Made by a program: the position numbers and the translations under genes. Positions 1 through 64,000 of a stretch of DNA of 64,000 nucleotides are shown here, piece by piece. The stretch lies in NCBI GenBank assembly GCA_965224025.1, contig OZ245033.1:867571-931570 (forward strand). Reading direction: 5' to 3'. The notes beneath the pieces are model-generated. The model saw nothing but the letters and a program-made list of their open reading frames with translations, ran no database searches and was not told the DNA's origin. Position 1 is the stretch's first letter; the number at the start of each line of letters is the position of its first letter. The DNA is from Candidatus Multivorans sp. GTDB taxonomy: Bacteria; Acidobacteriota; Thermoanaerobaculia; Multivoradales; Multivoraceae.

Positions 1-1309
1 GACCCTGGTGCTGGTTCTTCTCCTTGCCGGGCATGGTGTTCGCCGTGTCGATCACTCCGCACATGTGCCAGCCGACGAAGTCGGGACGAGCGGTGGCGTT
101 CTCCATGAACTCTCGCGTCCAGAGGGCGCGCTCCGCCATGTCGCGCGCATGTTGTCCATGGGGATTGGGCATCGTCTCGGTCGGCGTGGTGTAGGCGGCG
201 TCGCCGTTGAGGAAGGGTTGCCCCACGACGTCCGTCAGCCGGTCCATCGTGTAGCGCTGACCCTCCCACCGGGCGTAGTGCTGGGTGTTCACGAGGTCGG
301 TGTAACGGCTGGTCACGCCAGCGATGGAGTCGAGCCCGTCCGTGTCGCCGTTGATCTTGTCGCCGAGGAAGAGGTGGTTCGGGTCGGCGCGGCGGAGGGC
401 GGCCCTGGCCACGGAGTAGTAGCGCTCGACGCAGAGCAGCAGGAACGCAGCGTTGTCACGGCGCTCAGCCTGGTTCAAGGGGCCTCGATCGGGTCGCCAG
501 TCTCTTGCGTTGAGCAGATCCGACCACGCGGCGAAGCGGGTGCCGTAGGTGGCGTTGAAGCCGGACACATCGCCATAGCGCTCGCGCATGCAGTCGACGT
601 AGGCCTGTTTGCCGGGCGCCTCGGCCGCGAAGTTGCGTAGCCGGCGGGGCCACGTGGTGCTGCCGTTCCACTCCGCCTCGTTGTCGGTCAAGGGAGGGCA
701 ATCGGCCATGCAGTACCCCAGCACCATGGGGTCGTCACGGTAGGGGGCGGCGACTTGCTGGGCCGTGCGCTCGCACAGCGCCTCGAACTCGGGGGCAAAG
801 ATGTCCGCGTAGGCATCGGGCTGGGGTTTGAGGTAGTGGGACAGCACCAGCGGCTCGAACGGAGCGACGAAGGGAAACCGGGCCTGCCCCGGCGGGTGAG
901 TGAGCATCGTGGCGTTCGTGTGAATGCCCAGGGTGTTGAGGCCCAGCCTTCGCAGATCGGCCAGGGCCGCCTCGCGGAACCCTCTGTTCCAGGTGGGGTC
1001 ATCCACCTTCCCCGCGCCGAATCGCCGCAGCCAGTAGTCGCGGTTGTAGTCCTGCGCCCACCAACCCGCGTGGTAGTGGTTGACGCCCCAACTGATGAAC
1101 GCGTGGCCTTCGGGAGTGACCAACCACCAGCGCCGCCCGTCGTGCTCCGTGCGGAAGAACCCGGTGGCGTCGAACTTGAGTCCAGTCCAGCCGCCGAAGC
1201 GGTCGCGGTCGACGTTGGGTTGAGCGGCCCAGGACCGCGGTCCAAGGCAAGCGCCAAGCGCAATGAGAGACGACTTGAGAAAGTCGCGGCGGGCAAGGGG
1301 AAGAAGCAT
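1..1309 (-). CDS. Secreted glycoside-hydrolase-like protein (partial; 3' end runs off the window)
   Basis: Absent from the ORF track because it has no stop in the window. My minus-strand translation from ATG at 1309 gives MLLPLARRDFLKSSLIALGACLG (twin-arginine signal). An unbroken frame then runs to nt 1 with hydrolase-like blocks (GVNHYHAGWW, LGLNTLGIHTN, LFLGDKING). Track ORFs 8..640, 688..1335 and 755..1768 are shadows of it. Confidence 0.6.
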   Translation of the reverse strand, partial: MLLPLARRDFLKSSLIALGACLGPRSWAAQPNVDRDRFGGWTGLKFDATGFFRTEHDGRRWWLVTPEGHAFISWGVNHYHAGWWAQDYNRDYWLRRFGAGKVDDPTWNRGFREAALADLRRLGLNTLGIHTNATMLTHPPGQARFPFVAPFEPLVLSHYLKPQPDAYADIFAPEFEALCERTAQQVAAPYRDDPMVLGYCMADCPPLTDNEAEWNGSTTWPRRLRNFAAEAPGKQAYVDCMRERYGDVSGFNATYGTRFAAWSDLLNARDWRPDRGPLNQAERRDNAAFLLLCVERYYSVARAALRRADPNHLFLGDKINGDTDGLDSIAGVTSRYTDLVNTQHYARWEGQRYTMDRLTDVVGQPFLNGDAAYTTPTETMPNPHGQHARDMAERALWTREFMENATARPDFVGWHMCGVIDTANTMPGKEKNQHQG

Positions 1310-1383
1310 GGCGCCCGATCGCAGAGGCGCTTCAACCGGCGCGAGGCCTTCGGCCCAGGCCGAGAGAGCGTTGGTGTCGAGAG

Positions 1384-1677
1384 TCAAGGAATGTCGCCGG
1401 GGTCGAGTTTCTCGAACTCCTCGTCGATCGCCTCGAGGACGATCCGGTGCTCATCGCCAAGGTCGGCAAGTTCTCCGAATCCCTGCATCCAGGGTGGATT
1501 CGGAGAGTTGGGGTCGCCGCGGTCCAGATGGGTATGGACCTGCGAACCGGAGGCGTGTCGACCGAGGTGCAGTTCGACGGCGTCAGTGAAGAAGCGCTTC
1601 AGGGTCATGCCGCGGCCCGCGGCGAAGGCCTTCGCGCGCCGGAAGGTCGTGTCGGGCAGCTCGATCGTGGTCTTCAT
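1384..1677 (-). CDS. Orphan VapB-type (RHH) antitoxin-like protein
   Basis: Internal start of ORF 1384..1716: MKTTIELPDTTFRRAKAFAAGRGMTLKRFF, with C-terminal IDEEFEKLDPGD, as in VapB-like antitoxins. No PIN-domain ORF follows (the next gene starts at 1309). Confidence 0.65.
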   Translation of the reverse strand: MKTTIELPDTTFRRAKAFAAGRGMTLKRFFTDAVELHLGRHASGSQVHTHLDRGDPNSPNPPWMQGFGELADLGDEHRIVLEAIDEEFEKLDPGDIP

Positions 1678-1875
1678 GGCCCCATATTGCCGTATGTGCG
1701 GGCTGTGGCCAGGCACGGGATCCGTGCTTTGCGCGTCTTGCGGGACCGAATCCGTCCTAGCCGTATAGAAGGGGAGGCTCCTTATGGATCTCGCGGTCAG
1801 TCACAACAGGGGCTGAACTCTTGGTTGACGAAGGGTTGCGGTTGACATATGGTTGCGCCCACGAGGAAGTAGTAC

Positions 1876-2364
1876 ATGCCCACGGAAACGGCGTTCCAGA
1901 GACTGCGCCCCGAAGAGGCGGCTGAACGCGTCTTCAGGGCCCGCGAACAGGACAGAGCGTGGCTCGACCGCTTTGCAGAGTGCCTCGCCGTCTACCGCGA
2001 GAGTCCGGGCGGAGCAGCAAGCCTCCCTGCTCGGCAACACGCTGCGGACCTGGTGCGCACGATCGGAGTGTGGCAACTCAGTCAGGCAAAGGCCGCCGCC
2101 CTGTTCGGCGTAAGCCGCCAGGCGTTCGCCAAGTGGCTGCAACGTGGCGTGCCGGCGGATCACGCCGTAGCCGTGGCGGACTTGAGGGCAGCCACCGATC
2201 TGCTGGAGCGCTATCTCAAGAGCGATCGGATACCCGCCGTGGTGCGCCGGCCGATACCGAAGCTCGACGGCGTCTCCCTGCTGGAGCTGCTGGGCCAAGG
2301 CGACACGAACCGGGTGCTGTCCGCATGCCGCGAGATGTTCGACTTCGAACGGGCGCACGGATGA
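1876..2364 (+). CDS. Xre-type antitoxin with DUF2384-like C-terminus (MbcA/ParS class)
   Basis: HTH-like WQLSQAKAAALFGVSRQAFAKWLQRG and C-terminal PKLDGVSLLELLGQGD. Its stop overlaps the next start (ATGA at 2361-2364). Confidence 0.8.
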   Translation: MPTETAFQRLRPEEAAERVFRAREQDRAWLDRFAECLAVYRESPGGAASLPARQHAADLVRTIGVWQLSQAKAAALFGVSRQAFAKWLQRGVPADHAVAVADLRAATDLLERYLKSDRIPAVVRRPIPKLDGVSLLELLGQGDTNRVLSACREMFDFERAHG

Positions 2365-2909
2365 CGCCCGACCTGGTCGTCGAGAGACTCCCCAACGATC
2401 ACTCTTGGTGGCGCATCGCCGACCCGACCTGGGCCGACCCGCTTGACTCCGGTTTCGCGCAACGGCGCGGCGGCCGGTGGAATCCGCCTGAGAGCTTCCC
2501 GACGCTCTATCTGAACGAAGACAGGGTTACGGCGCGCCTGAATCTCCGAACGTTCATCGACGGCTGGCCGTACGAGCCGGAAGAACTTCGGGAAGACAAC
2601 GGCCCGCTTCTGGTGGAATGCACGTTGCCGCGCCGGCAGTTCGTATGCGACATGCACACACCCGACGGTGTTCGCGCTGCCGGCATGCCCGCCACCTATC
2701 CGCTCGAGGGAGACGGCGCTGTGGTTGGGCACGACCGCTGCCAGCTCATCGGAAGGCGGGCCAAGGACCGGGGTTTACTCGGCGTCCGAGCGCGCTCGGC
2801 CCAGTCTCGGGGCGGCACGGGGCGGGAACTGGCATGGTTCCCGGCTTCCGTTCGCAGCCTCGCCCGACGGGTCGCTACATTGGCGTTTCCGATGTGGTTC
2901 TGGGGCTAG
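2361..2909 (+). CDS. RES-domain toxin (MbcT/ParT class)
   Basis: In the frame of ORF 1959..2909 from ATG 2361: MTPDLVVERLP..WWRIADPTWADPLDSGFAQRRGGRWNPPESFPTLYLNEDRVTA. Size and position downstream of the Xre/DUF2384 gene fit the RES toxin class. Confidence 0.8.
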   Translation: MTPDLVVERLPNDHSWWRIADPTWADPLDSGFAQRRGGRWNPPESFPTLYLNEDRVTARLNLRTFIDGWPYEPEELREDNGPLLVECTLPRRQFVCDMHTPDGVRAAGMPATYPLEGDGAVVGHDRCQLIGRRAKDRGLLGVRARSAQSRGGTGRELAWFPASVRSLARRVATLAFPMWFWG

Positions 2910-2925
2910 ACCTGCGGGATCGCGG

Positions 2926-4566
2926 CTACCGTACCAGCGCGTACAGCAGCACGAGAACACCGACCAGCCCCGCCGCCAACAGCCTCGGATCCAGTGCACC
3001 CCTGATCTCCGACCGGGCCAGGAACGCAAGCGGTGAGTCCCACGTCAGTCCGTCGACCTGCTCGGCCTTCGGGGGCGGCGTCGCCAGGCTGACGATCACG
3101 TAGACGACGCTCAGGATGCAGAAGTACCACCACGCCTGAAGCAGGAAGGGGATCCCCAGGCCGTTCACGGGATCGGAGACGTACTGGACGCCGCCGAGCC
3201 ACTCGAAGCCCATGTCGAACAGGAAGATGATGAAGCCGGCCAGGAAGCCGAAGAGCAGCGTGAAGGTGCCTGCCTGAGGGGTTCCGCGGCGCCAGAACAC
3301 GCCCCACAGCAGCACGGTGGCGATGGGGGGTGCGATGAACTGCGCCGGCATCTTGTTGATCGCTTCGAAAATGGAGCCGAACTTGTCGCCCTGGGTGGAC
3401 CAGGCGATCGCCACGGTCATGACGACGACCGAGCTGATCCGCCCGATGCGGACCTGCGACGATTCCGACAGGCCGGGTCGGAAGTGCTTGGCGATGTCCA
3501 CGGCGACCAGGGTGCCCGTGCTGTTCACGGCGGCGGCGATGGTGCTCATCAGCGCCGCGAGCAGCGCCGCAGCCATGATGCCGATGAGCCCGGTGGGCAG
3601 CAGCTCGGTGATCAGGGTGGGCAGGGCGTCGGTCGGCTCGGCGATGATGTCGCGGAAGAGGACGTAGGCCAGCACTCCCGGCAGGACCATGAAGAACGGC
3701 GGCAGGATCTTGAGCAACGAGGCGAAGAGCGCGCCGTGCTGCGCGTCGCGCAGGGTCCCTGCTCCGAGCACCCTTTGCACGATGGTCTGGTCGGTACACC
3801 AGTACCAGAGGCCGAGGATCGGGAAGCCCAGCAGGAAGCCGTACCAGACCGACCCGGGATCGAAGCCCTCCTCGCCCGGGACGTGAATCATGCTGAGTTG
3901 ATTCGGCTTCGTCGCCTCCAGAAGATCGGCGTATGAGTCGATCCCCACTCCCGGCAGCCTGGTGAGGGCGATCACGGTGATCAGGACGGCGCCGCCTAGC
4001 AGGATGACGGTCTGGAGGGTCTCCGTGACGACGACCGCCCGCAGGCCGCCGACGGCCGTGTAGATCACCGTGATGATCGAGATCATCGCGATGGACGCCA
4101 GGGGCGGAATGCCGAAGAACCGCTCGAACACCGCCGCGCCCGCGTACAGGCTGATGCCGATGTGGATCAGCATCGCCGACATGATGAACATGAAGGAGAG
4201 CGTGGTCCTGGCGGCCGGGCTGTAGCGCCGCTCCATGAACTCGGGCAGCGTCGTGATCCGGCTCCGGAAGTAGATGGGCACGAAGACGAGGCTGAGCAGG
4301 ATGATCGTGAAGCAGGCCATCCACTCGAAGTTCCCGACCACCATGCCGATTCCGAAGCCGCTCTCCGCGAGCCCGACCAGGTGGATGGTCGAGATGTTCG
4401 AGGCGAAGAGCGCGGCGCCGACGACCGGCCACTTCAGGTTGCGGTTGGCGAGGAAGTACGACTCGCTGGTATGCCGCTTGATCTTGCGCACCGACCACAG
4501 GCCGACGAACAGGATGCCCAGCAGGTAGACGACGATGACGAGGAGGTCGACGGGCGCGATGGTCAT
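2926..4566 (-). CDS. Sodium:solute symporter family transporter
   Basis: 546-aa polytopic ORF with an SSF-like block (GGLRAVVVTETLQT) and many TM segments. The overlapping 706-aa ORF 2906..5026 is a proline/arginine-rich shadow. Confidence 0.9.
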   Translation of the reverse strand: MTIAPVDLLVIVVYLLGILFVGLWSVRKIKRHTSESYFLANRNLKWPVVGAALFASNISTIHLVGLAESGFGIGMVVGNFEWMACFTIILLSLVFVPIYFRSRITTLPEFMERRYSPAARTTLSFMFIMSAMLIHIGISLYAGAAVFERFFGIPPLASIAMISIITVIYTAVGGLRAVVVTETLQTVILLGGAVLITVIALTRLPGVGIDSYADLLEATKPNQLSMIHVPGEEGFDPGSVWYGFLLGFPILGLWYWCTDQTIVQRVLGAGTLRDAQHGALFASLLKILPPFFMVLPGVLAYVLFRDIIAEPTDALPTLITELLPTGLIGIMAAALLAALMSTIAAAVNSTGTLVAVDIAKHFRPGLSESSQVRIGRISSVVVMTVAIAWSTQGDKFGSIFEAINKMPAQFIAPPIATVLLWGVFWRRGTPQAGTFTLLFGFLAGFIIFLFDMGFEWLGGVQYVSDPVNGLGIPFLLQAWWYFCILSVVYVIVSLATPPPKAEQVDGLTWDSPLAFLARSEIRGALDPRLLAAGLVGVLVLLYALVR

Positions 4567-4599
4567 TTGGGATCGGGGCCGGGCGTGGCGCCCGCGGGC

Positions 4600-6027
4600 T
4601 CAAACGATGATGTCGTCGACGACCAGGCCTTCGACGTCGGTCAGGCGGAAGTCGCGTCCCTGGGCGCGGTACGTCAGCCGCTCGTGGTCGAGGCCCAGCA
4701 GATGCAGGATCGTGGCGTGGAGATCGTGGATGTGGACCTTGTCCTCGATGGCGTAATAGCCGTAGTCGTCGGTGCGGCCGTGGCTGTGGCCGGGTTTTGT
4801 GCCGCCGCCGGCCATGAACATGGTGTAGCCGTGGGGATTGTGGTCGCGGCCGTTGCGAGCCCCGGCCTCGGCGCCGGGAGTGCGCCCGAACTCGCCGCCC
4901 CAGAGCACCAGGGTCTCCTCCAGCAGTCCCCGTGACTTGAGGTCCTTGATCAGGCCCGCCACCGGGCGGTCGACCTCGGCGCAGCTCTGCGGCAGTCCGG
5001 TGATGAGGCCCGAGTGGTGGTCCCACTTGGAGTCCGGACCGTGGGTCGCCTGCACGAAGCGCACGCCCGATTCCGAGAAGCGGCGCGCGAGCAGGCAGCG
5101 GAGCCCGAAGTTCCGGGTCACCGGGTCGTCGAGCCCGTAGAGGCGTCGCGTGGCCTCGGACTCGCCCTCGATGCTCATCAGCTCGGGCGCCTCGGTCTGC
5201 ATGCGGAAGGCCAGCTCGAAGGACTCGATGCGGCCCTCAAGCGCCTGGTCGGGGCCGGTCTGCTCGAGCTGACGCCGCTGCCAGCGCTGCAGGAGATCGA
5301 GTTCGCTTCGCTGGACCGCCGGCGACACCGACTCGTTGTCGAGGAAGTCGATCGTCGCGTCCTCCGTCTTCATCCGGGTCGTGCCGATCGCCGTGCCGTT
5401 GTAGGCGGCGGGCAGGAAGGCCGACGAGTAGTTCTGCACGCCGCCGTGCTGGTACGAGGGGCAGATCGTGATGAAGCCGGGCAGGTTCTCGTTCTCGGTG
5501 CCGAGGCCATACGCGATCCACGAGCCCATCGACGGGCGCACGAAGCGGTCGCTGCCCGTGTTCATCGCCAGGATGGCGCCGCCGTGGGCGGCGTTGGTGC
5601 CCCACATCGAGCGGATGAAACAGAGATCGTCGACCACGGAGGCGATGTTGGGCATCAGCTCGCTCACCCAGGCGCCGGACTGGCCGTGCTGCTTGAACTC
5701 CCAGGGGCTCTTGAACAGGTTGCCGGTCTCGTTGAACTGCACGCGGGGCTTGGCGAAGGGCAGCGGCTTGTTGTCGTCGCGGATGAGAAGCGGCTTGTAC
5801 TCGAAAAGGTCGTGCTGCGACGGCCCGCCGTGCATGTGCAGGAAGATGATCCGCTTGGCCTTCGGCGCGAAGTGCGGTGGACGGGGCGCCAGCGGGTTGC
5901 CGGGCTCGGCGGCCAGCAGGTCGCGCTGCAGCAGGGAAGAGAGCGCCAGGCCGCCGAAGCCGCAGCCGCAGGTCTTCAGCATCTGGCGGCGGGTGAGGGG
6001 CGGCGCCTGGTAGTGGGGGTGACGCAT
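4600..6027 (-). CDS. DUF1501 (sulfatase-fold) protein with Tat signal
   Basis: RRQMLKTCGCGFGGLA signal plus HGGPSQHDLFEYKP, LVLWGGEFGRTP and GRDHNPHGYTMFMAGGG. Confidence 0.9.
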   Translation of the reverse strand: MRHPHYQAPPLTRRQMLKTCGCGFGGLALSSLLQRDLLAAEPGNPLAPRPPHFAPKAKRIIFLHMHGGPSQHDLFEYKPLLIRDDNKPLPFAKPRVQFNETGNLFKSPWEFKQHGQSGAWVSELMPNIASVVDDLCFIRSMWGTNAAHGGAILAMNTGSDRFVRPSMGSWIAYGLGTENENLPGFITICPSYQHGGVQNYSSAFLPAAYNGTAIGTTRMKTEDATIDFLDNESVSPAVQRSELDLLQRWQRRQLEQTGPDQALEGRIESFELAFRMQTEAPELMSIEGESEATRRLYGLDDPVTRNFGLRCLLARRFSESGVRFVQATHGPDSKWDHHSGLITGLPQSCAEVDRPVAGLIKDLKSRGLLEETLVLWGGEFGRTPGAEAGARNGRDHNPHGYTMFMAGGGTKPGHSHGRTDDYGYYAIEDKVHIHDLHATILHLLGLDHERLTYRAQGRDFRLTDVEGLVVDDIIV

Positions 6028-6037
6028 CGTCTGAAAC

Positions 6038-9019
6038 CTAGTTGAGGTAGATGAACTCGCTCGCCGCCAGGATGACGTGGCAGAGCCTCGTCCAGGCGTA
6101 GATCTCCGCTTCGTCCGCCGGCCCTTGCGGACGCATCTCGTCGAGGAAGGCGAGGCCGTCGGCGACCTCGGCGGGGTCGGCGGGGCGCCCGTAGGCGCGG
6201 ACGAACGCGGTGTCGATGCGATCCGCGGCGCTCGCCTCTTCGAGCTCCAGGAGTTGCCGGGCGAAGCCGAGCGCGGCCTTCTCGACGAAGGGGCTGTTCA
6301 TCATCAGGAGCGCCTGCCGCGGCAGAACCGTCTCGGATCGATCGCCGACTGAGTCGCTGGCGTCGCCGAAATCGAAGCCGCCGAAGATCCTGTAGATCGC
6401 GTTGCGTACCACCGGCATGTAGATCGAGCGCCGCGGCGCGTCGTAGAAGTCGACCTGGCCGAGGGTGCCGCCTTCGCCGAAGACGTAGCCCCTCGGGTTG
6501 TACTCCTCGACCCGTCCGCCGATCGTCAGATCGAGGCGGCCGGCGAGCTGCAGCAGGGTGTCGCGAATCGGCTCTATCTCGAGGCGCCGCCGGTTCATGC
6601 GCCAGAGCAGGAGGTTCTCCTCGTCGACGGCGGCGTTTGCCGCGTCGTAGTCGGTCGACAACCGATACGTGCTCGACAGCATGATGTCGCGGTGCAGGTT
6701 CTTGAGCGACCAGCCGCCTTCGACGAAGCGGCGCGCCAGCCAGTCGAGAAGCTGGGGATGGCTGGGAGCGCTGCCGATGGCGCCGAAGTTGCTCGGCGTG
6801 TCGACGATGCCGCGGCCGAAGTGCCAGCGCCAGACGCGGTTGACGATGACCCGTGCGGTGAGCGGGTGCTCGGGGTGGGTGATCCAGCGCGCCAGTTCGA
6901 GCCGCCCGCTGGCGCCGCCTGCCACCGGTGGTGGCGGCACGAGGTGGTCGGTGACCTTCAGGAATCCGCGCGGCTCCGGTTTCTCGGCGAGGTTCAGGTG
7001 GCTGCCGCGGATGTGAACCGGCAGATCGACGATGTCCGCCTCGTCCACCGCCATGGCGTACGGCGGCGCGGGCGGCGAGGCTCCTTCAAGTTGTTCGACC
7101 TCGGCGCGCAACTCGGCGAGCCGCTCCAGCGCCTCCGGCGGGTAGAGCTTCTCCTCCTCTTCCTGGTCGAGGCAGGGAATGCAGAAGTAGCCGCCGTAAA
7201 CCAGCCATCGCAACTCCTCCTGCTCGCGCGGCAGCCTGAAGTCCGAGAGCGCAAGGTCGTCCTCGTCCTTGAGCCCGAGTCGCATCAGGTGCTCTTCCCA
7301 GGCGATCTCGATCGTCGCGAAGAGGCTCGCGTAGCGCCAGGCGACCTCCTCCAGGGTCTTTGGCGCCGGCCCGCGGACGAGGCCGCGGGTCAGGGGCGCC
7401 GTCAGCACCTTCTCCGAGGCGATGATCGCCCGTAGATCCTCGGTCACCTGCTCGTAGCGATCGGGCGAGGCGGCGGCGTAGGCGTTCCAGATCACGAAGA
7501 CGGTGCTCGGGCTCGGGGCATCGCCCTCGACCGGCGGGCCCTCCCGGTACCGGTAGAAGGCCCTGACCCAGCGCTCCAGGACGGCCGGCTCCAGTCCCCG
7601 GCCCCCGGCGACGCGGCGAAACGTCTCTCTGGCCTTCTCCTGCTTCGCCTCGTCCTCGCTCCAGCTCGGGTAGACCTCCTCGGCGGCCAGCAGATACTCG
7701 GCGAGCGCCGCCCGTCGAGGCCGCCGCAGGATCTCGTTCTGTTCGTCGACCACTTCGTCGACCTTCGCTTGCGCTTCGGCAACGAGCTTCTGCGCCGCCT
7801 CGTACCGGGCGAGCGTCTCTTCCGGGACCAGCGGCCGCTCCAGCCAGCGCATGCCGGCGGCGTCGCTCATCGTCGCGGTCGAGCGCAGGACGCCGGCCAT
7901 CGCGTAGTAGTCGGCCGTGGGGATGGGGTCGAACTTGTGGTCGTGGCAGCGGGCACAGCCGACCGGCAGGGCGAGAAAGGCGCGGCCCACGGTGTTGACC
8001 TGCTCGTCGACGATGTCGATCAGCATCTTGTCGACGTCCTGTTCCGCGAGCACCTTGGGTCCCAGCATCAGAAAGCCGGTCCCGGTGATCTGCTCGAAGC
8101 GCTGGGCCTCGGTCTCCGCCGGCATCAGGTCGCCGGCGATCTGTTCGTGGACGAAGCGGTTGAAGGGCTTGTCGCGGTTGAGCGAGTCGACGACGTAGTC
8201 GCGATAGCGGAACGCGTTGCGGAAGGCGATGTTCTCGTCGAGGCCGTTCGAGTCGGCGTAGCGGGCGATGTCGAGCCAGTGGCGGCCCCAGCGCTCGCCG
8301 TAGTGCGGAGATGCGAGGAGGCGGTCGACGACCCGGGCGAAGGCGTCGGGGTCCTGGTCGGCGAGGAAGTCCTCGATCTCGGCTTCGGACGGCGCCAGGC
8401 CGATGAGATCGAAGGTGGCGCGGCGCAGCAGGGTGCGCTTGTCGGCCGCGGCCACGGGCGCAAGGTCCTTCTTCTCGAGTCGCGCCAGGATGAAACGGTC
8501 GAGGGGATGGCTGATCCACGCCTCGTTCTCGACCTCGGGCGGTGCAGGGTCTTCGACCCGGCGGTAGGCCCAGTGCTCGCGGCCGGCGGTGTAGTCGAAC
8601 GACTCGGCCGTTCTGGGCGCAACCACCGTCTGCTCGGCGCCGGTCCGCGGGTCGGGTGCGCCGCGGCGGATCCACTGCTCGAAGTCGGCGATCACCTGCT
8701 CCGGCAGCTTGCCGTCGGGCGGCATCTGGGTGAGCTCCTCGTAGTGGAGCGCTTCGATGAGCAGGCTGTCCTCGGGCGAACCGGGCACGATCACGGCGCC
8801 GCTGTCGCCGCCGGCGCGCAGTCCATCGGCATCGAGCAGGGCCAGCCCACCGCGGATCTTCTTCGGATCGCCGCCGTGACACTCGTAGCAGCGCTCGACC
8901 AGGACCGGCCGGATCTTCGACTCGAAGAACTCGAGATCGGCGGGGTCGGTCTCAGCGGCGCCGGCGACCGTGCCGACCGCCGCCAGCCAGGCCAAAACGA
9001 AGGACGCAGCGCGAGTCAT
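6038..9019 (-). CDS. PSCyt/PSD-domain protein (DUF1549/DUF1553, planctomycete cytochrome-c-like)
   Basis: Signal peptide, CYECHG, SPHYGERWGRHWLDIARYADSNG and CARCHDHKFDPI. This is the canonical partner of the adjacent DUF1501 gene. Confidence 0.9.
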   Translation of the reverse strand: MTRAASFVLAWLAAVGTVAGAAETDPADLEFFESKIRPVLVERCYECHGGDPKKIRGGLALLDADGLRAGGDSGAVIVPGSPEDSLLIEALHYEELTQMPPDGKLPEQVIADFEQWIRRGAPDPRTGAEQTVVAPRTAESFDYTAGREHWAYRRVEDPAPPEVENEAWISHPLDRFILARLEKKDLAPVAAADKRTLLRRATFDLIGLAPSEAEIEDFLADQDPDAFARVVDRLLASPHYGERWGRHWLDIARYADSNGLDENIAFRNAFRYRDYVVDSLNRDKPFNRFVHEQIAGDLMPAETEAQRFEQITGTGFLMLGPKVLAEQDVDKMLIDIVDEQVNTVGRAFLALPVGCARCHDHKFDPIPTADYYAMAGVLRSTATMSDAAGMRWLERPLVPEETLARYEAAQKLVAEAQAKVDEVVDEQNEILRRPRRAALAEYLLAAEEVYPSWSEDEAKQEKARETFRRVAGGRGLEPAVLERWVRAFYRYREGPPVEGDAPSPSTVFVIWNAYAAASPDRYEQVTEDLRAIIASEKVLTAPLTRGLVRGPAPKTLEEVAWRYASLFATIEIAWEEHLMRLGLKDEDDLALSDFRLPREQEELRWLVYGGYFCIPCLDQEEEEKLYPPEALERLAELRAEVEQLEGASPPAPPYAMAVDEADIVDLPVHIRGSHLNLAEKPEPRGFLKVTDHLVPPPPVAGGASGRLELARWITHPEHPLTARVIVNRVWRWHFGRGIVDTPSNFGAIGSAPSHPQLLDWLARRFVEGGWSLKNLHRDIMLSSTYRLSTDYDAANAAVDEENLLLWRMNRRRLEIEPIRDTLLQLAGRLDLTIGGRVEEYNPRGYVFGEGGTLGQVDFYDAPRRSIYMPVVRNAIYRIFGGFDFGDASDSVGDRSETVLPRQALLMMNSPFVEKAALGFARQLLELEEASAADRIDTAFVRAYGRPADPAEVADGLAFLDEMRPQGPADEAEIYAWTRLCHVILAASEFIYLN

Positions 9020-9297
9020 GGGAGTCTCTGAAGTGGACGGTGGAGTTTACTTGATCGACGACCCGCTCAGGCGTCCGCCCGGCCCCCGGGAAGGTACGCT
9101 CGGGCCTTCCGAAAAGGAACCGCGTGCCTTCCACGTCAACGACGAGTTCTGTGCTCCGCACATGGTGCCGCTCAGGCCATGTGGAAGCAGGTTCATCCTT
9201 GGCGGTCGAAATTCTCTAAGCCGCCGCTGTACTGGCACTACATCCCGCGAGAAGTGATGGAGCAGTTTAGGTAGCTGGAATCCCCGCTACGTACCGG

Positions 9298-9971
9298 ATG
9301 GCAAAGATGGGCTGTAGCGGCGGAGGTCACATGACGAACAAGATCATCACCCACGCCGATCGGTTCAAGGCCGCGTCGTCAGGCGCCGGTGCAGTGAACC
9401 CGGGTGGCGCGGGTCGCGCCACCCGCGAACCACTGCGGCCGCGAGTTGACGAGCGCACGGATGACACTGGATCTCGATGTACGGTCAGAGCGACGCGCGG
9501 AGCTACCGCACGCCCTGGTTCGGGGGGACGCCGTGGGAGGAGGACGCCCCGAACGGCGTCTACTGGGAGAACTCGCCGCTCAAGGACATCTACAAGGTGA
9601 CGACTCCGACGCTCGTCCTGGTAGGCGAGAACGATGTCCGCGTACCGCCGCCCCAGTCGGTGGAGCTGTACCGGGCCTTGAAGGCGAACGGCGTGGACAC
9701 ACATCTCTACATTGCCCCGCGCGAACCCCACGGCTGGGGCGAACTCCGCCACGAGCTCTTCAAGGTCAACGTGGAGATCGACTGGTTCGAGCGCCACGTC
9801 CGGGGCATCGAGTACGAGTGGGAGACCGGTCCGGGAGACGACCGCGTTTCTGTTCTCGGGGATACCGCTGCGGAGCATTGCTTCGCCGACGGCATGGGCG
9901 GACGTCTGGGCAGCGTACTGCGTGTACGACGATGCCTACACCGATCGACGGACGTTCGGCTTCAACTGTGA
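9298..9971 (+). pseudogene. Remnant of an S9 (prolyl-oligopeptidase-type) serine peptidase: N-terminally truncated and frame-broken
   Basis: Frame 1 reads MGCSGGGHMTNKIITHADRFKAASSGAGAVN (GxSxG nucleophile elbow). The sequence resumes in another frame as HWISMYGQSDARSYRTPWFGGTPWEE..TPTLVLVGENDVRVPPPQS..PREPHGW..WFERH. No upstream propeller or N-terminal part is present. Confidence 0.7.
9396..9464. repeat. REP/MITE-like element, family B copy (inside the S9 remnant)
   Basis: GAACCCGGGTGGCGCG-GGT-CGCGCCACCCGCGAACC hairpin module matching 50257.. and 12504... It lies exactly between the two peptidase reading frames. Confidence 0.7.
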
Positions 9972-10275
9972 CGTTGGCAACGGCTTCGCGACGCCCGTTC
10001 CGTCGATGATCCTGTTGGCGTCCATGACCACCGGTTTCCTGCCCACAATCGTCGCCGGGATCATCGGCGTAGCGCTGTTCTGGCAGTGGGTCTACGTGAG
10101 CTCACTGTACATGGTGAGCTTTTTCATTTCCGGAGGGCACAAGGCCCTCAGCAGACTGGACCTGTTCGTCTGGGTGTGGATGCCGAACACGGTGTGGATA
10201 CTCCTACCCCTGCTGGGACTGTACGTATCCACTCGCCTGATCCTCGACGGGAGCTACGGCGTGTTGGGCCACTGA
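9841..10275 (+). pseudogene. C-terminal three-TM fragment of a membrane protein (no plausible start)
   Basis: The tail of ORF 9712..10275 reads AWADVWAAYCVYDDAYTDR followed by three hydrophobic spans. The N-terminal part of the listed ORF is low-complexity and overlaps the peptidase remnant. Confidence 0.35.
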
Positions 10276-10292
10276 GGCCGGCGCACCCGGCA

Positions 10293-10346
10293 AGGTCGCC
10301 GCTTCGCGGCGCGTTCTCCTCCGCGGGTCAGAAGACCCGCGGCTAC
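10293..10346. repeat. REP-like double hairpin, family A (between convergent genes)
   Basis: AGGTCGCCGCTTCGCGGCGCG..CCGCGGGTC-AGAA-GACCCGCGGCTAC. A near-identical copy lies at 57636..57690. Confidence 0.75.
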
Positions 10347-11710
10347 TGACCGCCGCTCGTCTCGGCTGCCGCGGCTTGCGCCGCTTCCCTCTGCTTACGC
10401 CGGAACTCGCGCAGTTGGTCCATCTGCTCCTTCAACGCATCGGGGACGATGAAAGTGGGCATGTTCGTCTGCTGGCTCGTGTCGGTGAACGTGTAGTGGA
10501 TGAAGCCGACCATCATCTCGTCGGTCGTCGCCTCGCCCCACATCACGTTCGCCGTCGGATCCGGGTTCGCCGGGTTGTCGGCCGAGTTGTCGAACGTGGC
10601 GTCGACGCGAATCGTCGTGCCGGCCGGGATCACCTTGGGCCGCGTCGGCGTGTAGGTGAGCTGCCAGTTGAAGTCGTAGTTCGGCACGTCGAGCAGGACT
10701 TCCTTCTCGCCGTCGGGGTACTCGGCCGTGAACCTCATCGTCTTGCCCCGCAGGTGCATGTGAGGCGTGAAGTCGAAGAGCACCGCCTCGTGCTCGGTGG
10801 TGTATGACGACCACGACTGGTAGTTTCTTTCGCCCGCCGGGATGTTCAGCACCGGATCCACCAGCCACAGGGTCTCCACCACGTTCTCCGGCTTCTCGTC
10901 GTGGAAGTAGAGGCCCATCGTCGTCTGGTCCGTGCCGCCGGTGCCCGCGCCCGGAGTCTTGTGGTAGTGCATCTGGAAGAACATCGTGCTGTTCGGCGGC
11001 ATGCGCATTCCGTGCCCTTCGGCAAACTGAAGCGGAGCGACACCGGGTCCCCAGCCGCTCACGAAGGTGAGGTCCAGGGTACCCGTCCGGCTCTGCACGC
11101 CCGCGAGTGTGGCGTTGGGCGGCGCGAGGTAGGTCAACTGGTGATGCACCGCTTCGACGAATCCGGGATGGATCTCGATCGCCCGGATCCAGCGCTCTTC
11201 GTCGACCGGGTTGTCGACCTGGAGCCACTCGTAGTGATCCTCGACGTCATCGGAGACGTGGAACTCCGGGCCCGTGTAGACGGCGTCCGGCGGTCCGAGC
11301 TTCCAGTCGGAAGAGAAGCTGGGAGGCTCCGGCGCCCGGGAAAGTTCGCCGGCCGGCGCGCCCGCGGTCACCCAACGGTTCAGCGTCTCGATCTCGGCGT
11401 CGGTGAGGCTCGGGTCCTCCACGAACTCTCCGTGCTCCGGGTTTGCGAACCATGGCGGCATGGTCCGGTCGCTCGTGACCTTGCGGATCGACTTCGCCCA
11501 GGGGCGCGTCTCGTCGTAGGTCAGGAGAGACATGGGCGCGGTCTGTCCGGGTCGATGACAACTCACGCAGTTCTCGTGCAGGATCGGAGCGACATGGTCC
11601 GACCAGGTCACCTCAGCGGGGTCTGCCGCGTTGTTGGCTGGCGGCGCCGCGACGACCGCGCTCGCGAGAAACGCGAGGCCGAGAACGAGGTAGGGGAGAC
11701 GGGACTTCAT
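10343..11710 (-). CDS. Secreted heme-c (CxxCH) / copper-monooxygenase-like (PHM/DBH-type) protein
   Basis: Start moved to MKSRLPYLVLGLAFLASAVVA (signal peptide) within ORF 10343..12052. Motifs: CVSCHRPGQTAPMSL, HHQLTY, FQMHYH, FTPHMHLRG. Confidence 0.85.
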   Translation of the reverse strand: MKSRLPYLVLGLAFLASAVVAAPPANNAADPAEVTWSDHVAPILHENCVSCHRPGQTAPMSLLTYDETRPWAKSIRKVTSDRTMPPWFANPEHGEFVEDPSLTDAEIETLNRWVTAGAPAGELSRAPEPPSFSSDWKLGPPDAVYTGPEFHVSDDVEDHYEWLQVDNPVDEERWIRAIEIHPGFVEAVHHQLTYLAPPNATLAGVQSRTGTLDLTFVSGWGPGVAPLQFAEGHGMRMPPNSTMFFQMHYHKTPGAGTGGTDQTTMGLYFHDEKPENVVETLWLVDPVLNIPAGERNYQSWSSYTTEHEAVLFDFTPHMHLRGKTMRFTAEYPDGEKEVLLDVPNYDFNWQLTYTPTRPKVIPAGTTIRVDATFDNSADNPANPDPTANVMWGEATTDEMMVGFIHYTFTDTSQQTNMPTFIVPDALKEQMDQLREFRRKQREAAQAAAAETSGGQ

Positions 11711-11769
11711 GGGATTCTCCTTGCCCGGTTGGAGTCCGGGGGATTGGGGCGAGTGTAGCCCGAGCGCCC

Positions 11770-12557
11770 TCAATCGAAAGCCGTCAGGATCTCCTCGTTG
11801 CCACGCCTCCGGCTGGTTGGGGACGCCGCACAGGATGATCTCCTTGGCGCCTGCCTCGATACTACTGCAGCAGGTCCTGAATGTAGGAGGCGGTGCCCCA
11901 GCAGTACCAGGGCCGGCCGGGCGACTTTGCGGCTTCCTGGTCGTTGGCGAAGAGCCGGAAGGGCGGGGCGACCGTCCGTTTGATGTCCGCCGGATCGCGG
12001 TCGGCGTCCCCGCAGTGACTGTCGAGGACCTCCTGCCTGTGGCGGAAGACATCGACGCCGCCGGGGTGCCAGAAGTCCAGGTTGCTGATGTCGCCGTACC
12101 GGGCGCAGGTGCGGAGCGTCCTCTTCTCGCCGTTGCCGCCGATCAGGATCGGAATGTGGGCCTTCCGGGTAGAACGCGGCCGGGTCGAACCAGGCGGCGC
12201 CGATCCCCAGCTCCATGCGTCCGCCGCTGATGTGGTCGACGCTGGCGTATATCTTCGCCAGCAATGCCGGATTGCGGTAGGTGATGCCGCAGGCGAGGGT
12301 TCCGAGCCGCACACGTTCGGTCAACACAGCAGCCGCGGTCACCAGGTCCAGACCTCGATCGCCGACTTGTTTTCGGAGGTGGGATCGGCCGGCGGCAGGA
12401 AGTGGTCCGAGAACCACCGGCTGCTCCAACTGCCGTTCTCGATCGTCCGAACAGTAGCCTCGATCCGTGGCCACGGCAGGCGGTAGCTGCTGAGCTGGGC
12501 GCCGAACCCGGTTGGCGCGCCTCGCGCCAACCGTGAACCGGTCCGTGCGCCCGTCAT
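11770..12557 (-). pseudogene. Luciferase-like (LLM/F420-type) oxidoreductase, multiply frameshifted with an internal deletion
   Basis: Pieces lie in different frames. N-terminus: FGAQLSSYRLPWPRIEATVRTIENGSWSSRWFSDHF (ORF 12339..12557). Middle: LDLVTAAAVLTERVRLGTLACGITYRNPALLAKIYASVDHISGGRMELGIGAAWFDP (ORF 11770..12621). C-terminal part: AHIPILIGGNGEKRTLRTCARYGDISN (ORF 11862..12314). Tail: IEAGAKEIILCG, then NEEILTAFD* in other frames. Confidence 0.75.
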
Positions 12558-12570
12558 CGGGCGCTCGGCT
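12501..12570. repeat. REP/MITE-like element, family B copy
   Basis: GAACCCGGTTGGCGCG-CCT-CGCGCCAACCGTGAACC followed by CCGTGCGCCCG-TCAT-CGGGCGCTCGG. It sits at the junction of two gene remnants. Confidence 0.75.
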
Positions 12571-12607
12571 GCACTTCCATGGCCCGAAGCTACTCTGAAG
12601 TGGTACG

Positions 12608-13085
12608 TTGTTCCAAGTCAATCCCTGGTTCGAGGATCAGTTCGTGCGCGGCAAGCAGACCGGGCTGATCTCGGCCCTGCTCGATGACGATCTGGAGCCG
12701 GCGGCTGCCTGCTGGTTCGATCGCATTCCCGGCGAGACGTCGGGGATCAAGCCCCACTTCGACGCCATCGGGCACCGGCGTAAGGGTGCGACCATGTGGG
12801 TCGCCCTCGACCGGGCGGACCGGGAGAACGGTTGTCTCTACTACGCGAAGGGCGCGCACCGGCAGAAGCTGCCGAGCCAGATCGGCCTGGAGGGCTTCGG
12901 CTCGGACTCCGAGGAGGCGGTCGCGATCGAAGGTCGAGCCGGGCGACGCCGTCATTCACAGCTCGCTCACGGCGCACTGGTCGGAAGCGAACCGCAGCCA
13001 GCGTCCGCGCCAGGCGATCACCTCCTTCTACTGGGCAGCCTCGTCCCAGGGGGATGCGGGCGGCGCCAACTCGATACGGCGGTAA
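12608..13085 (+). pseudogene. Phytanoyl-CoA dioxygenase (PhyH)-family remnant: 5'-truncated and frameshifted near 12928
   Basis: ORF 12608..13321 starts as IKPHFDAIGHRRKGATMWVALDRADRENGCLYYAKGAHRQ. The C-terminal VEPGDAVIHSSLTAHWSEANRSQRPRQAITSFYW lies in the frame of ORF 12684..13085. Confidence 0.7.
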
Positions 13086-13358
13086 ATCGACGCGGGAGCC
13101 ATTCAGGGAGCGGTCACGGGCAAGCCGAGTTTCTACGTCGTCGTGTCCCGCCCTTTCATTGCCGAGAACGAAGACATCTCGACTGTTGTTTGCGCTCCGC
13201 TCTATCGAGAGCACCTGGGCCCTTCGACAAAGGTCGCCGTGGGCGCGGCCGATGGCCTGCCAACAGACTGTTCGATCCGCTGCGACTCCTTAGCTCTGAT
13301 GTTCAAGTCGAAGCTCACTGACTTCGTTGCGGAACTGCCGCCCGCCAGGCTGGGTTGA
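13086..13358 (+). pseudogene. PemK/MazF-like toxin fragment (no proper N-terminus, no antitoxin)
   Basis: The frame is open from the stop at 13083: GKPSFYVVVSRPFIAENEDISTVVCAPLY..ADGLPTDCSIRCDSLALMFKSKLTDFVAELPPARL, which resembles the core and C-terminus of MazF/PemK toxins. Only a GTG at 13143 is available as a start. Confidence 0.45.
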
Positions 13359-13592
13359 TCGCTCCGGTGTCGTCGTAGTCGAAACGAACCCTTGACCCCC
13401 CCGAATCCTGCCGCGAGCCTGCTGCTGGGAAGGTTCGTGGGGCACGCCGAACACGTCGTAGTGGCCGCCCGCGCACAGGGCATCGCCCGGAGCCCCGGGT
13501 GCGAGCAGCGTGCTCTTCCCGGCGGCGTCTGCTGGCGCCGAGCAGGAGTAAACGGTCTCCGTCGGGCGGTGTGCCGGTGCTAGGCTGCCTCT

Positions 13593-13820
13593 GTGAGCGG
13601 CGTCGAAGAGCGGTATCGCGAGGCGATTGCTAGCTGGTCGGGACTGCAGCGGGTCGAGAGGTCGGCAGGCCTGTTCTCGGAGGTGCGGGAGATGCTCGCG
13701 CGCAAGATCGTGGCCAGCAATCCGCGGTTGGCGCCGCCCGAAGTGACGAGGCGAGTTGCCGAACAGCTCTATCGGTCGGACCGCGAGACGCTGCGCCTGC
13801 TGTCGCTTCTCGATTCATGA
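13593..13820 (+). CDS. Small hypothetical protein, translationally coupled to the next ORF
   Basis: 75-aa ORF. Its stop overlaps the next start (ATGA at 13817-13820). Confidence 0.4.
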   Translation: MSGVEERYREAIASWSGLQRVERSAGLFSEVREMLARKIVASNPRLAPPEVTRRVAEQLYRSDRETLRLLSLLDS

Positions 13821-14125
13821 AGGTCGGCGGGCTGCGCCTCGTCCTGGAGGCGGTGGTCACGGTGCTTCAGGGCCGGAACATCCCGTATCACGTCACTGGC
13901 GGACTGGTTTCGTCGTTCTACGGCGAACCGCGTTTGACCCAGGACGTCGACTTCGTCGTCCGGCTTACGCCGTCGGATGCCGGAGCTCTTTCGGGAGAGC
14001 TGAGTCGCGAGTTCTTGCTTGATCGTGAGCGGGTGGCCCGAGCTGTAGAGGCCGGTGGCATATTCCAGGCCCTTCACCGAGAGCTGATGATCAAGGCCGA
14101 CGACACGTCATGCTCCGGCGGATAG
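13817..14125 (+). CDS. Minimal nucleotidyltransferase-fold-like protein, probably C-terminally truncated
   Basis: TGGLVSSFYGEPRLTQDVDFVV fits the GG-x(n)-DxD NTase signature. The ORF ends abruptly (..IKADDTSCSGG*). Confidence 0.4.
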   Translation: MKVGGLRLVLEAVVTVLQGRNIPYHVTGGLVSSFYGEPRLTQDVDFVVRLTPSDAGALSGELSREFLLDRERVARAVEAGGIFQALHRELMIKADDTSCSGG

Positions 14126-14145
14126 AGGAGACAGGAGGCGAACCG

Positions 14146-14358
14146 ATGTCGGCGATCAAGATCAGCTCGAAGGTGGACGAGGCGGCCTGGAGCGAACTCC
14201 ACGACCTGGCGAAGGAAACCAGGCGGACCGTTTCAGGACTGCTATCCGAGGCGGTGGAGGAATACCTGGCCCGGCGCCGCGTACGGCCGGATGTGCTCCG
14301 GCATCTGGAGGACTCGATGCGCGAGAACGACGAGCTGGGAAAGCTCCTCGCGCGGTAG
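14146..14358 (+). CDS. CopG/RHH-type antitoxin (Phd-like role)
   Basis: Internal start MSAIKISSKVDEAAWSELHDLAKETRRTVSGLLSEAVEEYLARRR within ORF 14110..14358. It lies immediately upstream of the Doc-like fragment. Confidence 0.65.
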   Translation: MSAIKISSKVDEAAWSELHDLAKETRRTVSGLLSEAVEEYLARRRVRPDVLRHLEDSMRENDELGKLLAR

Positions 14359-14379
14359 CGCGTTCTCCGTCAGCGATCG

Positions 14380-14530
14380 ATGGACAGGGTCCAGGTCCTT
14401 ACGCTCGACGAACTGCTGGCGGTCCACGAACGCCTCATCGTGCGCTTCGGCGGCTCAACCGGCGCGCGCGACCTTGGTCTGGCTGAGAGTGCGCTCTTCC
14501 GGCCGCAGTCGGGCTACTACGAAGACGTGG
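14380..14530 (+). pseudogene. Doc/Fic toxin N-terminal fragment
   Basis: VQVLTLDELLAVHERLIVRFGGSTGARDLGLAESALFRPQSGYYEDV matches the Doc N-terminus. The HPFxDGNKR core is absent in all frames, and the rest of ORF 14380..14886 is low-complexity. Confidence 0.6.
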
Positions 14531-15184
14531 TGGCCCCTGGACCGGCTCGCCGACCACTACTCGCTCGCCACCATGCAGGCGATCTTCAAGCCGGCCGGGG
14601 CGATCCTGTTCTGGTACTGCCTGTCGGCCTACCGGAAGGCGATGGAAGAAGCGGGGACGTGGGAGGTGGATTGAGGGGGCGGTGGTGGTCGGGCCGCGAC
14701 GATCAGAGCACCTCCCAGCGGCGAGCATCAAGAGCAGGATGGAGCGCCGTGCCCGGCAGAAGAGCCCGCGCATCATTTGGGGGCGTCAGGTTTGGCGTCA
14801 CCCGTGCAGCGGTCCGGCCCTTTGCGGCTATGATCGCCGACAAGGTGCATGTGGCCCGTAGGAGAGTGGAGCGAGCGCTTGGCTGACGAACATGTGTTCC
14901 AGGATCCCTGAATCCGCCGTACGCAGCAGTTGGTCCGATAGAGTCGAGGATTCGCCATGCTCCCGCTGGCGAGCCGCAACAATCCAGCAACTTCCATCAC
15001 AGAGGCGACATGAGCAAACCGTCGAATCGGCGCGTAGCGTCAGGCAGTGCGGCCAAACGGAGACCCTCGCGACCGGCTCAGCCGGACGATTGGTGGCGAC
15101 AGGATGGGCGTGCGCTTCGCGGCGACTGGGTGGTAGTCGGGCGGGACATCCGCAAGTCGTTGGAACGCTTCGCGGAGGAGAACG

Positions 15185-15550
15185 ATGCCCAGGAAGAAGC
15201 AGGGGTCGCTACAGAGGCAGCGACCTCAGCGTGACGATGGCGTAGCCGTCACGTCTCGGCAGGTTGAGGTCAGCGAGTTCACAGCTGGGCCTCTCCCACA
15301 TCCAGAGTTGTATGGCGGATACGAGCAGGTGCTCCCCGGTTCGGCAGATCGAATCGTGGGCATGGCGGAGGACGAGGGCCGGCAACGCCGCCTCCGGAAG
15401 ATGATTCTGACTGTGGCGGTTGCGGTCGCGGTGGTGTCCGGAGTTACCGTTGGCGGAATCCTGCTCTACAGAGGCGAAGACTTGGCGGCAGGTCTACCTG
15501 TTCTGGGTGTCGCGGTGGTCGCCGTGGCGTTCAAGGACCTGCTTCACTAG
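15185..15550 (+). CDS. DUF2335-like membrane protein
   Basis: FTAGPLPHPELYGGYEQVLPGSADRIVGMAEDEGRQRR followed by two TM segments. This family is often found on mobile or phage DNA. The upstream 74-aa ORF 15010..15234 overlaps it and is unsupported. Confidence 0.65.
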   Translation: MPRKKQGSLQRQRPQRDDGVAVTSRQVEVSEFTAGPLPHPELYGGYEQVLPGSADRIVGMAEDEGRQRRLRKMILTVAVAVAVVSGVTVGGILLYRGEDLAAGLPVLGVAVVAVAFKDLLH

Positions 15551-15621
15551 CGGCGCGGGTCCCGACACCGGTACCCGGTCGCGGAACCTGTCAACGACTT
15601 TGACACAGCGGTGTTCTGGAT

Positions 15622-17106
15622 TTAGTGAGTCGTCTCTGCAGTCTTGTTGTGGGGCTTGTTGATCCAGACGGTTTGGGGTAGTGGCGTGTGCATCGGTTCG
15701 CCGCCGACGAATCGTTCGGGATGGCGTTCCCAGGCGGCCCGCAGGATGCGCTGGCGGTTCTCGATGACGGCTTGCGCCCGGCCGTAGTGGACGGTCTCTG
15801 GTGTGAGCATGGCGATGCCGGCATGGTGGTGTTCGGTGTTGTACCAGGGGAAGAACGATCTGCAGTAGTCGGTCGCGGCGTCCTGGCAGTTGAAGCGTCT
15901 GGGGAAGTCGGGGTGGTACTTGAGGGTCTTGAACTGGGCTTCGGAGTAGGGGTTGTCGTCGCTGACCCGAGGGCGTCCCAGGGACCGGTTGACGCCGAGG
16001 CGGGCGAGCAGTTGGGCGGTACCCTGACTGGTCATGGGCGATCCTCGATCGGAGTGCAGTGTGAGGATGTCTGGCTTGACGCCGTGCTTGAGGCGGGTTT
16101 CCTCGATGAGTCTCTGGGCGAGCGCGGAGTTCTCGCGGTCGGCGACCATCCAGCCGACCGCGTAGCGGCTGAAGAGGTCGAGCAGGACGTAGAGGTAGTA
16201 GTAGGTCCAGGTCTTGGGGCCGAGCAGCCTGGCGATGTCCCAGGACCAGACCTGGTTGGGCGCCGTGGCGACCAGTTCCGGCTTGGCGTACGACGGGTGG
16301 ACGCGCTGATTGCGGCGGTCCCTCACCGGGTGGTTCGCTTCGAGGATGCGGTACATCGTGCGCTCCGAGCACGGGTACCGGCCCTCGTCGAGCAGGGTGG
16401 CCACTACTTCTCCCGGCGAACGATCAACGAAACGAGGCGACGCAAGCGTGGCCTCGACCCGTTTCCGCTCGGCCTTGCTCAGTGCCCGGGCGGGCGTGGG
16501 TCGGGGCTGCTGACGCCCGGGAACGGGCCTCGCTCTGCGGTAGAACGTCGATCGCGACACGCCCAGCGCCCGGCACGCCGGCGCGATGCCGACCTGCCGG
16601 GCCAGGGACCTTGCCGCCATCAGCAGTCCTTCCCGTCTTCGAGGCTGAATCCCAGCAGCCCTGCAACTTTTCCCTGGACGTCCAGGATCGTGTGTGCGGC
16701 GGCGAGTTCCTTCTCCAGCCGCTTCACCTTCGCCTCCAGCCGCTTCACCTTCGGCGTCAGAGGGTTGGCCTCGGCCGGCTTGCGGCCCCGCTTCTTCGGA
16801 CTCAGACCGGATAGCGCGCCCTCTCGACGCGCCTTGCGCCAGTTGGCCAGATGGGAGCTGTACCAGACCCTCTCGCCGAAGCAGCCGACCCACCTCGCCG
16901 CGGTGGGTGCATCGGTCCGCTGCCTCCAGAATCCGCAGCCGGTACTCCGCCGTGAACTGCCGCCTGGTCGGTCTCGCCAGCACTTCCGGGTCGGGAACCG
17001 CCCCGGCGGGCGCCGCGCCGGCCGGGGGGGCCTCGTCGCTACGCTCCTCAACCCCCGCGGCCGGGAGCTCCGAGCCGCCGCCAAACCTCTGCTTTCGTCT
17101 TGACAT
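15622..17106 (-). pseudogene. IS3 transposase orfA-orfB
   Basis: OrfA: MSRRKQ..RRQFTAEYRLRILEAADRC..GRLLRREGL, then YSSHLANWRKARREGALSGL..VKRLEKELAAAHTILDVQGKVAGLLG in a different frame (extra G near 16863). OrfB: ..WSWDIARL..YLYVLLDLFSRYAVGW..HSDRGSPMTS..SDDNPYSEAQFKTLKY. The 504-aa track ORF reads through a wrong-frame middle section. Confidence 0.8.
16668..16674 (-). promoter_or_regulatory. Candidate programmed -1 frameshift heptamer G_GGA_AAA of the IS3 element
   Basis: In the orfA frame the sequence is CAG GGA AAA GTT. Slipping -1 gives GKSCRAAGIQPRRREGLLMAARSL, which runs directly into OrfB. Confidence 0.6.
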
Positions 17107-17284
17107 TGATCCTCCTTGCCAACGCGTGCCCTCCACTATTCAACGGGATGGCCGCTGTGTCATGTACGTTGGCAGAGAGGGGTTCGGGCGTCGGTCGTTG
17201 CGTTGGCACCGGGCGTCGCTCGCTCGAAGTCCACTGGTACCCCTCCCCCACGACGACCGGACGGGCTGAACGGCGTCGAACGCC

Positions 17285-17974
17285 CTACTTCAAGGACTCC
17301 GCTTCGCGCCAGAGGGACTTGCCGTCCGCGTAGTGCTCCCGTTTCCAGATCGGCACTTCGGCTTTGAGACGCTCTAGAGCAAAACGACTCGTCTCGTAGG
17401 CCTGCCGGCGGTGAGCGGAGGCGGTGGCGATCACCACACTGGCGTCGCCGACTTCCAGCGTTCCCAGACCGTGGACGATCTCGACGCGGGTTCCCGGTTC
17501 CTCGACCTCGAGTTCGCGCACGATCCGCTCCAGGCGGCGTTCGGCCATCGCGGGATAGGCGGAGTAGGTGATCCGCTCGACCGGACGGCCGCCGAAGGAG
17601 TTGCGGACGTTGCCGACGAAAACGACGACGGCTCCTTTGCCCGAGTCTTCGACGCTTGCTCGAACCGCCTCCACAGTGTCCGCGTCGACAGCACCGTCCC
17701 GCAGCCGGCCAGCACCAGCGCCGCACGATCCGCCGGACACCGGCGGCAGGAGGGCGACTTCGGCGCCGTTGTGGAGGGGAGCGGTCCGGTCTCCGGCCAC
17801 TTCCCCGTCTACGGCAATCGCCAGCCTCGGCCACAGCGACTCCAGACCCGGATACGCCGCGCTCAGGCGCTCGATCAGGTCGGCGATCGTGTTGCCGTCC
17901 GGGAGTTCGACTTCCGTCTCGGCGCCGCCGACGGCGTCCAAGGCGGTGGCGAAGCTCAGCACCCGTACGATCAA
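17285..17974 (-). CDS. moaDE: Molybdopterin synthase MoaD-MoaE fusion (start uncertain; TTG at 17974 proposed)
   Basis: MoaD part: IVRVLSFATALDAVGG..AEVALLPPVSGG. A short linker follows, then the MoaE part: GAVVVFVGNVRN..SVVIATASAHRRQAYETSRFALERLKAEVPIWKRE. The longer ORF to 18151 would overlap the divergent HAD gene. Confidence 0.85.
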   Translation of the reverse strand: MIVRVLSFATALDAVGGAETEVELPDGNTIADLIERLSAAYPGLESLWPRLAIAVDGEVAGDRTAPLHNGAEVALLPPVSGGSCGAGAGRLRDGAVDADTVEAVRASVEDSGKGAVVVFVGNVRNSFGGRPVERITYSAYPAMAERRLERIVRELEVEEPGTRVEIVHGLGTLEVGDASVVIATASAHRRQAYETSRFALERLKAEVPIWKREHYADGKSLWREAESLK

Positions 17975-18044
17975 GACACGGAAGGCTAACAGTCGCCGCC
18001 CCTGCGGATAGTCTCCCCGCCTACTTCTGAACTCCGGAAACGCG

Positions 18045-18749
18045 ATGCGGCTCCTGCTCTTCGACATCGACGGCACCCTGGTTCGCTGCGGCCCACAGAT
18101 CGGGCCCATCTTCATGGGCGCTCTGAAGCGCACCTTCGGCCAGACGGGCAATGTCCGGGCTTACGACTTCGGCGGCAGGACGGACACCGAAGCGGTGATC
18201 GACCTGATGACCGGGGCCGGCATCCCGCGGGGCGAGGTCGAGGGTCGCATGGACGAAGTGCGTTCGCACTACACCGATCTGCTCGACCGGCTCGATCCAA
18301 AGAAGATGAGGCTGCTGCCCGGCGTGGTCGAACTCCTCGAGGAGCTGGCCCATGTGGAGGACACGTGCGTGGGTCTGCTCACCGGCAATTGGGAGGTCGG
18401 CGCCCGGGCCAAGCTCGAACCCTTCGGCCTGAACCGGTTCTTCGACTTCGGCGCTTTCGGCGAGGACGGCGTGCGGCGCAACGAACTGGTGCCGATTGCG
18501 GTCGCGCGAGCCGCTGAGCGGCTGGGCTCGCCCCCGGAAGCGAGGGATGTCGTGATCATCGGCGACACGGTGCGCGATGTCGCCTGCGGCGAGGCGCACG
18601 GCGTGCCCGTGCTGGGCGTAGCCACCGGTTTCACACCCGACCACCGCCTGCACGAAGCCGGCGCCGATTGGGTGGCACCCGACCTCCGCCACGCAACCGC
18701 CCGGAGGCTGCTGCTGGACGGTCGGCATGCCGGCCCCGAACTGCCATGA
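18045..18749 (+). CDS. HAD-superfamily hydrolase (phosphoglycolate-phosphatase-like)
   Basis: MRLLLFDIDGTL (DxDGT motif), LLTGNW and VIIGDTVRDV. Confidence 0.9.
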   Translation: MRLLLFDIDGTLVRCGPQIGPIFMGALKRTFGQTGNVRAYDFGGRTDTEAVIDLMTGAGIPRGEVEGRMDEVRSHYTDLLDRLDPKKMRLLPGVVELLEELAHVEDTCVGLLTGNWEVGARAKLEPFGLNRFFDFGAFGEDGVRRNELVPIAVARAAERLGSPPEARDVVIIGDTVRDVACGEAHGVPVLGVATGFTPDHRLHEAGADWVAPDLRHATARRLLLDGRHAGPELP

Positions 18750-19714
18750 GCCTCGAACGCGACTACGAACTGCTGACCACGGCAGCCGCGCTCTGCGACC
18801 CGCCGCGGGCCTCTCGGCTCGAACTCATGGGACCCGACCGCGAACGGTTCTTCGGCGGCATGATCACCGCGGCGGTCGAGGGCCTTGAGCCCGGCCACGG
18901 CGCGTTCGGCTTCATCACCGATGTCCGCGGGCGGGTGCTCGCCAGCGCCATCGTGCTGGCTCTCGAAGACCGCCTCTGGCTCGAGATCCCCAGGGGCCGC
19001 GGCCGGACGATCATCGACCACCTGGAGAAGTACATCGTCACCGACCAGGTCGAGATCCTCCCGCTCGGCGACATGGCCTCCGTCCGGGTCGCCGGCCCGC
19101 GGAGCGCCGAGGTCCTGGCGGGCCTTGGCGCCACCGCTGCCAACGACCTCAACGAACCGTGGAGCCACGCCCAGGTCGAAGTGCTCGACTACCAGGCCCG
19201 CCTCTCCCGGGAAGGCCAAAGCGCCGTGCCCACCTTCTCCCTCTGGCAGTCGTCCGCGATCGCCCCGCTCCTGGCCGAAGACCTCGCCGAGGCCGGCATC
19301 CGCCAAGTCGCCGCCGAAGCGACCAAAGCGCTCCGCATCGAACACGGCTATCCACTTTGGGACGTCGACTACGACGACTCGAACCTGCCCCAGGAAACGG
19401 GCATCGAGGACGCCGTCGACTACGAGAAAGGCTGCTACCTCGGCCAGGAGATCGTCGCCCGCATCCACTACCGCGGCCAGCCGGCCCGCCGCATGTGCCG
19501 GCTCTTCTTCGCGCCCGGACACATGCCGGCCGCCGGCGCCGAGATCGAGTTCGACGACCGCGCCGCCGGCACCGTGACCAGCGTCTGCAGATCGCCCCGC
19601 CACGAAACCGCCATCGGCCTCGCCCTCCTGCCACGCCGCGCCGTAGAGGCGTTGCCAGACGCGAACGTGCTAGTCGAGGGTCGCGACGTGCACTTCGAAG
19701 CGCTCGGCACTTGA
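18746..19714 (+). CDS. ygfZ: Folate-binding YgfZ/GcvT-like protein
   Basis: Start at ATG 18746 (ATGA overlap with the HAD stop). Carries the signature KGCYLGQEIVARIHYRGQ. Confidence 0.85.
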   Translation: MSLERDYELLTTAAALCDPPRASRLELMGPDRERFFGGMITAAVEGLEPGHGAFGFITDVRGRVLASAIVLALEDRLWLEIPRGRGRTIIDHLEKYIVTDQVEILPLGDMASVRVAGPRSAEVLAGLGATAANDLNEPWSHAQVEVLDYQARLSREGQSAVPTFSLWQSSAIAPLLAEDLAEAGIRQVAAEATKALRIEHGYPLWDVDYDDSNLPQETGIEDAVDYEKGCYLGQEIVARIHYRGQPARRMCRLFFAPGHMPAAGAEIEFDDRAAGTVTSVCRSPRHETAIGLALLPRRAVEALPDANVLVEGRDVHFEALGT

Positions 19715-19843
19715 CACGGCCCGCCCCTCGACGATGCCGGGCGCTCGACAAGACTGCCTGGTTCTCACCGTGACCTCTTGACGCCGCCAACCGTCCGCAT
19801 GCCTCACCCGCCGGAGAGTCGTTCCGGGCTCGAGTCGCAGCCG

Positions 19844-20362
19844 CTACATTTCCGCTCTGAAGACCTCCACGATGCGGTCTCGCAGGTCGGCGATCTCCGG
19901 GCAAAGGCTAAAGAACTGACGCCGTCGGGCTACTGACTTCTCGGTCATCGCGCCTCGGCCGCCACCCGGACGCCGAGGGTCCCCGTACTCCTTGAGGAGG
20001 CGTTTGAAGACTGTCTCTTTGAGACGTGGATTCGACCGCACGTCACTCCACGAACCCCCAATCTCCTCGCGATAGGCCACACAGGCGTACACCTCAACTT
20101 CCGGCTCCGCCGGACAGCAGAGCAGGATCACACCCTGACGCCTGAGACGGTCCTCGAGATCGCGCATGGCACTGTCGGCAGCCCTGTCCGCGTCGGGAAA
20201 GAACAGCCAAAAATCCATGAAGCCGTAGCGGGAAGCCAGTTCGTTCCGAACGATCCTGACCGCTTCGTCATAGCCGCCGAGTCGGGGGTTCGTGAGTATC
20301 GTCACTCTGGCGTTCGGTTTGGCCGCATCCGCCAGGATCATCTCCACCAGCGGTTTCAGAAT
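19844..20362 (-). pseudogene. 3' part of the ATPase-partner gene split by the IS1595 element
   Basis: Frame of ORF 19844..20401. The first 13 codons of that ORF are IS-end sequence. From ILKPLVEMILADAAKPNARVTILTNPRLGG.. onward it continues the 5' part at 22951..23009. Confidence 0.8.
20355..20362. repeat. Target-site duplication TTCAGAAT (left copy)
   Basis: The identical octamer recurs at 22951..22958, directly outside the two inverted repeats. Confidence 0.85.
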
Positions 20363-20397
20363 GGGGATTATATACGAGAGTGCCGGGGCCGAACGGC

Positions 20398-20673
20398 TCA
20401 CCGGCGCACGTTCTTCGGTGACTTGATGTAGTTGACCTTCACTTCGGCGGCCAGCGCATCGGTCAGTTGCTCGAACGTGGCGTCGATCCGCAAGTCCTTC
20501 CGCAACTCCGCAGCGGACGGCTGGTAGTTCGGATGAACGATGTCCACCGTTGGACGGTTCGGTCCTTTGTCCTTCTCTACTTGCTTTCGAGCCACGCCAG
20601 CTTCTCCCTCAGTTCTGAGATCATGTTTGCTTTGGCGATGCTGTCTTCGCTCGTACCCTTGGCGAGATTGCAC
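20398..20673 (-). CDS. Small hypothetical ORF at the IS end (true start probably GTG 20547)
   Basis: ..VDIVHPNYQPSAAELRKDLRIDATFEQLTDALAAEVKVNYIKSPK. The listed 5' part overlaps the MTase-HNH 3' end. It occupies the same position as ORF 44226..44408 in copy 2. Confidence 0.3.
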   Translation of the reverse strand: MQSRQGYERRQHRQSKHDLRTEGEAGVARKQVEKDKGPNRPTVDIVHPNYQPSAAELRKDLRIDATFEQLTDALAAEVKVNYIKSPKNVRR

Positions 20674-21888
20674 GGTCGGCAGAGCAGTTGCAGGTTGTCG
20701 AGTTCGTCTCCGCCGCCTTCGGCTTGCGGCACGATGTGGTCAACTTCCATGACGTTGAACTGGGTGAAGGTGGAGCACATGGCACACCGCGCTTCCTGCT
20801 GGCCGTAGAGCAGGTGCTTGTGACTGGTCGGCTTCGGCGGCGCTTGCGACTCCGGGACGCTCTCTGCGGTCCAGTACTGGATGTCGTGGAGCACCGTACC
20901 CATGAACGAGACTTCGTTCGTCAGCCGCTCCTTGACGAGCTTGTACGCCATGTCGCTGATGTCCATGCCGATCCACTGGCGGCGCAAACGCTCCGCCGCT
21001 ACGCAGGCTGTGGCGCAACCGCAGAACGGATCCAGGATGATGTCGCCCTCGTTCGACGATGACCGGATGATCCGTTCCAAGAGTGCTAGCGGTTTCTGGG
21101 TCGGATAGCCGACGTTCTCGGAGGACTGCGAGTTCAGGAAGTTGATGTCGAACACATCTGTGTGCCGGTTGCCCTGGGTCGTGTCCACTGCCTTGATGAT
21201 GTCGAAGTCGTTGCGGTTGATCTTCCCTTTGGCTTCCTTCCGGGCCAGAACAGCTTCGTCGTAGATGTACAGGTAGCGCTGTCCGTTCATTCGCTTCGTG
21301 TTGTAGCCAGCCCGAATGAGTTGCTGCTTCCGTGGCGACAACTCGGAATCGTAGGTCGCGGTGTAGTGGAACTTCGTGGAGCGCGAGTAGAACAGGACCG
21401 TGTCGTGAGCGCGCAGAAACTTCTTGGCCCGCGAGTTCGCCACCTTCTTGTATGACCACACGATCTCGTTGCGGAACTGGTTCCGCCCGAAGATGGAGTC
21501 CATCAGCGTCTTGAGGTAGTGGCTGGCGGTTGGATCGCAGTGCAGGTACACGCTGGCCGTGGGCTTCATAACACGCCGTAGTTCGAGCAGCCGCACTGCC
21601 ATGTAGATCAGGTACGCCTTCATGCCCTTCGAGTGCGCGGTGCCCGCCGCGTCGATGGTCTGGTACAGCGCCGGGTGGTGTTCCGCGAGTTCGCCGTGCC
21701 CGCCGCCTTGCTGCCTATCGGCGCAGCGAAGTTCCGGTTCTTGTTGAACGGCGGATCGAGGTAGACCAGATCTACGCATCCGTCCGCCATTCCGCGCAGG
21801 ATGTTGAGGTTGTCGCCCGTGTGGATCGCCCGAACCCAATCCTGCGGTCCGTATCTTGCAGGGACAATTCCGCGCCGTCCGCCGTCAT
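20577..21888 (-). pseudogene. Amino-DNA-methyltransferase (DPPF type) fused to an HNH nuclease; two frame changes plus a short deletion
   Basis: ATG 21888 overlaps the transposase stop (ATGA). DWVRAIHTGDNLNILRGMADGCVDLVYLDPPFNKNRNFAAPIGSKAAG is in a second frame. HGELAEHHPALYQ..SVYLHCDP..GYPTQKPLALLERII..DPFCGCATACVAAE and the C-terminal CAMCS..DHIVPQAEGGGDELDNLQLLCRPCNLAKG are in the third frame (track ORF 20577..21839). Confidence 0.75.
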
Positions 21889-22883
21889 GCCGTCGCTTCC
21901 CGTGCGCCCGAAGGCAGGCCGTTGTCGGCGATTAGGTCACGGTAGCGGAGGCGCTTGCCATCCATGTCTTCGGCGAAGCGGTCCAGTTGCTCCGCCGTGT
22001 CGAACTCGCGGACGTTCTGCCGCCAGCCGAACTCGTCCACGTAGCGCTGCAACTGCTTCGGCGAGAGCTTGTGGAACGTGCCTTTGTGCGAACGCTTGAG
22101 CATGGACCACAGGGACTCGATGCCATTCGTGTGGATCTTGCCGTCCACGTACTCGCCGACCGAGTGCTTGACCGTGCCACGCTCATACTCGGTCAGACCC
22201 GCGTAGGCCCCGGTGTCGTCGGTGTAGACCGTCGCGCCGGGTTCGACATGCTCCCGGACGAATGCCTGTAGGGTCTCGCCATCGGTCGAGCGAACCACGC
22301 GGGCCGCTACCTGTTTCGTCTCGCGGTCCTTCACTCCCACCACCGCCGTCTTGCCGACCGTGCCGCGACCTTCCATCGTCTTCCGCTTCTTGGCGTGCAT
22401 GTTCTTCCGCAACCCGCCGATGTACGTCTCATCGGCTTCAACCGGGCCGGGGAACAGGACGTTCGGCCCGTTCGTCTCAAACGCCGCCCGGAGACGCTGC
22501 GCCATGAACCACGCGGTCTTCTGAGTGACACCGAGGTCGCGGTGCAGCTTCATGCTCGACATGCTCTTGAGGCTGGTCGTCAGCAGGAACGCCGCGAGCA
22601 TCCACTTCTGGAAGCCGATCTTCGAGCCTTCCATGACGGTGCCGGTCTTCGCGCTGAACCGCTGGTAGCAACCCTTCTCGCGGCAGCGGTACGGCATCGA
22701 CTTGTGCTTCGCACCCGTCTGGACATTGTTGGACCCGCAGGCCGGGCAGGTCGGCCCGACGGGCCAGCGGCGCTTGACGTACCATGCCTCCGCCGTCTTG
22801 TTGTCGGGGAATATCCGCATCATCTCCACCAGAGTGATGCCCTTCCGGTATGCCTTGCCGGGTGCCTTGTGCTCAGTCATCAT
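21885..22883 (-). CDS. IS1595-family transposase (N-terminal zinc ribbon + DDE)
   Basis: CPACGSNNV..YRCREKGCYQRFS zinc ribbon, MKLHRDLGVTQKTAWFMAQRLR and VEADETYIGG..VYTDDTGAY..HTNGIESLWSMLKR. It is strongly similar to ORF 41783..42769 in the C-terminal two-thirds. Confidence 0.9.
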   Translation of the reverse strand: MMTEHKAPGKAYRKGITLVEMMRIFPDNKTAEAWYVKRRWPVGPTCPACGSNNVQTGAKHKSMPYRCREKGCYQRFSAKTGTVMEGSKIGFQKWMLAAFLLTTSLKSMSSMKLHRDLGVTQKTAWFMAQRLRAAFETNGPNVLFPGPVEADETYIGGLRKNMHAKKRKTMEGRGTVGKTAVVGVKDRETKQVAARVVRSTDGETLQAFVREHVEPGATVYTDDTGAYAGLTEYERGTVKHSVGEYVDGKIHTNGIESLWSMLKRSHKGTFHKLSPKQLQRYVDEFGWRQNVREFDTAEQLDRFAEDMDGKRLRYRDLIADNGLPSGAREATA

Positions 22884-22890
22884 GCCCAGA

Positions 22891-22920
22891 ATCTTACAGG
22901 AGAGTGCCGGGGGAAGTCAA
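22891..22920 (-). promoter_or_regulatory. Candidate outward-in promoter in the IS end (TTGACT-18-TAAGAT)
   Basis: Minus strand reads cTTGACTtcccccggcactctcctgTAAGATtctgggcATG. The -10 lies only about 7 nt from the ATG, so the mRNA could be leaderless. Confidence 0.3.
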
Positions 22921-22950
22921 GCGCTTTCGGCACTCTCGTATATAATCCCC

Positions 22951-23009
22951 TTCAGAATGTAGCCATTGAGAGTGGGGTCTTCTGGAATCACCAGAACGCG
23001 CACACTCAC
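22951..23009 (-). pseudogene. 5' part of the ATPase-partner gene (GTG start overlapping the ATPase stop), ending in the right TSD copy
   Basis: GTG AGT GTG CGC GTT CTG GTG ATT CCA GAA GAC CCC ACT CTC AAT GGC TAC ATT CTG AA translates as VSVRVLVIPEDPTLNGYILK. GTGA overlap with the stop at 23006-23008. Confidence 0.75.
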
Positions 23010-24229
23010 AAAGCCGCCTCCATCCACCCCTCCGTGAACAGATCGGCCACACCGCCGGCAGCGACGGCCTTGCGGAAGTCGGGAATGTCCTGCAAGGCCG
23101 TGATCGTCGCGTCGCCCTTGTCCGCGTTTCGCCGGCAGACGTAGGTTGTGGCGTACTCGGTTCTCTTGAGCCACGCGAGAACGGCCGGCGAATGAGTGGT
23201 CGCCATCACTTGTGTCGACCGGCGCGCGGCGTTCGACCGGAGAAGCTCCAGGAGCAGGCGCGTACGGCTCGCGTGAATGCCGTTCTCGATCTCCTCGATC
23301 GTCATGATCCGCGGCATGTCGGGCTGAAAGAAGGCCGCCGCGATTGCAGCGAACCGAAGCGTGCCGTCACTCAACACCGGCGCCGGAAACTCTCTGTTCC
23401 CTTCCCGCAACATGAAGAGCGGCTCGCCCACGGCACCAGGTAAGGTGGCAACGCTGTCTACTTCCGCCGGCCGCAGCTCGCGCAGCCACTCCAGATAGCC
23501 GGCTTCCGTTTCCGGATCCGTGCAGATCGTCCTGACCAGGGCGGCGAAGTTCTCTCCGCGCTCGCCCATGCGGTCTACCTGCTGCGCCTGTGAGTAGCCT
23601 CTCAAGACGGTCGGCGCGGGGTCGATTCGCTGCGTGTTGACCAATTCGTCCGCCACCCGCGCAGCGTCCGCCCGATGCTGCGGTTCCACCCGCTTCGCCC
23701 CTTCGAACTGCCCCAGAACTGGCTGGCTCCGCTCGAACTCCAAGTGGCGGGGACGGCCAACCTTGCCGTGGTAATACTCCACTCGATGAACGGGACTCCC
23801 GATGCCGCCGCGGTCGGCATACCGGGAGTCAAAGACGGAACGGCCTGCGTACACCAGCCTCTCCTGTGCCACATGCCCCCTCCGGGGAGACACGGTCACC
23901 GAGTACCGCCATCGCCTTGTCGCCTTCCCAACACTCAGCCTGCCGGCCGCGTCAATCGTGAAAGTCTCCGGCTGTTCGCTCCCTTCGAAACACGCCTTCG
24001 CGCTTCCGCCTCGGATTCCCTCCCAGACTTCACTGGTCGCGCTTCTTGGCTTGCCGTCGAGAATCTCGCTCACCGTGAAGCGGCTACCCACTCCCTGCAG
24101 CACGCGAAGTGCATCGAGGAAATTCGACTTTCCGCTGGCATTGGCACCAACGAACAGGTTCATTCCGCCCAACGCCACGGTCACGTCGCGAAAGCTCTTG
24201 AAGTCCCTGATGGTGATTCGGTCGATCAT
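23006..24229 (-). CDS. SMC/RecF-like ABC-type AAA ATPase (AAA_15/AAA_21 class)
   Basis: IRDFKSFRDV..LFVGANASGKSNFLDAL (Walker A), LSDGTLRF (signature), IMTIEEIENGIH (Walker B) and MATTHSP. Confidence 0.9.
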   Translation of the reverse strand: MIDRITIRDFKSFRDVTVALGGMNLFVGANASGKSNFLDALRVLQGVGSRFTVSEILDGKPRSATSEVWEGIRGGSAKACFEGSEQPETFTIDAAGRLSVGKATRRWRYSVTVSPRRGHVAQERLVYAGRSVFDSRYADRGGIGSPVHRVEYYHGKVGRPRHLEFERSQPVLGQFEGAKRVEPQHRADAARVADELVNTQRIDPAPTVLRGYSQAQQVDRMGERGENFAALVRTICTDPETEAGYLEWLRELRPAEVDSVATLPGAVGEPLFMLREGNREFPAPVLSDGTLRFAAIAAAFFQPDMPRIMTIEEIENGIHASRTRLLLELLRSNAARRSTQVMATTHSPAVLAWLKRTEYATTYVCRRNADKGDATITALQDIPDFRKAVAAGGVADLFTEGWMEAAL

Positions 24230-24478
24230 GGCGTTGCCTGCCCGCTCTATCGCCGCCCGGCCGCACGCTGCCTGAGAACGGGGCTAGGCAGCGCTGGCGC
24301 CGCGCCGTCAATCAACGGACGCCACGGAGGGTAGCAGCGTTCCTCGGCGCCATGGTGCCCCCGTGACAGTCCGCAATCGTGGACTGCACCTACCACTGCT
24401 TGACCAGCGGCTGGTCCTTTGGCCCGGGCCAGCGTCACACGTTGCGAACCGCCCGAGAGCGCCCGCACTCGAGCTCCC

Positions 24479-25936
24479 TCAATACCGCGGCAACGACGGA
24501 TCTACTTCCTCCGCCCAGGCATCGATTCCGCCGGCCAAGTTGTACGCCTGCTGGAAGCCGTGGTCGCGGAGGATGTGCGTGGCTCTCGTCGACCGCGGAC
24601 CGTGGTGGCAGTGGACGACCCACAGGCGCGATGGGTCGAGTTCATCGACCCGGCCCTCGAGTTCGGCGACCGGGATCAGGGTCGAGCCGTCGATCCGGCA
24701 GATCGCGTACTCCTGCGGACCCCGGACGTCGAGAATGCTGAACTCGCGGCCGTCGTTCATCCAGGACTGGACCTGGGTCGGCGTCACGTCGATCATCTCG
24801 TTTAGGGCCGGTTCCTCAGCGACGGCGGGGATGCCGCAGAACTGCTCGTAGTCGATGAGTTCGGTCTGGGTCGGGTTCTCCGAGCAGATCGGGCAGTCCG
24901 GGTTCTTGCGCAGCTTGAGTTCGCGGAAGCTCATGCGGAGCGCATCGAATAGCACCAGACGACCGATCAGGGGATCGCCCTGGCCGATGATCAGCTTGAT
25001 CACCTCGTTGGCCTGAAGGCTGCCGATGATGCCGGGCAGCACGCCGAGGACGCCGCCTTCGGCGCATGAGGGAACGAGTCCCGGCGGCGGCGGCTCGGCG
25101 AACAGGCAGCGGTAGCAGGGGCCCCTGGCGCCCCAGAAGACGGACACCTGGCCCTCGAAGCGGAAGATGGAGCCGTAGACGTTCGGCTTGCCGAGCAGGA
25201 CGCAGGCGTCGTTGACGAGATAGCGGGTCGGGAAGTTGTCCGTACCGTCAACGATCAGGTCGTAGTCTGCGAAGATCTCGAGCGCGTTGCTCGAGTCGAG
25301 CATGACCGGATGCGGCACGAGTTCGATGTGGGGGTTCACCTCGCACAGGCGCTCGACCGCGGCGTCGATCTTGGGGCGGCCCACGTCGGCGTTGCTGTAG
25401 AGCAACTGGCGGTGCAGGTTCGACTCGTCGACGACGTCGAAGTCCACCAGGCCGAGGTGGCCGACTCCGGCGGCGGCGAGGTACATGCCGAGCGGCGAGC
25501 CGAGGCCGCCGGTGCCGATCATCAGCACCCTGGCGGCCTTGAGCTTCAACTGCCCCTCGGAGCCGACCTCGGGCATGATCAGGTGCCGGCTGTAACGGAG
25601 GATTTCCTCCGGGCTCAGCTCGGTGGCGGTCGCCTGGGCCGGGGCCGGTGGTTCCGCCACCGTGCCGCCCGCGATCGACGGGATGATCGCCAGCGTCGCG
25701 TCGCCGACGATCGTCGTCGCCTCCCGTCCCAGGTAGCGCACGTCCTCGTCGTTCAGGAACAGGTTGACGAAGGTCCGCAGCTTGCCGTCGTCGCCGAACA
25801 GGTGGGGCCGCAGCCCTTCGTACCGCGTGACGAGCTCCTCCATCGCCTCGCCGACGGTCGCTCCGGCCACGGCAACCTCGGCGTTCTCGTCGGCGAAGCC
25901 CCGGAGGGGCGTGGGGATTTGTATGAGTACGGTCAT
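24479..25936 (-). CDS. moeZ: CysO/ThiS-like ubiquitin-fold domain fused to a MoeZ-type E1 adenylyltransferase with C-terminal rhodanese
   Basis: The N-terminal 91 aa end in IIPSIAGG. The E1 core follows (RYSRHL, IGTGGLGSP, CYRCLF..CAEGGVLG, CPIC), then the rhodanese domain (VVHCHHGPRS). Confidence 0.9.
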   Translation of the reverse strand: MTVLIQIPTPLRGFADENAEVAVAGATVGEAMEELVTRYEGLRPHLFGDDGKLRTFVNLFLNDEDVRYLGREATTIVGDATLAIIPSIAGGTVAEPPAPAQATATELSPEEILRYSRHLIMPEVGSEGQLKLKAARVLMIGTGGLGSPLGMYLAAAGVGHLGLVDFDVVDESNLHRQLLYSNADVGRPKIDAAVERLCEVNPHIELVPHPVMLDSSNALEIFADYDLIVDGTDNFPTRYLVNDACVLLGKPNVYGSIFRFEGQVSVFWGARGPCYRCLFAEPPPPGLVPSCAEGGVLGVLPGIIGSLQANEVIKLIIGQGDPLIGRLVLFDALRMSFRELKLRKNPDCPICSENPTQTELIDYEQFCGIPAVAEEPALNEMIDVTPTQVQSWMNDGREFSILDVRGPQEYAICRIDGSTLIPVAELEGRVDELDPSRLWVVHCHHGPRSTRATHILRDHGFQQAYNLAGGIDAWAEEVDPSLPRY

Positions 25937-25971
25937 CGTCAGTCTCCGTCAGACTCAGTCTTGTACGTGTT

Positions 25972-26430
25972 TCAGGGCGCACCCGTTTCGGGGCACTGGA
26001 TCGGTTCTTCGTCGAAGCGGGAGCGGTCGTCACTCAGCCGCCAACTGCGCTCGTCGCTGGCGCGGCCCTCGCGCACCGAGACGATCAGGTAACTGTAGCC
26101 CGGCCAGGCATGATCGCGGTCGAAGTCGCTGGGACGCGATGGATGGTCGGGATGGGAGTGGTAGTAACCGACGACATCCAGGCCGTCCGCCCGCGCCTCC
26201 CGCTCGGTCCGCAGGATCACTTCGGGCGGGATCAGGTAACGGTTGTGCCGGTTCTCGTCCTCACGCGTGTTCTCGGCGCCCACCAGCCTCACGACCCGGG
26301 CCGACACCGAACCGTTCCCGCCCGCGGCCTTCTCGGTGCGGCCCACCAGGATGCCGCAGCACTCCTCCGGGTAGGTGGCCTCGCCGTGGGCGCGGATGCG
26401 GGCCAGGTCGTCTGGGGACAGTTCGATCAT
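25972..26430 (-). CDS. mec: JAMM/MPN+ metalloprotease (Mec-like)
   Basis: Internal start MIELSPDD of ORF 25972..27117. Motifs EECCGILVG and GYYHSHPDHPSRPSDFD (HxH-x7-S-xxD). Confidence 0.9.
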   Translation of the reverse strand: MIELSPDDLARIRAHGEATYPEECCGILVGRTEKAAGGNGSVSARVVRLVGAENTREDENRHNRYLIPPEVILRTEREARADGLDVVGYYHSHPDHPSRPSDFDRDHAWPGYSYLIVSVREGRASDERSWRLSDDRSRFDEEPIQCPETGAP

Positions 26431-26474
26431 CCTCGAGATCTCGGTGCGGTCGTTGCGTGCGCCGGTCCGGCGAC

Positions 26475-27476
26475 TCAGTCTTCGTCCCAGAACGGCTCGG
26501 ACAGGTACTTGTCCGCGCCGTCGCACAGGATGGTGACGACGACGACGCGTTCCCCGCCCTCGGCGGCGCGCTCGGCGATCCGCCGTGCCGCCACCACGTT
26601 CGCGCCGGCCGAGATGCCGACCAGCAAACCGCTCCGCCGGGCGAGCGCCTTGACCTCGGCGTACGCGTCCTCCGTGCTTACCGCCGCCTCCTCGTGGGCG
26701 ATCCCCGGATCGTAGATCGCGGGCACCAGGGCGCTCGCCATGTGCTTCATTCCCTCGAGCCCGTGGAACGGTCCGTCGGGCTGCATCGAGATGAGCCGCA
26801 CCTCCGGCGCCCGCTCGGCCAGGTACCTCGCCGTGCCGCAGAAGGTGCCGCTGGTTCCCAGGCCGGCGACGAAGTGGGTAAGGCGCCCCTCCGTCTGCAA
26901 CCAGATCTCCGGGCCCGTGGTTTCGAAGTGGGCGCGCCAGTTGGCGGCGTTGCTGTACTGATCGACGTAGCAGAAGTCGGCCGGCGTCGCCTCGATCATC
27001 CGATGCGCCTCCCGGATCGCGCCGTCCGAGCCCTCCATCGGATCGGTGAGGACGAGCTCGGCGCCGAACGCGCCCAGGATGCGGCGGCGCTCGATCGACG
27101 CGTTCTTCGGCAGGCACAGGGTGACGCCGACGTCCATCGCCGCACCGATCATCGCGAGGGCGATGCCCGTGTTGCCGGAGGTCGCGTCCAGGATGCGGCG
27201 GCCTTCCTCGAGCTGGCCGACATCGCGCGCCGCCAGCATCATGTGGCGCGCGGGCCGGTCCTTCACCGAGCCGCCGGGGTTCGCCATCTCCGCCTTGGCC
27301 AGCAGTTCGGAGCCCAGCGCCTGTGCCGCCGGTCCCAGCGCGTGGCTGAGGTCGAGCAGCGGCGTGTTGCCTATCAGGGACAGCAGCCGCCGGGCGGCAG
27401 CGCCCAGTTCCGCCGGAAGCGGCGGGCCGGCCAAGGGGGCGGCGGAAGCCGCGGCGAGAGGAGGTTCAGCGATCAT
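26475..27476 (-). CDS. cysM: PLP-dependent cysteine synthase (CysM/CysK family)
   Basis: NPGGSVKDRPA, DATSGNTGIALA and GLGTSGT. The start is taken at MIAEPP; ATG 27575 is possible but gives an odd N-terminus. Confidence 0.9.
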   Translation of the reverse strand: MIAEPPLAAASAAPLAGPPLPAELGAAARRLLSLIGNTPLLDLSHALGPAAQALGSELLAKAEMANPGGSVKDRPARHMMLAARDVGQLEEGRRILDATSGNTGIALAMIGAAMDVGVTLCLPKNASIERRRILGAFGAELVLTDPMEGSDGAIREAHRMIEATPADFCYVDQYSNAANWRAHFETTGPEIWLQTEGRLTHFVAGLGTSGTFCGTARYLAERAPEVRLISMQPDGPFHGLEGMKHMASALVPAIYDPGIAHEEAAVSTEDAYAEVKALARRSGLLVGISAGANVVAARRIAERAAEGGERVVVVTILCDGADKYLSEPFWDED

Positions 27477-27604
27477 TCTGTGGGCACCCGGTCGCGGCTC
27501 CAGCACAGGCGGTGGAGCGGCGACCGCGAATTGTTGACCAGAATACTCACATTTGACAACCGGTAGCCTGCACACGACGCCGCGACCCGGTATTCTCCGC
27601 CGCG

Positions 27605-28231
27605 ATGAACGACTCTCCGCACAGCGGCGACGACCGCGTGCCCCCCGGCCAGTACGTCACGAAGAAGTGGCCCGTGCTGTCTGTCGGCGACACGCCGGAG
27701 GTGGACACGGCCGGGTTCGGGATGCGCCTGTTCGGCCGTCTCGAAGCGGAGCACTCCTTCGACTGGCAGACGCTCCAGGCGCTGCCGCGCCGGGAAGTCG
27801 TCGCCGACTTCCACTGCGTGACCCGCTTCTCGACCCTGGACAACCCGTGGTCCGGGTTCTCGACCAGGGACGTTCTGGCCGCCGTGCAGCCCACCGCAGG
27901 CGCCACCAATGCCATGATCCACTGCTACGGCGGCTACACGACGAACCTGCCGCTTAAGGACCTGCTCTCCGAGCACGCGCTGTTCGCCGACCGCCACGGC
28001 GGCGAACCGCTGGCGCCCGGCCACGGCGGTCCACTGCGCCTGGTGGTGCCCCATCTCTACGCTTGGAAGAGCGCCAAGTGGGTCTCCGGCATCGAGTTGC
28101 TGAACGCCGACGAGCGGGGCTTCTGGGAGGAGAACGGGTACCACACGTACGGCGATCCTTGGGCGGAGCAGCGCTTCTCGTCGCAGGAGACGCGGGAAGC
28201 GTGGCAGGTGCGGCGGGCGGTGGGGGGCTGA
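27605..28231 (+). CDS. Sulfite-oxidase-like molybdopterin oxidoreductase (YedY/MsrP-like catalytic domain)
   Basis: FHCVTRFS, HGGPLRLVVPHLYAWKSAKWVSGIELL and GFWEENGYH. Confidence 0.85.
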   Translation: MNDSPHSGDDRVPPGQYVTKKWPVLSVGDTPEVDTAGFGMRLFGRLEAEHSFDWQTLQALPRREVVADFHCVTRFSTLDNPWSGFSTRDVLAAVQPTAGATNAMIHCYGGYTTNLPLKDLLSEHALFADRHGGEPLAPGHGGPLRLVVPHLYAWKSAKWVSGIELLNADERGFWEENGYHTYGDPWAEQRFSSQETREAWQVRRAVGG

Positions 28232-28240
28232 GAATTCGCG

Positions 28241-28292
28241 CTCGCCGCTTCGCGGCGGAGCGCCGGATGCGGACCAGAAGGTCCGCGCACCC
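28241..28292. repeat. REP-like double hairpin, family A variant
   Basis: CGCCGCTTCGCGGCG, then CGCCGGATGCGGACC-AGAA-GGTCCGC. It has the same loop (AGAA) and different stem bases from 10293 and 57636. Confidence 0.65.
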
Positions 28293-28349
28293 AGAGAAGG
28301 TCGACGGCTTGGCGAAGCGCTCTACGCAACTGGTGGGTCGTCGTGCAGG

Positions 28350-28375
28350 CACCGGATGCGGACCAGAACCCGGGT
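28350..28375. repeat. Truncated 5' module of REP family B, abutting the argR stop
   Basis: CACCGGATGCGGACCAGAACCCGGGT versus CGCCGGATGCGGGCCAGAACCCGGGT at 50240. Confidence 0.55.
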
Positions 28376-28833
28376 CAGTCGCCTTCGAGGAGTGCCTCGA
28401 GCGACGCGCGGATGCGGTCCCGGTCGCCCGCGCTCTTGACGACCACGAGGACGGTGTCGTCGCCCGCCAGGGTGCCGGCGACTTCGGGCCAGTCGGTCTG
28501 GTCGAGGGCGACGGCGAGGGCGTTGGCGTGGCCGCTGCGGGTCTTGAGCAGGATCAGCGCTTCGCCTTCGTCGAACCCGGTCACGAACTGGCGCAGGGCG
28601 CGTTCGATGTCGCGCCGGGGCGGCGTCGCGGCCTGGTCCGCGGGCGCGTAGCGCGAACCGCCGCCCGCGAGCGGCACCTTGACCAGGCCGAGACGGCGCA
28701 CGTCGCGCGACACGGTGGCCTGGGAGACGCGGATGCCCCGTCGGTCGAGCGCCCGCACGAACTCCTTGTGACTCGACACCGGCCGCTCACCGATGATGTC
28801 GAGGATCGCGCCGCGCCGGATCGCCGGACTCAC
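28375..28833 (-). CDS. argR: Arginine repressor
   Basis: GTG start (GTGA overlap with the argH stop). Motifs SQATVSRDVRRLGLVKV and GTLAGDDTVLVV. The 607-aa ORF 28375..30198 is otherwise a shadow. Confidence 0.85.
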   Translation of the reverse strand: MSPAIRRGAILDIIGERPVSSHKEFVRALDRRGIRVSQATVSRDVRRLGLVKVPLAGGGSRYAPADQAATPPRRDIERALRQFVTGFDEGEALILLKTRSGHANALAVALDQTDWPEVAGTLAGDDTVLVVVKSAGDRDRIRASLEALLEGD

Positions 28834-30299
28834 GCGCCGCCTCCCGGGAGCGCCTCCGCCAGCAGTTCGCCGTCCAGGTGAGCGCGGTAGACCGGCGGCG
28901 GCTCCTGTGCCTCCAGCCACCGGCGCTCCTCCTGCAGACGCGCCGCGGCGAGCTCGATCTGCTCGGCCACCCGCTCCGGGGCCGGCCCGCCGTAGCTCCG
29001 GTGGGCGGCGAGCGAGGCTTCCGGCCGCAACGCCGCCACGAGTCCGTCGATGTCCTCGATCTCGGGAACGAGGTCCCGAAGCTCCGAGGCCGGGAGCTGC
29101 CACAGCTCGACGCCCCGCTCCTCGGCGGCCCGCACCACTGCGCCGGTCCGTTCGTGGGCGCCGCGGAACGGCACGCCGGCGACGGCGAGCCGGTCGGCCA
29201 GGTCGGTGGCGGTGATGTAGGAGCCTTCGAGCGCGGCCGCCATCGCTTCGCGGTCGAACTCCAGGCTCTCCGCCAGCACGCGGGCCACGCGGAGCGAGGC
29301 GCCCACCGTGTCGAAGGCGTCGAACAGCGCCTCCTTGTCCTCCTGCAGGTCGCTGTTGTAGGTCAGCGGCAGGCCCTTGACCGTGACCAGCAGGGAGACG
29401 AGGTCGCCCACCGCGCGCCCCGACTTGCCGCGCAGGATCTCCGCCGGCTCCGGGTTCTTCTTCTGCGGCATGATGCTCGAACCCTTGGCGGCGCGGTCCT
29501 GCAGCCGGGCGAAACCGAACTCGCTCGACGTCCAGAGCACGACCTCCTCGGCCCAGCGCGACAGGTGCACCATGGTCAGCGCGCACGCGAACAGCGCCTC
29601 GGCGGCGTAGTCGCGGTCCGCCACCGCCCACATGGTGTTCGGGTAGGGCGCCTCCATGCCGAGCAGCTCGGCGCTCCGCCGAGGGTCGATCCGGTGCGGC
29701 GACCCGGCCATGGCACCGGCGCCCAGGGGGCAGAGTCCCGCCGCCCGGTGCGCCCGCCGCAGCCGCCCGGCGTCGGCGAGAACGGACCAGGCGTGGGCCA
29801 GCAGATGCTGCGCCAGGCTGGTCGGCTGGGCGCGCTGCATGTGCGTGTACCCCGGCAGCGCGGTACCTGTGTGCTGCCGCGCGTGGTCGATGAGGGCGCC
29901 GGCGAAGCCCGCGGCCGCGGCGACCGCGCGCTCGACCTCGGACCGCTGCCACAGCCGCAGCGCCACCGCGGTCTGATCGTTCCGGCTGCGCGCGGTGTGC
30001 AGGCGCCGGCCGGCGTCGCCGATCTCTTCCGTGAGTTGCCGCTCGATCCAGGTGTGAACGTCCTCGTCCCCGCCGCCGACCTCGAGCTCCCCCGCCTCGA
30101 CCCGCCGCAGCAGGGAACCGAGACCTTCGAGGATCGCGCAAGACGATTCGCGGTCGATCACGCCGGCCTCGAACAGCATGCGGGCGTGGGCCAGACACCC
30201 CACCAGGTCCGCCGCCGCGAGCCGGTGGTCGAAAGGCAGCGACCGCGTGTACGCGTCAATCACCGGATCGACCTCCGATTCGAAGGCGCCGCCCCACAA
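28830..30299 (-). CDS. argH: Argininosuccinate lyase (start uncertain: TTG 30299 or TTG 30350)
   Basis: LWGGAFESE, GYTHMQRAQPTS and GSSIMPQKKNPEPAE. Confidence 0.9.
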   Translation of the reverse strand: MWGGAFESEVDPVIDAYTRSLPFDHRLAAADLVGCLAHARMLFEAGVIDRESSCAILEGLGSLLRRVEAGELEVGGGDEDVHTWIERQLTEEIGDAGRRLHTARSRNDQTAVALRLWQRSEVERAVAAAAGFAGALIDHARQHTGTALPGYTHMQRAQPTSLAQHLLAHAWSVLADAGRLRRAHRAAGLCPLGAGAMAGSPHRIDPRRSAELLGMEAPYPNTMWAVADRDYAAEALFACALTMVHLSRWAEEVVLWTSSEFGFARLQDRAAKGSSIMPQKKNPEPAEILRGKSGRAVGDLVSLLVTVKGLPLTYNSDLQEDKEALFDAFDTVGASLRVARVLAESLEFDREAMAAALEGSYITATDLADRLAVAGVPFRGAHERTGAVVRAAEERGVELWQLPASELRDLVPEIEDIDGLVAALRPEASLAAHRSYGGPAPERVAEQIELAAARLQEERRWLEAQEPPPVYRAHLDGELLAEALPGGGA

Positions 30300-30346
30300 G
30301 CGAGACGTAGCGGACCGACCCGCCCTTCCTCCCGGGTCCCGGGCGT

Positions 30347-31525
30347 TCAAGCCGCGGCTTCCTCCAGCGCGTGGGCGAGGATTCCGACCGCGCGCTCGAT
30401 CTCCGGGTCGTGGACGACGAGCGGCGGCAGCATGCGAATGCTGTGCGGCCGCGGCGCGTTGACGAGCAGGCCGTTCTCCAGGCAGCGGTTCACCACGTCG
30501 GGCGCCGCCGGCGTGCATTCGATCGCGATCATCAGCCCCTGGCCGCGCACCTCGGTGACCAGGCCGCCGGCGCCGAGCTGTCCCAGCAGCACGCGCAGGT
30601 ACTCGCCGGCCCGGTTCACGCGCTCGAGGAAGGCCGGATCGAGCACCGTCCGGAGCACCGCCGTCACCGCCGCGCAGGCCAGGGGGTTGCCGCCGAAGGT
30701 GGTGCCGTGGGTGCCGGGCACGAGCGAGGCCGCGACCTCTTCCCGCGCCAGGACCGCTCCCACCGGGATTCCGCCGCCCAGACCCTTGGCGAGGGTGATC
30801 ACATCCGGTTCGAGCCCGTAGTGCTGGAAGCCGAAGGCGCTGCCGAGACGCCCGATTCCGGTCTGCACCTCGTCGAGGACGAACAGCGCGCCACGCTCGC
30901 GGCAGAGAGCCTGCAGGCCCTCCAGGTAGCCGGCCGGCGGCTCGATCACGCCGGCTTCGCCCTGGATCGCCTCGATGAGCACCGCGCAGGTCGACCCGTC
31001 GATCTCGGCCGCGGCCGCCTCAAGGTCGCCGAACGGCACGCCGACGAAGCCCCCGGGCAGCGGCTTGAAGCCGACCTGGTAGGCGGGTGTGCCGGTCGCC
31101 GCAAGCGCGCCGAGGGTGCGGCCGTGAAAGCCGCCCTCGGCGGTCACGATCTTGTGCCGGTCGCCCGAGCCGTCCTGGTCGTAGCCGTAGCGTCGCACCA
31201 GCTTGATCGCCGCCTCGACCGCCTCCGCGCCGCTGTTGCAGAAGAAGGCCCGGTCCAGGACGCCGCCTGTCGCTTCGACCAACCTCCGGCCCGCCCGTTC
31301 CTGCTCCGGAATCCGGTAGAGGTTCGATACGTGGAGGTAGCGACGCGCCTGGCGGCTGATGGCGTCGCTCAGCGCGGGATGGTTGTGACCCAGGGACGAC
31401 ACCGCGATGCCGCCCATGAAGTCGAGATACTCGCGGCCCCGCTGGTCCCAGAGGAGCACGCCGTCCCCGTGGCTGAACGCCACCGGCGCCCGTTTGTAGT
31501 TCGCGAACAGGCTGTCCTCGGTCAT
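30347..31525 (-). CDS. argD: Acetylornithine aminotransferase
   Basis: SGAEAVEAAIKL, LDEVQTGIGRLG and TLAKGLGGGIPVGA. Confidence 0.9.
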   Translation of the reverse strand: MTEDSLFANYKRAPVAFSHGDGVLLWDQRGREYLDFMGGIAVSSLGHNHPALSDAISRQARRYLHVSNLYRIPEQERAGRRLVEATGGVLDRAFFCNSGAEAVEAAIKLVRRYGYDQDGSGDRHKIVTAEGGFHGRTLGALAATGTPAYQVGFKPLPGGFVGVPFGDLEAAAAEIDGSTCAVLIEAIQGEAGVIEPPAGYLEGLQALCRERGALFVLDEVQTGIGRLGSAFGFQHYGLEPDVITLAKGLGGGIPVGAVLAREEVAASLVPGTHGTTFGGNPLACAAVTAVLRTVLDPAFLERVNRAGEYLRVLLGQLGAGGLVTEVRGQGLMIAIECTPAAPDVVNRCLENGLLVNAPRPHSIRMLPPLVVHDPEIERAVGILAHALEEAAA

Positions 31526-31532
31526 CTTGAAG

Positions 31533-32393
31533 TCACTCCACGGGTTCCGCAGGTTCTTTGATCATCGTGCCGATTCCGCCCTCGGTGAACATCTCCACCA
31601 GGAGCCCGTGCGGCTCGCTCGCGGCGAGGATGTGGGCGCTCGTGACCCCGGCCTCGAGCGCGCTCAGACAGGCCCGCACCTTGGGCACCATACCGGCCGA
31701 CACGACGCCGGAGTCGATCAGGTCTTGCGCCTGCGCGGGCGTCAACCGCGAGCGGAACTGGCCGTTGTCGCTGATGCCGCGCACGTCGGTCAGGAGCAGG
31801 AGCTTCTCCGCCGCCACTTCCGCGGCGAGCGCCGCGGCGGCGGTGTCGGCGTTGATGTTGTAGGTCTCGCCGCCAGGCCCGACGCCGAGCGACCCGATCA
31901 CCGGCACGTAACCGGAGTTCGTGAGCTGATCGAGCAGGGAGGTGTCGACCTTCTCGATCTCGCCGACGAAGCCCAGTTCGTCCGAGCGCGGGTGGGGCCG
32001 CACGCGCAGCAGGTCGCCGTCCTTCCCGGTCAGCCCGACGGCGCGGCCGCCGGCGCGCTGGATCATTCCCACCAGGCGCTTGTTCACGGAGCCGCCGAGC
32101 ACCATCTCGACGACCCGCATCGTGGCGCCATCGGTGACGCGCAGGCCGTCGACGAAGCGCGGTTCGATGCCCATGACCTGGAGCATCTTCGAGATCTCGG
32201 CGCCGCCGCCGTGGACGAGCATCGGTCGCAGCCCGGCGCTCCCGAGCAGCACGATGTCCTCGATCAGCGAGCCGTACTCGTCGCCGGCCATGGCCCGGCC
32301 GCCGTACTTGATCACCACCCGCTTGCCGCGCCACGCCGACGCGTACCGCAGTGCAGCCGCCATCTCCAGGCCCAGATCGCGTTCCGTTCTCAT
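31533..32393 (-). CDS. argB: Acetylglutamate kinase
   Basis: Internal start MRTERD. Motifs VVIKYGGRAM, LVHGGG and INADTAAAALA. Confidence 0.9.
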   Translation of the reverse strand: MRTERDLGLEMAAALRYASAWRGKRVVIKYGGRAMAGDEYGSLIEDIVLLGSAGLRPMLVHGGGAEISKMLQVMGIEPRFVDGLRVTDGATMRVVEMVLGGSVNKRLVGMIQRAGGRAVGLTGKDGDLLRVRPHPRSDELGFVGEIEKVDTSLLDQLTNSGYVPVIGSLGVGPGGETYNINADTAAAALAAEVAAEKLLLLTDVRGISDNGQFRSRLTPAQAQDLIDSGVVSAGMVPKVRACLSALEAGVTSAHILAASEPHGLLVEMFTEGGIGTMIKEPAEPVE

Positions 32394-32409
32394 CGCTCCC
32401 GCCCGTTCC

Positions 32410-33612
32410 TCAACTGATGTAGCTCGCGTTGATCTGGATGTAGCCCTCGGACAGATCGCAGGTCCAGACCGTCCACCGGCCGGAACCGAGCCCGAGATCG
32501 ACATGGAGCACGGAGCGGTCCGCCAGCATCGCCTGGCCCAGGGGTTCGAGGTCGTCCGTGGCGCCCAGCCCACCGCGCACGACCTCAACCCGTTCGCTCC
32601 CGGCGCTCACATCGATCGCGATCCGCTGCTCGACGATGTCGACACCGGCACGGCCGATCGCCCCCATGAACCGGCCCCAGTTCGGCTGACCCGTGCGGTA
32701 CGCCGTCTTGACCAGGGGCGAGTTGGCGATCGTCGTCGCCACCTGGCGCGCCGCGGCGTCGGTGCGCGCGCCGCCGACACGGATTTCGACCACCCGGTTG
32801 GCGCCTTCACCGTCGGCGATGAGGGCGACCGCGAGACGGCCCAGCAGCCTTTCGAGTGCCTCGGTGAAGCGCTCCAGGTCCTTCCCCGAGGCCGCTTCGA
32901 CACCGGCTGCGCCGTTGGCTAGAACCAGGATGCTGTCGTTCGTGCTTGTGTCGCCGTCGACGGTGACGCTGTTGAAGGTCGGCTCGACCGCTCGCCGCAG
33001 CGCGAAGTCGAGCGCCGCCGGCGTCACCTTGGCGTCCGTGGTGACGAAGGCCAGGGTGGTCGCCATGTCCGGCGCCATCATGCCGGCGCCCTTGGCGATG
33101 CCGCCGATCGTCACTTCGCCGCCCGAGAGTTCCACCGTCTCGACCTCGATCTTGGTCCGCGTATCGGTGGTCAGAATCGCTTCCGCCGCCCGTTCACCGC
33201 CGTCCGGACCCAGTTCGGCAGCCGCGAGATCGATGCCGGCCAGTACCGTAGGCATCGGCAGCGGAACGCCGATCACCCCGGTCGACGCCACGAGGACGTG
33301 TTCGGAGTCGATTTCGAGCGCCGCCCCGGTACACGCGGCCATTGCCCAGGTATCGGCCAGACCCGATTCACCCGTACAGGCGTTCGCGTTGCCGCTGTTC
33401 GCGACGATCGCCCGCGCCCGACCGGCGGCCGCCACGTCGCGGCAGTAGAGCACCGGTGCCGCCTGCACCTGGTTGCGCGTGAACACGCCCGCTACCGTTG
33501 CCGGCTCCGCGGCCGTCGAAACGATGATCGCCAGATCGAGCTTCTTCTCCTTCAGGCCGCAGTGGACGCCGGCGGCAACGAAGCCCCGCGGGGCGGTGAC
33601 GCCGCTGCTCAT
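32410..33612 (-). CDS. argJ: Bifunctional ornithine acetyltransferase / N-acetylglutamate synthase
   Basis: GFVAAGVHCGLK and KGAGMMAPDMATTLAFVTTDA (autoproteolysis site). Confidence 0.9.
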   Translation of the reverse strand: MSSGVTAPRGFVAAGVHCGLKEKKLDLAIIVSTAAEPATVAGVFTRNQVQAAPVLYCRDVAAAGRARAIVANSGNANACTGESGLADTWAMAACTGAALEIDSEHVLVASTGVIGVPLPMPTVLAGIDLAAAELGPDGGERAAEAILTTDTRTKIEVETVELSGGEVTIGGIAKGAGMMAPDMATTLAFVTTDAKVTPAALDFALRRAVEPTFNSVTVDGDTSTNDSILVLANGAAGVEAASGKDLERFTEALERLLGRLAVALIADGEGANRVVEIRVGGARTDAAARQVATTIANSPLVKTAYRTGQPNWGRFMGAIGRAGVDIVEQRIAIDVSAGSERVEVVRGGLGATDDLEPLGQAMLADRSVLHVDLGLGSGRWTVWTCDLSEGYIQINASYIS

Positions 33613-34649
33613 GGGAACACCGGGGCGGCCTGGAGGCCGGTCGTTTCGGGGAGACCCAGCATGACGTTCATGTTCTGTACCGCCTGTCCGGCGGCCCCCT
33701 TGACCAGGTTGTCGATGGCCGAAAACACGACCGCAAGGCCCCGTTCCCGGTCGACCCGGACCGCGATGTCGCAGTAGTTGGAACCGAGGGTCGCCTTCGT
33801 CTGCGGCAGGGCCGCATCAGTCAGCACGCGGACGAAGGGCTCACCGGCGTAGCGATCGAGGAACGCCGCCTCGAGTTCCTCCCGGCTCGGCGCGTCGACC
33901 ATCGGCACGTAGCAGGCGGCGAGGATGCCCCGCGTCATCGGGGCGAGATGCGGCGAGAAGAAGACCTGGGCACCGGCGCCGCCGGTCGCCAACTCCTGCT
34001 CGATCTCCGGCTGGTGGCGATGAACACCCGAGCCGTAGGGCTTGAAGTTCTCGTTCAACTCCGAGTACTGGTAGCCGTCGCGAGGGTTCCTGCCCGCTCC
34101 CGAGACGCCGGACTTCGCGTCGATCACGATCGCGCCGGTCACCCGGTCGCCGAAGTGTTCGAGCACCGGCTTGAGCGCCATCGACGACGCGGTCGGGTAG
34201 CAGCCCGGATTGGCGACCAGGCGCGCGCCCGCCACCGCGTCGCGATGCCACTCGGTGAGCCCGTAAACCGCCTCCGCAAGCAGGTCGGTCGCCGTGTGTT
34301 CCCTGCCGTAGCAGCGGCGGTACGACGCCGGGTCCCGGAGTCGGAAGTCGGCGCCGAGATCGATGACACGGGCGCCCGCCTCGAGCAGCCGGCCGGCGGC
34401 CGCCAGCGCCTCGCCGTGCGGCAGGGCCAGGAACACGACATCGGCGTCTCTGCCGAGACGATCCCAGTCGGTCGGGGCGAGGTCGCCCTCCGCCACGCCG
34501 CCGAGATGCGGGAAGACGGCCTCGACCGGCTGGCCGGCGCGGCGGCCCGCCGCAAGCGCACCGAGTTCCACGTCCGGGTGGTCGTGCAACCACCGGACCA
34601 GTTCCGCCCCGCTGTAGCCGGACGCCCCGGCGATCGCAGCCCGAATCAC
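33609..34649 (-). CDS. argC: N-acetyl-gamma-glutamyl-phosphate reductase
   Basis: GTG start proposed (VIRAAIAGASGYSGAEL). Active-site block NPGCYPT. Confidence 0.9.
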   Translation of the reverse strand: MIRAAIAGASGYSGAELVRWLHDHPDVELGALAAGRRAGQPVEAVFPHLGGVAEGDLAPTDWDRLGRDADVVFLALPHGEALAAAGRLLEAGARVIDLGADFRLRDPASYRRCYGREHTATDLLAEAVYGLTEWHRDAVAGARLVANPGCYPTASSMALKPVLEHFGDRVTGAIVIDAKSGVSGAGRNPRDGYQYSELNENFKPYGSGVHRHQPEIEQELATGGAGAQVFFSPHLAPMTRGILAACYVPMVDAPSREELEAAFLDRYAGEPFVRVLTDAALPQTKATLGSNYCDIAVRVDRERGLAVVFSAIDNLVKGAAGQAVQNMNVMLGLPETTGLQAAPVFP

Positions 34650-34697
34650 AAGGCGGCGAATAATACACCACAATGGCGCACGATTACTCGCGCGGAA

Positions 34698-35540
34698 TCA
34701 GAACGACCAACTGAGAACCGAGAACGGAACGGCGAGAACCGAGACGACGAGCAGCACGAGCGCGACCAGCACTTCCCCGGGACTCTCCGGCTTGTCCGGG
34801 CTGTACAGGCTCGCCAGCAGGTAGCCGCCCGCCAGACCGCCGAGGTGAGCCCAATTGTCGATCCCCCGAAGCAACAGTCCGAACAGGACCAGCGGAATGG
34901 CCATGCCCAGCACCTGCCTCAGGAACATGCGGCTGCCGGTCCTCCGCGAGTAGCAGAGCAGCGCCCCCAGCCAACCGAACACCGCCGCCGAAGCGCCCAG
35001 GGTCACACCGCGATGCGTGAGCGGTACCCACGGAGCGAAGATCGGCAGGGCGCTGGTGACCAGGAAACCCAACGCCGACGAGACCAGGTAGATGATCGCC
35101 GCCCGCCCGGTGCCGTAGAGACGCGCCATGGCCGGACCGAGCTGATACACCCAGTACATGTTGAAGCCGATGTGCAGCAGGCCGCCGTGCAGCCAGCCGG
35201 CGCTCAGGATCGTCCACCAGCGGCCGAACTCGAAGACGATGGGCGCCCCGCTCGCCCCGAGCCGGATAGCGACCTCGAAGTCGGGGGAGAGAAAGCCGAA
35301 ACCCAGCCCAGTGTTGACCCGCCCCGGCGCCATCGCCAGCTCGAGCACGAAGATCACCACGCAGATGCCGATCACCACGGTCGAGAACGCGGCCTCGTTG
35401 CCGATGCGCTGCAGCACGCGGGAGAACCCGAACAGGCTGGGCCGGGCGCGGCCGCAGTTCCAGCAGCGCTCGTCCTGAACGCCGACCAACCGACCGCAGC
35501 CGGGGCACACGACGGAGCCTGACTGTTGGCGCTCAAACAT
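34698..35540 (-). CDS. Rhomboid-family intramembrane serine protease with N-terminal zinc ribbon
   Basis: CPGCG..CWNCG, GASAAVFG and HLGGLAGG. Confidence 0.85.
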   Translation of the reverse strand: MFERQQSGSVVCPGCGRLVGVQDERCWNCGRARPSLFGFSRVLQRIGNEAAFSTVVIGICVVIFVLELAMAPGRVNTGLGFGFLSPDFEVAIRLGASGAPIVFEFGRWWTILSAGWLHGGLLHIGFNMYWVYQLGPAMARLYGTGRAAIIYLVSSALGFLVTSALPIFAPWVPLTHRGVTLGASAAVFGWLGALLCYSRRTGSRMFLRQVLGMAIPLVLFGLLLRGIDNWAHLGGLAGGYLLASLYSPDKPESPGEVLVALVLLVVSVLAVPFSVLSWSF

Positions 35541-35845
35541 CAGAAGGGAATGTCGTCGTCGCCGCTCGATTTGTCGAAGCCGGAAGTCTCCTGGGAATCG
35601 GCCGCCGCGCCGCCTGAGTCCTCCGCCTCCTCCTCGATCGCTTCGACAATCTGCTGAACCTCTACCTCGGCCCGCCGGATCTTCTTCCGGCAGATCTCAA
35701 GCAATAGAGCGGCGCGCCCCAACTCCCTGCCCAGTTGGTCGATGTCGATCTCGTCGCCCTCGATGCGCCGGAGCACACTCTCGAGCTCCTCCATTGCCTG
35801 GCTGAAACTCTGTTCGCCCCCGCCGGCGGCGCCGTCTGCGCTCAT
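35540..35845 (-). CDS. xseB: Exodeoxyribonuclease VII small subunit
   Basis: FSQAMEELESVLRRIEGDEIDIDQL..LLEICRKKIRRAE. Overlaps xseA and the rhomboid start. Confidence 0.85.
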   Translation of the reverse strand: MSADGAAGGGEQSFSQAMEELESVLRRIEGDEIDIDQLGRELGRAALLLEICRKKIRRAEVEVQQIVEAIEEEAEDSGGAAADSQETSGFDKSSGDDDIPF

Positions 35846-37176
35846 GTTCGCTCCTCCGTACTCAGCACCCTGCTGCGGATCGTGCCGCCCGAGACCTGGG
35901 TCCGCAGTTCGGCGTCTGCCGCTACATCGTCGACCCTTCGCACGAGACGGCCATCCACCCGCCGGGTCAGGCTGAAACCGCGCGCGAGCGTCCGCTCCGG
36001 CGAGAGTTGATCACACAGGCGCCCCTGAGCCTCCACTTGCACCGCCGCCCGGCGCACGGGCAGGAACGCGCCCCGCAGCAGCCGCGTCCGGCGTTCCTTC
36101 TCCTGCTTCCTGGCGTCGGCCAGGAGTCTCCGACTCGGGCCGGGCAGCCGCGTCGCCGCCGAGCGCAGGCGCTCTCCGACACGGAACACCGCGGTCTCCG
36201 CGCGTCGTCCCAGTGCTCGTAGCGTGTCGCGGACCGACCGCTCCGCGGCGGACAGCGTCCGCTCGGCTGACCGCGCCAGATCGCGCTCCAGCGCACGGCA
36301 GTGGGCGTCGGCCTCGCGGACGCGGCCGACGAGAGTCTCGGCCGCCTCAGTGGGCGTCTTGCAGGTCGTGTGCGCGACCATGTCCGAAATCGACACGTCG
36401 GTCTGGTGGCCGACACCGCAGATAACGGGCACGGGCGATTCGGCGACCGCGCGCGCCACGGAGCGACTGTCGAACGTCGCCAGATCGGCCCGCGACCCGC
36501 CGCCGCGGATCAGGGCGATTGCATCCAAACGGCGGCCGCCGCGCGCGAAGGCGCTCAGCAACTCGAAGGCGCGGCCGATTTCCGCCTCGGCCGCAGCGCC
36601 CTGGACGGCCGAGTGGACCAGGGACACCCGAAAGCCGAACCCGGAGTTCTGGAGCGTGTCGAGGAAGTCGTGGTAGGCGGCGCTCCCCTCCGAGGTCACC
36701 AGGCCGATGTCGAACGGCGCCGCCGCCAGCGGCAACCGCTTGTTCAGTTCGAGCAACCCGGCCGCCTCGAGCGCACGGAGGGTCTCGCGGCGCCGCTTCT
36801 CCAGCGCGCCGAGCGAGAACAGGGGGTCGATGTTGGCGACGACGAACTGGAACCTGCCCCCGCCGGGCCAGAAGTCGGGCCGGCCGGCGCAACGCAGGAC
36901 GACGCCCTCCTCCAGGTCGACCCCCGCCTCCCGCAGCGCCGCCTCGACCCGGGGCCGATCGTCGCCCCAGACCACGCAATCCAGCTTGGCCTGGACCCGG
37001 TCTCTCCGCCCCTTCTCGATCAGCTCGAAGTAGAGCTGGCCCCGAGCGGCCACTCGGAGTCTCTGGACCTCGCCGGCGATCCACACCGACGGATAGGCGT
37101 CGCCGATGAGACCCTTCATCTCCCACGCGAACTGGGAGACGGTGTACGTGCCGGCCGGGAGTTCGGAACCGAGCAA
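35842..37176 (-). CDS. xseA: Exodeoxyribonuclease VII large subunit
   Basis: YTVSQFAWEMKGLIGDAYPSVWIAGEV..LYFELIE (OB fold), IRGGGS and PVICGVGHQTD. Confidence 0.9.
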   Translation of the reverse strand: MLGSELPAGTYTVSQFAWEMKGLIGDAYPSVWIAGEVQRLRVAARGQLYFELIEKGRRDRVQAKLDCVVWGDDRPRVEAALREAGVDLEEGVVLRCAGRPDFWPGGGRFQFVVANIDPLFSLGALEKRRRETLRALEAAGLLELNKRLPLAAAPFDIGLVTSEGSAAYHDFLDTLQNSGFGFRVSLVHSAVQGAAAEAEIGRAFELLSAFARGGRRLDAIALIRGGGSRADLATFDSRSVARAVAESPVPVICGVGHQTDVSISDMVAHTTCKTPTEAAETLVGRVREADAHCRALERDLARSAERTLSAAERSVRDTLRALGRRAETAVFRVGERLRSAATRLPGPSRRLLADARKQEKERRTRLLRGAFLPVRRAAVQVEAQGRLCDQLSPERTLARGFSLTRRVDGRLVRRVDDVAADAELRTQVSGGTIRSRVLSTEERT

Positions 37177-37180
37177 CAGC

Positions 37181-37729
37181 TCAGTGGAAGCCCTTGAGCT
37201 CGAGCACCGACTCCATGGGAATCGCTTCGGCCCAGTCGAGGGCGTTCTTGTCGCCGATCGTCAGCTTGTCCAGGAACTGTCGCGCCTCGTCACGGTGGGT
37301 GAACAGCCGCCAGATGAAGGTGTGGCCGGCCGGCGCGGTGAAGTACGTGTAGTTCCGCATCCCCTCGCTCAGATCGAAGCCGAGGTCCGATTCGCCGTTG
37401 ACGCCGACGCAGGCCATCGCGATCGCCCGGTACGCGAGTGCGAGCGCCTTGAGCGGCTCCTCGAAGTCGGACAACTCCTCGCGCGACAGCGGCGAGTGGT
37501 AGAGGGCGACCCGCGAACCGTCCTCCTCGGCGAGCACGTTGTACGGCACGTCCGCCCGGTCGAGAGCGTCCCGCGTCTCGCTGGTCATCACGAAGACATC
37601 GTCCGTGTCCTCGACCTTGTACGCGATCGCGAAGGTCTCCGAATCCAGACCGGCGAACGACTCGGCAAGGATGCCCTCATCCTCGATCGTGAAGTAGTAG
37701 AGGCGCGAGATCATCCGACGGGTAGCCAT
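37181..37729 (-). CDS. Hypothetical cytoplasmic protein
   Basis: 182-aa ORF with balanced composition, tightly packed between neighbours. No family recognised. Confidence 0.6.
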   Translation of the reverse strand: MATRRMISRLYYFTIEDEGILAESFAGLDSETFAIAYKVEDTDDVFVMTSETRDALDRADVPYNVLAEEDGSRVALYHSPLSREELSDFEEPLKALALAYRAIAMACVGVNGESDLGFDLSEGMRNYTYFTAPAGHTFIWRLFTHRDEARQFLDKLTIGDKNALDWAEAIPMESVLELKGFH

Positions 37730-37837
37730 GCGTATTCAACTCCTGGGTCGGCCGGAAGCGGCCGAGCGGCCGGAATCCTACCGGATTCGCGGCCCCGCCG
37801 GAGGGTTCCTGACGCGGTTCTTCGGCTCGGCCTTCCG

Positions 37838-38509
37838 TCAGGACTTCGAGCGCTCCTCAAGAAACCGTTCGAACTCCTCCCGCTCCTCCGGCGTCACATC
37901 TTCCAGGCCGATCAGGTACTCGCCACCGGCTTCCGGCAGCGGCGCCTGGATCAGAGTGACGGCGCGCTCGATCGCGTCGCAGTCGAGGCTGACCAGCACC
38001 AGGGCCATCTGCCGGCAGACAGTGAAGAGCTGCGTGCCCAACTCGCTCTCGATCCTCACCTGGGCCGCTTCCGGCATCCGCTCCGTCGTGATCCAGTAAC
38101 CCTCCTCGGCCCGCCGCACGGTGACCCGGCCCTCCAGGTAGAGGGTCTGGCGCGGAACGGTCAGTTCCTGGCTCAGCCGGCTCTCCAGGCTGCCGATGGT
38201 GACTTCCGCGTCGATGCGGCCCGAACCGGCGATCTCCAGTTCGAGCGCGGTTTCGAACACGCCGTCGGGAGCGGGAGTCAGGGTCGCCGCGTGGTGGGTT
38301 ACCGTCAGGGAGTGCTCGGGCGAGCGCAGCATGACCTCGGCGGGGCCGATGTGCACCGGAACCAGATCGTCGATCAGGCGCTCGTAGACCCGGTTGAGAC
38401 GCTCGAAGGACACCACGCGGGTTCCGGGCTCTTCCTGAGCCGCCGCCGGCCCGGACAGGAGCAACGGCGCCAGCACCGCCAGCGGCGGCACCGGCAGCAG
38501 AGCGCTCAT
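37838..38509 (-). CDS. Hypothetical secreted protein
   Basis: Signal peptide MSALLPVPPLAVLAPLLLSGPAAAQE. Its start overlaps the stop of the upstream VWA gene. Confidence 0.65.
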   Translation of the reverse strand: MSALLPVPPLAVLAPLLLSGPAAAQEEPGTRVVSFERLNRVYERLIDDLVPVHIGPAEVMLRSPEHSLTVTHHAATLTPAPDGVFETALELEIAGSGRIDAEVTIGSLESRLSQELTVPRQTLYLEGRVTVRRAEEGYWITTERMPEAAQVRIESELGTQLFTVCRQMALVLVSLDCDAIERAVTLIQAPLPEAGGEYLIGLEDVTPEEREEFERFLEERSKS

Positions 38510-41103
38510 GGGTAGTAGCCGCTGATCGTCCGCGCCTTGAACCGGCCCTTGACCTTCACCTCGACCTCGCGGTACTCGTCGCCGTCGCCGGCCCGGTTCG
38601 AGTTGTACGCCAGGAGGTACTGCGAGCGCAGTTCGCGCTCGATCTCGTCATAGACCGGCGCCAGATCCTCGGCCTTGGAGATGAAGAACGACCTGCCGCC
38701 GGTGACCTTGGCCAGGCCGCTCAGCTTGTTGCGCAGGATCATCTGGGTGCGGCCGATGCCCAGCCCGATCGCGTAGATCGCGACCGCCGAGCGCCGTGCG
38801 TAATCCTCGACGTCAGGAAACGAGACCGTGCTCGCCGTGTCTGCGCCGTCGGAGAGCAGGACCAGAGCGCGCCGGCCTCTGACGCCCCGGAAGTAGTACA
38901 GGCTGGTGATCAGCGCATCGTGCAATGCGGTGTTGCCGGCGGCGCGCAGATTCTCGATCGAGGAAGCGACCGCGCTGACGTCGGACGTCCGGCCGATCAG
39001 CAGCACCGGACGTGAGGCGAAGGCGACCGCGAAGGAACGGTCGCGCGGAGTGATCAGGTTGGCCAGAAACTGCGACGCCGTCCGGCGCGCCTCGCCGAGG
39101 GACGTTTCCATCGACCCCGAAGTATCGATCACGACGCCCAGGGTGAGCGGCAGGTCCTCGACCAGTTCGAACTTCGCGAGCTCCTGCCGGCGCTTGTCTT
39201 CCATGACGGTGAAGTCGGTCTCTAGCAGCGTCGTCACCGGCCTGTTCGCACTGTCGACCACCGTCGTGTAGAGCTCGACCAGGTCGACGTCGACCGTGTC
39301 GGTGAACTCGGGAGCGTTCAGGAAGCGCACGTCCTCCGCGCGGCTGCCATCGTCCAGCGTGGCGGCGACGGTGAGGTACACGAGCTCCTGATCGCCGGCC
39401 GCGGGCACATCGATCTCGGCACGCCACGGCGGTCTGCGCAGCACCGTCTGAACCTCTTCTCCGACCCGGAACTCGACCTCCTGAACCACGCGCTCCTCGG
39501 GCACGATGACCGTGGCGGCGGCATCCACCTTGCCCGTCACCCGAACACCCCGCCGCGGTTCGTTGATCAGCACCCGCAACTCGCCGCGCTGCTGGTTCAG
39601 CACCAGTTCGTCCGCACCCACGACTTCGCCGTTCTCGTCGAGCCCCTCGACCCGAACCACCTGCTCGGCCGGGTACTTCGCCAGCCGCACCTCGGCGGTG
39701 AACGGGGGCCGGCGGCGCGTGACCTGGAGCACGCCGTCGACGACGAACCGCATCGCTGTGATCTCGCTCCCGGTCACCAGGGTCTCTGCCCGCCACAACC
39801 CGAGCACCACCTCGCTTTCGGGCGGCACCAGGACCACGCCGCTGTCCGCATCGAGCGTTGTCTCCGGCAGGTCCGCCACCAACTGCTCCGCCGCCAGGAT
39901 GAGGCGGCGGCGGTCCTCCGAACTCGCCGGCTCCGTCTGCGGCGCCAGCGGCACCTCGACCGGCACCGCCCCGAAGGCCACGGCGCCGCCGATCTCGTCC
40001 CGCACCAGGAACCTCACCAGGACAACCGAACCGGGACGCAGCAAGTGCTCCATCGGCAGCGCCAGCGACCGGTCCTCCGGCGGCGTGCCCGAGAGGAAGC
40101 GCACCCGGAAGGCATCGAAGATCCGGCCCGGCTGCTCGACCACGCCTTCCACGTTGATCCGGACCTGCTCTCTGCCGTCGTCGTCCACGAAGGGCTCGTA
40201 CGCCGCGCCCGGCGGCAGCGAGAAGAGGATCCTGGTCAGGATGCGCTGGCCGCTCCGCGCCGGGAAGGTGACGATCGGATCCTCGAGCTCCAGTGCGGGC
40301 GGCGCCGCCACTTGGTCGGCCGCGGCCGCCACGGCCCAGGCATCCAGATCCTGCGGGGGCCGCAACCACGCATGGAGGCGAGCGGTCGACGGACGTTGCC
40401 GCCGGAAGTCGAACAGGCCCCAGACGCCTGTGGCCCGGTCGACCCGTCGCGCCTCCTCGCAGACCTGCAGGTCGAAACGGCGGGCTCGCAGGAGGCCCCG
40501 AAGCTCTTCGTACTGCTCGAGCCAGTACTCCATCTCGGGCATGTACAGAACCCGCTTCGAGTACTCGGGCAACCAGAGCTGGAACGCCTCGTTCGGCTTG
40601 GGCTGGAAGAGGACCAGGTTCTCGTGCTCGCCCTCCTCCGGCCCGTAACGCCAGATCTCAAGCGGCCGGAAAGTCTGATCGCAGTCGACCGGCTCGATGT
40701 CGTCCGGCGCCCCGTGCAGGAACAGCAACTGCGCGCGGACATCGAAGAACGGCGCACCCGTCTGACGGATCCGCCGCCGACGCTGCTCGATGCCCTCGGC
40801 TAGCTGGGCGCGGTTCAGGAAGGTCCCGATGTACTCGCGCCGGGACGCCGGGTTGAGGTTCTGGACCCGGTGCAACTCAGCCGACGCCAGCAGGTACTGG
40901 GGTCCGTCGAGAAAGAACTCCCGCTCCTCGTCGCTCCACTCGGAGAGCCGCCAACCCACGTCCTGAGCGACCACCGTCGCCGGGACGAGGCAGGCGGCAA
41001 CCAGAAGCAGCCGGCGGATCCGCGCCCCGATTCCCCCCGGTTTCACCACGACATCCGGTACAGCATCCAGCGCCGCGGTGGCGTTGAGGGTGGACAGGTG
41101 CAT
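38506..41103 (-). CDS. Large secreted GWxTD-like / von Willebrand factor A protein (acidobacterial VWFA type)
   Basis: N-terminal PLEIWRYG block, MIDAS VIDTSGSMETSL and a C-terminus ..KARTISGYYP. Confidence 0.85.
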   Translation of the reverse strand: MHLSTLNATAALDAVPDVVVKPGGIGARIRRLLLVAACLVPATVVAQDVGWRLSEWSDEEREFFLDGPQYLLASAELHRVQNLNPASRREYIGTFLNRAQLAEGIEQRRRRIRQTGAPFFDVRAQLLFLHGAPDDIEPVDCDQTFRPLEIWRYGPEEGEHENLVLFQPKPNEAFQLWLPEYSKRVLYMPEMEYWLEQYEELRGLLRARRFDLQVCEEARRVDRATGVWGLFDFRRQRPSTARLHAWLRPPQDLDAWAVAAAADQVAAPPALELEDPIVTFPARSGQRILTRILFSLPPGAAYEPFVDDDGREQVRINVEGVVEQPGRIFDAFRVRFLSGTPPEDRSLALPMEHLLRPGSVVLVRFLVRDEIGGAVAFGAVPVEVPLAPQTEPASSEDRRRLILAAEQLVADLPETTLDADSGVVLVPPESEVVLGLWRAETLVTGSEITAMRFVVDGVLQVTRRRPPFTAEVRLAKYPAEQVVRVEGLDENGEVVGADELVLNQQRGELRVLINEPRRGVRVTGKVDAAATVIVPEERVVQEVEFRVGEEVQTVLRRPPWRAEIDVPAAGDQELVYLTVAATLDDGSRAEDVRFLNAPEFTDTVDVDLVELYTTVVDSANRPVTTLLETDFTVMEDKRRQELAKFELVEDLPLTLGVVIDTSGSMETSLGEARRTASQFLANLITPRDRSFAVAFASRPVLLIGRTSDVSAVASSIENLRAAGNTALHDALITSLYYFRGVRGRRALVLLSDGADTASTVSFPDVEDYARRSAVAIYAIGLGIGRTQMILRNKLSGLAKVTGGRSFFISKAEDLAPVYDEIERELRSQYLLAYNSNRAGDGDEYREVEVKVKGRFKARTISGYYP

Positions 41104-41312
41104 CGGGCATGAGCTTAGCCGGGTTCACCGCACGGACCGTGCCGACTGAATGCGGTCGGGAACCCGCTCGTCTGTTGGACGGCATCGTCGACACCGCCGT
41201 ACCTCATATCGACCGAGGTCCGCCCGCCGTTTTGCAACCATATCGTGGACGACTATCTCCTAGCACAGGAGTTCAGGCGCACCCCGAGCGTCGTCACACC
41301 ATCGGCGAGATT

Positions 41313-41360
41313 GAGTTCCGGTCGCGACACTAGGAGTTCCGGTCGCGACACTAGGAGTTC
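41313..41360. repeat. Tandem 21-bp direct repeat (2 full units plus partial units)
   Basis: GAGTTCCGGTCGCGACACTAG twice (41313-41333, 41334-41354), then GAGTTCG. A degenerate unit AGGAGTTCAGGCGCACC lies upstream. Confidence 0.8.
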
Positions 41361-41363
41361 GCC

Positions 41364-41495
41364 AGCGGTGCTCCGCTGCGCTGTCGCGCAGGGAACGAGG
41401 CGGCGCCCGGATGCGGGCAGGATGCCCGCGTTCCCAGGGGCTTGTTCCATGCAAGTAGGGACAGCGGTGGTCCGCTGCGCTGTCGCGCAGGGAAC
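41364..41495. repeat. Two copies of a 33-nt hairpin-containing repeat, 99 bp apart
   Basis: AGCGGTG(C/G)TCCGCTGCGCTGTCGCGCAGGGAACG at 41364-41396 and 41463-41495, with an internal CTGCGC-TGTC-GCGCAG hairpin. Between them lies GGAACG..GCGGGCA-GGA-TGCCCGC..CGTTCC. Confidence 0.75.
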
Positions 41496-41725
41496 GGGTG
41501 GTGGATTCTGCGGCCGTTGCAGGAGGCGTAGAGTTGGGTCGCGCTGGGCAGCGAGGCCGTCGGAGCACTGGTGTGTTTGCACCCGCAATGCAAGTTTGGC
41601 CCGGACCGTGATCGGCGTTCTGACGCTGGCGGCGCGGCTCTTGCCGCGACCCCGTATGCAAGAGTGACGTTTCCGCCGCGGTCTCTGTCCAGCGCGACCA
41701 TTTGAATGGGGATTATATATTAGGC

Positions 41726-41754
41726 TTGACACGGGCGCTGATTTCCCGTAGTGT
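41726..41754 (+). promoter_or_regulatory. Candidate sigma70-type promoter inside IR-L (TTGACA-17-TAGTGT)
   Basis: TTGACA at 41726-41731, a 17-nt spacer, and TAGTGT at 41749-41754. A GGGAGA Shine-Dalgarno sequence precedes ATG 41783. Confidence 0.35.
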
Positions 41755-41782
41755 CTAGGGACACTGGACGGGAGATGAAACG

Positions 41783-42769
41783 ATGAAGCACAAGGCACCC
41801 GGCAAGGCTTACCGCAAGGGACTGACGTTCGTGCAACTGGCGCGGATGTTCCCCGATGAAGCAGCCGCGCGAGACTGGTTCGAGACGTACCTTTGGCCCG
41901 ATGGAGTGAAGTGGTGCCCGAACTGCGGCGGCGACAACACGCACGCATGCAAGCACAAGCAGATGCCGTACCGCTGCCGCGACTGCAAGCGGTACTTCAG
42001 CGTCAAGACCGGCACGCTCATGGCTGGTTCGCCGTTGCCTCTGTTGACGTGGCTCTACGCGATCTACCTCGAACTCACATCGCTCAAGGGCGTATCGAGC
42101 ATGAAACTGCACCGTGACCTAGGCGTCACTCAGAAGACCGCTTGGCACATGCTCCAGCGCATCCGCGAAGCGTTCGCCGCCGAAGGGCCGGAAGTCCGGT
42201 TCGACGGTCCCGCCGAAGTGGACGAGACGTACTTCGGCGGTCTGCGGAAGAACATGCCGAAGTGGAAGCGTGCGGAGCTTGAAGGTCGCGGCACGGTCGG
42301 CAAGACCGCCGTGGTGGGCATCAAGGACCGCGAGACCAAGAAGGTCGCGGCGAAGGTGGTCCGCTCCACCGACGGCGAGACCCTACAGGCGTTCGTGCGC
42401 GAGCACGTCGAACCCGGCGCGATGGTGTACAGCGACGATACCGGGGCGTACAGCGGTCTGACCGAGTACGAGCGTGGCACGGTGAAGCACTCGGTCGGCG
42501 AGTACGTGGACGGCAAGGTCCACACGAACTCGATCGAGAGCTTCTGGTCGATGCTCAAGCGGGCGCACAAGGGTGTGTTCCACAAGATCAGTCCGAAGCA
42601 CCTGCAACGCTACGTCGATGAGTTCGCGGGTCGGCAGAACATCCGCGAGTACGACACGCTGGCGCAGATGGTCGCCGTCACGGAGGGACTCGCGGGCAAG
42701 CGGCTCCGCTATCGTGACCTGATCGCCGACAACGGCCTGCCGTCGGGCGCGCGCGAGGCCGCCGCATGA
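41783..42769 (+). CDS. IS1595-family transposase
   Basis: CPNCGGDN..YRCRDCKRYFS, MKLHRDLGVTQKTAWHMLQRIR and VDETYFGG..VYSDDTGAY..HTNSIESFWSMLKR. Confidence 0.9.
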   Translation: MKHKAPGKAYRKGLTFVQLARMFPDEAAARDWFETYLWPDGVKWCPNCGGDNTHACKHKQMPYRCRDCKRYFSVKTGTLMAGSPLPLLTWLYAIYLELTSLKGVSSMKLHRDLGVTQKTAWHMLQRIREAFAAEGPEVRFDGPAEVDETYFGGLRKNMPKWKRAELEGRGTVGKTAVVGIKDRETKKVAAKVVRSTDGETLQAFVREHVEPGAMVYSDDTGAYSGLTEYERGTVKHSVGEYVDGKVHTNSIESFWSMLKRAHKGVFHKISPKHLQRYVDEFAGRQNIREYDTLAQMVAVTEGLAGKRLRYRDLIADNGLPSGAREAAA

Positions 42770-44212
42770 CCATCCTCGGTTCGTTCAGTCTGGTTCCAAA
42801 CAGCCTCTACTACGGCGACTGCCTCGAAGTCATGGGCGGTTGGCCAGCCGAGTCGGTGGATCTGATCTACCTCGATCCGCCGTTCAACTCGAAGGCGGAC
42901 TACAACCAGTTGTTCGGCACCGAGAACGGCGTGCCGGCCCAAGTTCGGGCGTTCACCGACACATGGACATGGAACGACTCGGCGGCCGAGCGGTACGACC
43001 GTTTCAGCCGTGCAGTCGCGCATCCCGCGCACAAGGCGGTAGTCGGCCTGCACATGGCGCTAGGTCCATCGGGGATGCTCGCGTACCTCACCTACATGGC
43101 CGAGCGGCTCGCGGAGTGCAAGCGCCTGCTCAAGCCGACCGGCTCCATCTACCTGCACTGTGACCACACGGCGGGCGCGTACCTGAAGATGCTCATGGAC
43201 GCGATCTTCGGAGCGAACAATCGCCGAAGCGAACTCCACTGGTACTACTACAACAAGATGCACGACAGCCGGAAGAAGCTGTTTGCTGCCGCCACGGACA
43301 CAATCTTCTTCTATGTCAAGGATGTGGACTCCGGTTTTTCGTTTGAACAACTTCAAGAACGCCGCGAAAAGCCCGTCAAGCAGCTTGTACGAGCCAAAGT
43401 CAACGGCCGCATGGTCAACAAGCGAGACGAAGACGGTCGGCTGATGTACCAGACCAAGACACATAGAACCATTGACAATGTGTGGCGGATACCCTGTTTG
43501 CAACCAGCATCGAGGGAGAGATTAGGCTGTCCAACACAGAAGCCCCGTGCGCTGTTGGATCGCATCATCAAGGCGTCTTCTAGGGAAGGTGACTTGGTGC
43601 TTGACCCGTTCTGCGGTTGTGGCACGACGATAGACGCGGCGAATCGACTGCAACGGCAGTGGGTCGGCATCGACCTTTCACCGTTCGCCACTCGCCTTGT
43701 GCGTGACCGCAGGCTCAAGGATGCGAGTATCCAGATCTTCGGTATCCCGACAGATGTTGAAGGCGCACGGCTCCTGCTACGCAACAACCCGTTCGACTTC
43801 GAGGCGTGGATCGTTACGTCGGTGGACGGGCTGGCGGCGAACGAGGTCCAGGTAGGCGACGGCGGCATCGACGGGCGCGGCAGGATGTTCACCGTGCCGG
43901 ACGATGAAACAGGCTTGGTGCTCGCTCAGGTGAAGGGGGGGGTACACCGCATCGGCGCTGCGGGACTTCGAGGGCACGATGGGCCGCGAGAACGCCACGG
44001 CGGGCATCTTCGTCACCTTGAAGCGCGTCACAACGTCCAGTGCCCGCGCGGCTGCCAAGGCGATGGGCGAGTACCGCGTAGGCGCGACGCGCTACCCTCG
44101 GCTCCAGTTCTGGTCCGCAGAGGAGTATCTGAGGGGCGTCCGTCCTCACCTACCCGCGATGGCCGACCCGTACACCGGCAAAGCAGTTCAGACCGACATG
44201 TTCACCGGATAG
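42766..44212 (+). pseudogene. Amino-DNA-methyltransferase (DPPF) fused to a PD-(D/E)xK (Mrr-like) nuclease domain, out of frame at a G8 tract
   Basis: VDLIYLDPPFNSK, SIYLHCDH and GCPTQKPRALLDRII..DPFCGCGTTIDAAN. Next GDGGIDGRG..LAQVKGG, then a frame change to YTASALRDFEGTMGRENATAGIFVTLKR (ORF 43979..44212). With G7 the gene would be 482 codons, uninterrupted. Confidence 0.8.
43935..43942 (+). repeat. G8 homopolymer at the frame break of the MTase-nuclease gene
   Basis: gtgaaGGGGGGGGtac. The downstream frame has a TGA at 43931-43933, so the shift must occur inside the tract. Confidence 0.9.
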
Positions 44213-44225
44213 CAGGGAGGAAGCG

Positions 44226-44408
44226 TTGCCCAAGAAGCCGAAGCGCCACACGGAACACAAGAAGGTGTACAAAGCCGAGTACGGCGGCGCTACGCCCGCG
44301 CAGGTCACGCTTGCGCTTCTACGCTACCGTCCAAACGCACCCGAAGCCGTCACGAAGCGTTTGCCACCGCAGGTTCAAGCCGACCCCGCTATCAAGTCTA
44401 GTGTATAA
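44226..44408 (+). CDS. Small hypothetical ORF at the IS end (TTG start)
   Basis: MPKKPKRHTEHKKVYKAEYGGATPAQVTLALLRY. Its stop lies inside IR-R, and its position is equivalent to 20398..20673 in copy 1. Confidence 0.3.
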   Translation: MPKKPKRHTEHKKVYKAEYGGATPAQVTLALLRYRPNAPEAVTKRLPPQVQADPAIKSSV

Positions 44409-44414
44409 TCCCCC

Positions 44415-44789
44415 TTCCAAGGCACTCCGTTCGCAGACATCCTCTCTCAGATCGACGATCAGTCCAACCCACTGGCAATTGACCTCGGGCTGTTCTTCCT
44501 TGAGCAGAACGAGACCACCGTGCGGAAGTTCAACGAGCAACTTGAGAAGATCGTGCAGGGCGCTGCGACAGACGGTACTCCCTACCGGTTCGCCTTCGGT
44601 GTCGGCAATCGTGGGCCTGCGCTGACAGCGCACTGCAATCGTCTCCCGAGAGAGGAGGCCGCAGCTCTGTTGAGAGCGGACTGTCGAAGGGCCCTTGACC
44701 GGGTCGACTGCAGTTTCGGCATCTCGCTCGACCCGGACGGCACCATCAAGACAGTCGAGAAGCTAGTCCGCGCCGAACAAGACCGTTGA
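44415..44789 (+). pseudogene. Start-less ORF opening at the IS boundary (probable 3' remnant of an interrupted gene)
   Basis: The frame of ORF 44520..44789 stays open back to the IS end: FQGTPFADILSQIDDQSNPLAIDLGLFFLEQNETTVRKFNEQLEK.. No start codon with a sensible context is present. Confidence 0.4.
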
Positions 44790-44885
44790 CAAGAGGACCA
44801 CCCACGCTCGCTTATGCCCAACGGACGCGCCGCCGCCTGCGCAGCCCCGCGCGGCTGCCAGCCGGTCATTGGCCCAGAGAACTTT

Positions 44886-44990
44886 GAACTTGAGCCCGAT
44901 GCGGATCATCACGCGCCGCGGGAAAACCGTAGCCGCTCGGCCTGTACTTCTCGTCCCGTGCCACCATCAACTCCTCCCACCAGTCGTGGG
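44886..44990 (-). pseudogene. Decayed 3'-terminal remnant of a TonB-dependent receptor, paralogous to 47056..49830
   Basis: HDWWEELMVARDEKYRPSGYGF / (1-nt shift) PRRVMIRIGLKF aligns with the intact C-terminus DSWEELTVAPDEEYVPYDYIWPRRVMIRLGLEF*. The DNA also aligns (GAACTTGAGCCCGATGCGGATCATCACGCG.. versus GAACTCAAGCCCCAGGCGGATCATGACCCG..). The stop codon is lost. Confidence 0.65.
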
Positions 44991-45106
44991 GTGTCTTCAT
45001 CTGTCGGACAACCGCGTCTCTCCGCTGGCGCGAACAGCGATGACCCTCTGACCGCCCTACGGGAGAGGACAACGCAACCCCCCCCCCGCCCTCGACACTG
45101 CGAGGC

Positions 45107-45763
45107 TCAACAGCGCATCCTCCGCCTCTTCCCTTCGGACAGATCCGGCGTCGTGCAATCTACGACAGGCACAGGCCGCTGCCGATCGTTGTTGAGCGGG
45201 TTCTGACCTCCGCCACCACCCGAACCGCTACCACCGCCGTTGACGTGAGGATTCGCATCTTCCGCAGCCGACCAGTCCGTAGTTTGCACGGAAGGGTAGG
45301 ACGTCGAATCCCTCCACATTACCGTGCGATCTTCGCAGCCGGCAGTGCCCACATCGCCGAGATTCAGCACCTGGCCGATCTCGTGAGCGGCGGTACCAGC
45401 CAAGTTGCATCCGAGGTCAGGATTGAGAAAAACCGTCTTGCTAAGCGGATCCGTAAAACCACACTGTCGCCTAGACGTCCTCCTCACTCTCCATGTCTCT
45501 CTGTCGCAGTTCACCAAACAGAATGGCGCACTCGTGACAAGCTCTGGCAAACCGTAGCTGCTACATGTCCTGCCAGTCCACTGGCCCAGACCGGCATTGA
45601 ACGCTCTCGTCTCTTCCGCGCCTAGCGAACCGTCCACCTTGAACACGATGGTCCCCGCCGAACCGAAACCTGAAGAAACCGGAGGCCTACAGTTCAACGC
45701 CTGCGCGTAGACTGAAGGCGCGGCCAGGAGGACGCATGCCGCCATGATCAGTAGTGACTTCAC
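45107..45763 (-). CDS. Small secreted Cys-rich protein with a degenerate zincin-like motif (HEIGQ)
   Basis: GTG start gives VKSLLIMAACVLLAAPSVYAQA (signal peptide). Contains AAHEIGQVLNLGD and a Gly-rich tail. The longer listed ORF to 46066 overlaps the upstream gene heavily. Confidence 0.55.
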   Translation of the reverse strand: MKSLLIMAACVLLAAPSVYAQALNCRPPVSSGFGSAGTIVFKVDGSLGAEETRAFNAGLGQWTGRTCSSYGLPELVTSAPFCLVNCDRETWRVRRTSRRQCGFTDPLSKTVFLNPDLGCNLAGTAAHEIGQVLNLGDVGTAGCEDRTVMWRDSTSYPSVQTTDWSAAEDANPHVNGGGSGSGGGGGQNPLNNDRQRPVPVVDCTTPDLSEGKRRRMRC

Positions 45764-46811
45764 GGTACGTCCTCCCCCCTCTCTCAACTGCATTGGGAGG
45801 AAAGAGGCTTGCCTCAATGCCGTACGAACCACAGTCCAACTGCCACACGCCCGTCTTCTCGTCGCGAGTCGCTCTGGCCCGACAGCCCGCGTCCCGAGCC
45901 GCCTTCCATGCCTTGATGAACTGGTCGCGCAATTCGGACTCATCATAAGGATCGGACAGTCTAGATTCCACCCATTCAAACAGCCCGCTGGCCTGTAGTT
46001 CGTCCATGTATTCATGTAGACCGAGCAGCGTATTCGCCGGAACGGCTGGCACGGGCGTGTTCCCAATGCCGAAAGCCGTATCCTCTTCGTAGCCAGTGGC
46101 CCAATCTAGAGCAGCCTCGCCGGCCTTCGCCCCCCGCACCACCGAGAACCGCCCCTCGTAGTAGAACCACGGCCGAACGACGTTTTCCGGCACCCACAGC
46201 GAGCCGATCAACACCACGCGGTCGCCCACCTCCGGCCGCTCATAGGCGTACTCACGGCGCAGCTGATCCGCGCAGAATACCCGCCCATGTATCACGACCT
46301 GATCCGTCGGAATCAGCGCGTAAGCGGGCAGTGCCGAACGGTAGTGCAAAGGCACGACTTCGGACAGTTCCAAAAGCAAACCAGGATCACCGTTCGCACG
46401 AAAGCCAGTGATCAGATCTGATACTGTCGCTAACACCGCCACTCTCGACGTCAGAACCGTCAAATCGAAGTCGTCGATTCGAGGGTCATAGAAGATCTTC
46501 GAGAGAATGGGCGGTGCCTCCGGATTGAGCGGCGGAACGCCAGCGCACGGGTCTCGTGGTGGCCGTGCACCCTCTTCTAGGTCCTCGGACAGACCCGCAG
46601 TACGCCGCGCGAAGGCCATCGCCTGTCTCTGAACCTGCTCCCGAATCTCGTCGCCCAAGCCCCACGGTTCCTTGAACGAACCATCGCGGTACAGAACCTC
46701 CGAAGCGGCGACCCACGCGGGCGAACTCGGTTCGCCCACTCTAGTCGGACCTGCAGCGACGGTCAGAGCGAAGAATGGCAACGACGAACAAAGAACAAGA
46801 ATTCGTCTCAT
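45687..46811 (-). CDS. Hypothetical secreted protein
   Basis: Signal peptide MRRILVLCSSLPFFALTVAAG. The 374-aa ORF has ordinary composition and no recognised family. Confidence 0.65.
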   Translation of the reverse strand: MRRILVLCSSLPFFALTVAAGPTRVGEPSSPAWVAASEVLYRDGSFKEPWGLGDEIREQVQRQAMAFARRTAGLSEDLEEGARPPRDPCAGVPPLNPEAPPILSKIFYDPRIDDFDLTVLTSRVAVLATVSDLITGFRANGDPGLLLELSEVVPLHYRSALPAYALIPTDQVVIHGRVFCADQLRREYAYERPEVGDRVVLIGSLWVPENVVRPWFYYEGRFSVVRGAKAGEAALDWATGYEEDTAFGIGNTPVPAVPANTLLGLHEYMDELQASGLFEWVESRLSDPYDESELRDQFIKAWKAARDAGCRARATRDEKTGVWQLDCGSYGIEASLFPPNAVERGGRTYREVTTDHGGMRPPGRAFSLRAGVEL

Positions 46812-47055
46812 AACCTGACCCCCTTGAGAGTGAGCCTACAACAACGCCCTACCGCCGGTCAAACGCGCGGTCTTGTTCACCGGAAGATGAGCCTGAAGGT
46901 GCGTTGCGGATCCACCGAGCAATGAAACCAAGAGCGACTAGCGTTAGTGGTGGAAGATCATCGGAGAACGATCAGGGCGCAAAAGAACGCACCGTCTTCA
47001 GACCTAGAGAACGGAGGACGGAAGTCGGTGCTTTCTGCTGGTGAGGAAAGTTCCA

Positions 47056-49830
47056 CTAGAACTCAAGCCCCAGGCGGATCATGACCCGGCGCGGCCAGAT
47101 GTAGTCGTACGGCACATACTCCTCGTCTGGTGCGACCGTCAACTCCTCCCACGAGTCGAATGAGTCCTCGTTGAAGACGTTGAACAACTGGAGATCGAGT
47201 TTGAGCTGCACCGCGCCGACGTCGAAGCGTCGGCCGAAGGACAGGTCGAGGACGCTCTGGTCCGGCAACCGCGTGTCGTCGCTGGCGGGAATCGCGATTA
47301 CAGTCTGACCGCCCTGTTCGAGCGGCGCCGTCGACCTCTCCCCGCCGACGATCAGTTGCTGGTTGTAAGGCGTGCCGGTCAGGAAGCTGTAGGTCGCCGT
47401 GCCGACAAGCTGCCACGGCAGTTCGAAACTGCCCTGGAACTGAAAGACATGCTCGCGGTCGTTCTGCAGCGCCTGGTCGGCGTTGATCCAGTTGTTCGGG
47501 TCCCGGCCGTCCGTGTCGGTGTAGAACGGACTCCCCTGCGACTGCAGCAGCGGCCGCGGAATGAAGCCGGTCGAGTTCGACCACGTGTAGGAGGACTGCA
47601 AGCTCCAGCCGTCGCTGTAGCGCCTGTTGAAAGTGAGAACCACGCCCTCGTACTCCTGGTGGTAGCGGACTCCCGGCGCCGCCGCCGAGCCCGGTCCGGG
47701 ACCGTTGCCCTTGCGCGTCGTCGGCTGCTCGATGATGCTGATCAACTGCTCCGTCTCGCCCGTGAACGGATTCGTCCAGGGCACGCGCTCGGTCTCCCCG
47801 TCGTCCAGGATCTCCCAGCCGATCAGGTTCTTGGCTTCCTTGTAGACGCCCTGGATGCCGAACGTGAAGTTGTCGGCGAAGCGACGCTCCCAGCCCACGG
47901 TGTACTGGTCCGTCTGCGGCGCCTTCAGATCGGGATGGAACAGGTTTCCGTGGTACTCGAAGGTCGAGGATTCGGTCCAGGGGCCGTCGAGCGAGGGGCC
48001 AAACTCCGTGACGTAGATGGGTGGATCAGGCGGCGGCGCGTACCAGTTGCCGGTGACGTCCGCGTCGTAGAACCTGCCGTAGAAGGCGCGCAGGACCTGC
48101 CGGTCGCCGATCTGATACGCCATGCCGACGCGCGGCGAGACCAGCGACCAGTCGGTCACGTTCCGGACCCCCGGTATGATCTCGGAGGTCGGGCTCCAAT
48201 CCGGGTTCAGCTTCGGAAAGTCGGGAATGTCACCGCTGTGCCGGTCGTAGCGGACGCCGAGGTTCAGCGTCAGGTTCGAGTTCACCTGCCAGGAATCGTC
48301 CGCGAACGCCGACGCCACCTCGGTGTCGGCGCCGTAGTGGAACGGTCGCGCCGTGACCCGGTAGTAGTAGACGTACCCAGGGCTGTACTCGTAGCGGTAG
48401 AAGTAGACGCCGGTCGGGCCGCCCCCGGTGCGCGTATCGCCCGTGCCGGTCCCGTACGAGATGCCGAACTTGAAGTCGTGGTCGCCACCCAGGAGGTCGT
48501 CGGCGTGGTGCGAGAGCTTGATGTCCACCTGGTCGCGGCCAAGCGTCCACCGGTACTGGTAGCCCGGGCTGCCGCTGTATTGGGTGGGGCCGCCGTCCGC
48601 CGGCGAGTAGTCGGCGTACGGAGGCGCCGTACTGCCGGTGGCCGAGAGCAGATTGTCGTCGCTGCTGTAGCCAGCGTACATGACCTCCAGATAGTCGTTC
48701 GGGGTCAAGACGGACTGGAACTGGAGCCCCCAGGCCGGGTTGGTGCCGAACTCGTTCCCGGTGGCGTCCGGCGTCGTGTTGGGGGCCGCGAATGTGAAGT
48801 CGTAGTCCTCGTAGTGGTACTTCGCCTCCATCAGATTGCTGTCGTTGAATGCCGCGTTGATCTTGACGTCGTAGCGTTCGGTCGGGTACGCCTCCGGGAA
48901 CGTCGGATTAACCCCCGGCTCGCTGTACGCGTCCTCCGTGGTCTGCACGGACGCGAAGAACCACGCCTTGTCGCGCGCGAACGGGCCGCCCAGAGTGCCC
49001 GTGAGGTCGTCGAACTCGTCGCGATTGAAGGCAACTCCGTCGATGTCGGCGTTCTCCTCGGTCAGACCGTCGTTCATGTGGTACCAGTCGATCGTGCCGG
49101 AGAACTCGTTCGAGCCCGACTTGGTCACTACGTTGAACGCTGCCCCGGACATGCTGCCGTACTCCGCCGGCGCGCCGAGTCCGAGCACCTGGACTTCCTC
49201 GATCGTCGCCGGATTCAGCCACCAGAACGCGTGACCGGTGTCCGATGAGGTCGTGTCGAGGCCGTCGATCCGCCATGAGTTGGAGGCCGTACTCGAACCG
49301 AAGGCCGACATGCTCGTGTCTCCCTCGGATCCGGGACTGATTCCGGGCGACAGTGCCATCACATCCCAGTAGTTGCGGTCCGTCGGCAGATCGTCGATGA
49401 AGTCGGCCGCGTAGCTGCTGCCGACGCTCGAGCTGGTCACGTCCAGAATCGGGGAGGCCGTCACCGTGACCTCATCCTGCACCGCCTCCAGCGAGAGTTC
49501 GATGTCGAGCCGGATCGTCGCGCTGATGCCTACCCGCACCCCTTCGACCCGATGCTCCTGAAAGCCGTCCAAGGCCGCGGTCACGACGTAGTCGTCGACC
49601 GGAAGCGACGACATTACGAAGCGGCCGCCGGCGCCGGCGATCGTGCTCCGCGAGAGGCCGCGATCCTCGATCGTCGCGGTGACCGTGACCCCGGGGAGGG
49701 CGTCGCCGTTCGTGTCGCGCACCTCACCGCGAATGTCGCCCGTGGTCTGGGCGGCGGCCGCCGCCGCAAGCACAAGACCAGCAGAAAAAGAAACCAGAAC
49801 GCGGCTGGTCGAAGGCTGCCGTTCAGACAT
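47056..49830 (-). CDS. TonB-dependent receptor with N-terminal carboxypeptidase-regulatory-like domain
   Basis: Internal start MSERQPST, signal peptide, GDIRGEVRDTNGDALPGVTVTA, plug and barrel blocks, and a C-terminal ..RRVMIRLGLEF. Confidence 0.9.
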   Translation of the reverse strand: MSERQPSTSRVLVSFSAGLVLAAAAAAQTTGDIRGEVRDTNGDALPGVTVTATIEDRGLSRSTIAGAGGRFVMSSLPVDDYVVTAALDGFQEHRVEGVRVGISATIRLDIELSLEAVQDEVTVTASPILDVTSSSVGSSYAADFIDDLPTDRNYWDVMALSPGISPGSEGDTSMSAFGSSTASNSWRIDGLDTTSSDTGHAFWWLNPATIEEVQVLGLGAPAEYGSMSGAAFNVVTKSGSNEFSGTIDWYHMNDGLTEENADIDGVAFNRDEFDDLTGTLGGPFARDKAWFFASVQTTEDAYSEPGVNPTFPEAYPTERYDVKINAAFNDSNLMEAKYHYEDYDFTFAAPNTTPDATGNEFGTNPAWGLQFQSVLTPNDYLEVMYAGYSSDDNLLSATGSTAPPYADYSPADGGPTQYSGSPGYQYRWTLGRDQVDIKLSHHADDLLGGDHDFKFGISYGTGTGDTRTGGGPTGVYFYRYEYSPGYVYYYRVTARPFHYGADTEVASAFADDSWQVNSNLTLNLGVRYDRHSGDIPDFPKLNPDWSPTSEIIPGVRNVTDWSLVSPRVGMAYQIGDRQVLRAFYGRFYDADVTGNWYAPPPDPPIYVTEFGPSLDGPWTESSTFEYHGNLFHPDLKAPQTDQYTVGWERRFADNFTFGIQGVYKEAKNLIGWEILDDGETERVPWTNPFTGETEQLISIIEQPTTRKGNGPGPGSAAAPGVRYHQEYEGVVLTFNRRYSDGWSLQSSYTWSNSTGFIPRPLLQSQGSPFYTDTDGRDPNNWINADQALQNDREHVFQFQGSFELPWQLVGTATYSFLTGTPYNQQLIVGGERSTAPLEQGGQTVIAIPASDDTRLPDQSVLDLSFGRRFDVGAVQLKLDLQLFNVFNEDSFDSWEELTVAPDEEYVPYDYIWPRRVMIRLGLEF

Positions 49831-50238
49831 CGTCGATCTCCTCGTGGGGCACGGCTGCCCAATCTCTATGCTATGGAACCTACTAACAGCCGATACTAAC
49901 CCGAACCGCCGTTCCCTGCACCGGCACGAGGCGGGCGCACCCGATGAGGCCCTGGAAGACGTGGCGGCAGTGGTCAACGGCAACCACCCGTCGGCCGATC
50001 TCCGGCAGGCGCCCGAACGGAGATCCCTGGCCGACTCTTGACGTGGATCCCTGGCAACCACTAGCGTGTGATTGCATCAGAAAACTGCGCAGGAGCATTG
50101 CGCAGGAGCAATCGTGTCGCGCATTCACTTCGTGCCACTTAAGGTTGCCGACAGGTGGGCGCTTCAGGCTCGGCTACCTGTAAACCGGTATCGGAGACAC
50201 AACACTAGCGCGCCAGAACACCCGGAGGCCGGTACTTC

Positions 50239-50325
50239 GCGCCGGATGCGGGCCAGAACCCGGGTGGCGCGATCCGCGCCACCCGTGAACCAGTCCGTGC
50301 GCCCGCCATCGGGCGCACGGATGGC
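50239..50325. repeat. REP/MITE-like element, family B (most complete copy)
   Basis: GCGCCGGATGCGGGCCAGAACCC + GGGTGGCGCG-ATC-CGCGCCACCC + GTGAACCAGT + CCGTGCGCCCG-CCAT-CGGGCGCACGG. Confidence 0.8.
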
Positions 50326-50352
50326 GGGCTCTCGCACCCAGTTTCCGCCGCG

Positions 50353-52731
50353 CTAGAACGGGAAGAGCAGCGGCACCATCCAGACGATCACGGTGAGCAG
50401 AATCACCGTGAGCGGAGTGCCGACCTTCAGGTAGTCCATGCTGCGGTAGCCGCCGGCGCCCATGACCAGCAGGTTCGCCTTGTGGCTGAACGGCGTCATG
50501 AAGGCCGCGGAGGCCGCGAGCGCCACGCCCATCATCAACGGATAGGGAGAAAGGTCGAGGCCGGAAGCCGCCTCGAGCACAACCGGCGTCAGCAACACGA
50601 CCGCCGGCGCACCGTCCAGGCACTGGCTGAGCAGGCTTGAGAGAAGGACCAGCGCCGCCAGCACCGCATACGGCCCGGCCGGGCCGGCCAGGTCCATCAC
50701 GCTGCTCGCCAACAGGGCCGCGGTACCGCTGCTCTCCATCGCCGACCCCACCGGCAGGATTGCCGCGACCAGGAAGATCGCCCGCCATTCGACCGCGCGG
50801 TAGGCCTCCTCCATGGTCAGCGCGCCGCACAGCACGATCAGGCTCGCGGAAGCGAAGGCGGCGACCTGAATTGGTGCAGTTCCCGTCACTACCAGCCCCA
50901 CCATCAAGGCCAGGCATCCGACGGCGAAGGGCGCCTTGTTGAGCCTGCGCGGCTCCTCCGCGACGTCCGAGAGGACGAGCAGATCGGGCTCCCGGGAAAG
51001 GAGAGCCAGCCGTCCCCGGCGGCCCTGCAGCAGCAATGCGTCGCCGACCCGCAGCGCGAGTTGAGCCAGACCGCTGCGAATGGCCCTTCCCTCGCGCCAG
51101 ATCGCGAGCACCTGCACGCCGTACCGATCACGGAACTCGATCTCCTCGAGATTCCGCCCCGCGAGACCCGATCGGGGCGCCAGCGTGGCCTCGGCCATGC
51201 CCACCTCCTCCGACTCGAACGCGGGCGCGGCAACCCCCGACGTCAACTCGACGCCGCCCATGCGCAGCAGGGCGCGCAGGCGCCGCTCCTTGCCCTTGAC
51301 GAACAGCCGGTCTCCGGCCTCGAACTCGAGCTGGGGCCCGGGGCCCCAGAGCACATCGCCAGCCCGTTCGACCGCGACTACCGTGAGTTCCATCAGCCGG
51401 CCCATCCACTCGACGCCGGCGCCGCTGGCGAGAAGAGCCGAGTTCTCGGGTACCCGGATAACGAGCAGGGGTTGATCCTCAAGGCGGTCCAGGGCGGCCG
51501 GGCCGCTCTCTTCGATCTCCAGAACGTCGGAGTCGATCTCCGGCGCGTCGTCGCCGAACAGACCGTAGAGCACGTCTCCTTTCTCGAGCCGAAGCTCGCC
51601 GAGCCGGTCGACGCGCACTTCGCCGTCGCGTTCCACCGCGATCACGAACACGCGCCAACCCTCGCGGAAGCGCGTCGCGGCCAGCGTGCTCCCGGCCAGG
51701 GGCGACGCGGCGGCCACCCGCGCCCTGAACGCGGTCACGCCCGCGTCCGGGGCGCCGATTTCCCCCGTGGTGGCCGTGCCGAGCGTCGTGGCGGTGCCGA
51801 GATCGACGCCCTGGAGCCGCAGCATCTGCTGCACTTCCTCGGCGTCGCCCTGCACGACCAGCTCGTCCCCGGCCAGCAGCCGCACGTCGTCCTTGGGCGC
51901 CAACTGCCAGTCCTCGCCGCGCGCGATGCCGAGGAGTTGCACTCCCAGGGTGGTTCCCAACCGGGTCTCGCGCAGGGTCGCCCCGTCGAGCTGCGAAGCC
52001 GCCGGTATGCGAATCGAGAACAACCCCTCATGAAGGCCGTAGAGATCCGCGAGTTCCGATTGACGGCCGGGAGTCGCGGCTCTGCGACCCGGCAGCAGAC
52101 GGCGACCCGCGGTGAGCATGAAGAGGATGCCGCCGGCAAGCAGCACCAGGCCGAAGGGCGTGAAGTCGAAGAGTCCGAAGGGCTCGAGTCCGCGGTCCCG
52201 CAGCATCGCCGCCGCCAGAATGTTCGGCGGCGTCCCGACCAGGGTGGCGGTGCCCCCCAGGATGGCCCCGAAGGCCAGCGGCAGGAACAACCGGGACGGC
52301 GGAAGGTGCGCGCGCCGACCGAGACTCGCCACCGCCGGCATCAGCACCGCGGTCGCCGCGATGTTGTTCATGAACATCGAGAGCACCCCCGCGACCAGCA
52401 TCACGGCGATCATCAAGGACGTCTCGCGGCTGCCGACGAAGCGATGGATGGCGCCGCCGACCAGATCCGCGACACCCGTCTGCATCAAGCCCGCGCTGAC
52501 GATGAAGATCGACAGCATCGTGATCACCGCCGACGACGCGAAGCCGGTGAAGGCCTGATCGACGGCGACGTAGCCGGTGAAGATCAGCAGGGTCAGACCG
52601 AGGAAGGCGGTCAGGTCGATCGGCAGTTTCTCGGTCAGAAACAGGACGACCATGGCCGCGAGAACGGCAAGCAGGAATGCGATCGCGCCCGGTTCGCCGA
52701 ACTCGTTGAGGAGCCAAGTCTGGAAAGTCAT
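50353..52731 (-). CDS. SLC13/DASS-type anion transporter with four internal TrkA-C (RCK_C) domains
   Basis: Polytopic N- and C-terminal halves flank four repeats of the ..L.(A/E)GD.L.V.G.. type (LLAGDELVVQGD, LEKGDVLYGLFG, FEAGDRLFVKGK, LRVGDALLLQGR). Confidence 0.85.
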   Translation of the reverse strand: MTFQTWLLNEFGEPGAIAFLLAVLAAMVVLFLTEKLPIDLTAFLGLTLLIFTGYVAVDQAFTGFASSAVITMLSIFIVSAGLMQTGVADLVGGAIHRFVGSRETSLMIAVMLVAGVLSMFMNNIAATAVLMPAVASLGRRAHLPPSRLFLPLAFGAILGGTATLVGTPPNILAAAMLRDRGLEPFGLFDFTPFGLVLLAGGILFMLTAGRRLLPGRRAATPGRQSELADLYGLHEGLFSIRIPAASQLDGATLRETRLGTTLGVQLLGIARGEDWQLAPKDDVRLLAGDELVVQGDAEEVQQMLRLQGVDLGTATTLGTATTGEIGAPDAGVTAFRARVAAASPLAGSTLAATRFREGWRVFVIAVERDGEVRVDRLGELRLEKGDVLYGLFGDDAPEIDSDVLEIEESGPAALDRLEDQPLLVIRVPENSALLASGAGVEWMGRLMELTVVAVERAGDVLWGPGPQLEFEAGDRLFVKGKERRLRALLRMGGVELTSGVAAPAFESEEVGMAEATLAPRSGLAGRNLEEIEFRDRYGVQVLAIWREGRAIRSGLAQLALRVGDALLLQGRRGRLALLSREPDLLVLSDVAEEPRRLNKAPFAVGCLALMVGLVVTGTAPIQVAAFASASLIVLCGALTMEEAYRAVEWRAIFLVAAILPVGSAMESSGTAALLASSVMDLAGPAGPYAVLAALVLLSSLLSQCLDGAPAVVLLTPVVLEAASGLDLSPYPLMMGVALAASAAFMTPFSHKANLLVMGAGGYRSMDYLKVGTPLTVILLTVIVWMVPLLFPF

Positions 52732-52785
52732 CGGGGTTCAGATGGCCAGGAAACGCCGCGGAGCGCGCCAGACCGGCCGGGCGGT

Positions 52786-53565
52786 TCAGGCCGGAGGCTC
52801 GAACCGCCCGTCGATCGCGGTCCAGCCGCCGTCGACGAAAAGCACGGCGCCGGTCATGTAGCTCGCGGCGTCCGAGACCAGAAAGGCAGCCGCGTTGCCG
52901 ATCTCGTCCGGCCGGCCCCAGCGGCCCAGCGCCGTCTTCTCGGCGTAGGCGCGGTTCCAGCCCTCGTTCTGCTGAATCGGCCTGGTCAACGGCGTGTCGA
53001 TAACGCCCGGCGCCAGCGCGTTCACCCGCACCCCACTGGCGCCGAGTTCAGCCGCGGCGGTGCGCGCAAGCTGGACGATCCCGGCCTTGGTCGCCGCGTA
53101 GACGCCCTGTCCCGGCTCGACGACCTGGGAACGGATCGACGACAGCAACACGATACTGCCGCCGGCGGCCGACAGCAGGCCCCCGGCGACCTGCAACACG
53201 CACATCGCGCCGCCGAGGTTGAGCGTCACGACACGGTCGAACTCATCGAGCTGGTAGTCGAGCAGGCGCTTGCGGACATTGACTCCGGGCGTCGCCACCA
53301 CGCCCCGCAGATTGCTCAGAGCCTCGAGCGCCGACGCCATCGCCACGGGATCGAGGATGTCGAGCTCGGCCGCTTCGGCCTGACCGCCGGCCGAGACGAT
53401 CCGGTCCGCCGTCGCCTGCGCGGCCAGCAGGTTCACGTCGAAGCAGGCGACCAGCGCCCCCTGGCGGCCGCATGCCTCGGCCGCGCCTTCGCCGATCCCC
53501 GAGCCGGCGCCGATCACGGCGACGGTGCCGCCGTCGAGACGAAACGGGTTCTTTGACACGGTCAT
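52786..53565 (-). CDS. Short-chain dehydrogenase/reductase
   Basis: Internal start MTVSKNPF. Motifs VIGAGSGIG and YAATKAG. Confidence 0.85.
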   Translation of the reverse strand: MTVSKNPFRLDGGTVAVIGAGSGIGEGAAEACGRQGALVACFDVNLLAAQATADRIVSAGGQAEAAELDILDPVAMASALEALSNLRGVVATPGVNVRKRLLDYQLDEFDRVVTLNLGGAMCVLQVAGGLLSAAGGSIVLLSSIRSQVVEPGQGVYAATKAGIVQLARTAAAELGASGVRVNALAPGVIDTPLTRPIQQNEGWNRAYAEKTALGRWGRPDEIGNAAAFLVSDAASYMTGAVLFVDGGWTAIDGRFEPPA

Positions 53566-53569
53566 CGCC

Positions 53570-54676
53570 TCACGGCAGGTCGCGGACGGCGAGGATGCCC
53601 GGAAGCGACTCGGCATGCCGCACGCTGTTGAGCACCGCGTCGGCCAGCACCTCGGCCGCGAGGGCGCCGATCCGGCTGACGTCGGCCGGCCCTTCGAGGA
53701 CGCCGGTGGCGATCGCGAATACGGTGTCGCCATCGCCCGGCGTGTGGGACGGAACGATCGAGCGGGCAAGACCGTCGTGGGCCATCTGCGCCACCCGGGT
53801 CGCCTCGGCCTGGTTCAGGGCGGCGTTGGTCGCGACCACGGCGATCGTCGTGTTCTCGCGGTTGGCGGCCTCTTGTCGACTGGCGCGGCGGTCGCGGCCG
53901 AGGCCGCCGCGGAGCAGCTTGCGGGCGTCGAGCAGTTCGTTGTTCGGGCCGCGCACGCCCGCGACGACCTGACCGGTAGCCGGATCGATCACGTCGCCCA
54001 CCGCGTTGACCGCGACCAGCGCCCCGACCACCAGACCCGCCGAGGGGCCCTTCTCGAGCCGGTGCGACGCACTGCCCAGGCCGCCCTTCATCCTCGATCC
54101 GCGGCCTCCCATCTTCCCCACCGTGGCGCCGGCGCCGGCGCCCACGTTGCCCTGGGCCACCGGGCCGGTCGTCGCCGCCGCCGAGGCTCGATAGCCGCAT
54201 TCGGCGTCGGGACGGGGCTTGCTGCTGCCACCCATGCCGAGGTCCATCAACGAAGCGCCGACCACGATCGGCACCACTCCGGCGCCGACCCGGTAGCCGA
54301 CATCCTGCTCTTCGAGGTAACGCATCACGCCGCCCGCCGCATCGAGACCGTAGGCGCTGCCGCCGGTCAGGACCACGGCGTGGAGTTCCTGGATCATGTT
54401 GTGAGGCTGCAAGAGAGCCGTCTCGCGGGTCGCCGGAGCGCCGCCCCGGACGTCGACGCCGCCGACCGCGCCGCCGAGGGCCAGCACCACCGTGCAGCCG
54501 GTCGGCCGCTCCTCGTAGGTGATCTGACCTACCCGAATGCCTTCGACCGCGGTCAGGCCGGGATCGTCCGCGGCGGCCTCAGCCAAGCCTGGACCTCCGG
54601 CCACGAGCGCAAGCAGCCCGAGTCCCGGCCACGCCGACAGCCATCCCGGTTGCGTCAAGGCTAAGATTCTCGCCAT
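53570..54676 (-). CDS. P1/S58 (DmpA-type) aminopeptidase, secreted
   Basis: Signal peptide, GIRVGQITYEERPTGCTVVL, VVLTGGSAYGLDAAGGV and GNVGAGAGATVGK. Confidence 0.85.
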   Translation of the reverse strand: MARILALTQPGWLSAWPGLGLLALVAGGPGLAEAAADDPGLTAVEGIRVGQITYEERPTGCTVVLALGGAVGGVDVRGGAPATRETALLQPHNMIQELHAVVLTGGSAYGLDAAGGVMRYLEEQDVGYRVGAGVVPIVVGASLMDLGMGGSSKPRPDAECGYRASAAATTGPVAQGNVGAGAGATVGKMGGRGSRMKGGLGSASHRLEKGPSAGLVVGALVAVNAVGDVIDPATGQVVAGVRGPNNELLDARKLLRGGLGRDRRASRQEAANRENTTIAVVATNAALNQAEATRVAQMAHDGLARSIVPSHTPGDGDTVFAIATGVLEGPADVSRIGALAAEVLADAVLNSVRHAESLPGILAVRDLP

Positions 54677-54840
54677 AGAACATCTCTCCTGCCATCAGCG
54701 GCGGCGCCTGCCCGGCCGCCAACAGCGTCGGTGACGGCCCTCGTCGGCCGCCGGCCCGCCGACCGGCACAAGCGGCGGGAACATTGTGACAAGAGTCCAT
54801 CCCCCCCGCAAACGCGCAACCGCCGGGAACCTCACTCCCC

Positions 54841-56157
54841 ATGACGTCAGACGCTAGCGGACTCGACCGGCTGCGCGCGCATGTCGTGGACCGCGTCCTC
54901 TCCGAGGCGGCCGTCTGCGGCGAGGAAGCAGCGCACTTCGCGGCCGAGCTGATCCGCGTGCCGACGGTCAACCCGCCCGGCGACGCGTACCGTGAGTGCG
55001 CCGAGTTGCTCGGGGTCCGGCTTGAGGCGGACGGCTTCGAGACCGAGTACGTCGAGGGGCCCGGCGCCGATCCGAAGCGCCCGAAAGTCAACGTGCTCGC
55101 CCGGCGCCGGGGACGTGAGTCGCGGCCGTCGCTGCACCTCAACGGCCACATCGATGTCGTGCCGCCGGGCGAGGGCTGGACGGTCGACCCCTTCGGCGGC
55201 GAGATCAAGGGCGGCTGGCTCCACGGCCGCGGCTCGGCCGACATGAAGGCCGGCCTCGCCGCCGCGGTGTTCGCCGCCGAAGCGGTTCGGCGCGCCGGCG
55301 TCGGTCTGCGCGGAGCTCTCGAGATCAGCGGCACGGTCGACGAAGAGAGCGGCGGTCTGGCCGGGGTCGCCCACCTGGCCCGGATCGGCCGCGTTACGAG
55401 CCGAACGACGGACTACGTAATCATCCCCGAGCCCTTCGGCCCGACGCGGATCTGCATCGGTCACCGTGGCGTGCTCTGGTTCCGGATCCTGGCGCGCGGC
55501 CGCATCGCCCACGGTTCCATGCCCTTTCTCGGCGTCTCGGCAATCGACGCGGCGGCCGAGGCGGCGCTCGGGCTTCGGGAGGCGCTCGGCGATCTCGTCA
55601 CCGAACTGCCCGTGGTTCCGGAGGGCGCCCGCCGGCCGACCCTGAACGTGAACTCGATCGCGGGCGGTCAGGTCATCGAGGGGCTGAATGCGTCCGCCGC
55701 GCTGGACGGCCATGGCCAGGGGCTGCCTTCACCCTGCGTCGCGGACCAGTGCGAACTCGTCGTCGACCGCCGCTACCTGCTCGAGGAGGGCGCCGACGCG
55801 GTGCGCGCCGAGGTCCAGGGGGTGCTCTCGGCGGTAGAGACCCGCCGGCCCGGCGTTCGATTCGAGGTCGAGGAGGTGCTCAGCGTCGAGCCGACGCATA
55901 CGCCCGGCGACTGCCGGCTGGTCGAGTCGCTGAGCCGGGGCATCGAGACGGCGACCGGGAAGTCCGCCGACCTCGTGGCGAGCCCCGGCACGTACGATCA
56001 CAAGCACTTTCAGCGCATCGGAGGGATCGGGCAGTGCGTCGCCTACGGACCGGGCGAACTGGAAGAGGCCCATCAGCCCGACGAACGCTGCTCGCTCGCG
56101 GACATCACCGGGACCACGCAGGTTCTGGCGCTCACGATCGTCGATCTATTGAGCTAG
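54841..56157 (+). CDS. M20-family metallopeptidase (ArgE/DapE/ACY1 type)
   Basis: LHLNGHIDVVPPGEGW, GRGSADMKAGLAA and VDEESGG. Confidence 0.85.
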   Translation: MTSDASGLDRLRAHVVDRVLSEAAVCGEEAAHFAAELIRVPTVNPPGDAYRECAELLGVRLEADGFETEYVEGPGADPKRPKVNVLARRRGRESRPSLHLNGHIDVVPPGEGWTVDPFGGEIKGGWLHGRGSADMKAGLAAAVFAAEAVRRAGVGLRGALEISGTVDEESGGLAGVAHLARIGRVTSRTTDYVIIPEPFGPTRICIGHRGVLWFRILARGRIAHGSMPFLGVSAIDAAAEAALGLREALGDLVTELPVVPEGARRPTLNVNSIAGGQVIEGLNASAALDGHGQGLPSPCVADQCELVVDRRYLLEEGADAVRAEVQGVLSAVETRRPGVRFEVEEVLSVEPTHTPGDCRLVESLSRGIETATGKSADLVASPGTYDHKHFQRIGGIGQCVAYGPGELEEAHQPDERCSLADITGTTQVLALTIVDLLS

Positions 56158-56246
56158 GGTTGACCGTCACGCCGCCGCGACGGCGAGCGTCCGAAGAGCG
56201 AACCACACAGCCGGCCCCAGAGACGGGCCGCCGAGGAACTGCAACC

Positions 56247-57629
56247 ATGACCGTGGCACTTGACGTCGCGACCCCGACAGGATCCCTGTCCCTGGAACTG
56301 CCGCCGTGCAGCCACCGGCCGAAGCCGTACACGGGCGCCACCCGCGAGGAAATCCTCGCCCTGCGCCGGCAGCACGTGAACCCGGCCCTCTTCACCCTGT
56401 ACAGCGAACCCGTGATGCTGGTCGAAGGCCGGCGCCAGTACGTCTGGGACGACAGCGGCCGGCGCTACCTCGACCTGTTCGCCGGCATCTGCACCGTCGC
56501 CTGCGGCCACTCGCACCCCAGGATCGTCGCGGCGGTCCAGGAGCAGATGGCGCTCCTTGCCCACAGCTCGACAGCCTTCCTGCATCCGAACATGCCGCGC
56601 TTCGCCGAAGCGCTGCTGGCCAAGCTGCCGCCCGAGCTCGACCGGGTCTACTTCGTGAACAGCGGCAGCGAGGCGAACGACCTGGCCGTCCAGATGGCGC
56701 GGCTGTACACCGGCCACTCCGACATCGTCGGCGTCCGCAACGCCTACCACGGCGGCGGCGCCCCGACCGGCGCCCTGACCGCGATCCACACGTGGAAGTC
56801 CTGGGCCCAGCGCGGCGGTCCCGTCCACCACGCGATCAACCCCGATCCCTACCGCAACCCGTTCTCCGGCACCCCGGAGCAGATCGCCAGCCAGTGCGCC
56901 GAGGATGTCGCGGAACTGATCCGCTACTCCACCCCGGGGCAGATCGCCGCCTTCATCTCCGAACCCATCCAGGGCGCCGGCGGCGTCACGATGGGAGCGC
57001 CGAACTACCTGGCCGAGGTCTACGGCATCGTTCGCGCCAGGGGCGGCGTCTGCATCGCCGACGAGGTCCAGACCGGCTTCACCCGCACCGGCGACCACTA
57101 CTGGGGCTTCGAGCGCTCCGGCGTTCTTCCCGACATCGCGACGATGGCCAAGGGCATCGGCAACGGCCTGCCTTTAGCCGCCGTCGTGACGACATCGGAG
57201 ATCGCCGCCACGCTGGCGCAGAACCTCCACATCAACACCTTCGGCGGCAACCCGCTCGTCTCGGCGGCCGGCCTCGCCGTCCTCGAGGTGATCGAGGAGG
57301 AGGGCCTCCAGCAGAACGCGCGGATCCTCGGAAACCGGCTGATCGCCGGTCTGCGAGCCCTGGCCGAGCACCACGAAGCGGTGGGCGACATCCGCGGCCA
57401 GGGCCTGATGATCGGCGTCGAACTGGTCGAGGACCGGCGGTCGAAGACCCCCGCCACCGCCTTCACCGGCCGCGTGCTCGACGAGCTGAAGGGCCTCGGC
57501 GCCCTGGCCGGGAAGGGCGGACTGTCCGGCAACGTGCTCCGGATCAAGCCGCCGCTCTGCCTGACGGACGCCGACGTCGACTTCGCGCTGGCGGCGATGG
57601 ACGAGGCGCTGACGCGGGCGGCGAGGTAG
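56247..57629 (+). CDS. Class-III aminotransferase (AGXT2/beta-alanine-pyruvate-like)
   Basis: Start at MTVALDV within ORF 55749..57629. Motifs FVNSGSEANDLA, IADEVQTGFTRTG and TMAKGIGNGLPLAAV. Confidence 0.9.
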   Translation: MTVALDVATPTGSLSLELPPCSHRPKPYTGATREEILALRRQHVNPALFTLYSEPVMLVEGRRQYVWDDSGRRYLDLFAGICTVACGHSHPRIVAAVQEQMALLAHSSTAFLHPNMPRFAEALLAKLPPELDRVYFVNSGSEANDLAVQMARLYTGHSDIVGVRNAYHGGGAPTGALTAIHTWKSWAQRGGPVHHAINPDPYRNPFSGTPEQIASQCAEDVAELIRYSTPGQIAAFISEPIQGAGGVTMGAPNYLAEVYGIVRARGGVCIADEVQTGFTRTGDHYWGFERSGVLPDIATMAKGIGNGLPLAAVVTTSEIAATLAQNLHINTFGGNPLVSAAGLAVLEVIEEEGLQQNARILGNRLIAGLRALAEHHEAVGDIRGQGLMIGVELVEDRRSKTPATAFTGRVLDELKGLGALAGKGGLSGNVLRIKPPLCLTDADVDFALAAMDEALTRAAR

Positions 57630-57635
57630 GGGCGG

Positions 57636-57690
57636 AGGTCGCCGCTTCGCGGCGCGCTACTTCTCCGCGGGTCAGAAGACCCGCGGCTAC
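57636..57690. repeat. REP-like double hairpin, family A (between convergent genes)
   Basis: AGGTCGCCGCTTCGCGGCGCGCTACTTCTCCGCGGGTCAGAAGACCCGCGGCTAC, nearly identical to 10293..10346. Confidence 0.75.
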
Positions 57691-57713
57691 AAGACCCGCG
57701 TCACATGCGGGGC

Positions 57714-58889
57714 CTACAGGCCGACCACCGAGACGAAGCTGACGCAGCGGCCCGGCGCACCGCCGAGGTTGTGGGTCAGGCCGAGCTTGGGATCGGCGAT
57801 CTGACGCTCGCCGGCCTCGCCGCGGAGCTGCAGCCACATCTCGTACATCATCCGCAGGCCGGAGGCGCCGATCGGATGGCCGAAGCTCTTCAGGCCACCG
57901 TCCGGATTGACCGGCTGGTCGCCGTCGAGATCGAAGCGGCCGTCCATCGTGTCCTTCCAGGCCTGGCCGCGCGGCGAGAACCCGAGGTCCTCCATCAGCA
58001 CCAGCTCGGTCGGCGTGAAGCAGTCGTGGACCTCCGCCATGCTGATCTGATCGCGCGCATCCTGGATGCCGGCCTGCTCGTAGGCGTCCCTGGCGCTCTC
58101 GACGACTTCGGGGAAGGTGGTGAAGTCGTAGTCCTGCCGCTTGGCGCCCTCGGCCGGGCCGGCCACGAACGACAGCGCCTTGATGAAGATCGGGTTGTCG
58201 TTGTACTTGTGGGCATCCTCGGCGCGGCAGATCACCGCCGCCGCGGCGCCGTCGGAGACACCCGAGCAGTCCATGATGCCGAGCATGCCGGCGATCTTGG
58301 GCGAGGAGTTGATCTTCTCGACCGGCACTTCCCGCTGGTACTGCGCCTTCTCGTTGCGGGCGCCGTTGTAGTGGTTCTTGTAGGCGATGCGGGTGAGCAC
58401 GTCGCGCATCGTCTCCAGGTCGACGCCGTACTTCTCGGCGTACGCGGGCGCCAGGAGCGAGAAGTTCGCCGGCGCCGTCATGCCGGACTCGGTGCCGTCG
58501 CCCGGAGGGGCGCTGCCCGTCAGACCGGAGAACCCGGAGTCCTTCAGCTTCTCGACGCCGACCGCCATGACCAGGTCGTAGGCGCCGGAAGCGACGGCGT
58601 AGGCCGCGTTGCGCATCGCCTCGCTGCCGGTGGCGCACATGTTCTCGAGCCGGGTCACCGGCTTGTACTGGATCTTGAGCGGCTCCGAGAGGGTCAGGCC
58701 GGAGATGCCGCTGCCAGTGGTGCCGAGCCAGTAGGCGTCGACGTTGTCCGGCTCGATTCCGGCGGAGCCGTAGGCATCCTGCACGGCATCGACCAGCAGA
58801 TCGCTGGCGCCGCGGTTCCAGTGTTCGCCGAACTTGGTGCAGCCCATGCCGACGATGGCTACGCGATCACAGATTCCCTTGCTGGCCAT
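57714..58889 (-). CDS. Thiolase-fold protein (archaeal/SCP-x type)
   Basis: VAIVGMGCTKFGE, ENMCATGSEAMRNA and SFGHPIGASG. Confidence 0.85.
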   Translation of the reverse strand: MASKGICDRVAIVGMGCTKFGEHWNRGASDLLVDAVQDAYGSAGIEPDNVDAYWLGTTGSGISGLTLSEPLKIQYKPVTRLENMCATGSEAMRNAAYAVASGAYDLVMAVGVEKLKDSGFSGLTGSAPPGDGTESGMTAPANFSLLAPAYAEKYGVDLETMRDVLTRIAYKNHYNGARNEKAQYQREVPVEKINSSPKIAGMLGIMDCSGVSDGAAAAVICRAEDAHKYNDNPIFIKALSFVAGPAEGAKRQDYDFTTFPEVVESARDAYEQAGIQDARDQISMAEVHDCFTPTELVLMEDLGFSPRGQAWKDTMDGRFDLDGDQPVNPDGGLKSFGHPIGASGLRMMYEMWLQLRGEAGERQIADPKLGLTHNLGGAPGRCVSFVSVVGL

Positions 58890-58955
58890 TGGTGCTCCTT
58901 GGTCGTTCTTCGGACGGGTCCCCGTCCGTATCGAGCGTTCGTCCGTATCGAGTGT

Positions 58956-60347
58956 TCAGCGCCTCGGACGCGCCTTCCAGAAGTAGTTGTGTACGCCCCC
59001 GGCAGTGTACAGGCGGCGGAATGTCATTTCCAACTCGTCACCGATCGCGACCTTGTCCGGGTCGACATCGGTGAGCTGGCAGAGCATCCTGCCGCCCTTG
59101 TCGAAGTCGACCACCGCGCCGACCACGGGCGGCTGCAGGGAGTAGGCGAGCCGGTCCAGAGTGTAGGTGCTGATCCGGCACTCGCCGTCGGCGTAGGGCT
59201 CGATCGTCGAATCGTCGGACGCCTGGCAGACGACGCATACGCGCTGCGGCGGCAGGTTCGTGTTGCCGCAGCGATTGCAGCGGGAGCCCAGGAAACCGAA
59301 CTTCCAGCGCTCGGCGCGCTGCATCGGCGGCGCCGCCGGCCGATCGGGGTCGGGGCGCCGCGGCGGTTCGAAGGGCAGCACGTCGCGCCACTTGAGGTAC
59401 GTCGTGTAGGCGAGATCGTCGCGCTTGGACCCGACCCAGGAAGCCACGCTGTGCTTGGGACGGCCGTCGTCTACCTGGTCGGTGACCTCGAACACGGCCA
59501 CGTCGACGCCGTCGGCAACGCAGGCCACCGCGATCTTGTCGCCGGCCGACGCACCGTCCAGCGCGCTCGCCAGAACCAGACCGGCGTTGGCGGCGCCCGC
59601 GCGGCCCACCGTGCCCGCCATGCCGTCGGCGAGCTGCGCCGGAGCGAGTCCGGAGGGGCGCATGAAACCGCGGAAGACGCGGGCGTTCGTGCCGTCGAGC
59701 ACGACCTTGGAGAGATCGGAGGCCGCCAATCCGGCGTCGGCCAGGGCGCTGGCGAACGTGTCGACCAGCAGGGGCGTGAAGATGCTCGCGCCGAAGCGCT
59801 CCTCCCACTGCTTGGCGAAGGGCATGCCGGGGCTCCGCCAGACGTCGAGCACCTCTTCGGTGCAGGAAGCCCGGCCGATCAGACGGGCAATCGGCTCTCC
59901 GCCGCCGAGGACGAAGGCCGCCGCCGCGTCGCCGCCGCCCGACTCGCGCGGACCGCTCGGGGCGCCGACGACCACGTCGCTGGCGGCCACCAGGACGGTG
60001 CGCCCGGCCGCCGCCATGTCCAGGCCCGCCAGAAGGGCCGACAGCCCGGCGCGGCTCGAACCGCCGAAGTCGAGCGCCGTGACCGCCTTGGGCAGGTTGG
60101 TCGCGGCCTGCAGCGTCGCCGCGTTCAGCTTCTCGCTGTACGGGGCGCTGGTCGAGGCGAACACCACGGTGTCCACGGCGGCCCCGTCGGGCAACTCGCG
60201 CAGCGCCTCGCGCGAAGCCTCGACCGCCATCGAGGCCGAGTCTTCGTCGTAGCTCGCGGCGGCGCGCTCGCCGCGGCCTCCGCCCATGGCCGACCGCTGG
60301 ATGCGAGAGAACGGTACATAGCTGCCGTAACGAAGGATTCCGGACAT
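58956..60347 (-). CDS. HMG-CoA-synthase/KAS-III-like domain fused to a DUF35 zinc-ribbon/OB-fold domain
   Basis: N-terminal ILRYGSYVPF and LVAASDVV blocks. C-terminal CNRCGNTNLPPQRVCVVC zinc ribbon plus an OB-fold tail (..VVDFDKGGRMLCQLTDVD..). Confidence 0.8.
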   Translation of the reverse strand: MSGILRYGSYVPFSRIQRSAMGGGRGERAAASYDEDSASMAVEASREALRELPDGAAVDTVVFASTSAPYSEKLNAATLQAATNLPKAVTALDFGGSSRAGLSALLAGLDMAAAGRTVLVAASDVVVGAPSGPRESGGGDAAAAFVLGGGEPIARLIGRASCTEEVLDVWRSPGMPFAKQWEERFGASIFTPLLVDTFASALADAGLAASDLSKVVLDGTNARVFRGFMRPSGLAPAQLADGMAGTVGRAGAANAGLVLASALDGASAGDKIAVACVADGVDVAVFEVTDQVDDGRPKHSVASWVGSKRDDLAYTTYLKWRDVLPFEPPRRPDPDRPAAPPMQRAERWKFGFLGSRCNRCGNTNLPPQRVCVVCQASDDSTIEPYADGECRISTYTLDRLAYSLQPPVVGAVVDFDKGGRMLCQLTDVDPDKVAIGDELEMTFRRLYTAGGVHNYFWKARPRR

Positions 60348-60447
60348 GGAAGCGGGTCTCCTGGTCTATGAGAACGTTGTCTGCCGACCGGTCGGTAGGT
60401 GGAAGGGATGCAGTCTAGCAGCGATCGGGATCGGGGCCAGCGGGTTC

Positions 60448-61653
60448 CTACCGGTTGGCGTTCCTGCTCGCCTCTTCGAGCGCCCGCATGTTCTCTTGTA
60501 TCTTCCGCCGGATTGCGTCGGCGCGTTCCTTGTGGTACTTCTCGAAGTCGACCGGCTTCTCGTCGACGATCTGGTAGATGCGGGTGAACTTCTGCACGTC
60601 CCCGGTTTCCCGGAACTGGATGTTTCCGGTGACGCCTTGGAGTTCGCGCACCGCTCTCATGCCCTTGAGGAAGTCACTCGGGACGGCGATCACCTCGACC
60701 TCGGACAGGGCCTCGATGTAGACCCAGAGCGCGTCGTAGCCGAGGGCCGCGTAGTAGCTCGGAACGCTGCCGTGCTTCTCCTGGTAAGCCGCGACGAAGG
60801 ACGCAACCGGCTCCTCGGGACTCTCGGCGTCATAGAGCGGCGCCGTCATGAAGCTGTTGTTCCCTGCCGGGCCCGCCGCCGTCAGCACGGATTCGATGGC
60901 AAGCGAGGAACTCGCAGCCAGGTAGTCGTGCGCGCCGTTGAAGCCACCAAGACGGAGCGCCTGCATCGCCTCGGCCAGCGCCGCCCCGGACGCGGCAACG
61001 TAGATCGCATCCGCCTCGTAGCTCAGCGCTGCGTTGACCATGGCGTTCTGATCGCTGGAAGCGGTAAAGAGGACGCGGCCCGCGAGTCGGGTTCCCCAAA
61101 CCGCCTCGACGGAGTCGGCGAGAGAGGTGCCGAAAGCCGTGTCCTGGGCTACCACGACGAGCCGTTCGACCTGCAGCCTGTCGCGCAGGAACGTCGCCAT
61201 GGTCGAGGCTTCGATCTCCGCACTCGGATAGAGCCGGTAAAAGAACTCGGACACGCCGCTCAACTCCGGGCTCGATGCGGACGGCGACAGCAGCACACGA
61301 TCCGCCTCGTTGACGACCGGAATCATGGCCAGGGCCTCGTCACTCGTCACCCCGCCGATCGCTGCCAACGACGTGGCGAACGCCGTCTCCAGCAGCGCCG
61401 CGGCCCGTGCCGGGTCGCCCTCGGAGTCGACGATCTCGATGACCACGTTGTAGCCGATGTCTTCATCGCCCGCCATCAGCCGCTCGTGACGCAACTGGAT
61501 GCCGTTCGCGATCTCCTGGCCGTAGAGGGCCGCCTCGCCGGTCAGCGGCGCGACGGCCGAGATGGTAACGGTTGGAACTTCCGGGCCGCAGCCGACCGCC
61601 GGCAGCAGGCACAGGACTCCGAGCAGCACAAGGGTTCGTGTACGCAAGCTCAT
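60448..61653 (-). CDS. Periplasmic substrate-binding lipoprotein (LivJ/Peripla_BP_6-like)
   Basis: Internal start MSLRTRTLVLLGVLCLLPAVGCG (lipobox). Type-I SBP-like alternating pattern. Confidence 0.75.
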   Translation of the reverse strand: MSLRTRTLVLLGVLCLLPAVGCGPEVPTVTISAVAPLTGEAALYGQEIANGIQLRHERLMAGDEDIGYNVVIEIVDSEGDPARAAALLETAFATSLAAIGGVTSDEALAMIPVVNEADRVLLSPSASSPELSGVSEFFYRLYPSAEIEASTMATFLRDRLQVERLVVVAQDTAFGTSLADSVEAVWGTRLAGRVLFTASSDQNAMVNAALSYEADAIYVAASGAALAEAMQALRLGGFNGAHDYLAASSSLAIESVLTAAGPAGNNSFMTAPLYDAESPEEPVASFVAAYQEKHGSVPSYYAALGYDALWVYIEALSEVEVIAVPSDFLKGMRAVRELQGVTGNIQFRETGDVQKFTRIYQIVDEKPVDFEKYHKERADAIRRKIQENMRALEEASRNANR

Positions 61654-61771
61654 CACTCCAGGTTCTCCATCAGCCGGCAATGTCGCCGAATCGATGCGGC
61701 AACCTCTTCGGGGGCGCCTCACGCGATCCGGCGGAGGCAATGCCTCGAATCGCACGGTAGGACCGTCCATT

Positions 61772-61906
61772 CTAGGAGTCCGCGCGGCAGAAACGCAACT
61801 TCAGCCGATGCCCAAGTTCGGTCAGCGGCTCGTCGTCGCGCCAGGTGTAGCGGCTGGCGAGATTGGCCACGCTCTCGCCATGCCGGACCATCAGCAGCGT
61901 GGACAC
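61772..61906 (-). pseudogene. N-terminal stub of a histidine phosphatase (PGAM family)
   Basis: VSTLLMVRHGESVANLASRYTWRDDEPLTELG, then a premature stop. Only about 45 codons remain of a family that is normally about 200 aa. Confidence 0.55.
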
Positions 61907-61910
61907 GGCA

Positions 61911-63404
61911 TCAAAGCCCGGAGGCGGCTCGGTCACCAACGGCGCGCGTGACCGGCTGGCTGCCGACCGGTCCACTCACCCAGCCACCGATCACAGCGGA
62001 GAACAGCCCGGCGTTGCCACCGGCGTGGACCAGTTGCAGCCCTCCCGACCGGAACTTCGGCACCTGGGCGCCAGCCATCTTTTCCGGTATCCCCTCGTCG
62101 CAGTCGCCGGCGCCGCGAACCAGATCGGCGCCCGATCGCACCAGCAGGCCGTCGAGTTCCCGGCGGAGCCTGGCCTTGTCCCAGCCAGCCCGCCGGAAGA
62201 CGTTGCCATGCTCCGCCCCCACCACCAGCATCGCGTCGAAGCCGACGATCAGCTTGTGGTGGGCGACGCTCAGAAGAGCCGCCGCCAGCGAGCGGGTCAA
62301 CGACTCCGGCCTGCGGGACAACTGATCGACCACACCGCGGGGTCCCTCGCCGGCGAACAGGGTCACGGCGGAAGCGCCTTCGGGAATGCCCCGTTCAACA
62401 GCCAGCGATTCCCAGGGCGAGTCGTCCTCCCGCTCGGCGAAGCAGAAGCTGAGCTTGCCGGGGTTGCCGAGCGTGGCCCGATCCACTTCGCCCGGCCGGG
62501 CGCCGCCGACGTTGCGCAGCACGAGCTGAAGCGCGCGGCCGATGGTCGAGTTCGCCCGATTGCCCTGCCCCAGGACGTTCATCTTCGAGTTCATGCCGAT
62601 CGCGGACGTGACCGGCCCGTTCACCACGACGATGGGGCCGGCGAAGTACGTCGTGGCCGCGAGACCGTGCCAGTTGAACTCTTCGGTCAGCGCCGCCTCG
62701 ACCGCGGCCAGAACCACCGGCATGTACTCGGGACGGCAGCCGGCCATCACCGCGCCCGTGGCGACCTTCTCCACGGTGCACTTGCCATAGTCGGGCGCCA
62801 CCAGTCCGAGGACATCCGCACGGTCGCGCCTCGTGCCGGCGAGCATCCGCTCGACCCGCTCGGGCGTCGGCGGCACCACCGGCAGACCGTCCGTCCAGCC
62901 GCGCGCGAAGCAGGCCTCGACCTCGTCTTCCTGATCGCCGAGTTCGACCCTGCGCGAACCGCCGCCCGCGAACAGCGCCGCGAGCCGCTCGACGTGAGGC
63001 GGCTCGACGTTCAGGGCGCCGCAGCCTGGACGGCTCGGCGGCAGATCCGCGCCCAGTCCGTCGAGACCGCTAACCTCCTGCCACTGTTCCCGGTTCCAGC
63101 CGATCGCCGTGCCTACAGTAGAGCCGCCATCCCTCGACAGGAGCGTCGGCACGATCTCGATCCCCAGCCGGTGCGACAGCACGAGGTCCGCGTCGTGGAC
63201 GGGATCTCCCGCGACCGGGAAGGCCGGATCGTCCTGGGTCACCACGAGCACCGGCCGGTGGCGTCGGACCTCGTCCAGCACCGGTTCGACCAACTGACAG
63301 GTCGGACAGTCCTTCTTGACCACCGCCACCAGGCCTTGATCGAAGCCTGGAGGCGCCCCAGAGGAAACGGAGGATGCGGCGGAGACGGAAGATGATGGAG
63401 CCAT
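61911..63404 (-). CDS. Conserved hypothetical protein with an N-terminal thioredoxin-like CxxC domain (start 63404 or 63452)
   Basis: VAVVKKDCPTCQLVEPVLDE, then a large domain with GWTDGLPVVPPTPERVERML. It is divergent from the UGSC gene. Confidence 0.75.
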   Translation of the reverse strand: MAPSSSVSAASSVSSGAPPGFDQGLVAVVKKDCPTCQLVEPVLDEVRRHRPVLVVTQDDPAFPVAGDPVHDADLVLSHRLGIEIVPTLLSRDGGSTVGTAIGWNREQWQEVSGLDGLGADLPPSRPGCGALNVEPPHVERLAALFAGGGSRRVELGDQEDEVEACFARGWTDGLPVVPPTPERVERMLAGTRRDRADVLGLVAPDYGKCTVEKVATGAVMAGCRPEYMPVVLAAVEAALTEEFNWHGLAATTYFAGPIVVVNGPVTSAIGMNSKMNVLGQGNRANSTIGRALQLVLRNVGGARPGEVDRATLGNPGKLSFCFAEREDDSPWESLAVERGIPEGASAVTLFAGEGPRGVVDQLSRRPESLTRSLAAALLSVAHHKLIVGFDAMLVVGAEHGNVFRRAGWDKARLRRELDGLLVRSGADLVRGAGDCDEGIPEKMAGAQVPKFRSGGLQLVHAGGNAGLFSAVIGGWVSGPVGSQPVTRAVGDRAASGL

Positions 63405-63466
63405 GGCGCGGGACGATAGCAGCGTGCGGGTCGTGTATCGTTCCCCACTCACGGAGGAGACAACTC

Positions 63467-63982
63467 ATGGTCCAGACCCTGATCGACCCGACGAACGAGG
63501 CAGCCCCCGCGGCCCGCGCCGCGGCGCCGCGACTCGACTCCATCGGCGGCAAGACGATCGCCCTGCTCGACATTTCCAAGGCGCGCGGCGACCTGTTCCT
63601 CGACCGCGTCGAAGAGAGAATCGCAAGCCGCGGCGCGTCCGTGCTCCGCTTCACCAAGCCCACCTTCTCCAAGGTGGCGCCGGCCGACCTTCGCGCCGAG
63701 ATCGCCCAGCGTTGCGACGCGGTGATCGAAGCGCTGGCCGACTGAGGGTCCTGCACGTCGTGCAGTGTGCACGACACGACCCAGTTGGAAGAGATGGGGC
63801 TGCCGTCGGTGTTCGTCGCCTCGTGCGAGTTCCAGGACGCCGCCGAGTCGCAGTCGAAGTCGCTCGGCTCCTCGCCGGAAGTCGTCTACGTGCGGCACCC
63901 GATCCAGGACCGCTTGGACGACGAGATGGGAGAGATCGCCGATCAGGCGGTCGACGCCCTCGTCTCCGCACTGACCAACTGA
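63467..63982 (+). CDS. UGSC-family selenoprotein (in-frame TGA at 63743-63745 read as Sec)
   Basis: GGAGGAG Shine-Dalgarno, then ATG 63467. ORFs 63374..63745 and 63767..63982 are in the same frame. The junction reads ..IEALAD-U-GSCTSCSVHDTTQLEEMGLPSVFV.. and a hairpin follows the TGA. Confidence 0.75.
63743..63782 (+). promoter_or_regulatory. UGA plus bacterial SECIS-like hairpin
   Basis: GTCGTGCA-GTG-TGCACGAC (63757-63775) starts 11 nt after the UGA and is clamped by GGGTC (63746-50) / GACCC (63778-82). Confidence 0.6.
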
Positions 63983-64000
63983 CACGCGCGAAGCGCAGGT

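Follow-up and report, generated by a model that had tools for sequence, protein, structure and literature searches.

The window, a 64,000-nt stretch of DNA, carries two IS1595-family transporter insertion sequences (tIS), each holding a methyltransferase (MTase)-nuclease fusion gene directly behind its transposase. These genes are likely to be mobile, probably phase-variable, restriction-modification (RM)-like passengers of the elements. The paired elements had been recognized in the initial annotation, and their boundaries and domains held up; intact cargo reading frames and a swap of the nuclease module did not. Frame disruptions, a candidate switch made of a variable 7/8-nt repeat and the swapping of target-recognition domains had been missed.

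Element boundaries and mobility of the whole unit

Both copies encoded, in order, a transposase, an MTase-nuclease gene and a small ORF (Table 1), and their limits (20363-22950 for copy 1, 41708-44413 for copy 2) were exactly those first given. Copy 1 was bounded by perfect inverted repeats (IRs) of 23 nt (GGGGATTATATACGAGAGTGCCG), also found in the related elements L033, L037, L038 and L039, and its 8-bp target-site duplications (TSDs) adjoined both IRs directly, bracketing transposase and cargo together. Copy 1 thereby displayed the IS1595 hallmark of terminal IRs with an 8-bp TSD. Copy 2 had imperfect IRs, starting with GGGGATTATATA, and comparison of its flanks (ATTTGAAT versus CTTCCAAG) displayed no TSD.

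Table 1. Coordinates of the features of both elements in the window
Feature	Position	Strand	Basis or remark
Copy 1 TSD TTCAGAAT, left	20355..20362	.	same 8-mer at 22951-22958
Copy 1 terminal IR, cargo-side end	20363..20385	.	23 nt, 100% complementary to 22928-22950
Small ORF 1, 65 aa + stop, long subtype	20398..20595	-	conserved 'ATPEDLARALMRP'-motif small-protein family
MTase-HNH cargo pseudogene, copy 1	20577..21888	-	N6_N4_Mtase + HNH, Pfam on frame-corrected protein
49-nt deletion junction in copy 1 MTase	21700..21701	-	DNA alignment with L001
Junction repeat remnant (GACGGCG)x2, copy 1	21873..21886	-	between overlapping ATG and MTase N-terminus
Transposase 1, 332 aa, intact	21885..22883	-	DDE_Tnp_IS1595 E 3.4e-42, zinc ribbon
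Copy 1 terminal IR, transposase-side end	22928..22950	.	pairs with 20363-20385
Copy 1 TSD TTCAGAAT, right	22951..22958	.	8 bp
Copy 2 left IR (GGGGATTATATATTAGGCTTGA)	41708..41729	.	similar to L001/L204 IR
Transposase 2, 328 aa, intact	41783..42769	+	DDE_Tnp_IS1595 E 1e-39, Zn_ribbon_IS1595 30.7 bits
MTase-Mrr cargo gene, frame-broken, copy 2	42766..44212	+	Pfam on reconstructed 481-aa protein
G8 homopolymer, frameshift site directly after AQVKGG	43935..43942	+	copy 2 cargo
Small ORF 2, 60 aa, short subtype of 'ATPEDLARALMRP'-motif family	44226..44408	+	alignments
Copy 2 right IR	44392..44413	.	IR comparison

Both transposases matched the ISXO2-like/IS1595 catalytic domain (PF12762) over its full length. 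The zinc ribbon (PF12760) exceeded the cut-off of 25.4 bits in copy 2 and scored 18.7 bits, under this cut-off, in copy 1, where the CxxC...CxxxxC pattern was present. The two proteins had been described as nearly identical in their C-terminal two-thirds; their identity was 69% overall, the N-terminal third reached about 50%, and values of 78-93% were confined to residues ~160-280. Transposase 1 was 87-96% identical to the transposases of L033, L037, L038 and L039, and transposase 2 was 88% identical to that of L001/L002. The element ends read GGGGATTAT and the transposase contained ...HTNGIESLWSMLK, with K seven residues after E; GGnnATTAT ends together with a DDE(7)K motif are features of the ISNwi1-like subgroup of IS1595, to which the elements may belong.

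The small ORF ends at the IR, as first noticed: its stop lay 12 nt short of the IR in copy 1 and within the right IR in copy 2. The 'ATPEDLARALMRP'-motif family to which it belongs counted 226 unannotated homologues, and a Pfam search with small ORF 1 gave no match. Identity of small ORF 1 was 74-80% in L033, L037 and L039 and 69% in L038, and that of small ORF 2 to the L001 ORF was 68%.

Related elements in other genomes displayed mobility of the unit as a whole. Perfect 8-bp TSDs were found in at least 20 relatives overall, and they enclosed the entire unit with its cargo in at least 14 related elements of other genomes (L001, L002, L006, L009, L013, L015, L016, L017, L019 and L021; L033, L037, L038 and L039; also L204). 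L001 and L002, in a multi-copy genome, were the same 2599-bp unit inserted at two sites, each with its own TSD. Intact relatives occurred in other sponge-symbiont genomes and IR-bounded elements (L045, L085) in unrelated metagenomes; 8 of 80 distant MTase loci had an IS1595 transposase at most 2.5 kb away. The TSDs and the multi-copy genomes bear out the early proposal of the IS as a carrier of MTase-nuclease genes encoding a single polypeptide, and in the other copies, too, the cargo lay inside the true IS ends. Cargo-less relatives of 1245 bp were present as six TSD-flanked copies in one genome; these transpose, and the cargo is therefore a passenger.

MTase-nuclease cargo genes

The MTase start overlapped the transposase stop as ATGA in both copies, as initially read. 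The MTase motifs DPPF and DPFCGC were present (PF01555, E ~1e-47), and the N-terminal half of the cargo matched EcoP15I-type Mod chains as well as PADLOC models for MTases of Types II and III. Once frame-corrected, the copy 1 protein matched N6_N4_Mtase (E 5e-47) and HNH (E 6.6e-12, ~20652-20786), and the copy 2 protein matched N6_N4_Mtase (E 2e-48) and Mrr_cat (~43786-44062, 26 bits for a cut-off of 21, GIDG...QVK present), so that both nuclease motifs first read from the sequence gained HMM support. The cargo is predicted to combine a beta-class N6/N4 MTase of the Type III Mod-like kind, its target-recognition domain in the middle, with a C-terminal HNH or Mrr-type nuclease. Matches in the PDB were to the MTase part only, with no entry for the HNH part, and the MTase-HNH protein was modelled by AlphaFold at a pLDDT of 54, too poor for structural support. 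Judged from these domains, MTase and nuclease would be enzymatically active; the nuclease domains could also be inactive or serve another role.

Both cargo genes of the window were frame-broken beside intact transposases. Three reading frames were required to read the whole copy 1 gene, whose overlapping ATG did not share the MTase frame ('phase 2'). The 49-nt deletion removed AAFKDTWTLDDVDLxW, a segment kept in all intact homologues, and shifted the frame; through it, the copy 1 passenger is irreversibly dead. Intact homologues (P0121, P0122) were 89-90% identical. The copy 2 gene has a complete MTase reading frame and has lost the C-terminal portion of its nuclease domain to the G8 frameshift; with G7 or G10 in place of G8, the frame continues to MFTG*. 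Homologues of 470-480 aa covered 96-100% of the reconstruction (e.g., P0002 at 69% identity), and homologues encoded KGGGY without a homopolymer, the G8 run not being conserved. The 619-aa ORF listed for copy 2 was an out-of-frame read-through beyond the IS end. The frameshift may be reversible; the run, which is below the G9 criterion for phase variation (PMC5909438), may also have arisen by simple mutation or be a miscalled homopolymer.

The two copies had been thought to differ by a swapped nuclease module. The whole cargo gene differs instead: the MTase domains of the copies were 37-42% identical, and MTase-HNH and MTase-Mrr proteins formed separate, very large families (at least 8000 matches each). 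Copy 2 and L001 had similar backbones (84% over left IR and transposase, 80% over the small-ORF tail), the whole MTase-nuclease ORF being replaced between them. Homologue alignments further displayed a mosaic structure, with target-recognition domains exchanged between near-identical scaffolds.

Tandem repeat at the transposase/MTase junction

Elements of the HNH lineage had a perfect tandem repeat of 7- or 8-nt units between the MTase and the start codon that overlaps the transposase stop. It counted from 2 to more than 32 copies, and its five unit sequences all had lengths not divisible by 3. Arrays of 7-nt units reached 10 copies in L037, 8.6 in L039, 6.6 in L038 and 32.4 in L040, and arrays of 8-nt units 4-5 copies in L033, L035 and L036; at the sites homologous to the (GACGGCG)x2 of copy 1, relatives harbored 4 to 32 copies of a perfectly repeated 7/8-nt unit. 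The same element was recovered from four metagenomes (L033, L034, L035, L036), with a longer and noisy array in L034. L033 (4 units) and L035 and L036 (5 units) represent one insertion in different samples, and a single 8-nt unit was the only within-element difference. Among ~200 loci, 7 of the 14 short-unit arrays were at the transposase/MTase junction.

Published criteria for phase-variable methylase genes match this pattern, as does the model of repeat expansion followed by target-recognition-domain diversification (PMC5909438). A repeat of at least 3 units, not a multiple of 3 in length, was found at the 5' end of the ORF in L033-L040, L204 and L205, and tract length varied between otherwise identical alleles (L033 versus L035 and L036). 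Copy 1 of the window, with 2 units, fell under the published threshold. The 27 codons from the repeat to the first internal ATG displayed coding-like evolution, third positions making up 12 of the 19 variable sites. The L038 allele (P0123) was in frame, and gene calling had yielded a full-length protein for it that begins with the translated repeat. This allele was the only one in frame with the overlapping start among the 10 repeat alleles scored, the other nine being out of frame; this fits costly expression and also a wrong start-codon assignment. The junction repeat probably switches the gene on and off, as far as can be judged from these alleles.

Alternative readings and related systems

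A repeat switch together with several target-recognition-domain alleles of a Mod-like MTase is also what characterizes a phasevarion (PMC5909438), and the elements might be mobile epigenetic switches in which the MTase is selected, its toggling alters gene expression, and the nuclease is vestigial, regulatory or DNA-binding only. The copy 2 frameshift, sparing the MTase frame and removing no more than a portion of the nuclease, points the same way, as do the weak match of its Mrr domain to the 'inactive REase' family NA-iREase1 and the intact MTase-Mrr gene beside a truncated transposase in L030/L031. However, the HNH residues D382, H383, N397 and N406 and the four zinc-binding cysteines (2x CxxC) were invariant in 11 homologues, across diverged alleles, which argues for a working nuclease; a switch of the copy 1 type would toggle MTase and nuclease together, and most repeat alleles are out of frame. 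We regard this phasevarion reading as unlikely, though the most probable of the alternatives.

Assembly or sequencing artefacts, with both cargo genes intact in the organism, are a less probable explanation still. The break of copy 2 falls in a homopolymer, a classic error site, and the near-identical contig L029 and the window differed at 11 homopolymer positions; yet L029, assembled separately, had the same G8 length despite these differences, a 49-nt deletion is untypical of read errors, and long ORFs were intact elsewhere in the window (e.g., 865 aa at 38506-41103).

It is very improbable that the MTase-nuclease acts in transposition, co-produced through the stop/start overlap and marking or nicking the DNA of donor or target much like a homing enzyme, as the initial annotation had considered with its suggestion of target marking. 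The overlap is shared by both window copies and relatives, the cassette slot is conserved, and 4 of 10 alleles have their MTase ORF in frame with the transposase, separated from it by one TGA (repeat 'phase 1' might yield a transposase-MTase-HNH fusion by read-through). But the cargo-less 1245-bp elements indicate that the transposase alone suffices, L006 and L014-L016 have their cargo in the opposite orientation, other elements have it replaced (by a split Dam-like M gene with an HNH R gene in L019, by non-MTase genes in L013 and L017), dead cargo stands beside intact transposases, and TSDs were simply AT-rich 8-mers with no motif in common among related elements.

Passenger genes have reportedly been described by Siguier, Gagnevin & Chandler in 2009 for the IS1595 subgroups ISNwi1+/ISPna2+/ISNha5. 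Type IIC/IIG single-polypeptide RM enzymes (MmeI, BpuSI class) have one target-recognition domain, so their specificity changes by domain swapping, and combine an N-terminal PD-(D/E)xK domain with a gamma-class MTase. The present proteins likewise join cleavage and methylation domains, and MTase catalytic and AdoMet motifs and nuclease catalytic residues were found as in Type IIC-like RM enzymes, in window genes that are frame-broken; unlike those enzymes, they have a beta-class MTase with a C-terminal HNH or Mrr domain.

Like IS1595 tIS, a concept described earlier (PMC3129680, PMC9330008), the elements have a zinc-ribbon DDE transposase with DDE_Tnp_IS1595, short IRs, an 8-bp TSD and, between the IRs and downstream of the transposase, passenger genes. 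In sources other than ISfinder and Siguier et al. 2009, we found neither a junction repeat switch, nor the exchange of domains and cassettes, nor the conserved small ORF described. Phase-variable Type III mod genes resemble the cargo in their beta-class N6/N4 MTase, central target-recognition domain with many alleles per scaffold, and non-multiple-of-3 repeat in the 5' coding region differing in length between strains; a 7-nt unit immediately following the start codon, CAGCGAC[n], is known among them (PMC5909438). Here, by contrast, a Res partner is absent, MTase and nuclease are joined in one fusion, and the gene, which begins on the stop codon of the transposase, is carried within an insertion sequence. 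Most characterised phasevarions come from host-adapted pathogens, whereas these elements belong to uncultured sponge-associated Acidobacteriota and Proteobacteria.

RM systems have been proposed as mobile selfish units, and Furuta, Abe & Kobayashi (2010) described RM genes within IRs with an 8-bp TSD in Xanthomonas oryzae, supported by empty-site comparison; those units carry no transposase and were regarded as non-autonomous or of unknown mobility (PMC2853133), unlike the autonomous 2.6-2.9 kb elements here with their own IS1595 transposase. Tn3-family transposons carry toxin-antitoxin addiction modules (PMC9330008), likewise passengers of the post-segregational-killing type inside a transposon, with a different transposase family and passenger kind; addiction is hypothetical for the present elements.

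The length-variable 7/8-nt repeat at the transposase/MTase junction of the HNH lineage appears to be new. The cargo genes occupy a cassette slot directly past the transposase stop, on a backbone made of IRs, zinc-ribbon DDE transposase and small conserved ORF. As RM-like passengers, they would be co-transcribed with the transposase and translated by termination-reinitiation at the ATGA/GTGA overlap, slippage of the 7-/8-nt repeat putting the gene in or out of frame in the HNH lineage, and target-recognition domains and whole cassettes would move between backbones by recombination. The MTase would mark host DNA at the site set by its target-recognition domain and the nuclease would attack unmarked DNA, by which the carrier cell may gain defence, the element may become hard to lose, or both.

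Element ends and whole-unit insertion

Both transposases of the window were full length (332 aa in copy 1, 328 aa in copy 2) and matched DDE_Tnp_IS1595 and the IS1595 zinc ribbon in Pfam. Their similarity, described in the initial annotation as near identity over the C-terminal two-thirds, was lower, at 69% identity overall and ~50% in the N-terminal third, and reached 78-93% only at residues ~160-280. Copy 1 was flanked by a perfect 8-bp target-site duplication (TSD; TTCAGAAT). Copy 2 was without a TSD, its flanks being different (ATTTGAAT vs CTTCCAAG), and recombination between the two copies was rejected as an explanation because copy 1 retained its perfect TSD.

Transposase 2, searched against one genome per species, retrieved 28 loci (L-numbers; loci from other genomes or metagenomes), nearly all from MAGs of Candidatus Multivorans, Bryobacterales, Thermoanaerobaculia, Candidatus Marinacidobacterales and various Proteobacteria. 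Both ends could be placed in 15 of them, and all 15 displayed GGG[GA/C]ATTATA... terminal inverted repeats (IRs) together with a perfect 8-bp TSD bracketing the whole element. Five further complete, TSD-flanked elements (L033, L037, L038, L039 and L204) were obtained through the closest cargo homologues. The cargo of the relatives is thus located within the true IS ends, and this whole-unit insertion in many genomes supports the initial proposal that the IS is a vehicle for restriction-modification (RM)-like genes. At the Holophagales locus L030/L031, the methyltransferase (MTase)-Mrr gene was intact and the transposase 5'-truncated.

Coordinates, lengths and content of window features and related elements, with the repeat at the transposase/cargo junction
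Feature	Position or length	Content	Junction repeat
Copy 1	20363-22950, genes on minus strand	23-nt perfect terminal IRs GGGGATTATATACGAGAGTGCCG	GACGGCG, 2 copies
Copy 2	41708-44413, plus strand	imperfect IRs, beginning GGGGATTATATA as in copy 1	
Small ORF, copy 1	20398-20595 (-)		
Small ORF, copy 2	44226-44408 (+)		
Cargo deletion, copy 1	21700/21701	49 nt	
G8 run, copy 2 cargo	43935-43942	frameshift	
Gene interrupted by copy 1	19844-20362, 22959 to ~23020 (-)	189 aa as reconstructed	
ATPase gene	23006-24229	AAA_21/AAA_15, 407 aa	
21-nt tandem repeat	41313-41360	perfect, 2.3 copies of GAGTTCCGGTCGCGACACTAG, between VWA-domain gene and copy 2	
C10 homopolymer	45078-45087		
L001, L002	2599 bp	transposase, MTase-HNH, small ORF; one genome, two different sites	2 copies, position as in other HNH-lineage elements
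L006	2880 bp	MTase-HNH in inverted orientation	
L007, L008, L010, L011, L020	1245 bp	cargo-less; five copies, one Bryobacterales genome	
L007 small ORF	~5976-6080 (-)		
L009	4193 bp	1245-bp-type backbone, second transposase nested in; sixth copy in that genome	
L013, L017	2296, 2704 bp	other small genes, no MTase	
L015, L016	4867, 4070 bp	inverted MTase-HNH split by other IS1595 copies	
L019	3180 bp	Dam-like MTase, separate HNH endonuclease	
L021	2863 bp	small MTase, endonuclease VII-like gene	
L032 array	5468-5536	(GGATCACC)x8.5	
L033			CGACCGGG, 4 copies
L035, L036			CGACCGGG, 5 copies
L037	3431 bp with extra segment (1071-1812)	copy 1-type element	CGGGGGC, 10.0 copies
L038			GCGCGAA, 6.6 copies
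L039			GCGGGAC, 8.6 copies
L040	array 3192-3418	perfect array	CCGACCG, 32.4 copies
L204			GCGGGAC, >15 copies, scaffold gap breaks array
L205			GCGCGAA, 4 copies

The TSDs of the window, L001-L021, L033-L039 and L204 were AT-rich 8-mers (e.g., TTCAGAAT, TAAAAAAA, TTTTCTTT, AATTATTT), which suggests an AT-rich target preference; no motif was common to them. The L037 element, with a perfect TSD (ATTGCTAA), contained ~740 bp of extra sequence between left IR and transposase, in which two small genes were called (67 and 96 aa). The element of L033-L036 sits in a TonB-dependent receptor gene, and gene callers give a chimeric Plug + DDE_Tnp_IS1595 protein of 508 aa. In the Bryobacterales loci L014, L015 and L016, the MTase-HNH cargo was broken by insertion of another IS1595-family element (one or two copies; transposase ~31% identical), a case of cargo decay through nested IS.

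In the window, copy 1 interrupts a gene downstream of an ATPase whose best PADLOC match was the candidate defence protein PDC-M07A (E 1e-68), with weaker matches to HEC-01A, AriA and AbiLi. The interrupted partner had no match in Pfam or PADLOC. A candidate defence pair is therefore knocked out by the insertion.

MTase-HNH and MTase-Mrr fusions are very common in themselves (at least 8000 matches each) and were also found outside IS, for example within an integrative element (L032) or beside mobilisation genes (L042). Unrelated JGI metagenomes, which contained distant relatives only (at most 50% identity) and were used to estimate the background level of linkage to transposases, had an IS1595 transposase within 2.5 kb of 8 of 80 distant MTase loci, two of which (L045 and L085) were bounded by IRs of the same type. 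Among PLSDB plasmids, tblastn with P0121, an intact MTase-HNH relative of the copy 1 cargo, yielded no close relatives, only MTase-domain matches at up to 40% identity. The 80 loci of the IMG/VR scan were all at most 48% identical, mostly over the MTase domain alone, and the close MTase-HNH clade is therefore not evidently viral.

Broken cargo genes and exchanged cassettes

The domain content first described for the cargo was confirmed, but three-frame translation and the nucleotide sequence showed both copies to be frame-broken. Once frame-corrected, the copy 1 cargo matched N6_N4_Mtase (E 5.5e-47) and HNH (E 6.6e-12) in Pfam, and that of copy 2 matched N6_N4_Mtase (E 2.1e-48) and Mrr_cat (26 bits, cut-off 21). 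The copy 1 gene spans three frames, occupied by the overlapping ATG, by the conserved N-terminus with DPPF, and by the remainder of the gene; alignment with an intact relative displayed a deletion in which AAFKDTWTLDDVDLxW was lost. This break is treated as irreversible.

In copy 2, the frameshift is located within a G8 run directly downstream of the QVK catalytic motif. A run of G7 or G10 would carry the frame on to the normal C-terminus at 44212, and the reconstruction was covered to 96-100% by homologues of 470-480 aa. Another contig covering this locus, separately assembled and 99.9% identical (L029), also displayed G8, even though 11 other homopolymers differed between it and the window, and homologues code the same residues without a homopolymer; the break is therefore treated as real, possibly reversible. 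Phase variation at this run is not claimed, the run being unconserved in homologues and L029 being the same locus rather than an independent one. The only other G/C run of at least 8 in the window, a C10, was one base shorter in L029. Both window cargo genes being pseudogenes or off, the local copies are probably active-looking IS elements with dead passengers.

Copy 2 and L001 shared 84% DNA identity over the left IR and transposase (1-1064) and 80% over the small-ORF tail, while the entire MTase-nuclease ORF between was unrelated save for short MTase motifs. The cassette has thus been replaced from the transposase stop codon onwards, and the nuclease module exchange initially proposed gives way to replacement of the whole gene. 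Shuffling of nuclease domains on a common MTase was ruled out, the MTase domains being ~40% identical (37-42% between the two of the window) and each fusion type having its own large family.

A smaller exchange was found within the HNH lineage. Copy 1, L001, L038 and L039 shared 80-87% DNA identity on both flanks of a dissimilar segment of ~320-340 nt (copy 1 positions 1496-1838), which is the central target-recognition region in the protein alignment. At least six versions of this region occurred between nearly invariant N- and C-terminal parts. The predicted structure of the MTase-HNH fusion (P0121, 11-sequence alignment) had a mean pLDDT of 54, too low to lend structural support.

A tandem repeat between transposase and cargo

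Every HNH-lineage element harbored a 7- or 8-nt tandem repeat, a feature absent from the initial annotation. It extends from the start codon, itself overlapping the transposase stop (ATGA or GTGA), to the conserved MTase N-terminus (GIVPxRYGPQDWVRAIHTGDNL). The arrays found by Tandem Repeats Finder were all perfect, and none of the five repeat units was a multiple of three. Of the 14 short-unit arrays present in ~200 fetched loci, 7 were located at this junction. L033, L034, L035 and L036 are one insertion recovered in four assemblies; within the element, one 8-nt unit was the sole difference between L033 and L035/L036, and L034 differed from these three in the repeat region only.

Over the 27 codons from the repeat to the first internal ATG, 12 of 19 variable sites fell at third positions and 7 codons varied synonymously only. 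These codons are therefore translated, from a start codon that must lie upstream of the repeat. Relative to the overlapping start, one allele was in frame and nine were out. The in-frame allele was that of L038, whose called protein (P0123) opens with the translated repeat (MSAKREARSAKREARS...), and in four of the nine others a single TGA separated the MTase ORF from the transposase, with which it shared its frame. The three repeat phases would correspond to an independent MTase-HNH, to this transposase-frame ORF beyond one TGA (possibly a read-through fusion), and to an off state.

The N-terminal half of the MTase matched EcoP15I-type Mod chains (PDB) and Type III MTase models (PADLOC), which makes the enzyme Mod-like. 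For phase-variable Type III mod genes, criteria and an evolutionary model have been published, and a 7-nt unit right after the start codon is known (PMC5909438). The junction repeat of the HNH lineage fits both as a switch predicted from sequence.

In L040, the array precedes an MTase-HNH gene without a transposase, adjoined by a TIR_2-domain gene, and the putative repeat switch persists there after loss of the IS backbone. In L032, an array follows an MTase-Mrr gene at a distance of 19 nt, in an integrase/TrwC context, and could switch the adjoining minus-strand gene.

Backbone, passengers and biological meaning

The alternative that the fusion serves the element itself was not supported. Cargo-less copies, cargo in either orientation and alternative cargos among relatives, together with dead cargo beside intact transposases in the window, argue that the MTase-nuclease is dispensable for transposition.

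IS1595 elements have generally been described as single-ORF. The small ORFs of both window copies form one family (core motif ATPEDLARALMRP), the one in L019 linking its long and short subtypes. It was also found in the cargo-less 1245-bp IS (L007), antisense and overlapping the transposase 3' end, and in L013-L018 it kept this position with the cargo beyond it; the small ORF is therefore part of the IS backbone and not of the MTase cassette. Neither small ORF of the window matched Pfam, and none of the 226 homologues (45-70 aa) from a profile search had a name or Pfam domain. Structure prediction (pLDDT 65, one short helix) was uninformative.

The concept of passenger-gene IS (transporter IS, tIS) was defined on the IS1595 family (PMC3129680, PMC9330008), RM units that lack a transposase but have inverted repeats and 8-bp duplications have been reported (PMC2853133), and phase-variable methylases with target-recognition-domain swapping are established in Type III and Type I systems (PMC5909438). 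No ISNwi1-type tIS with an MTase-nuclease cargo was found described in the literature. Nor was the combination of an autonomous IS1595-type element, a Mod-like MTase-nuclease cassette, a start on the transposase stop and a 7/8-nt repeat, within the literature covered; similar elements may already be registered in ISfinder, REBASE or the 2009 IS1595 paper.

Overall, the finding is real and beyond chance, with four corrections to the initial annotation: broken cargo genes, whole-gene replacement, a copy 2 without TSD and less similar transposases. Tentatively, and with somewhat less than even confidence, we propose a transposable phasevarion or defence gene, in which autonomous IS of 2.6-3.4 kb in sponge-associated bacteria would spread a Mod-like MTase-HNH 'one-gene restriction-modification system'. 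Its start would lie on the transposase stop codon, a hypermutable 7/8-nt repeat would gate its translation, and its specificity would be re-assorted by target-recognition-domain and cassette swaps between IS backbones. If true, this could help explain the abundant transposases and RM genes in sponge symbionts.

RM genes have long been argued to act as selfish mobile units, but to our knowledge few compact, autonomous vehicles are on record for them. In many genomes, a transposase and one MTase-nuclease gene are inserted together as a 2.6-kb unit flanked by target duplications. The putative repeat switch, domain shuffling and conserved small ORF add interest to the family, not to the two decayed window copies. 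Repeat-length distributions, and possibly also methylation kinetics, are already contained in the long-read data behind these genomes. Should the junction repeat indeed switch the gene, phase-variable methylases would reach uncultured animal symbionts, and epigenetic or defence switching would be coupled directly to a transposable element.
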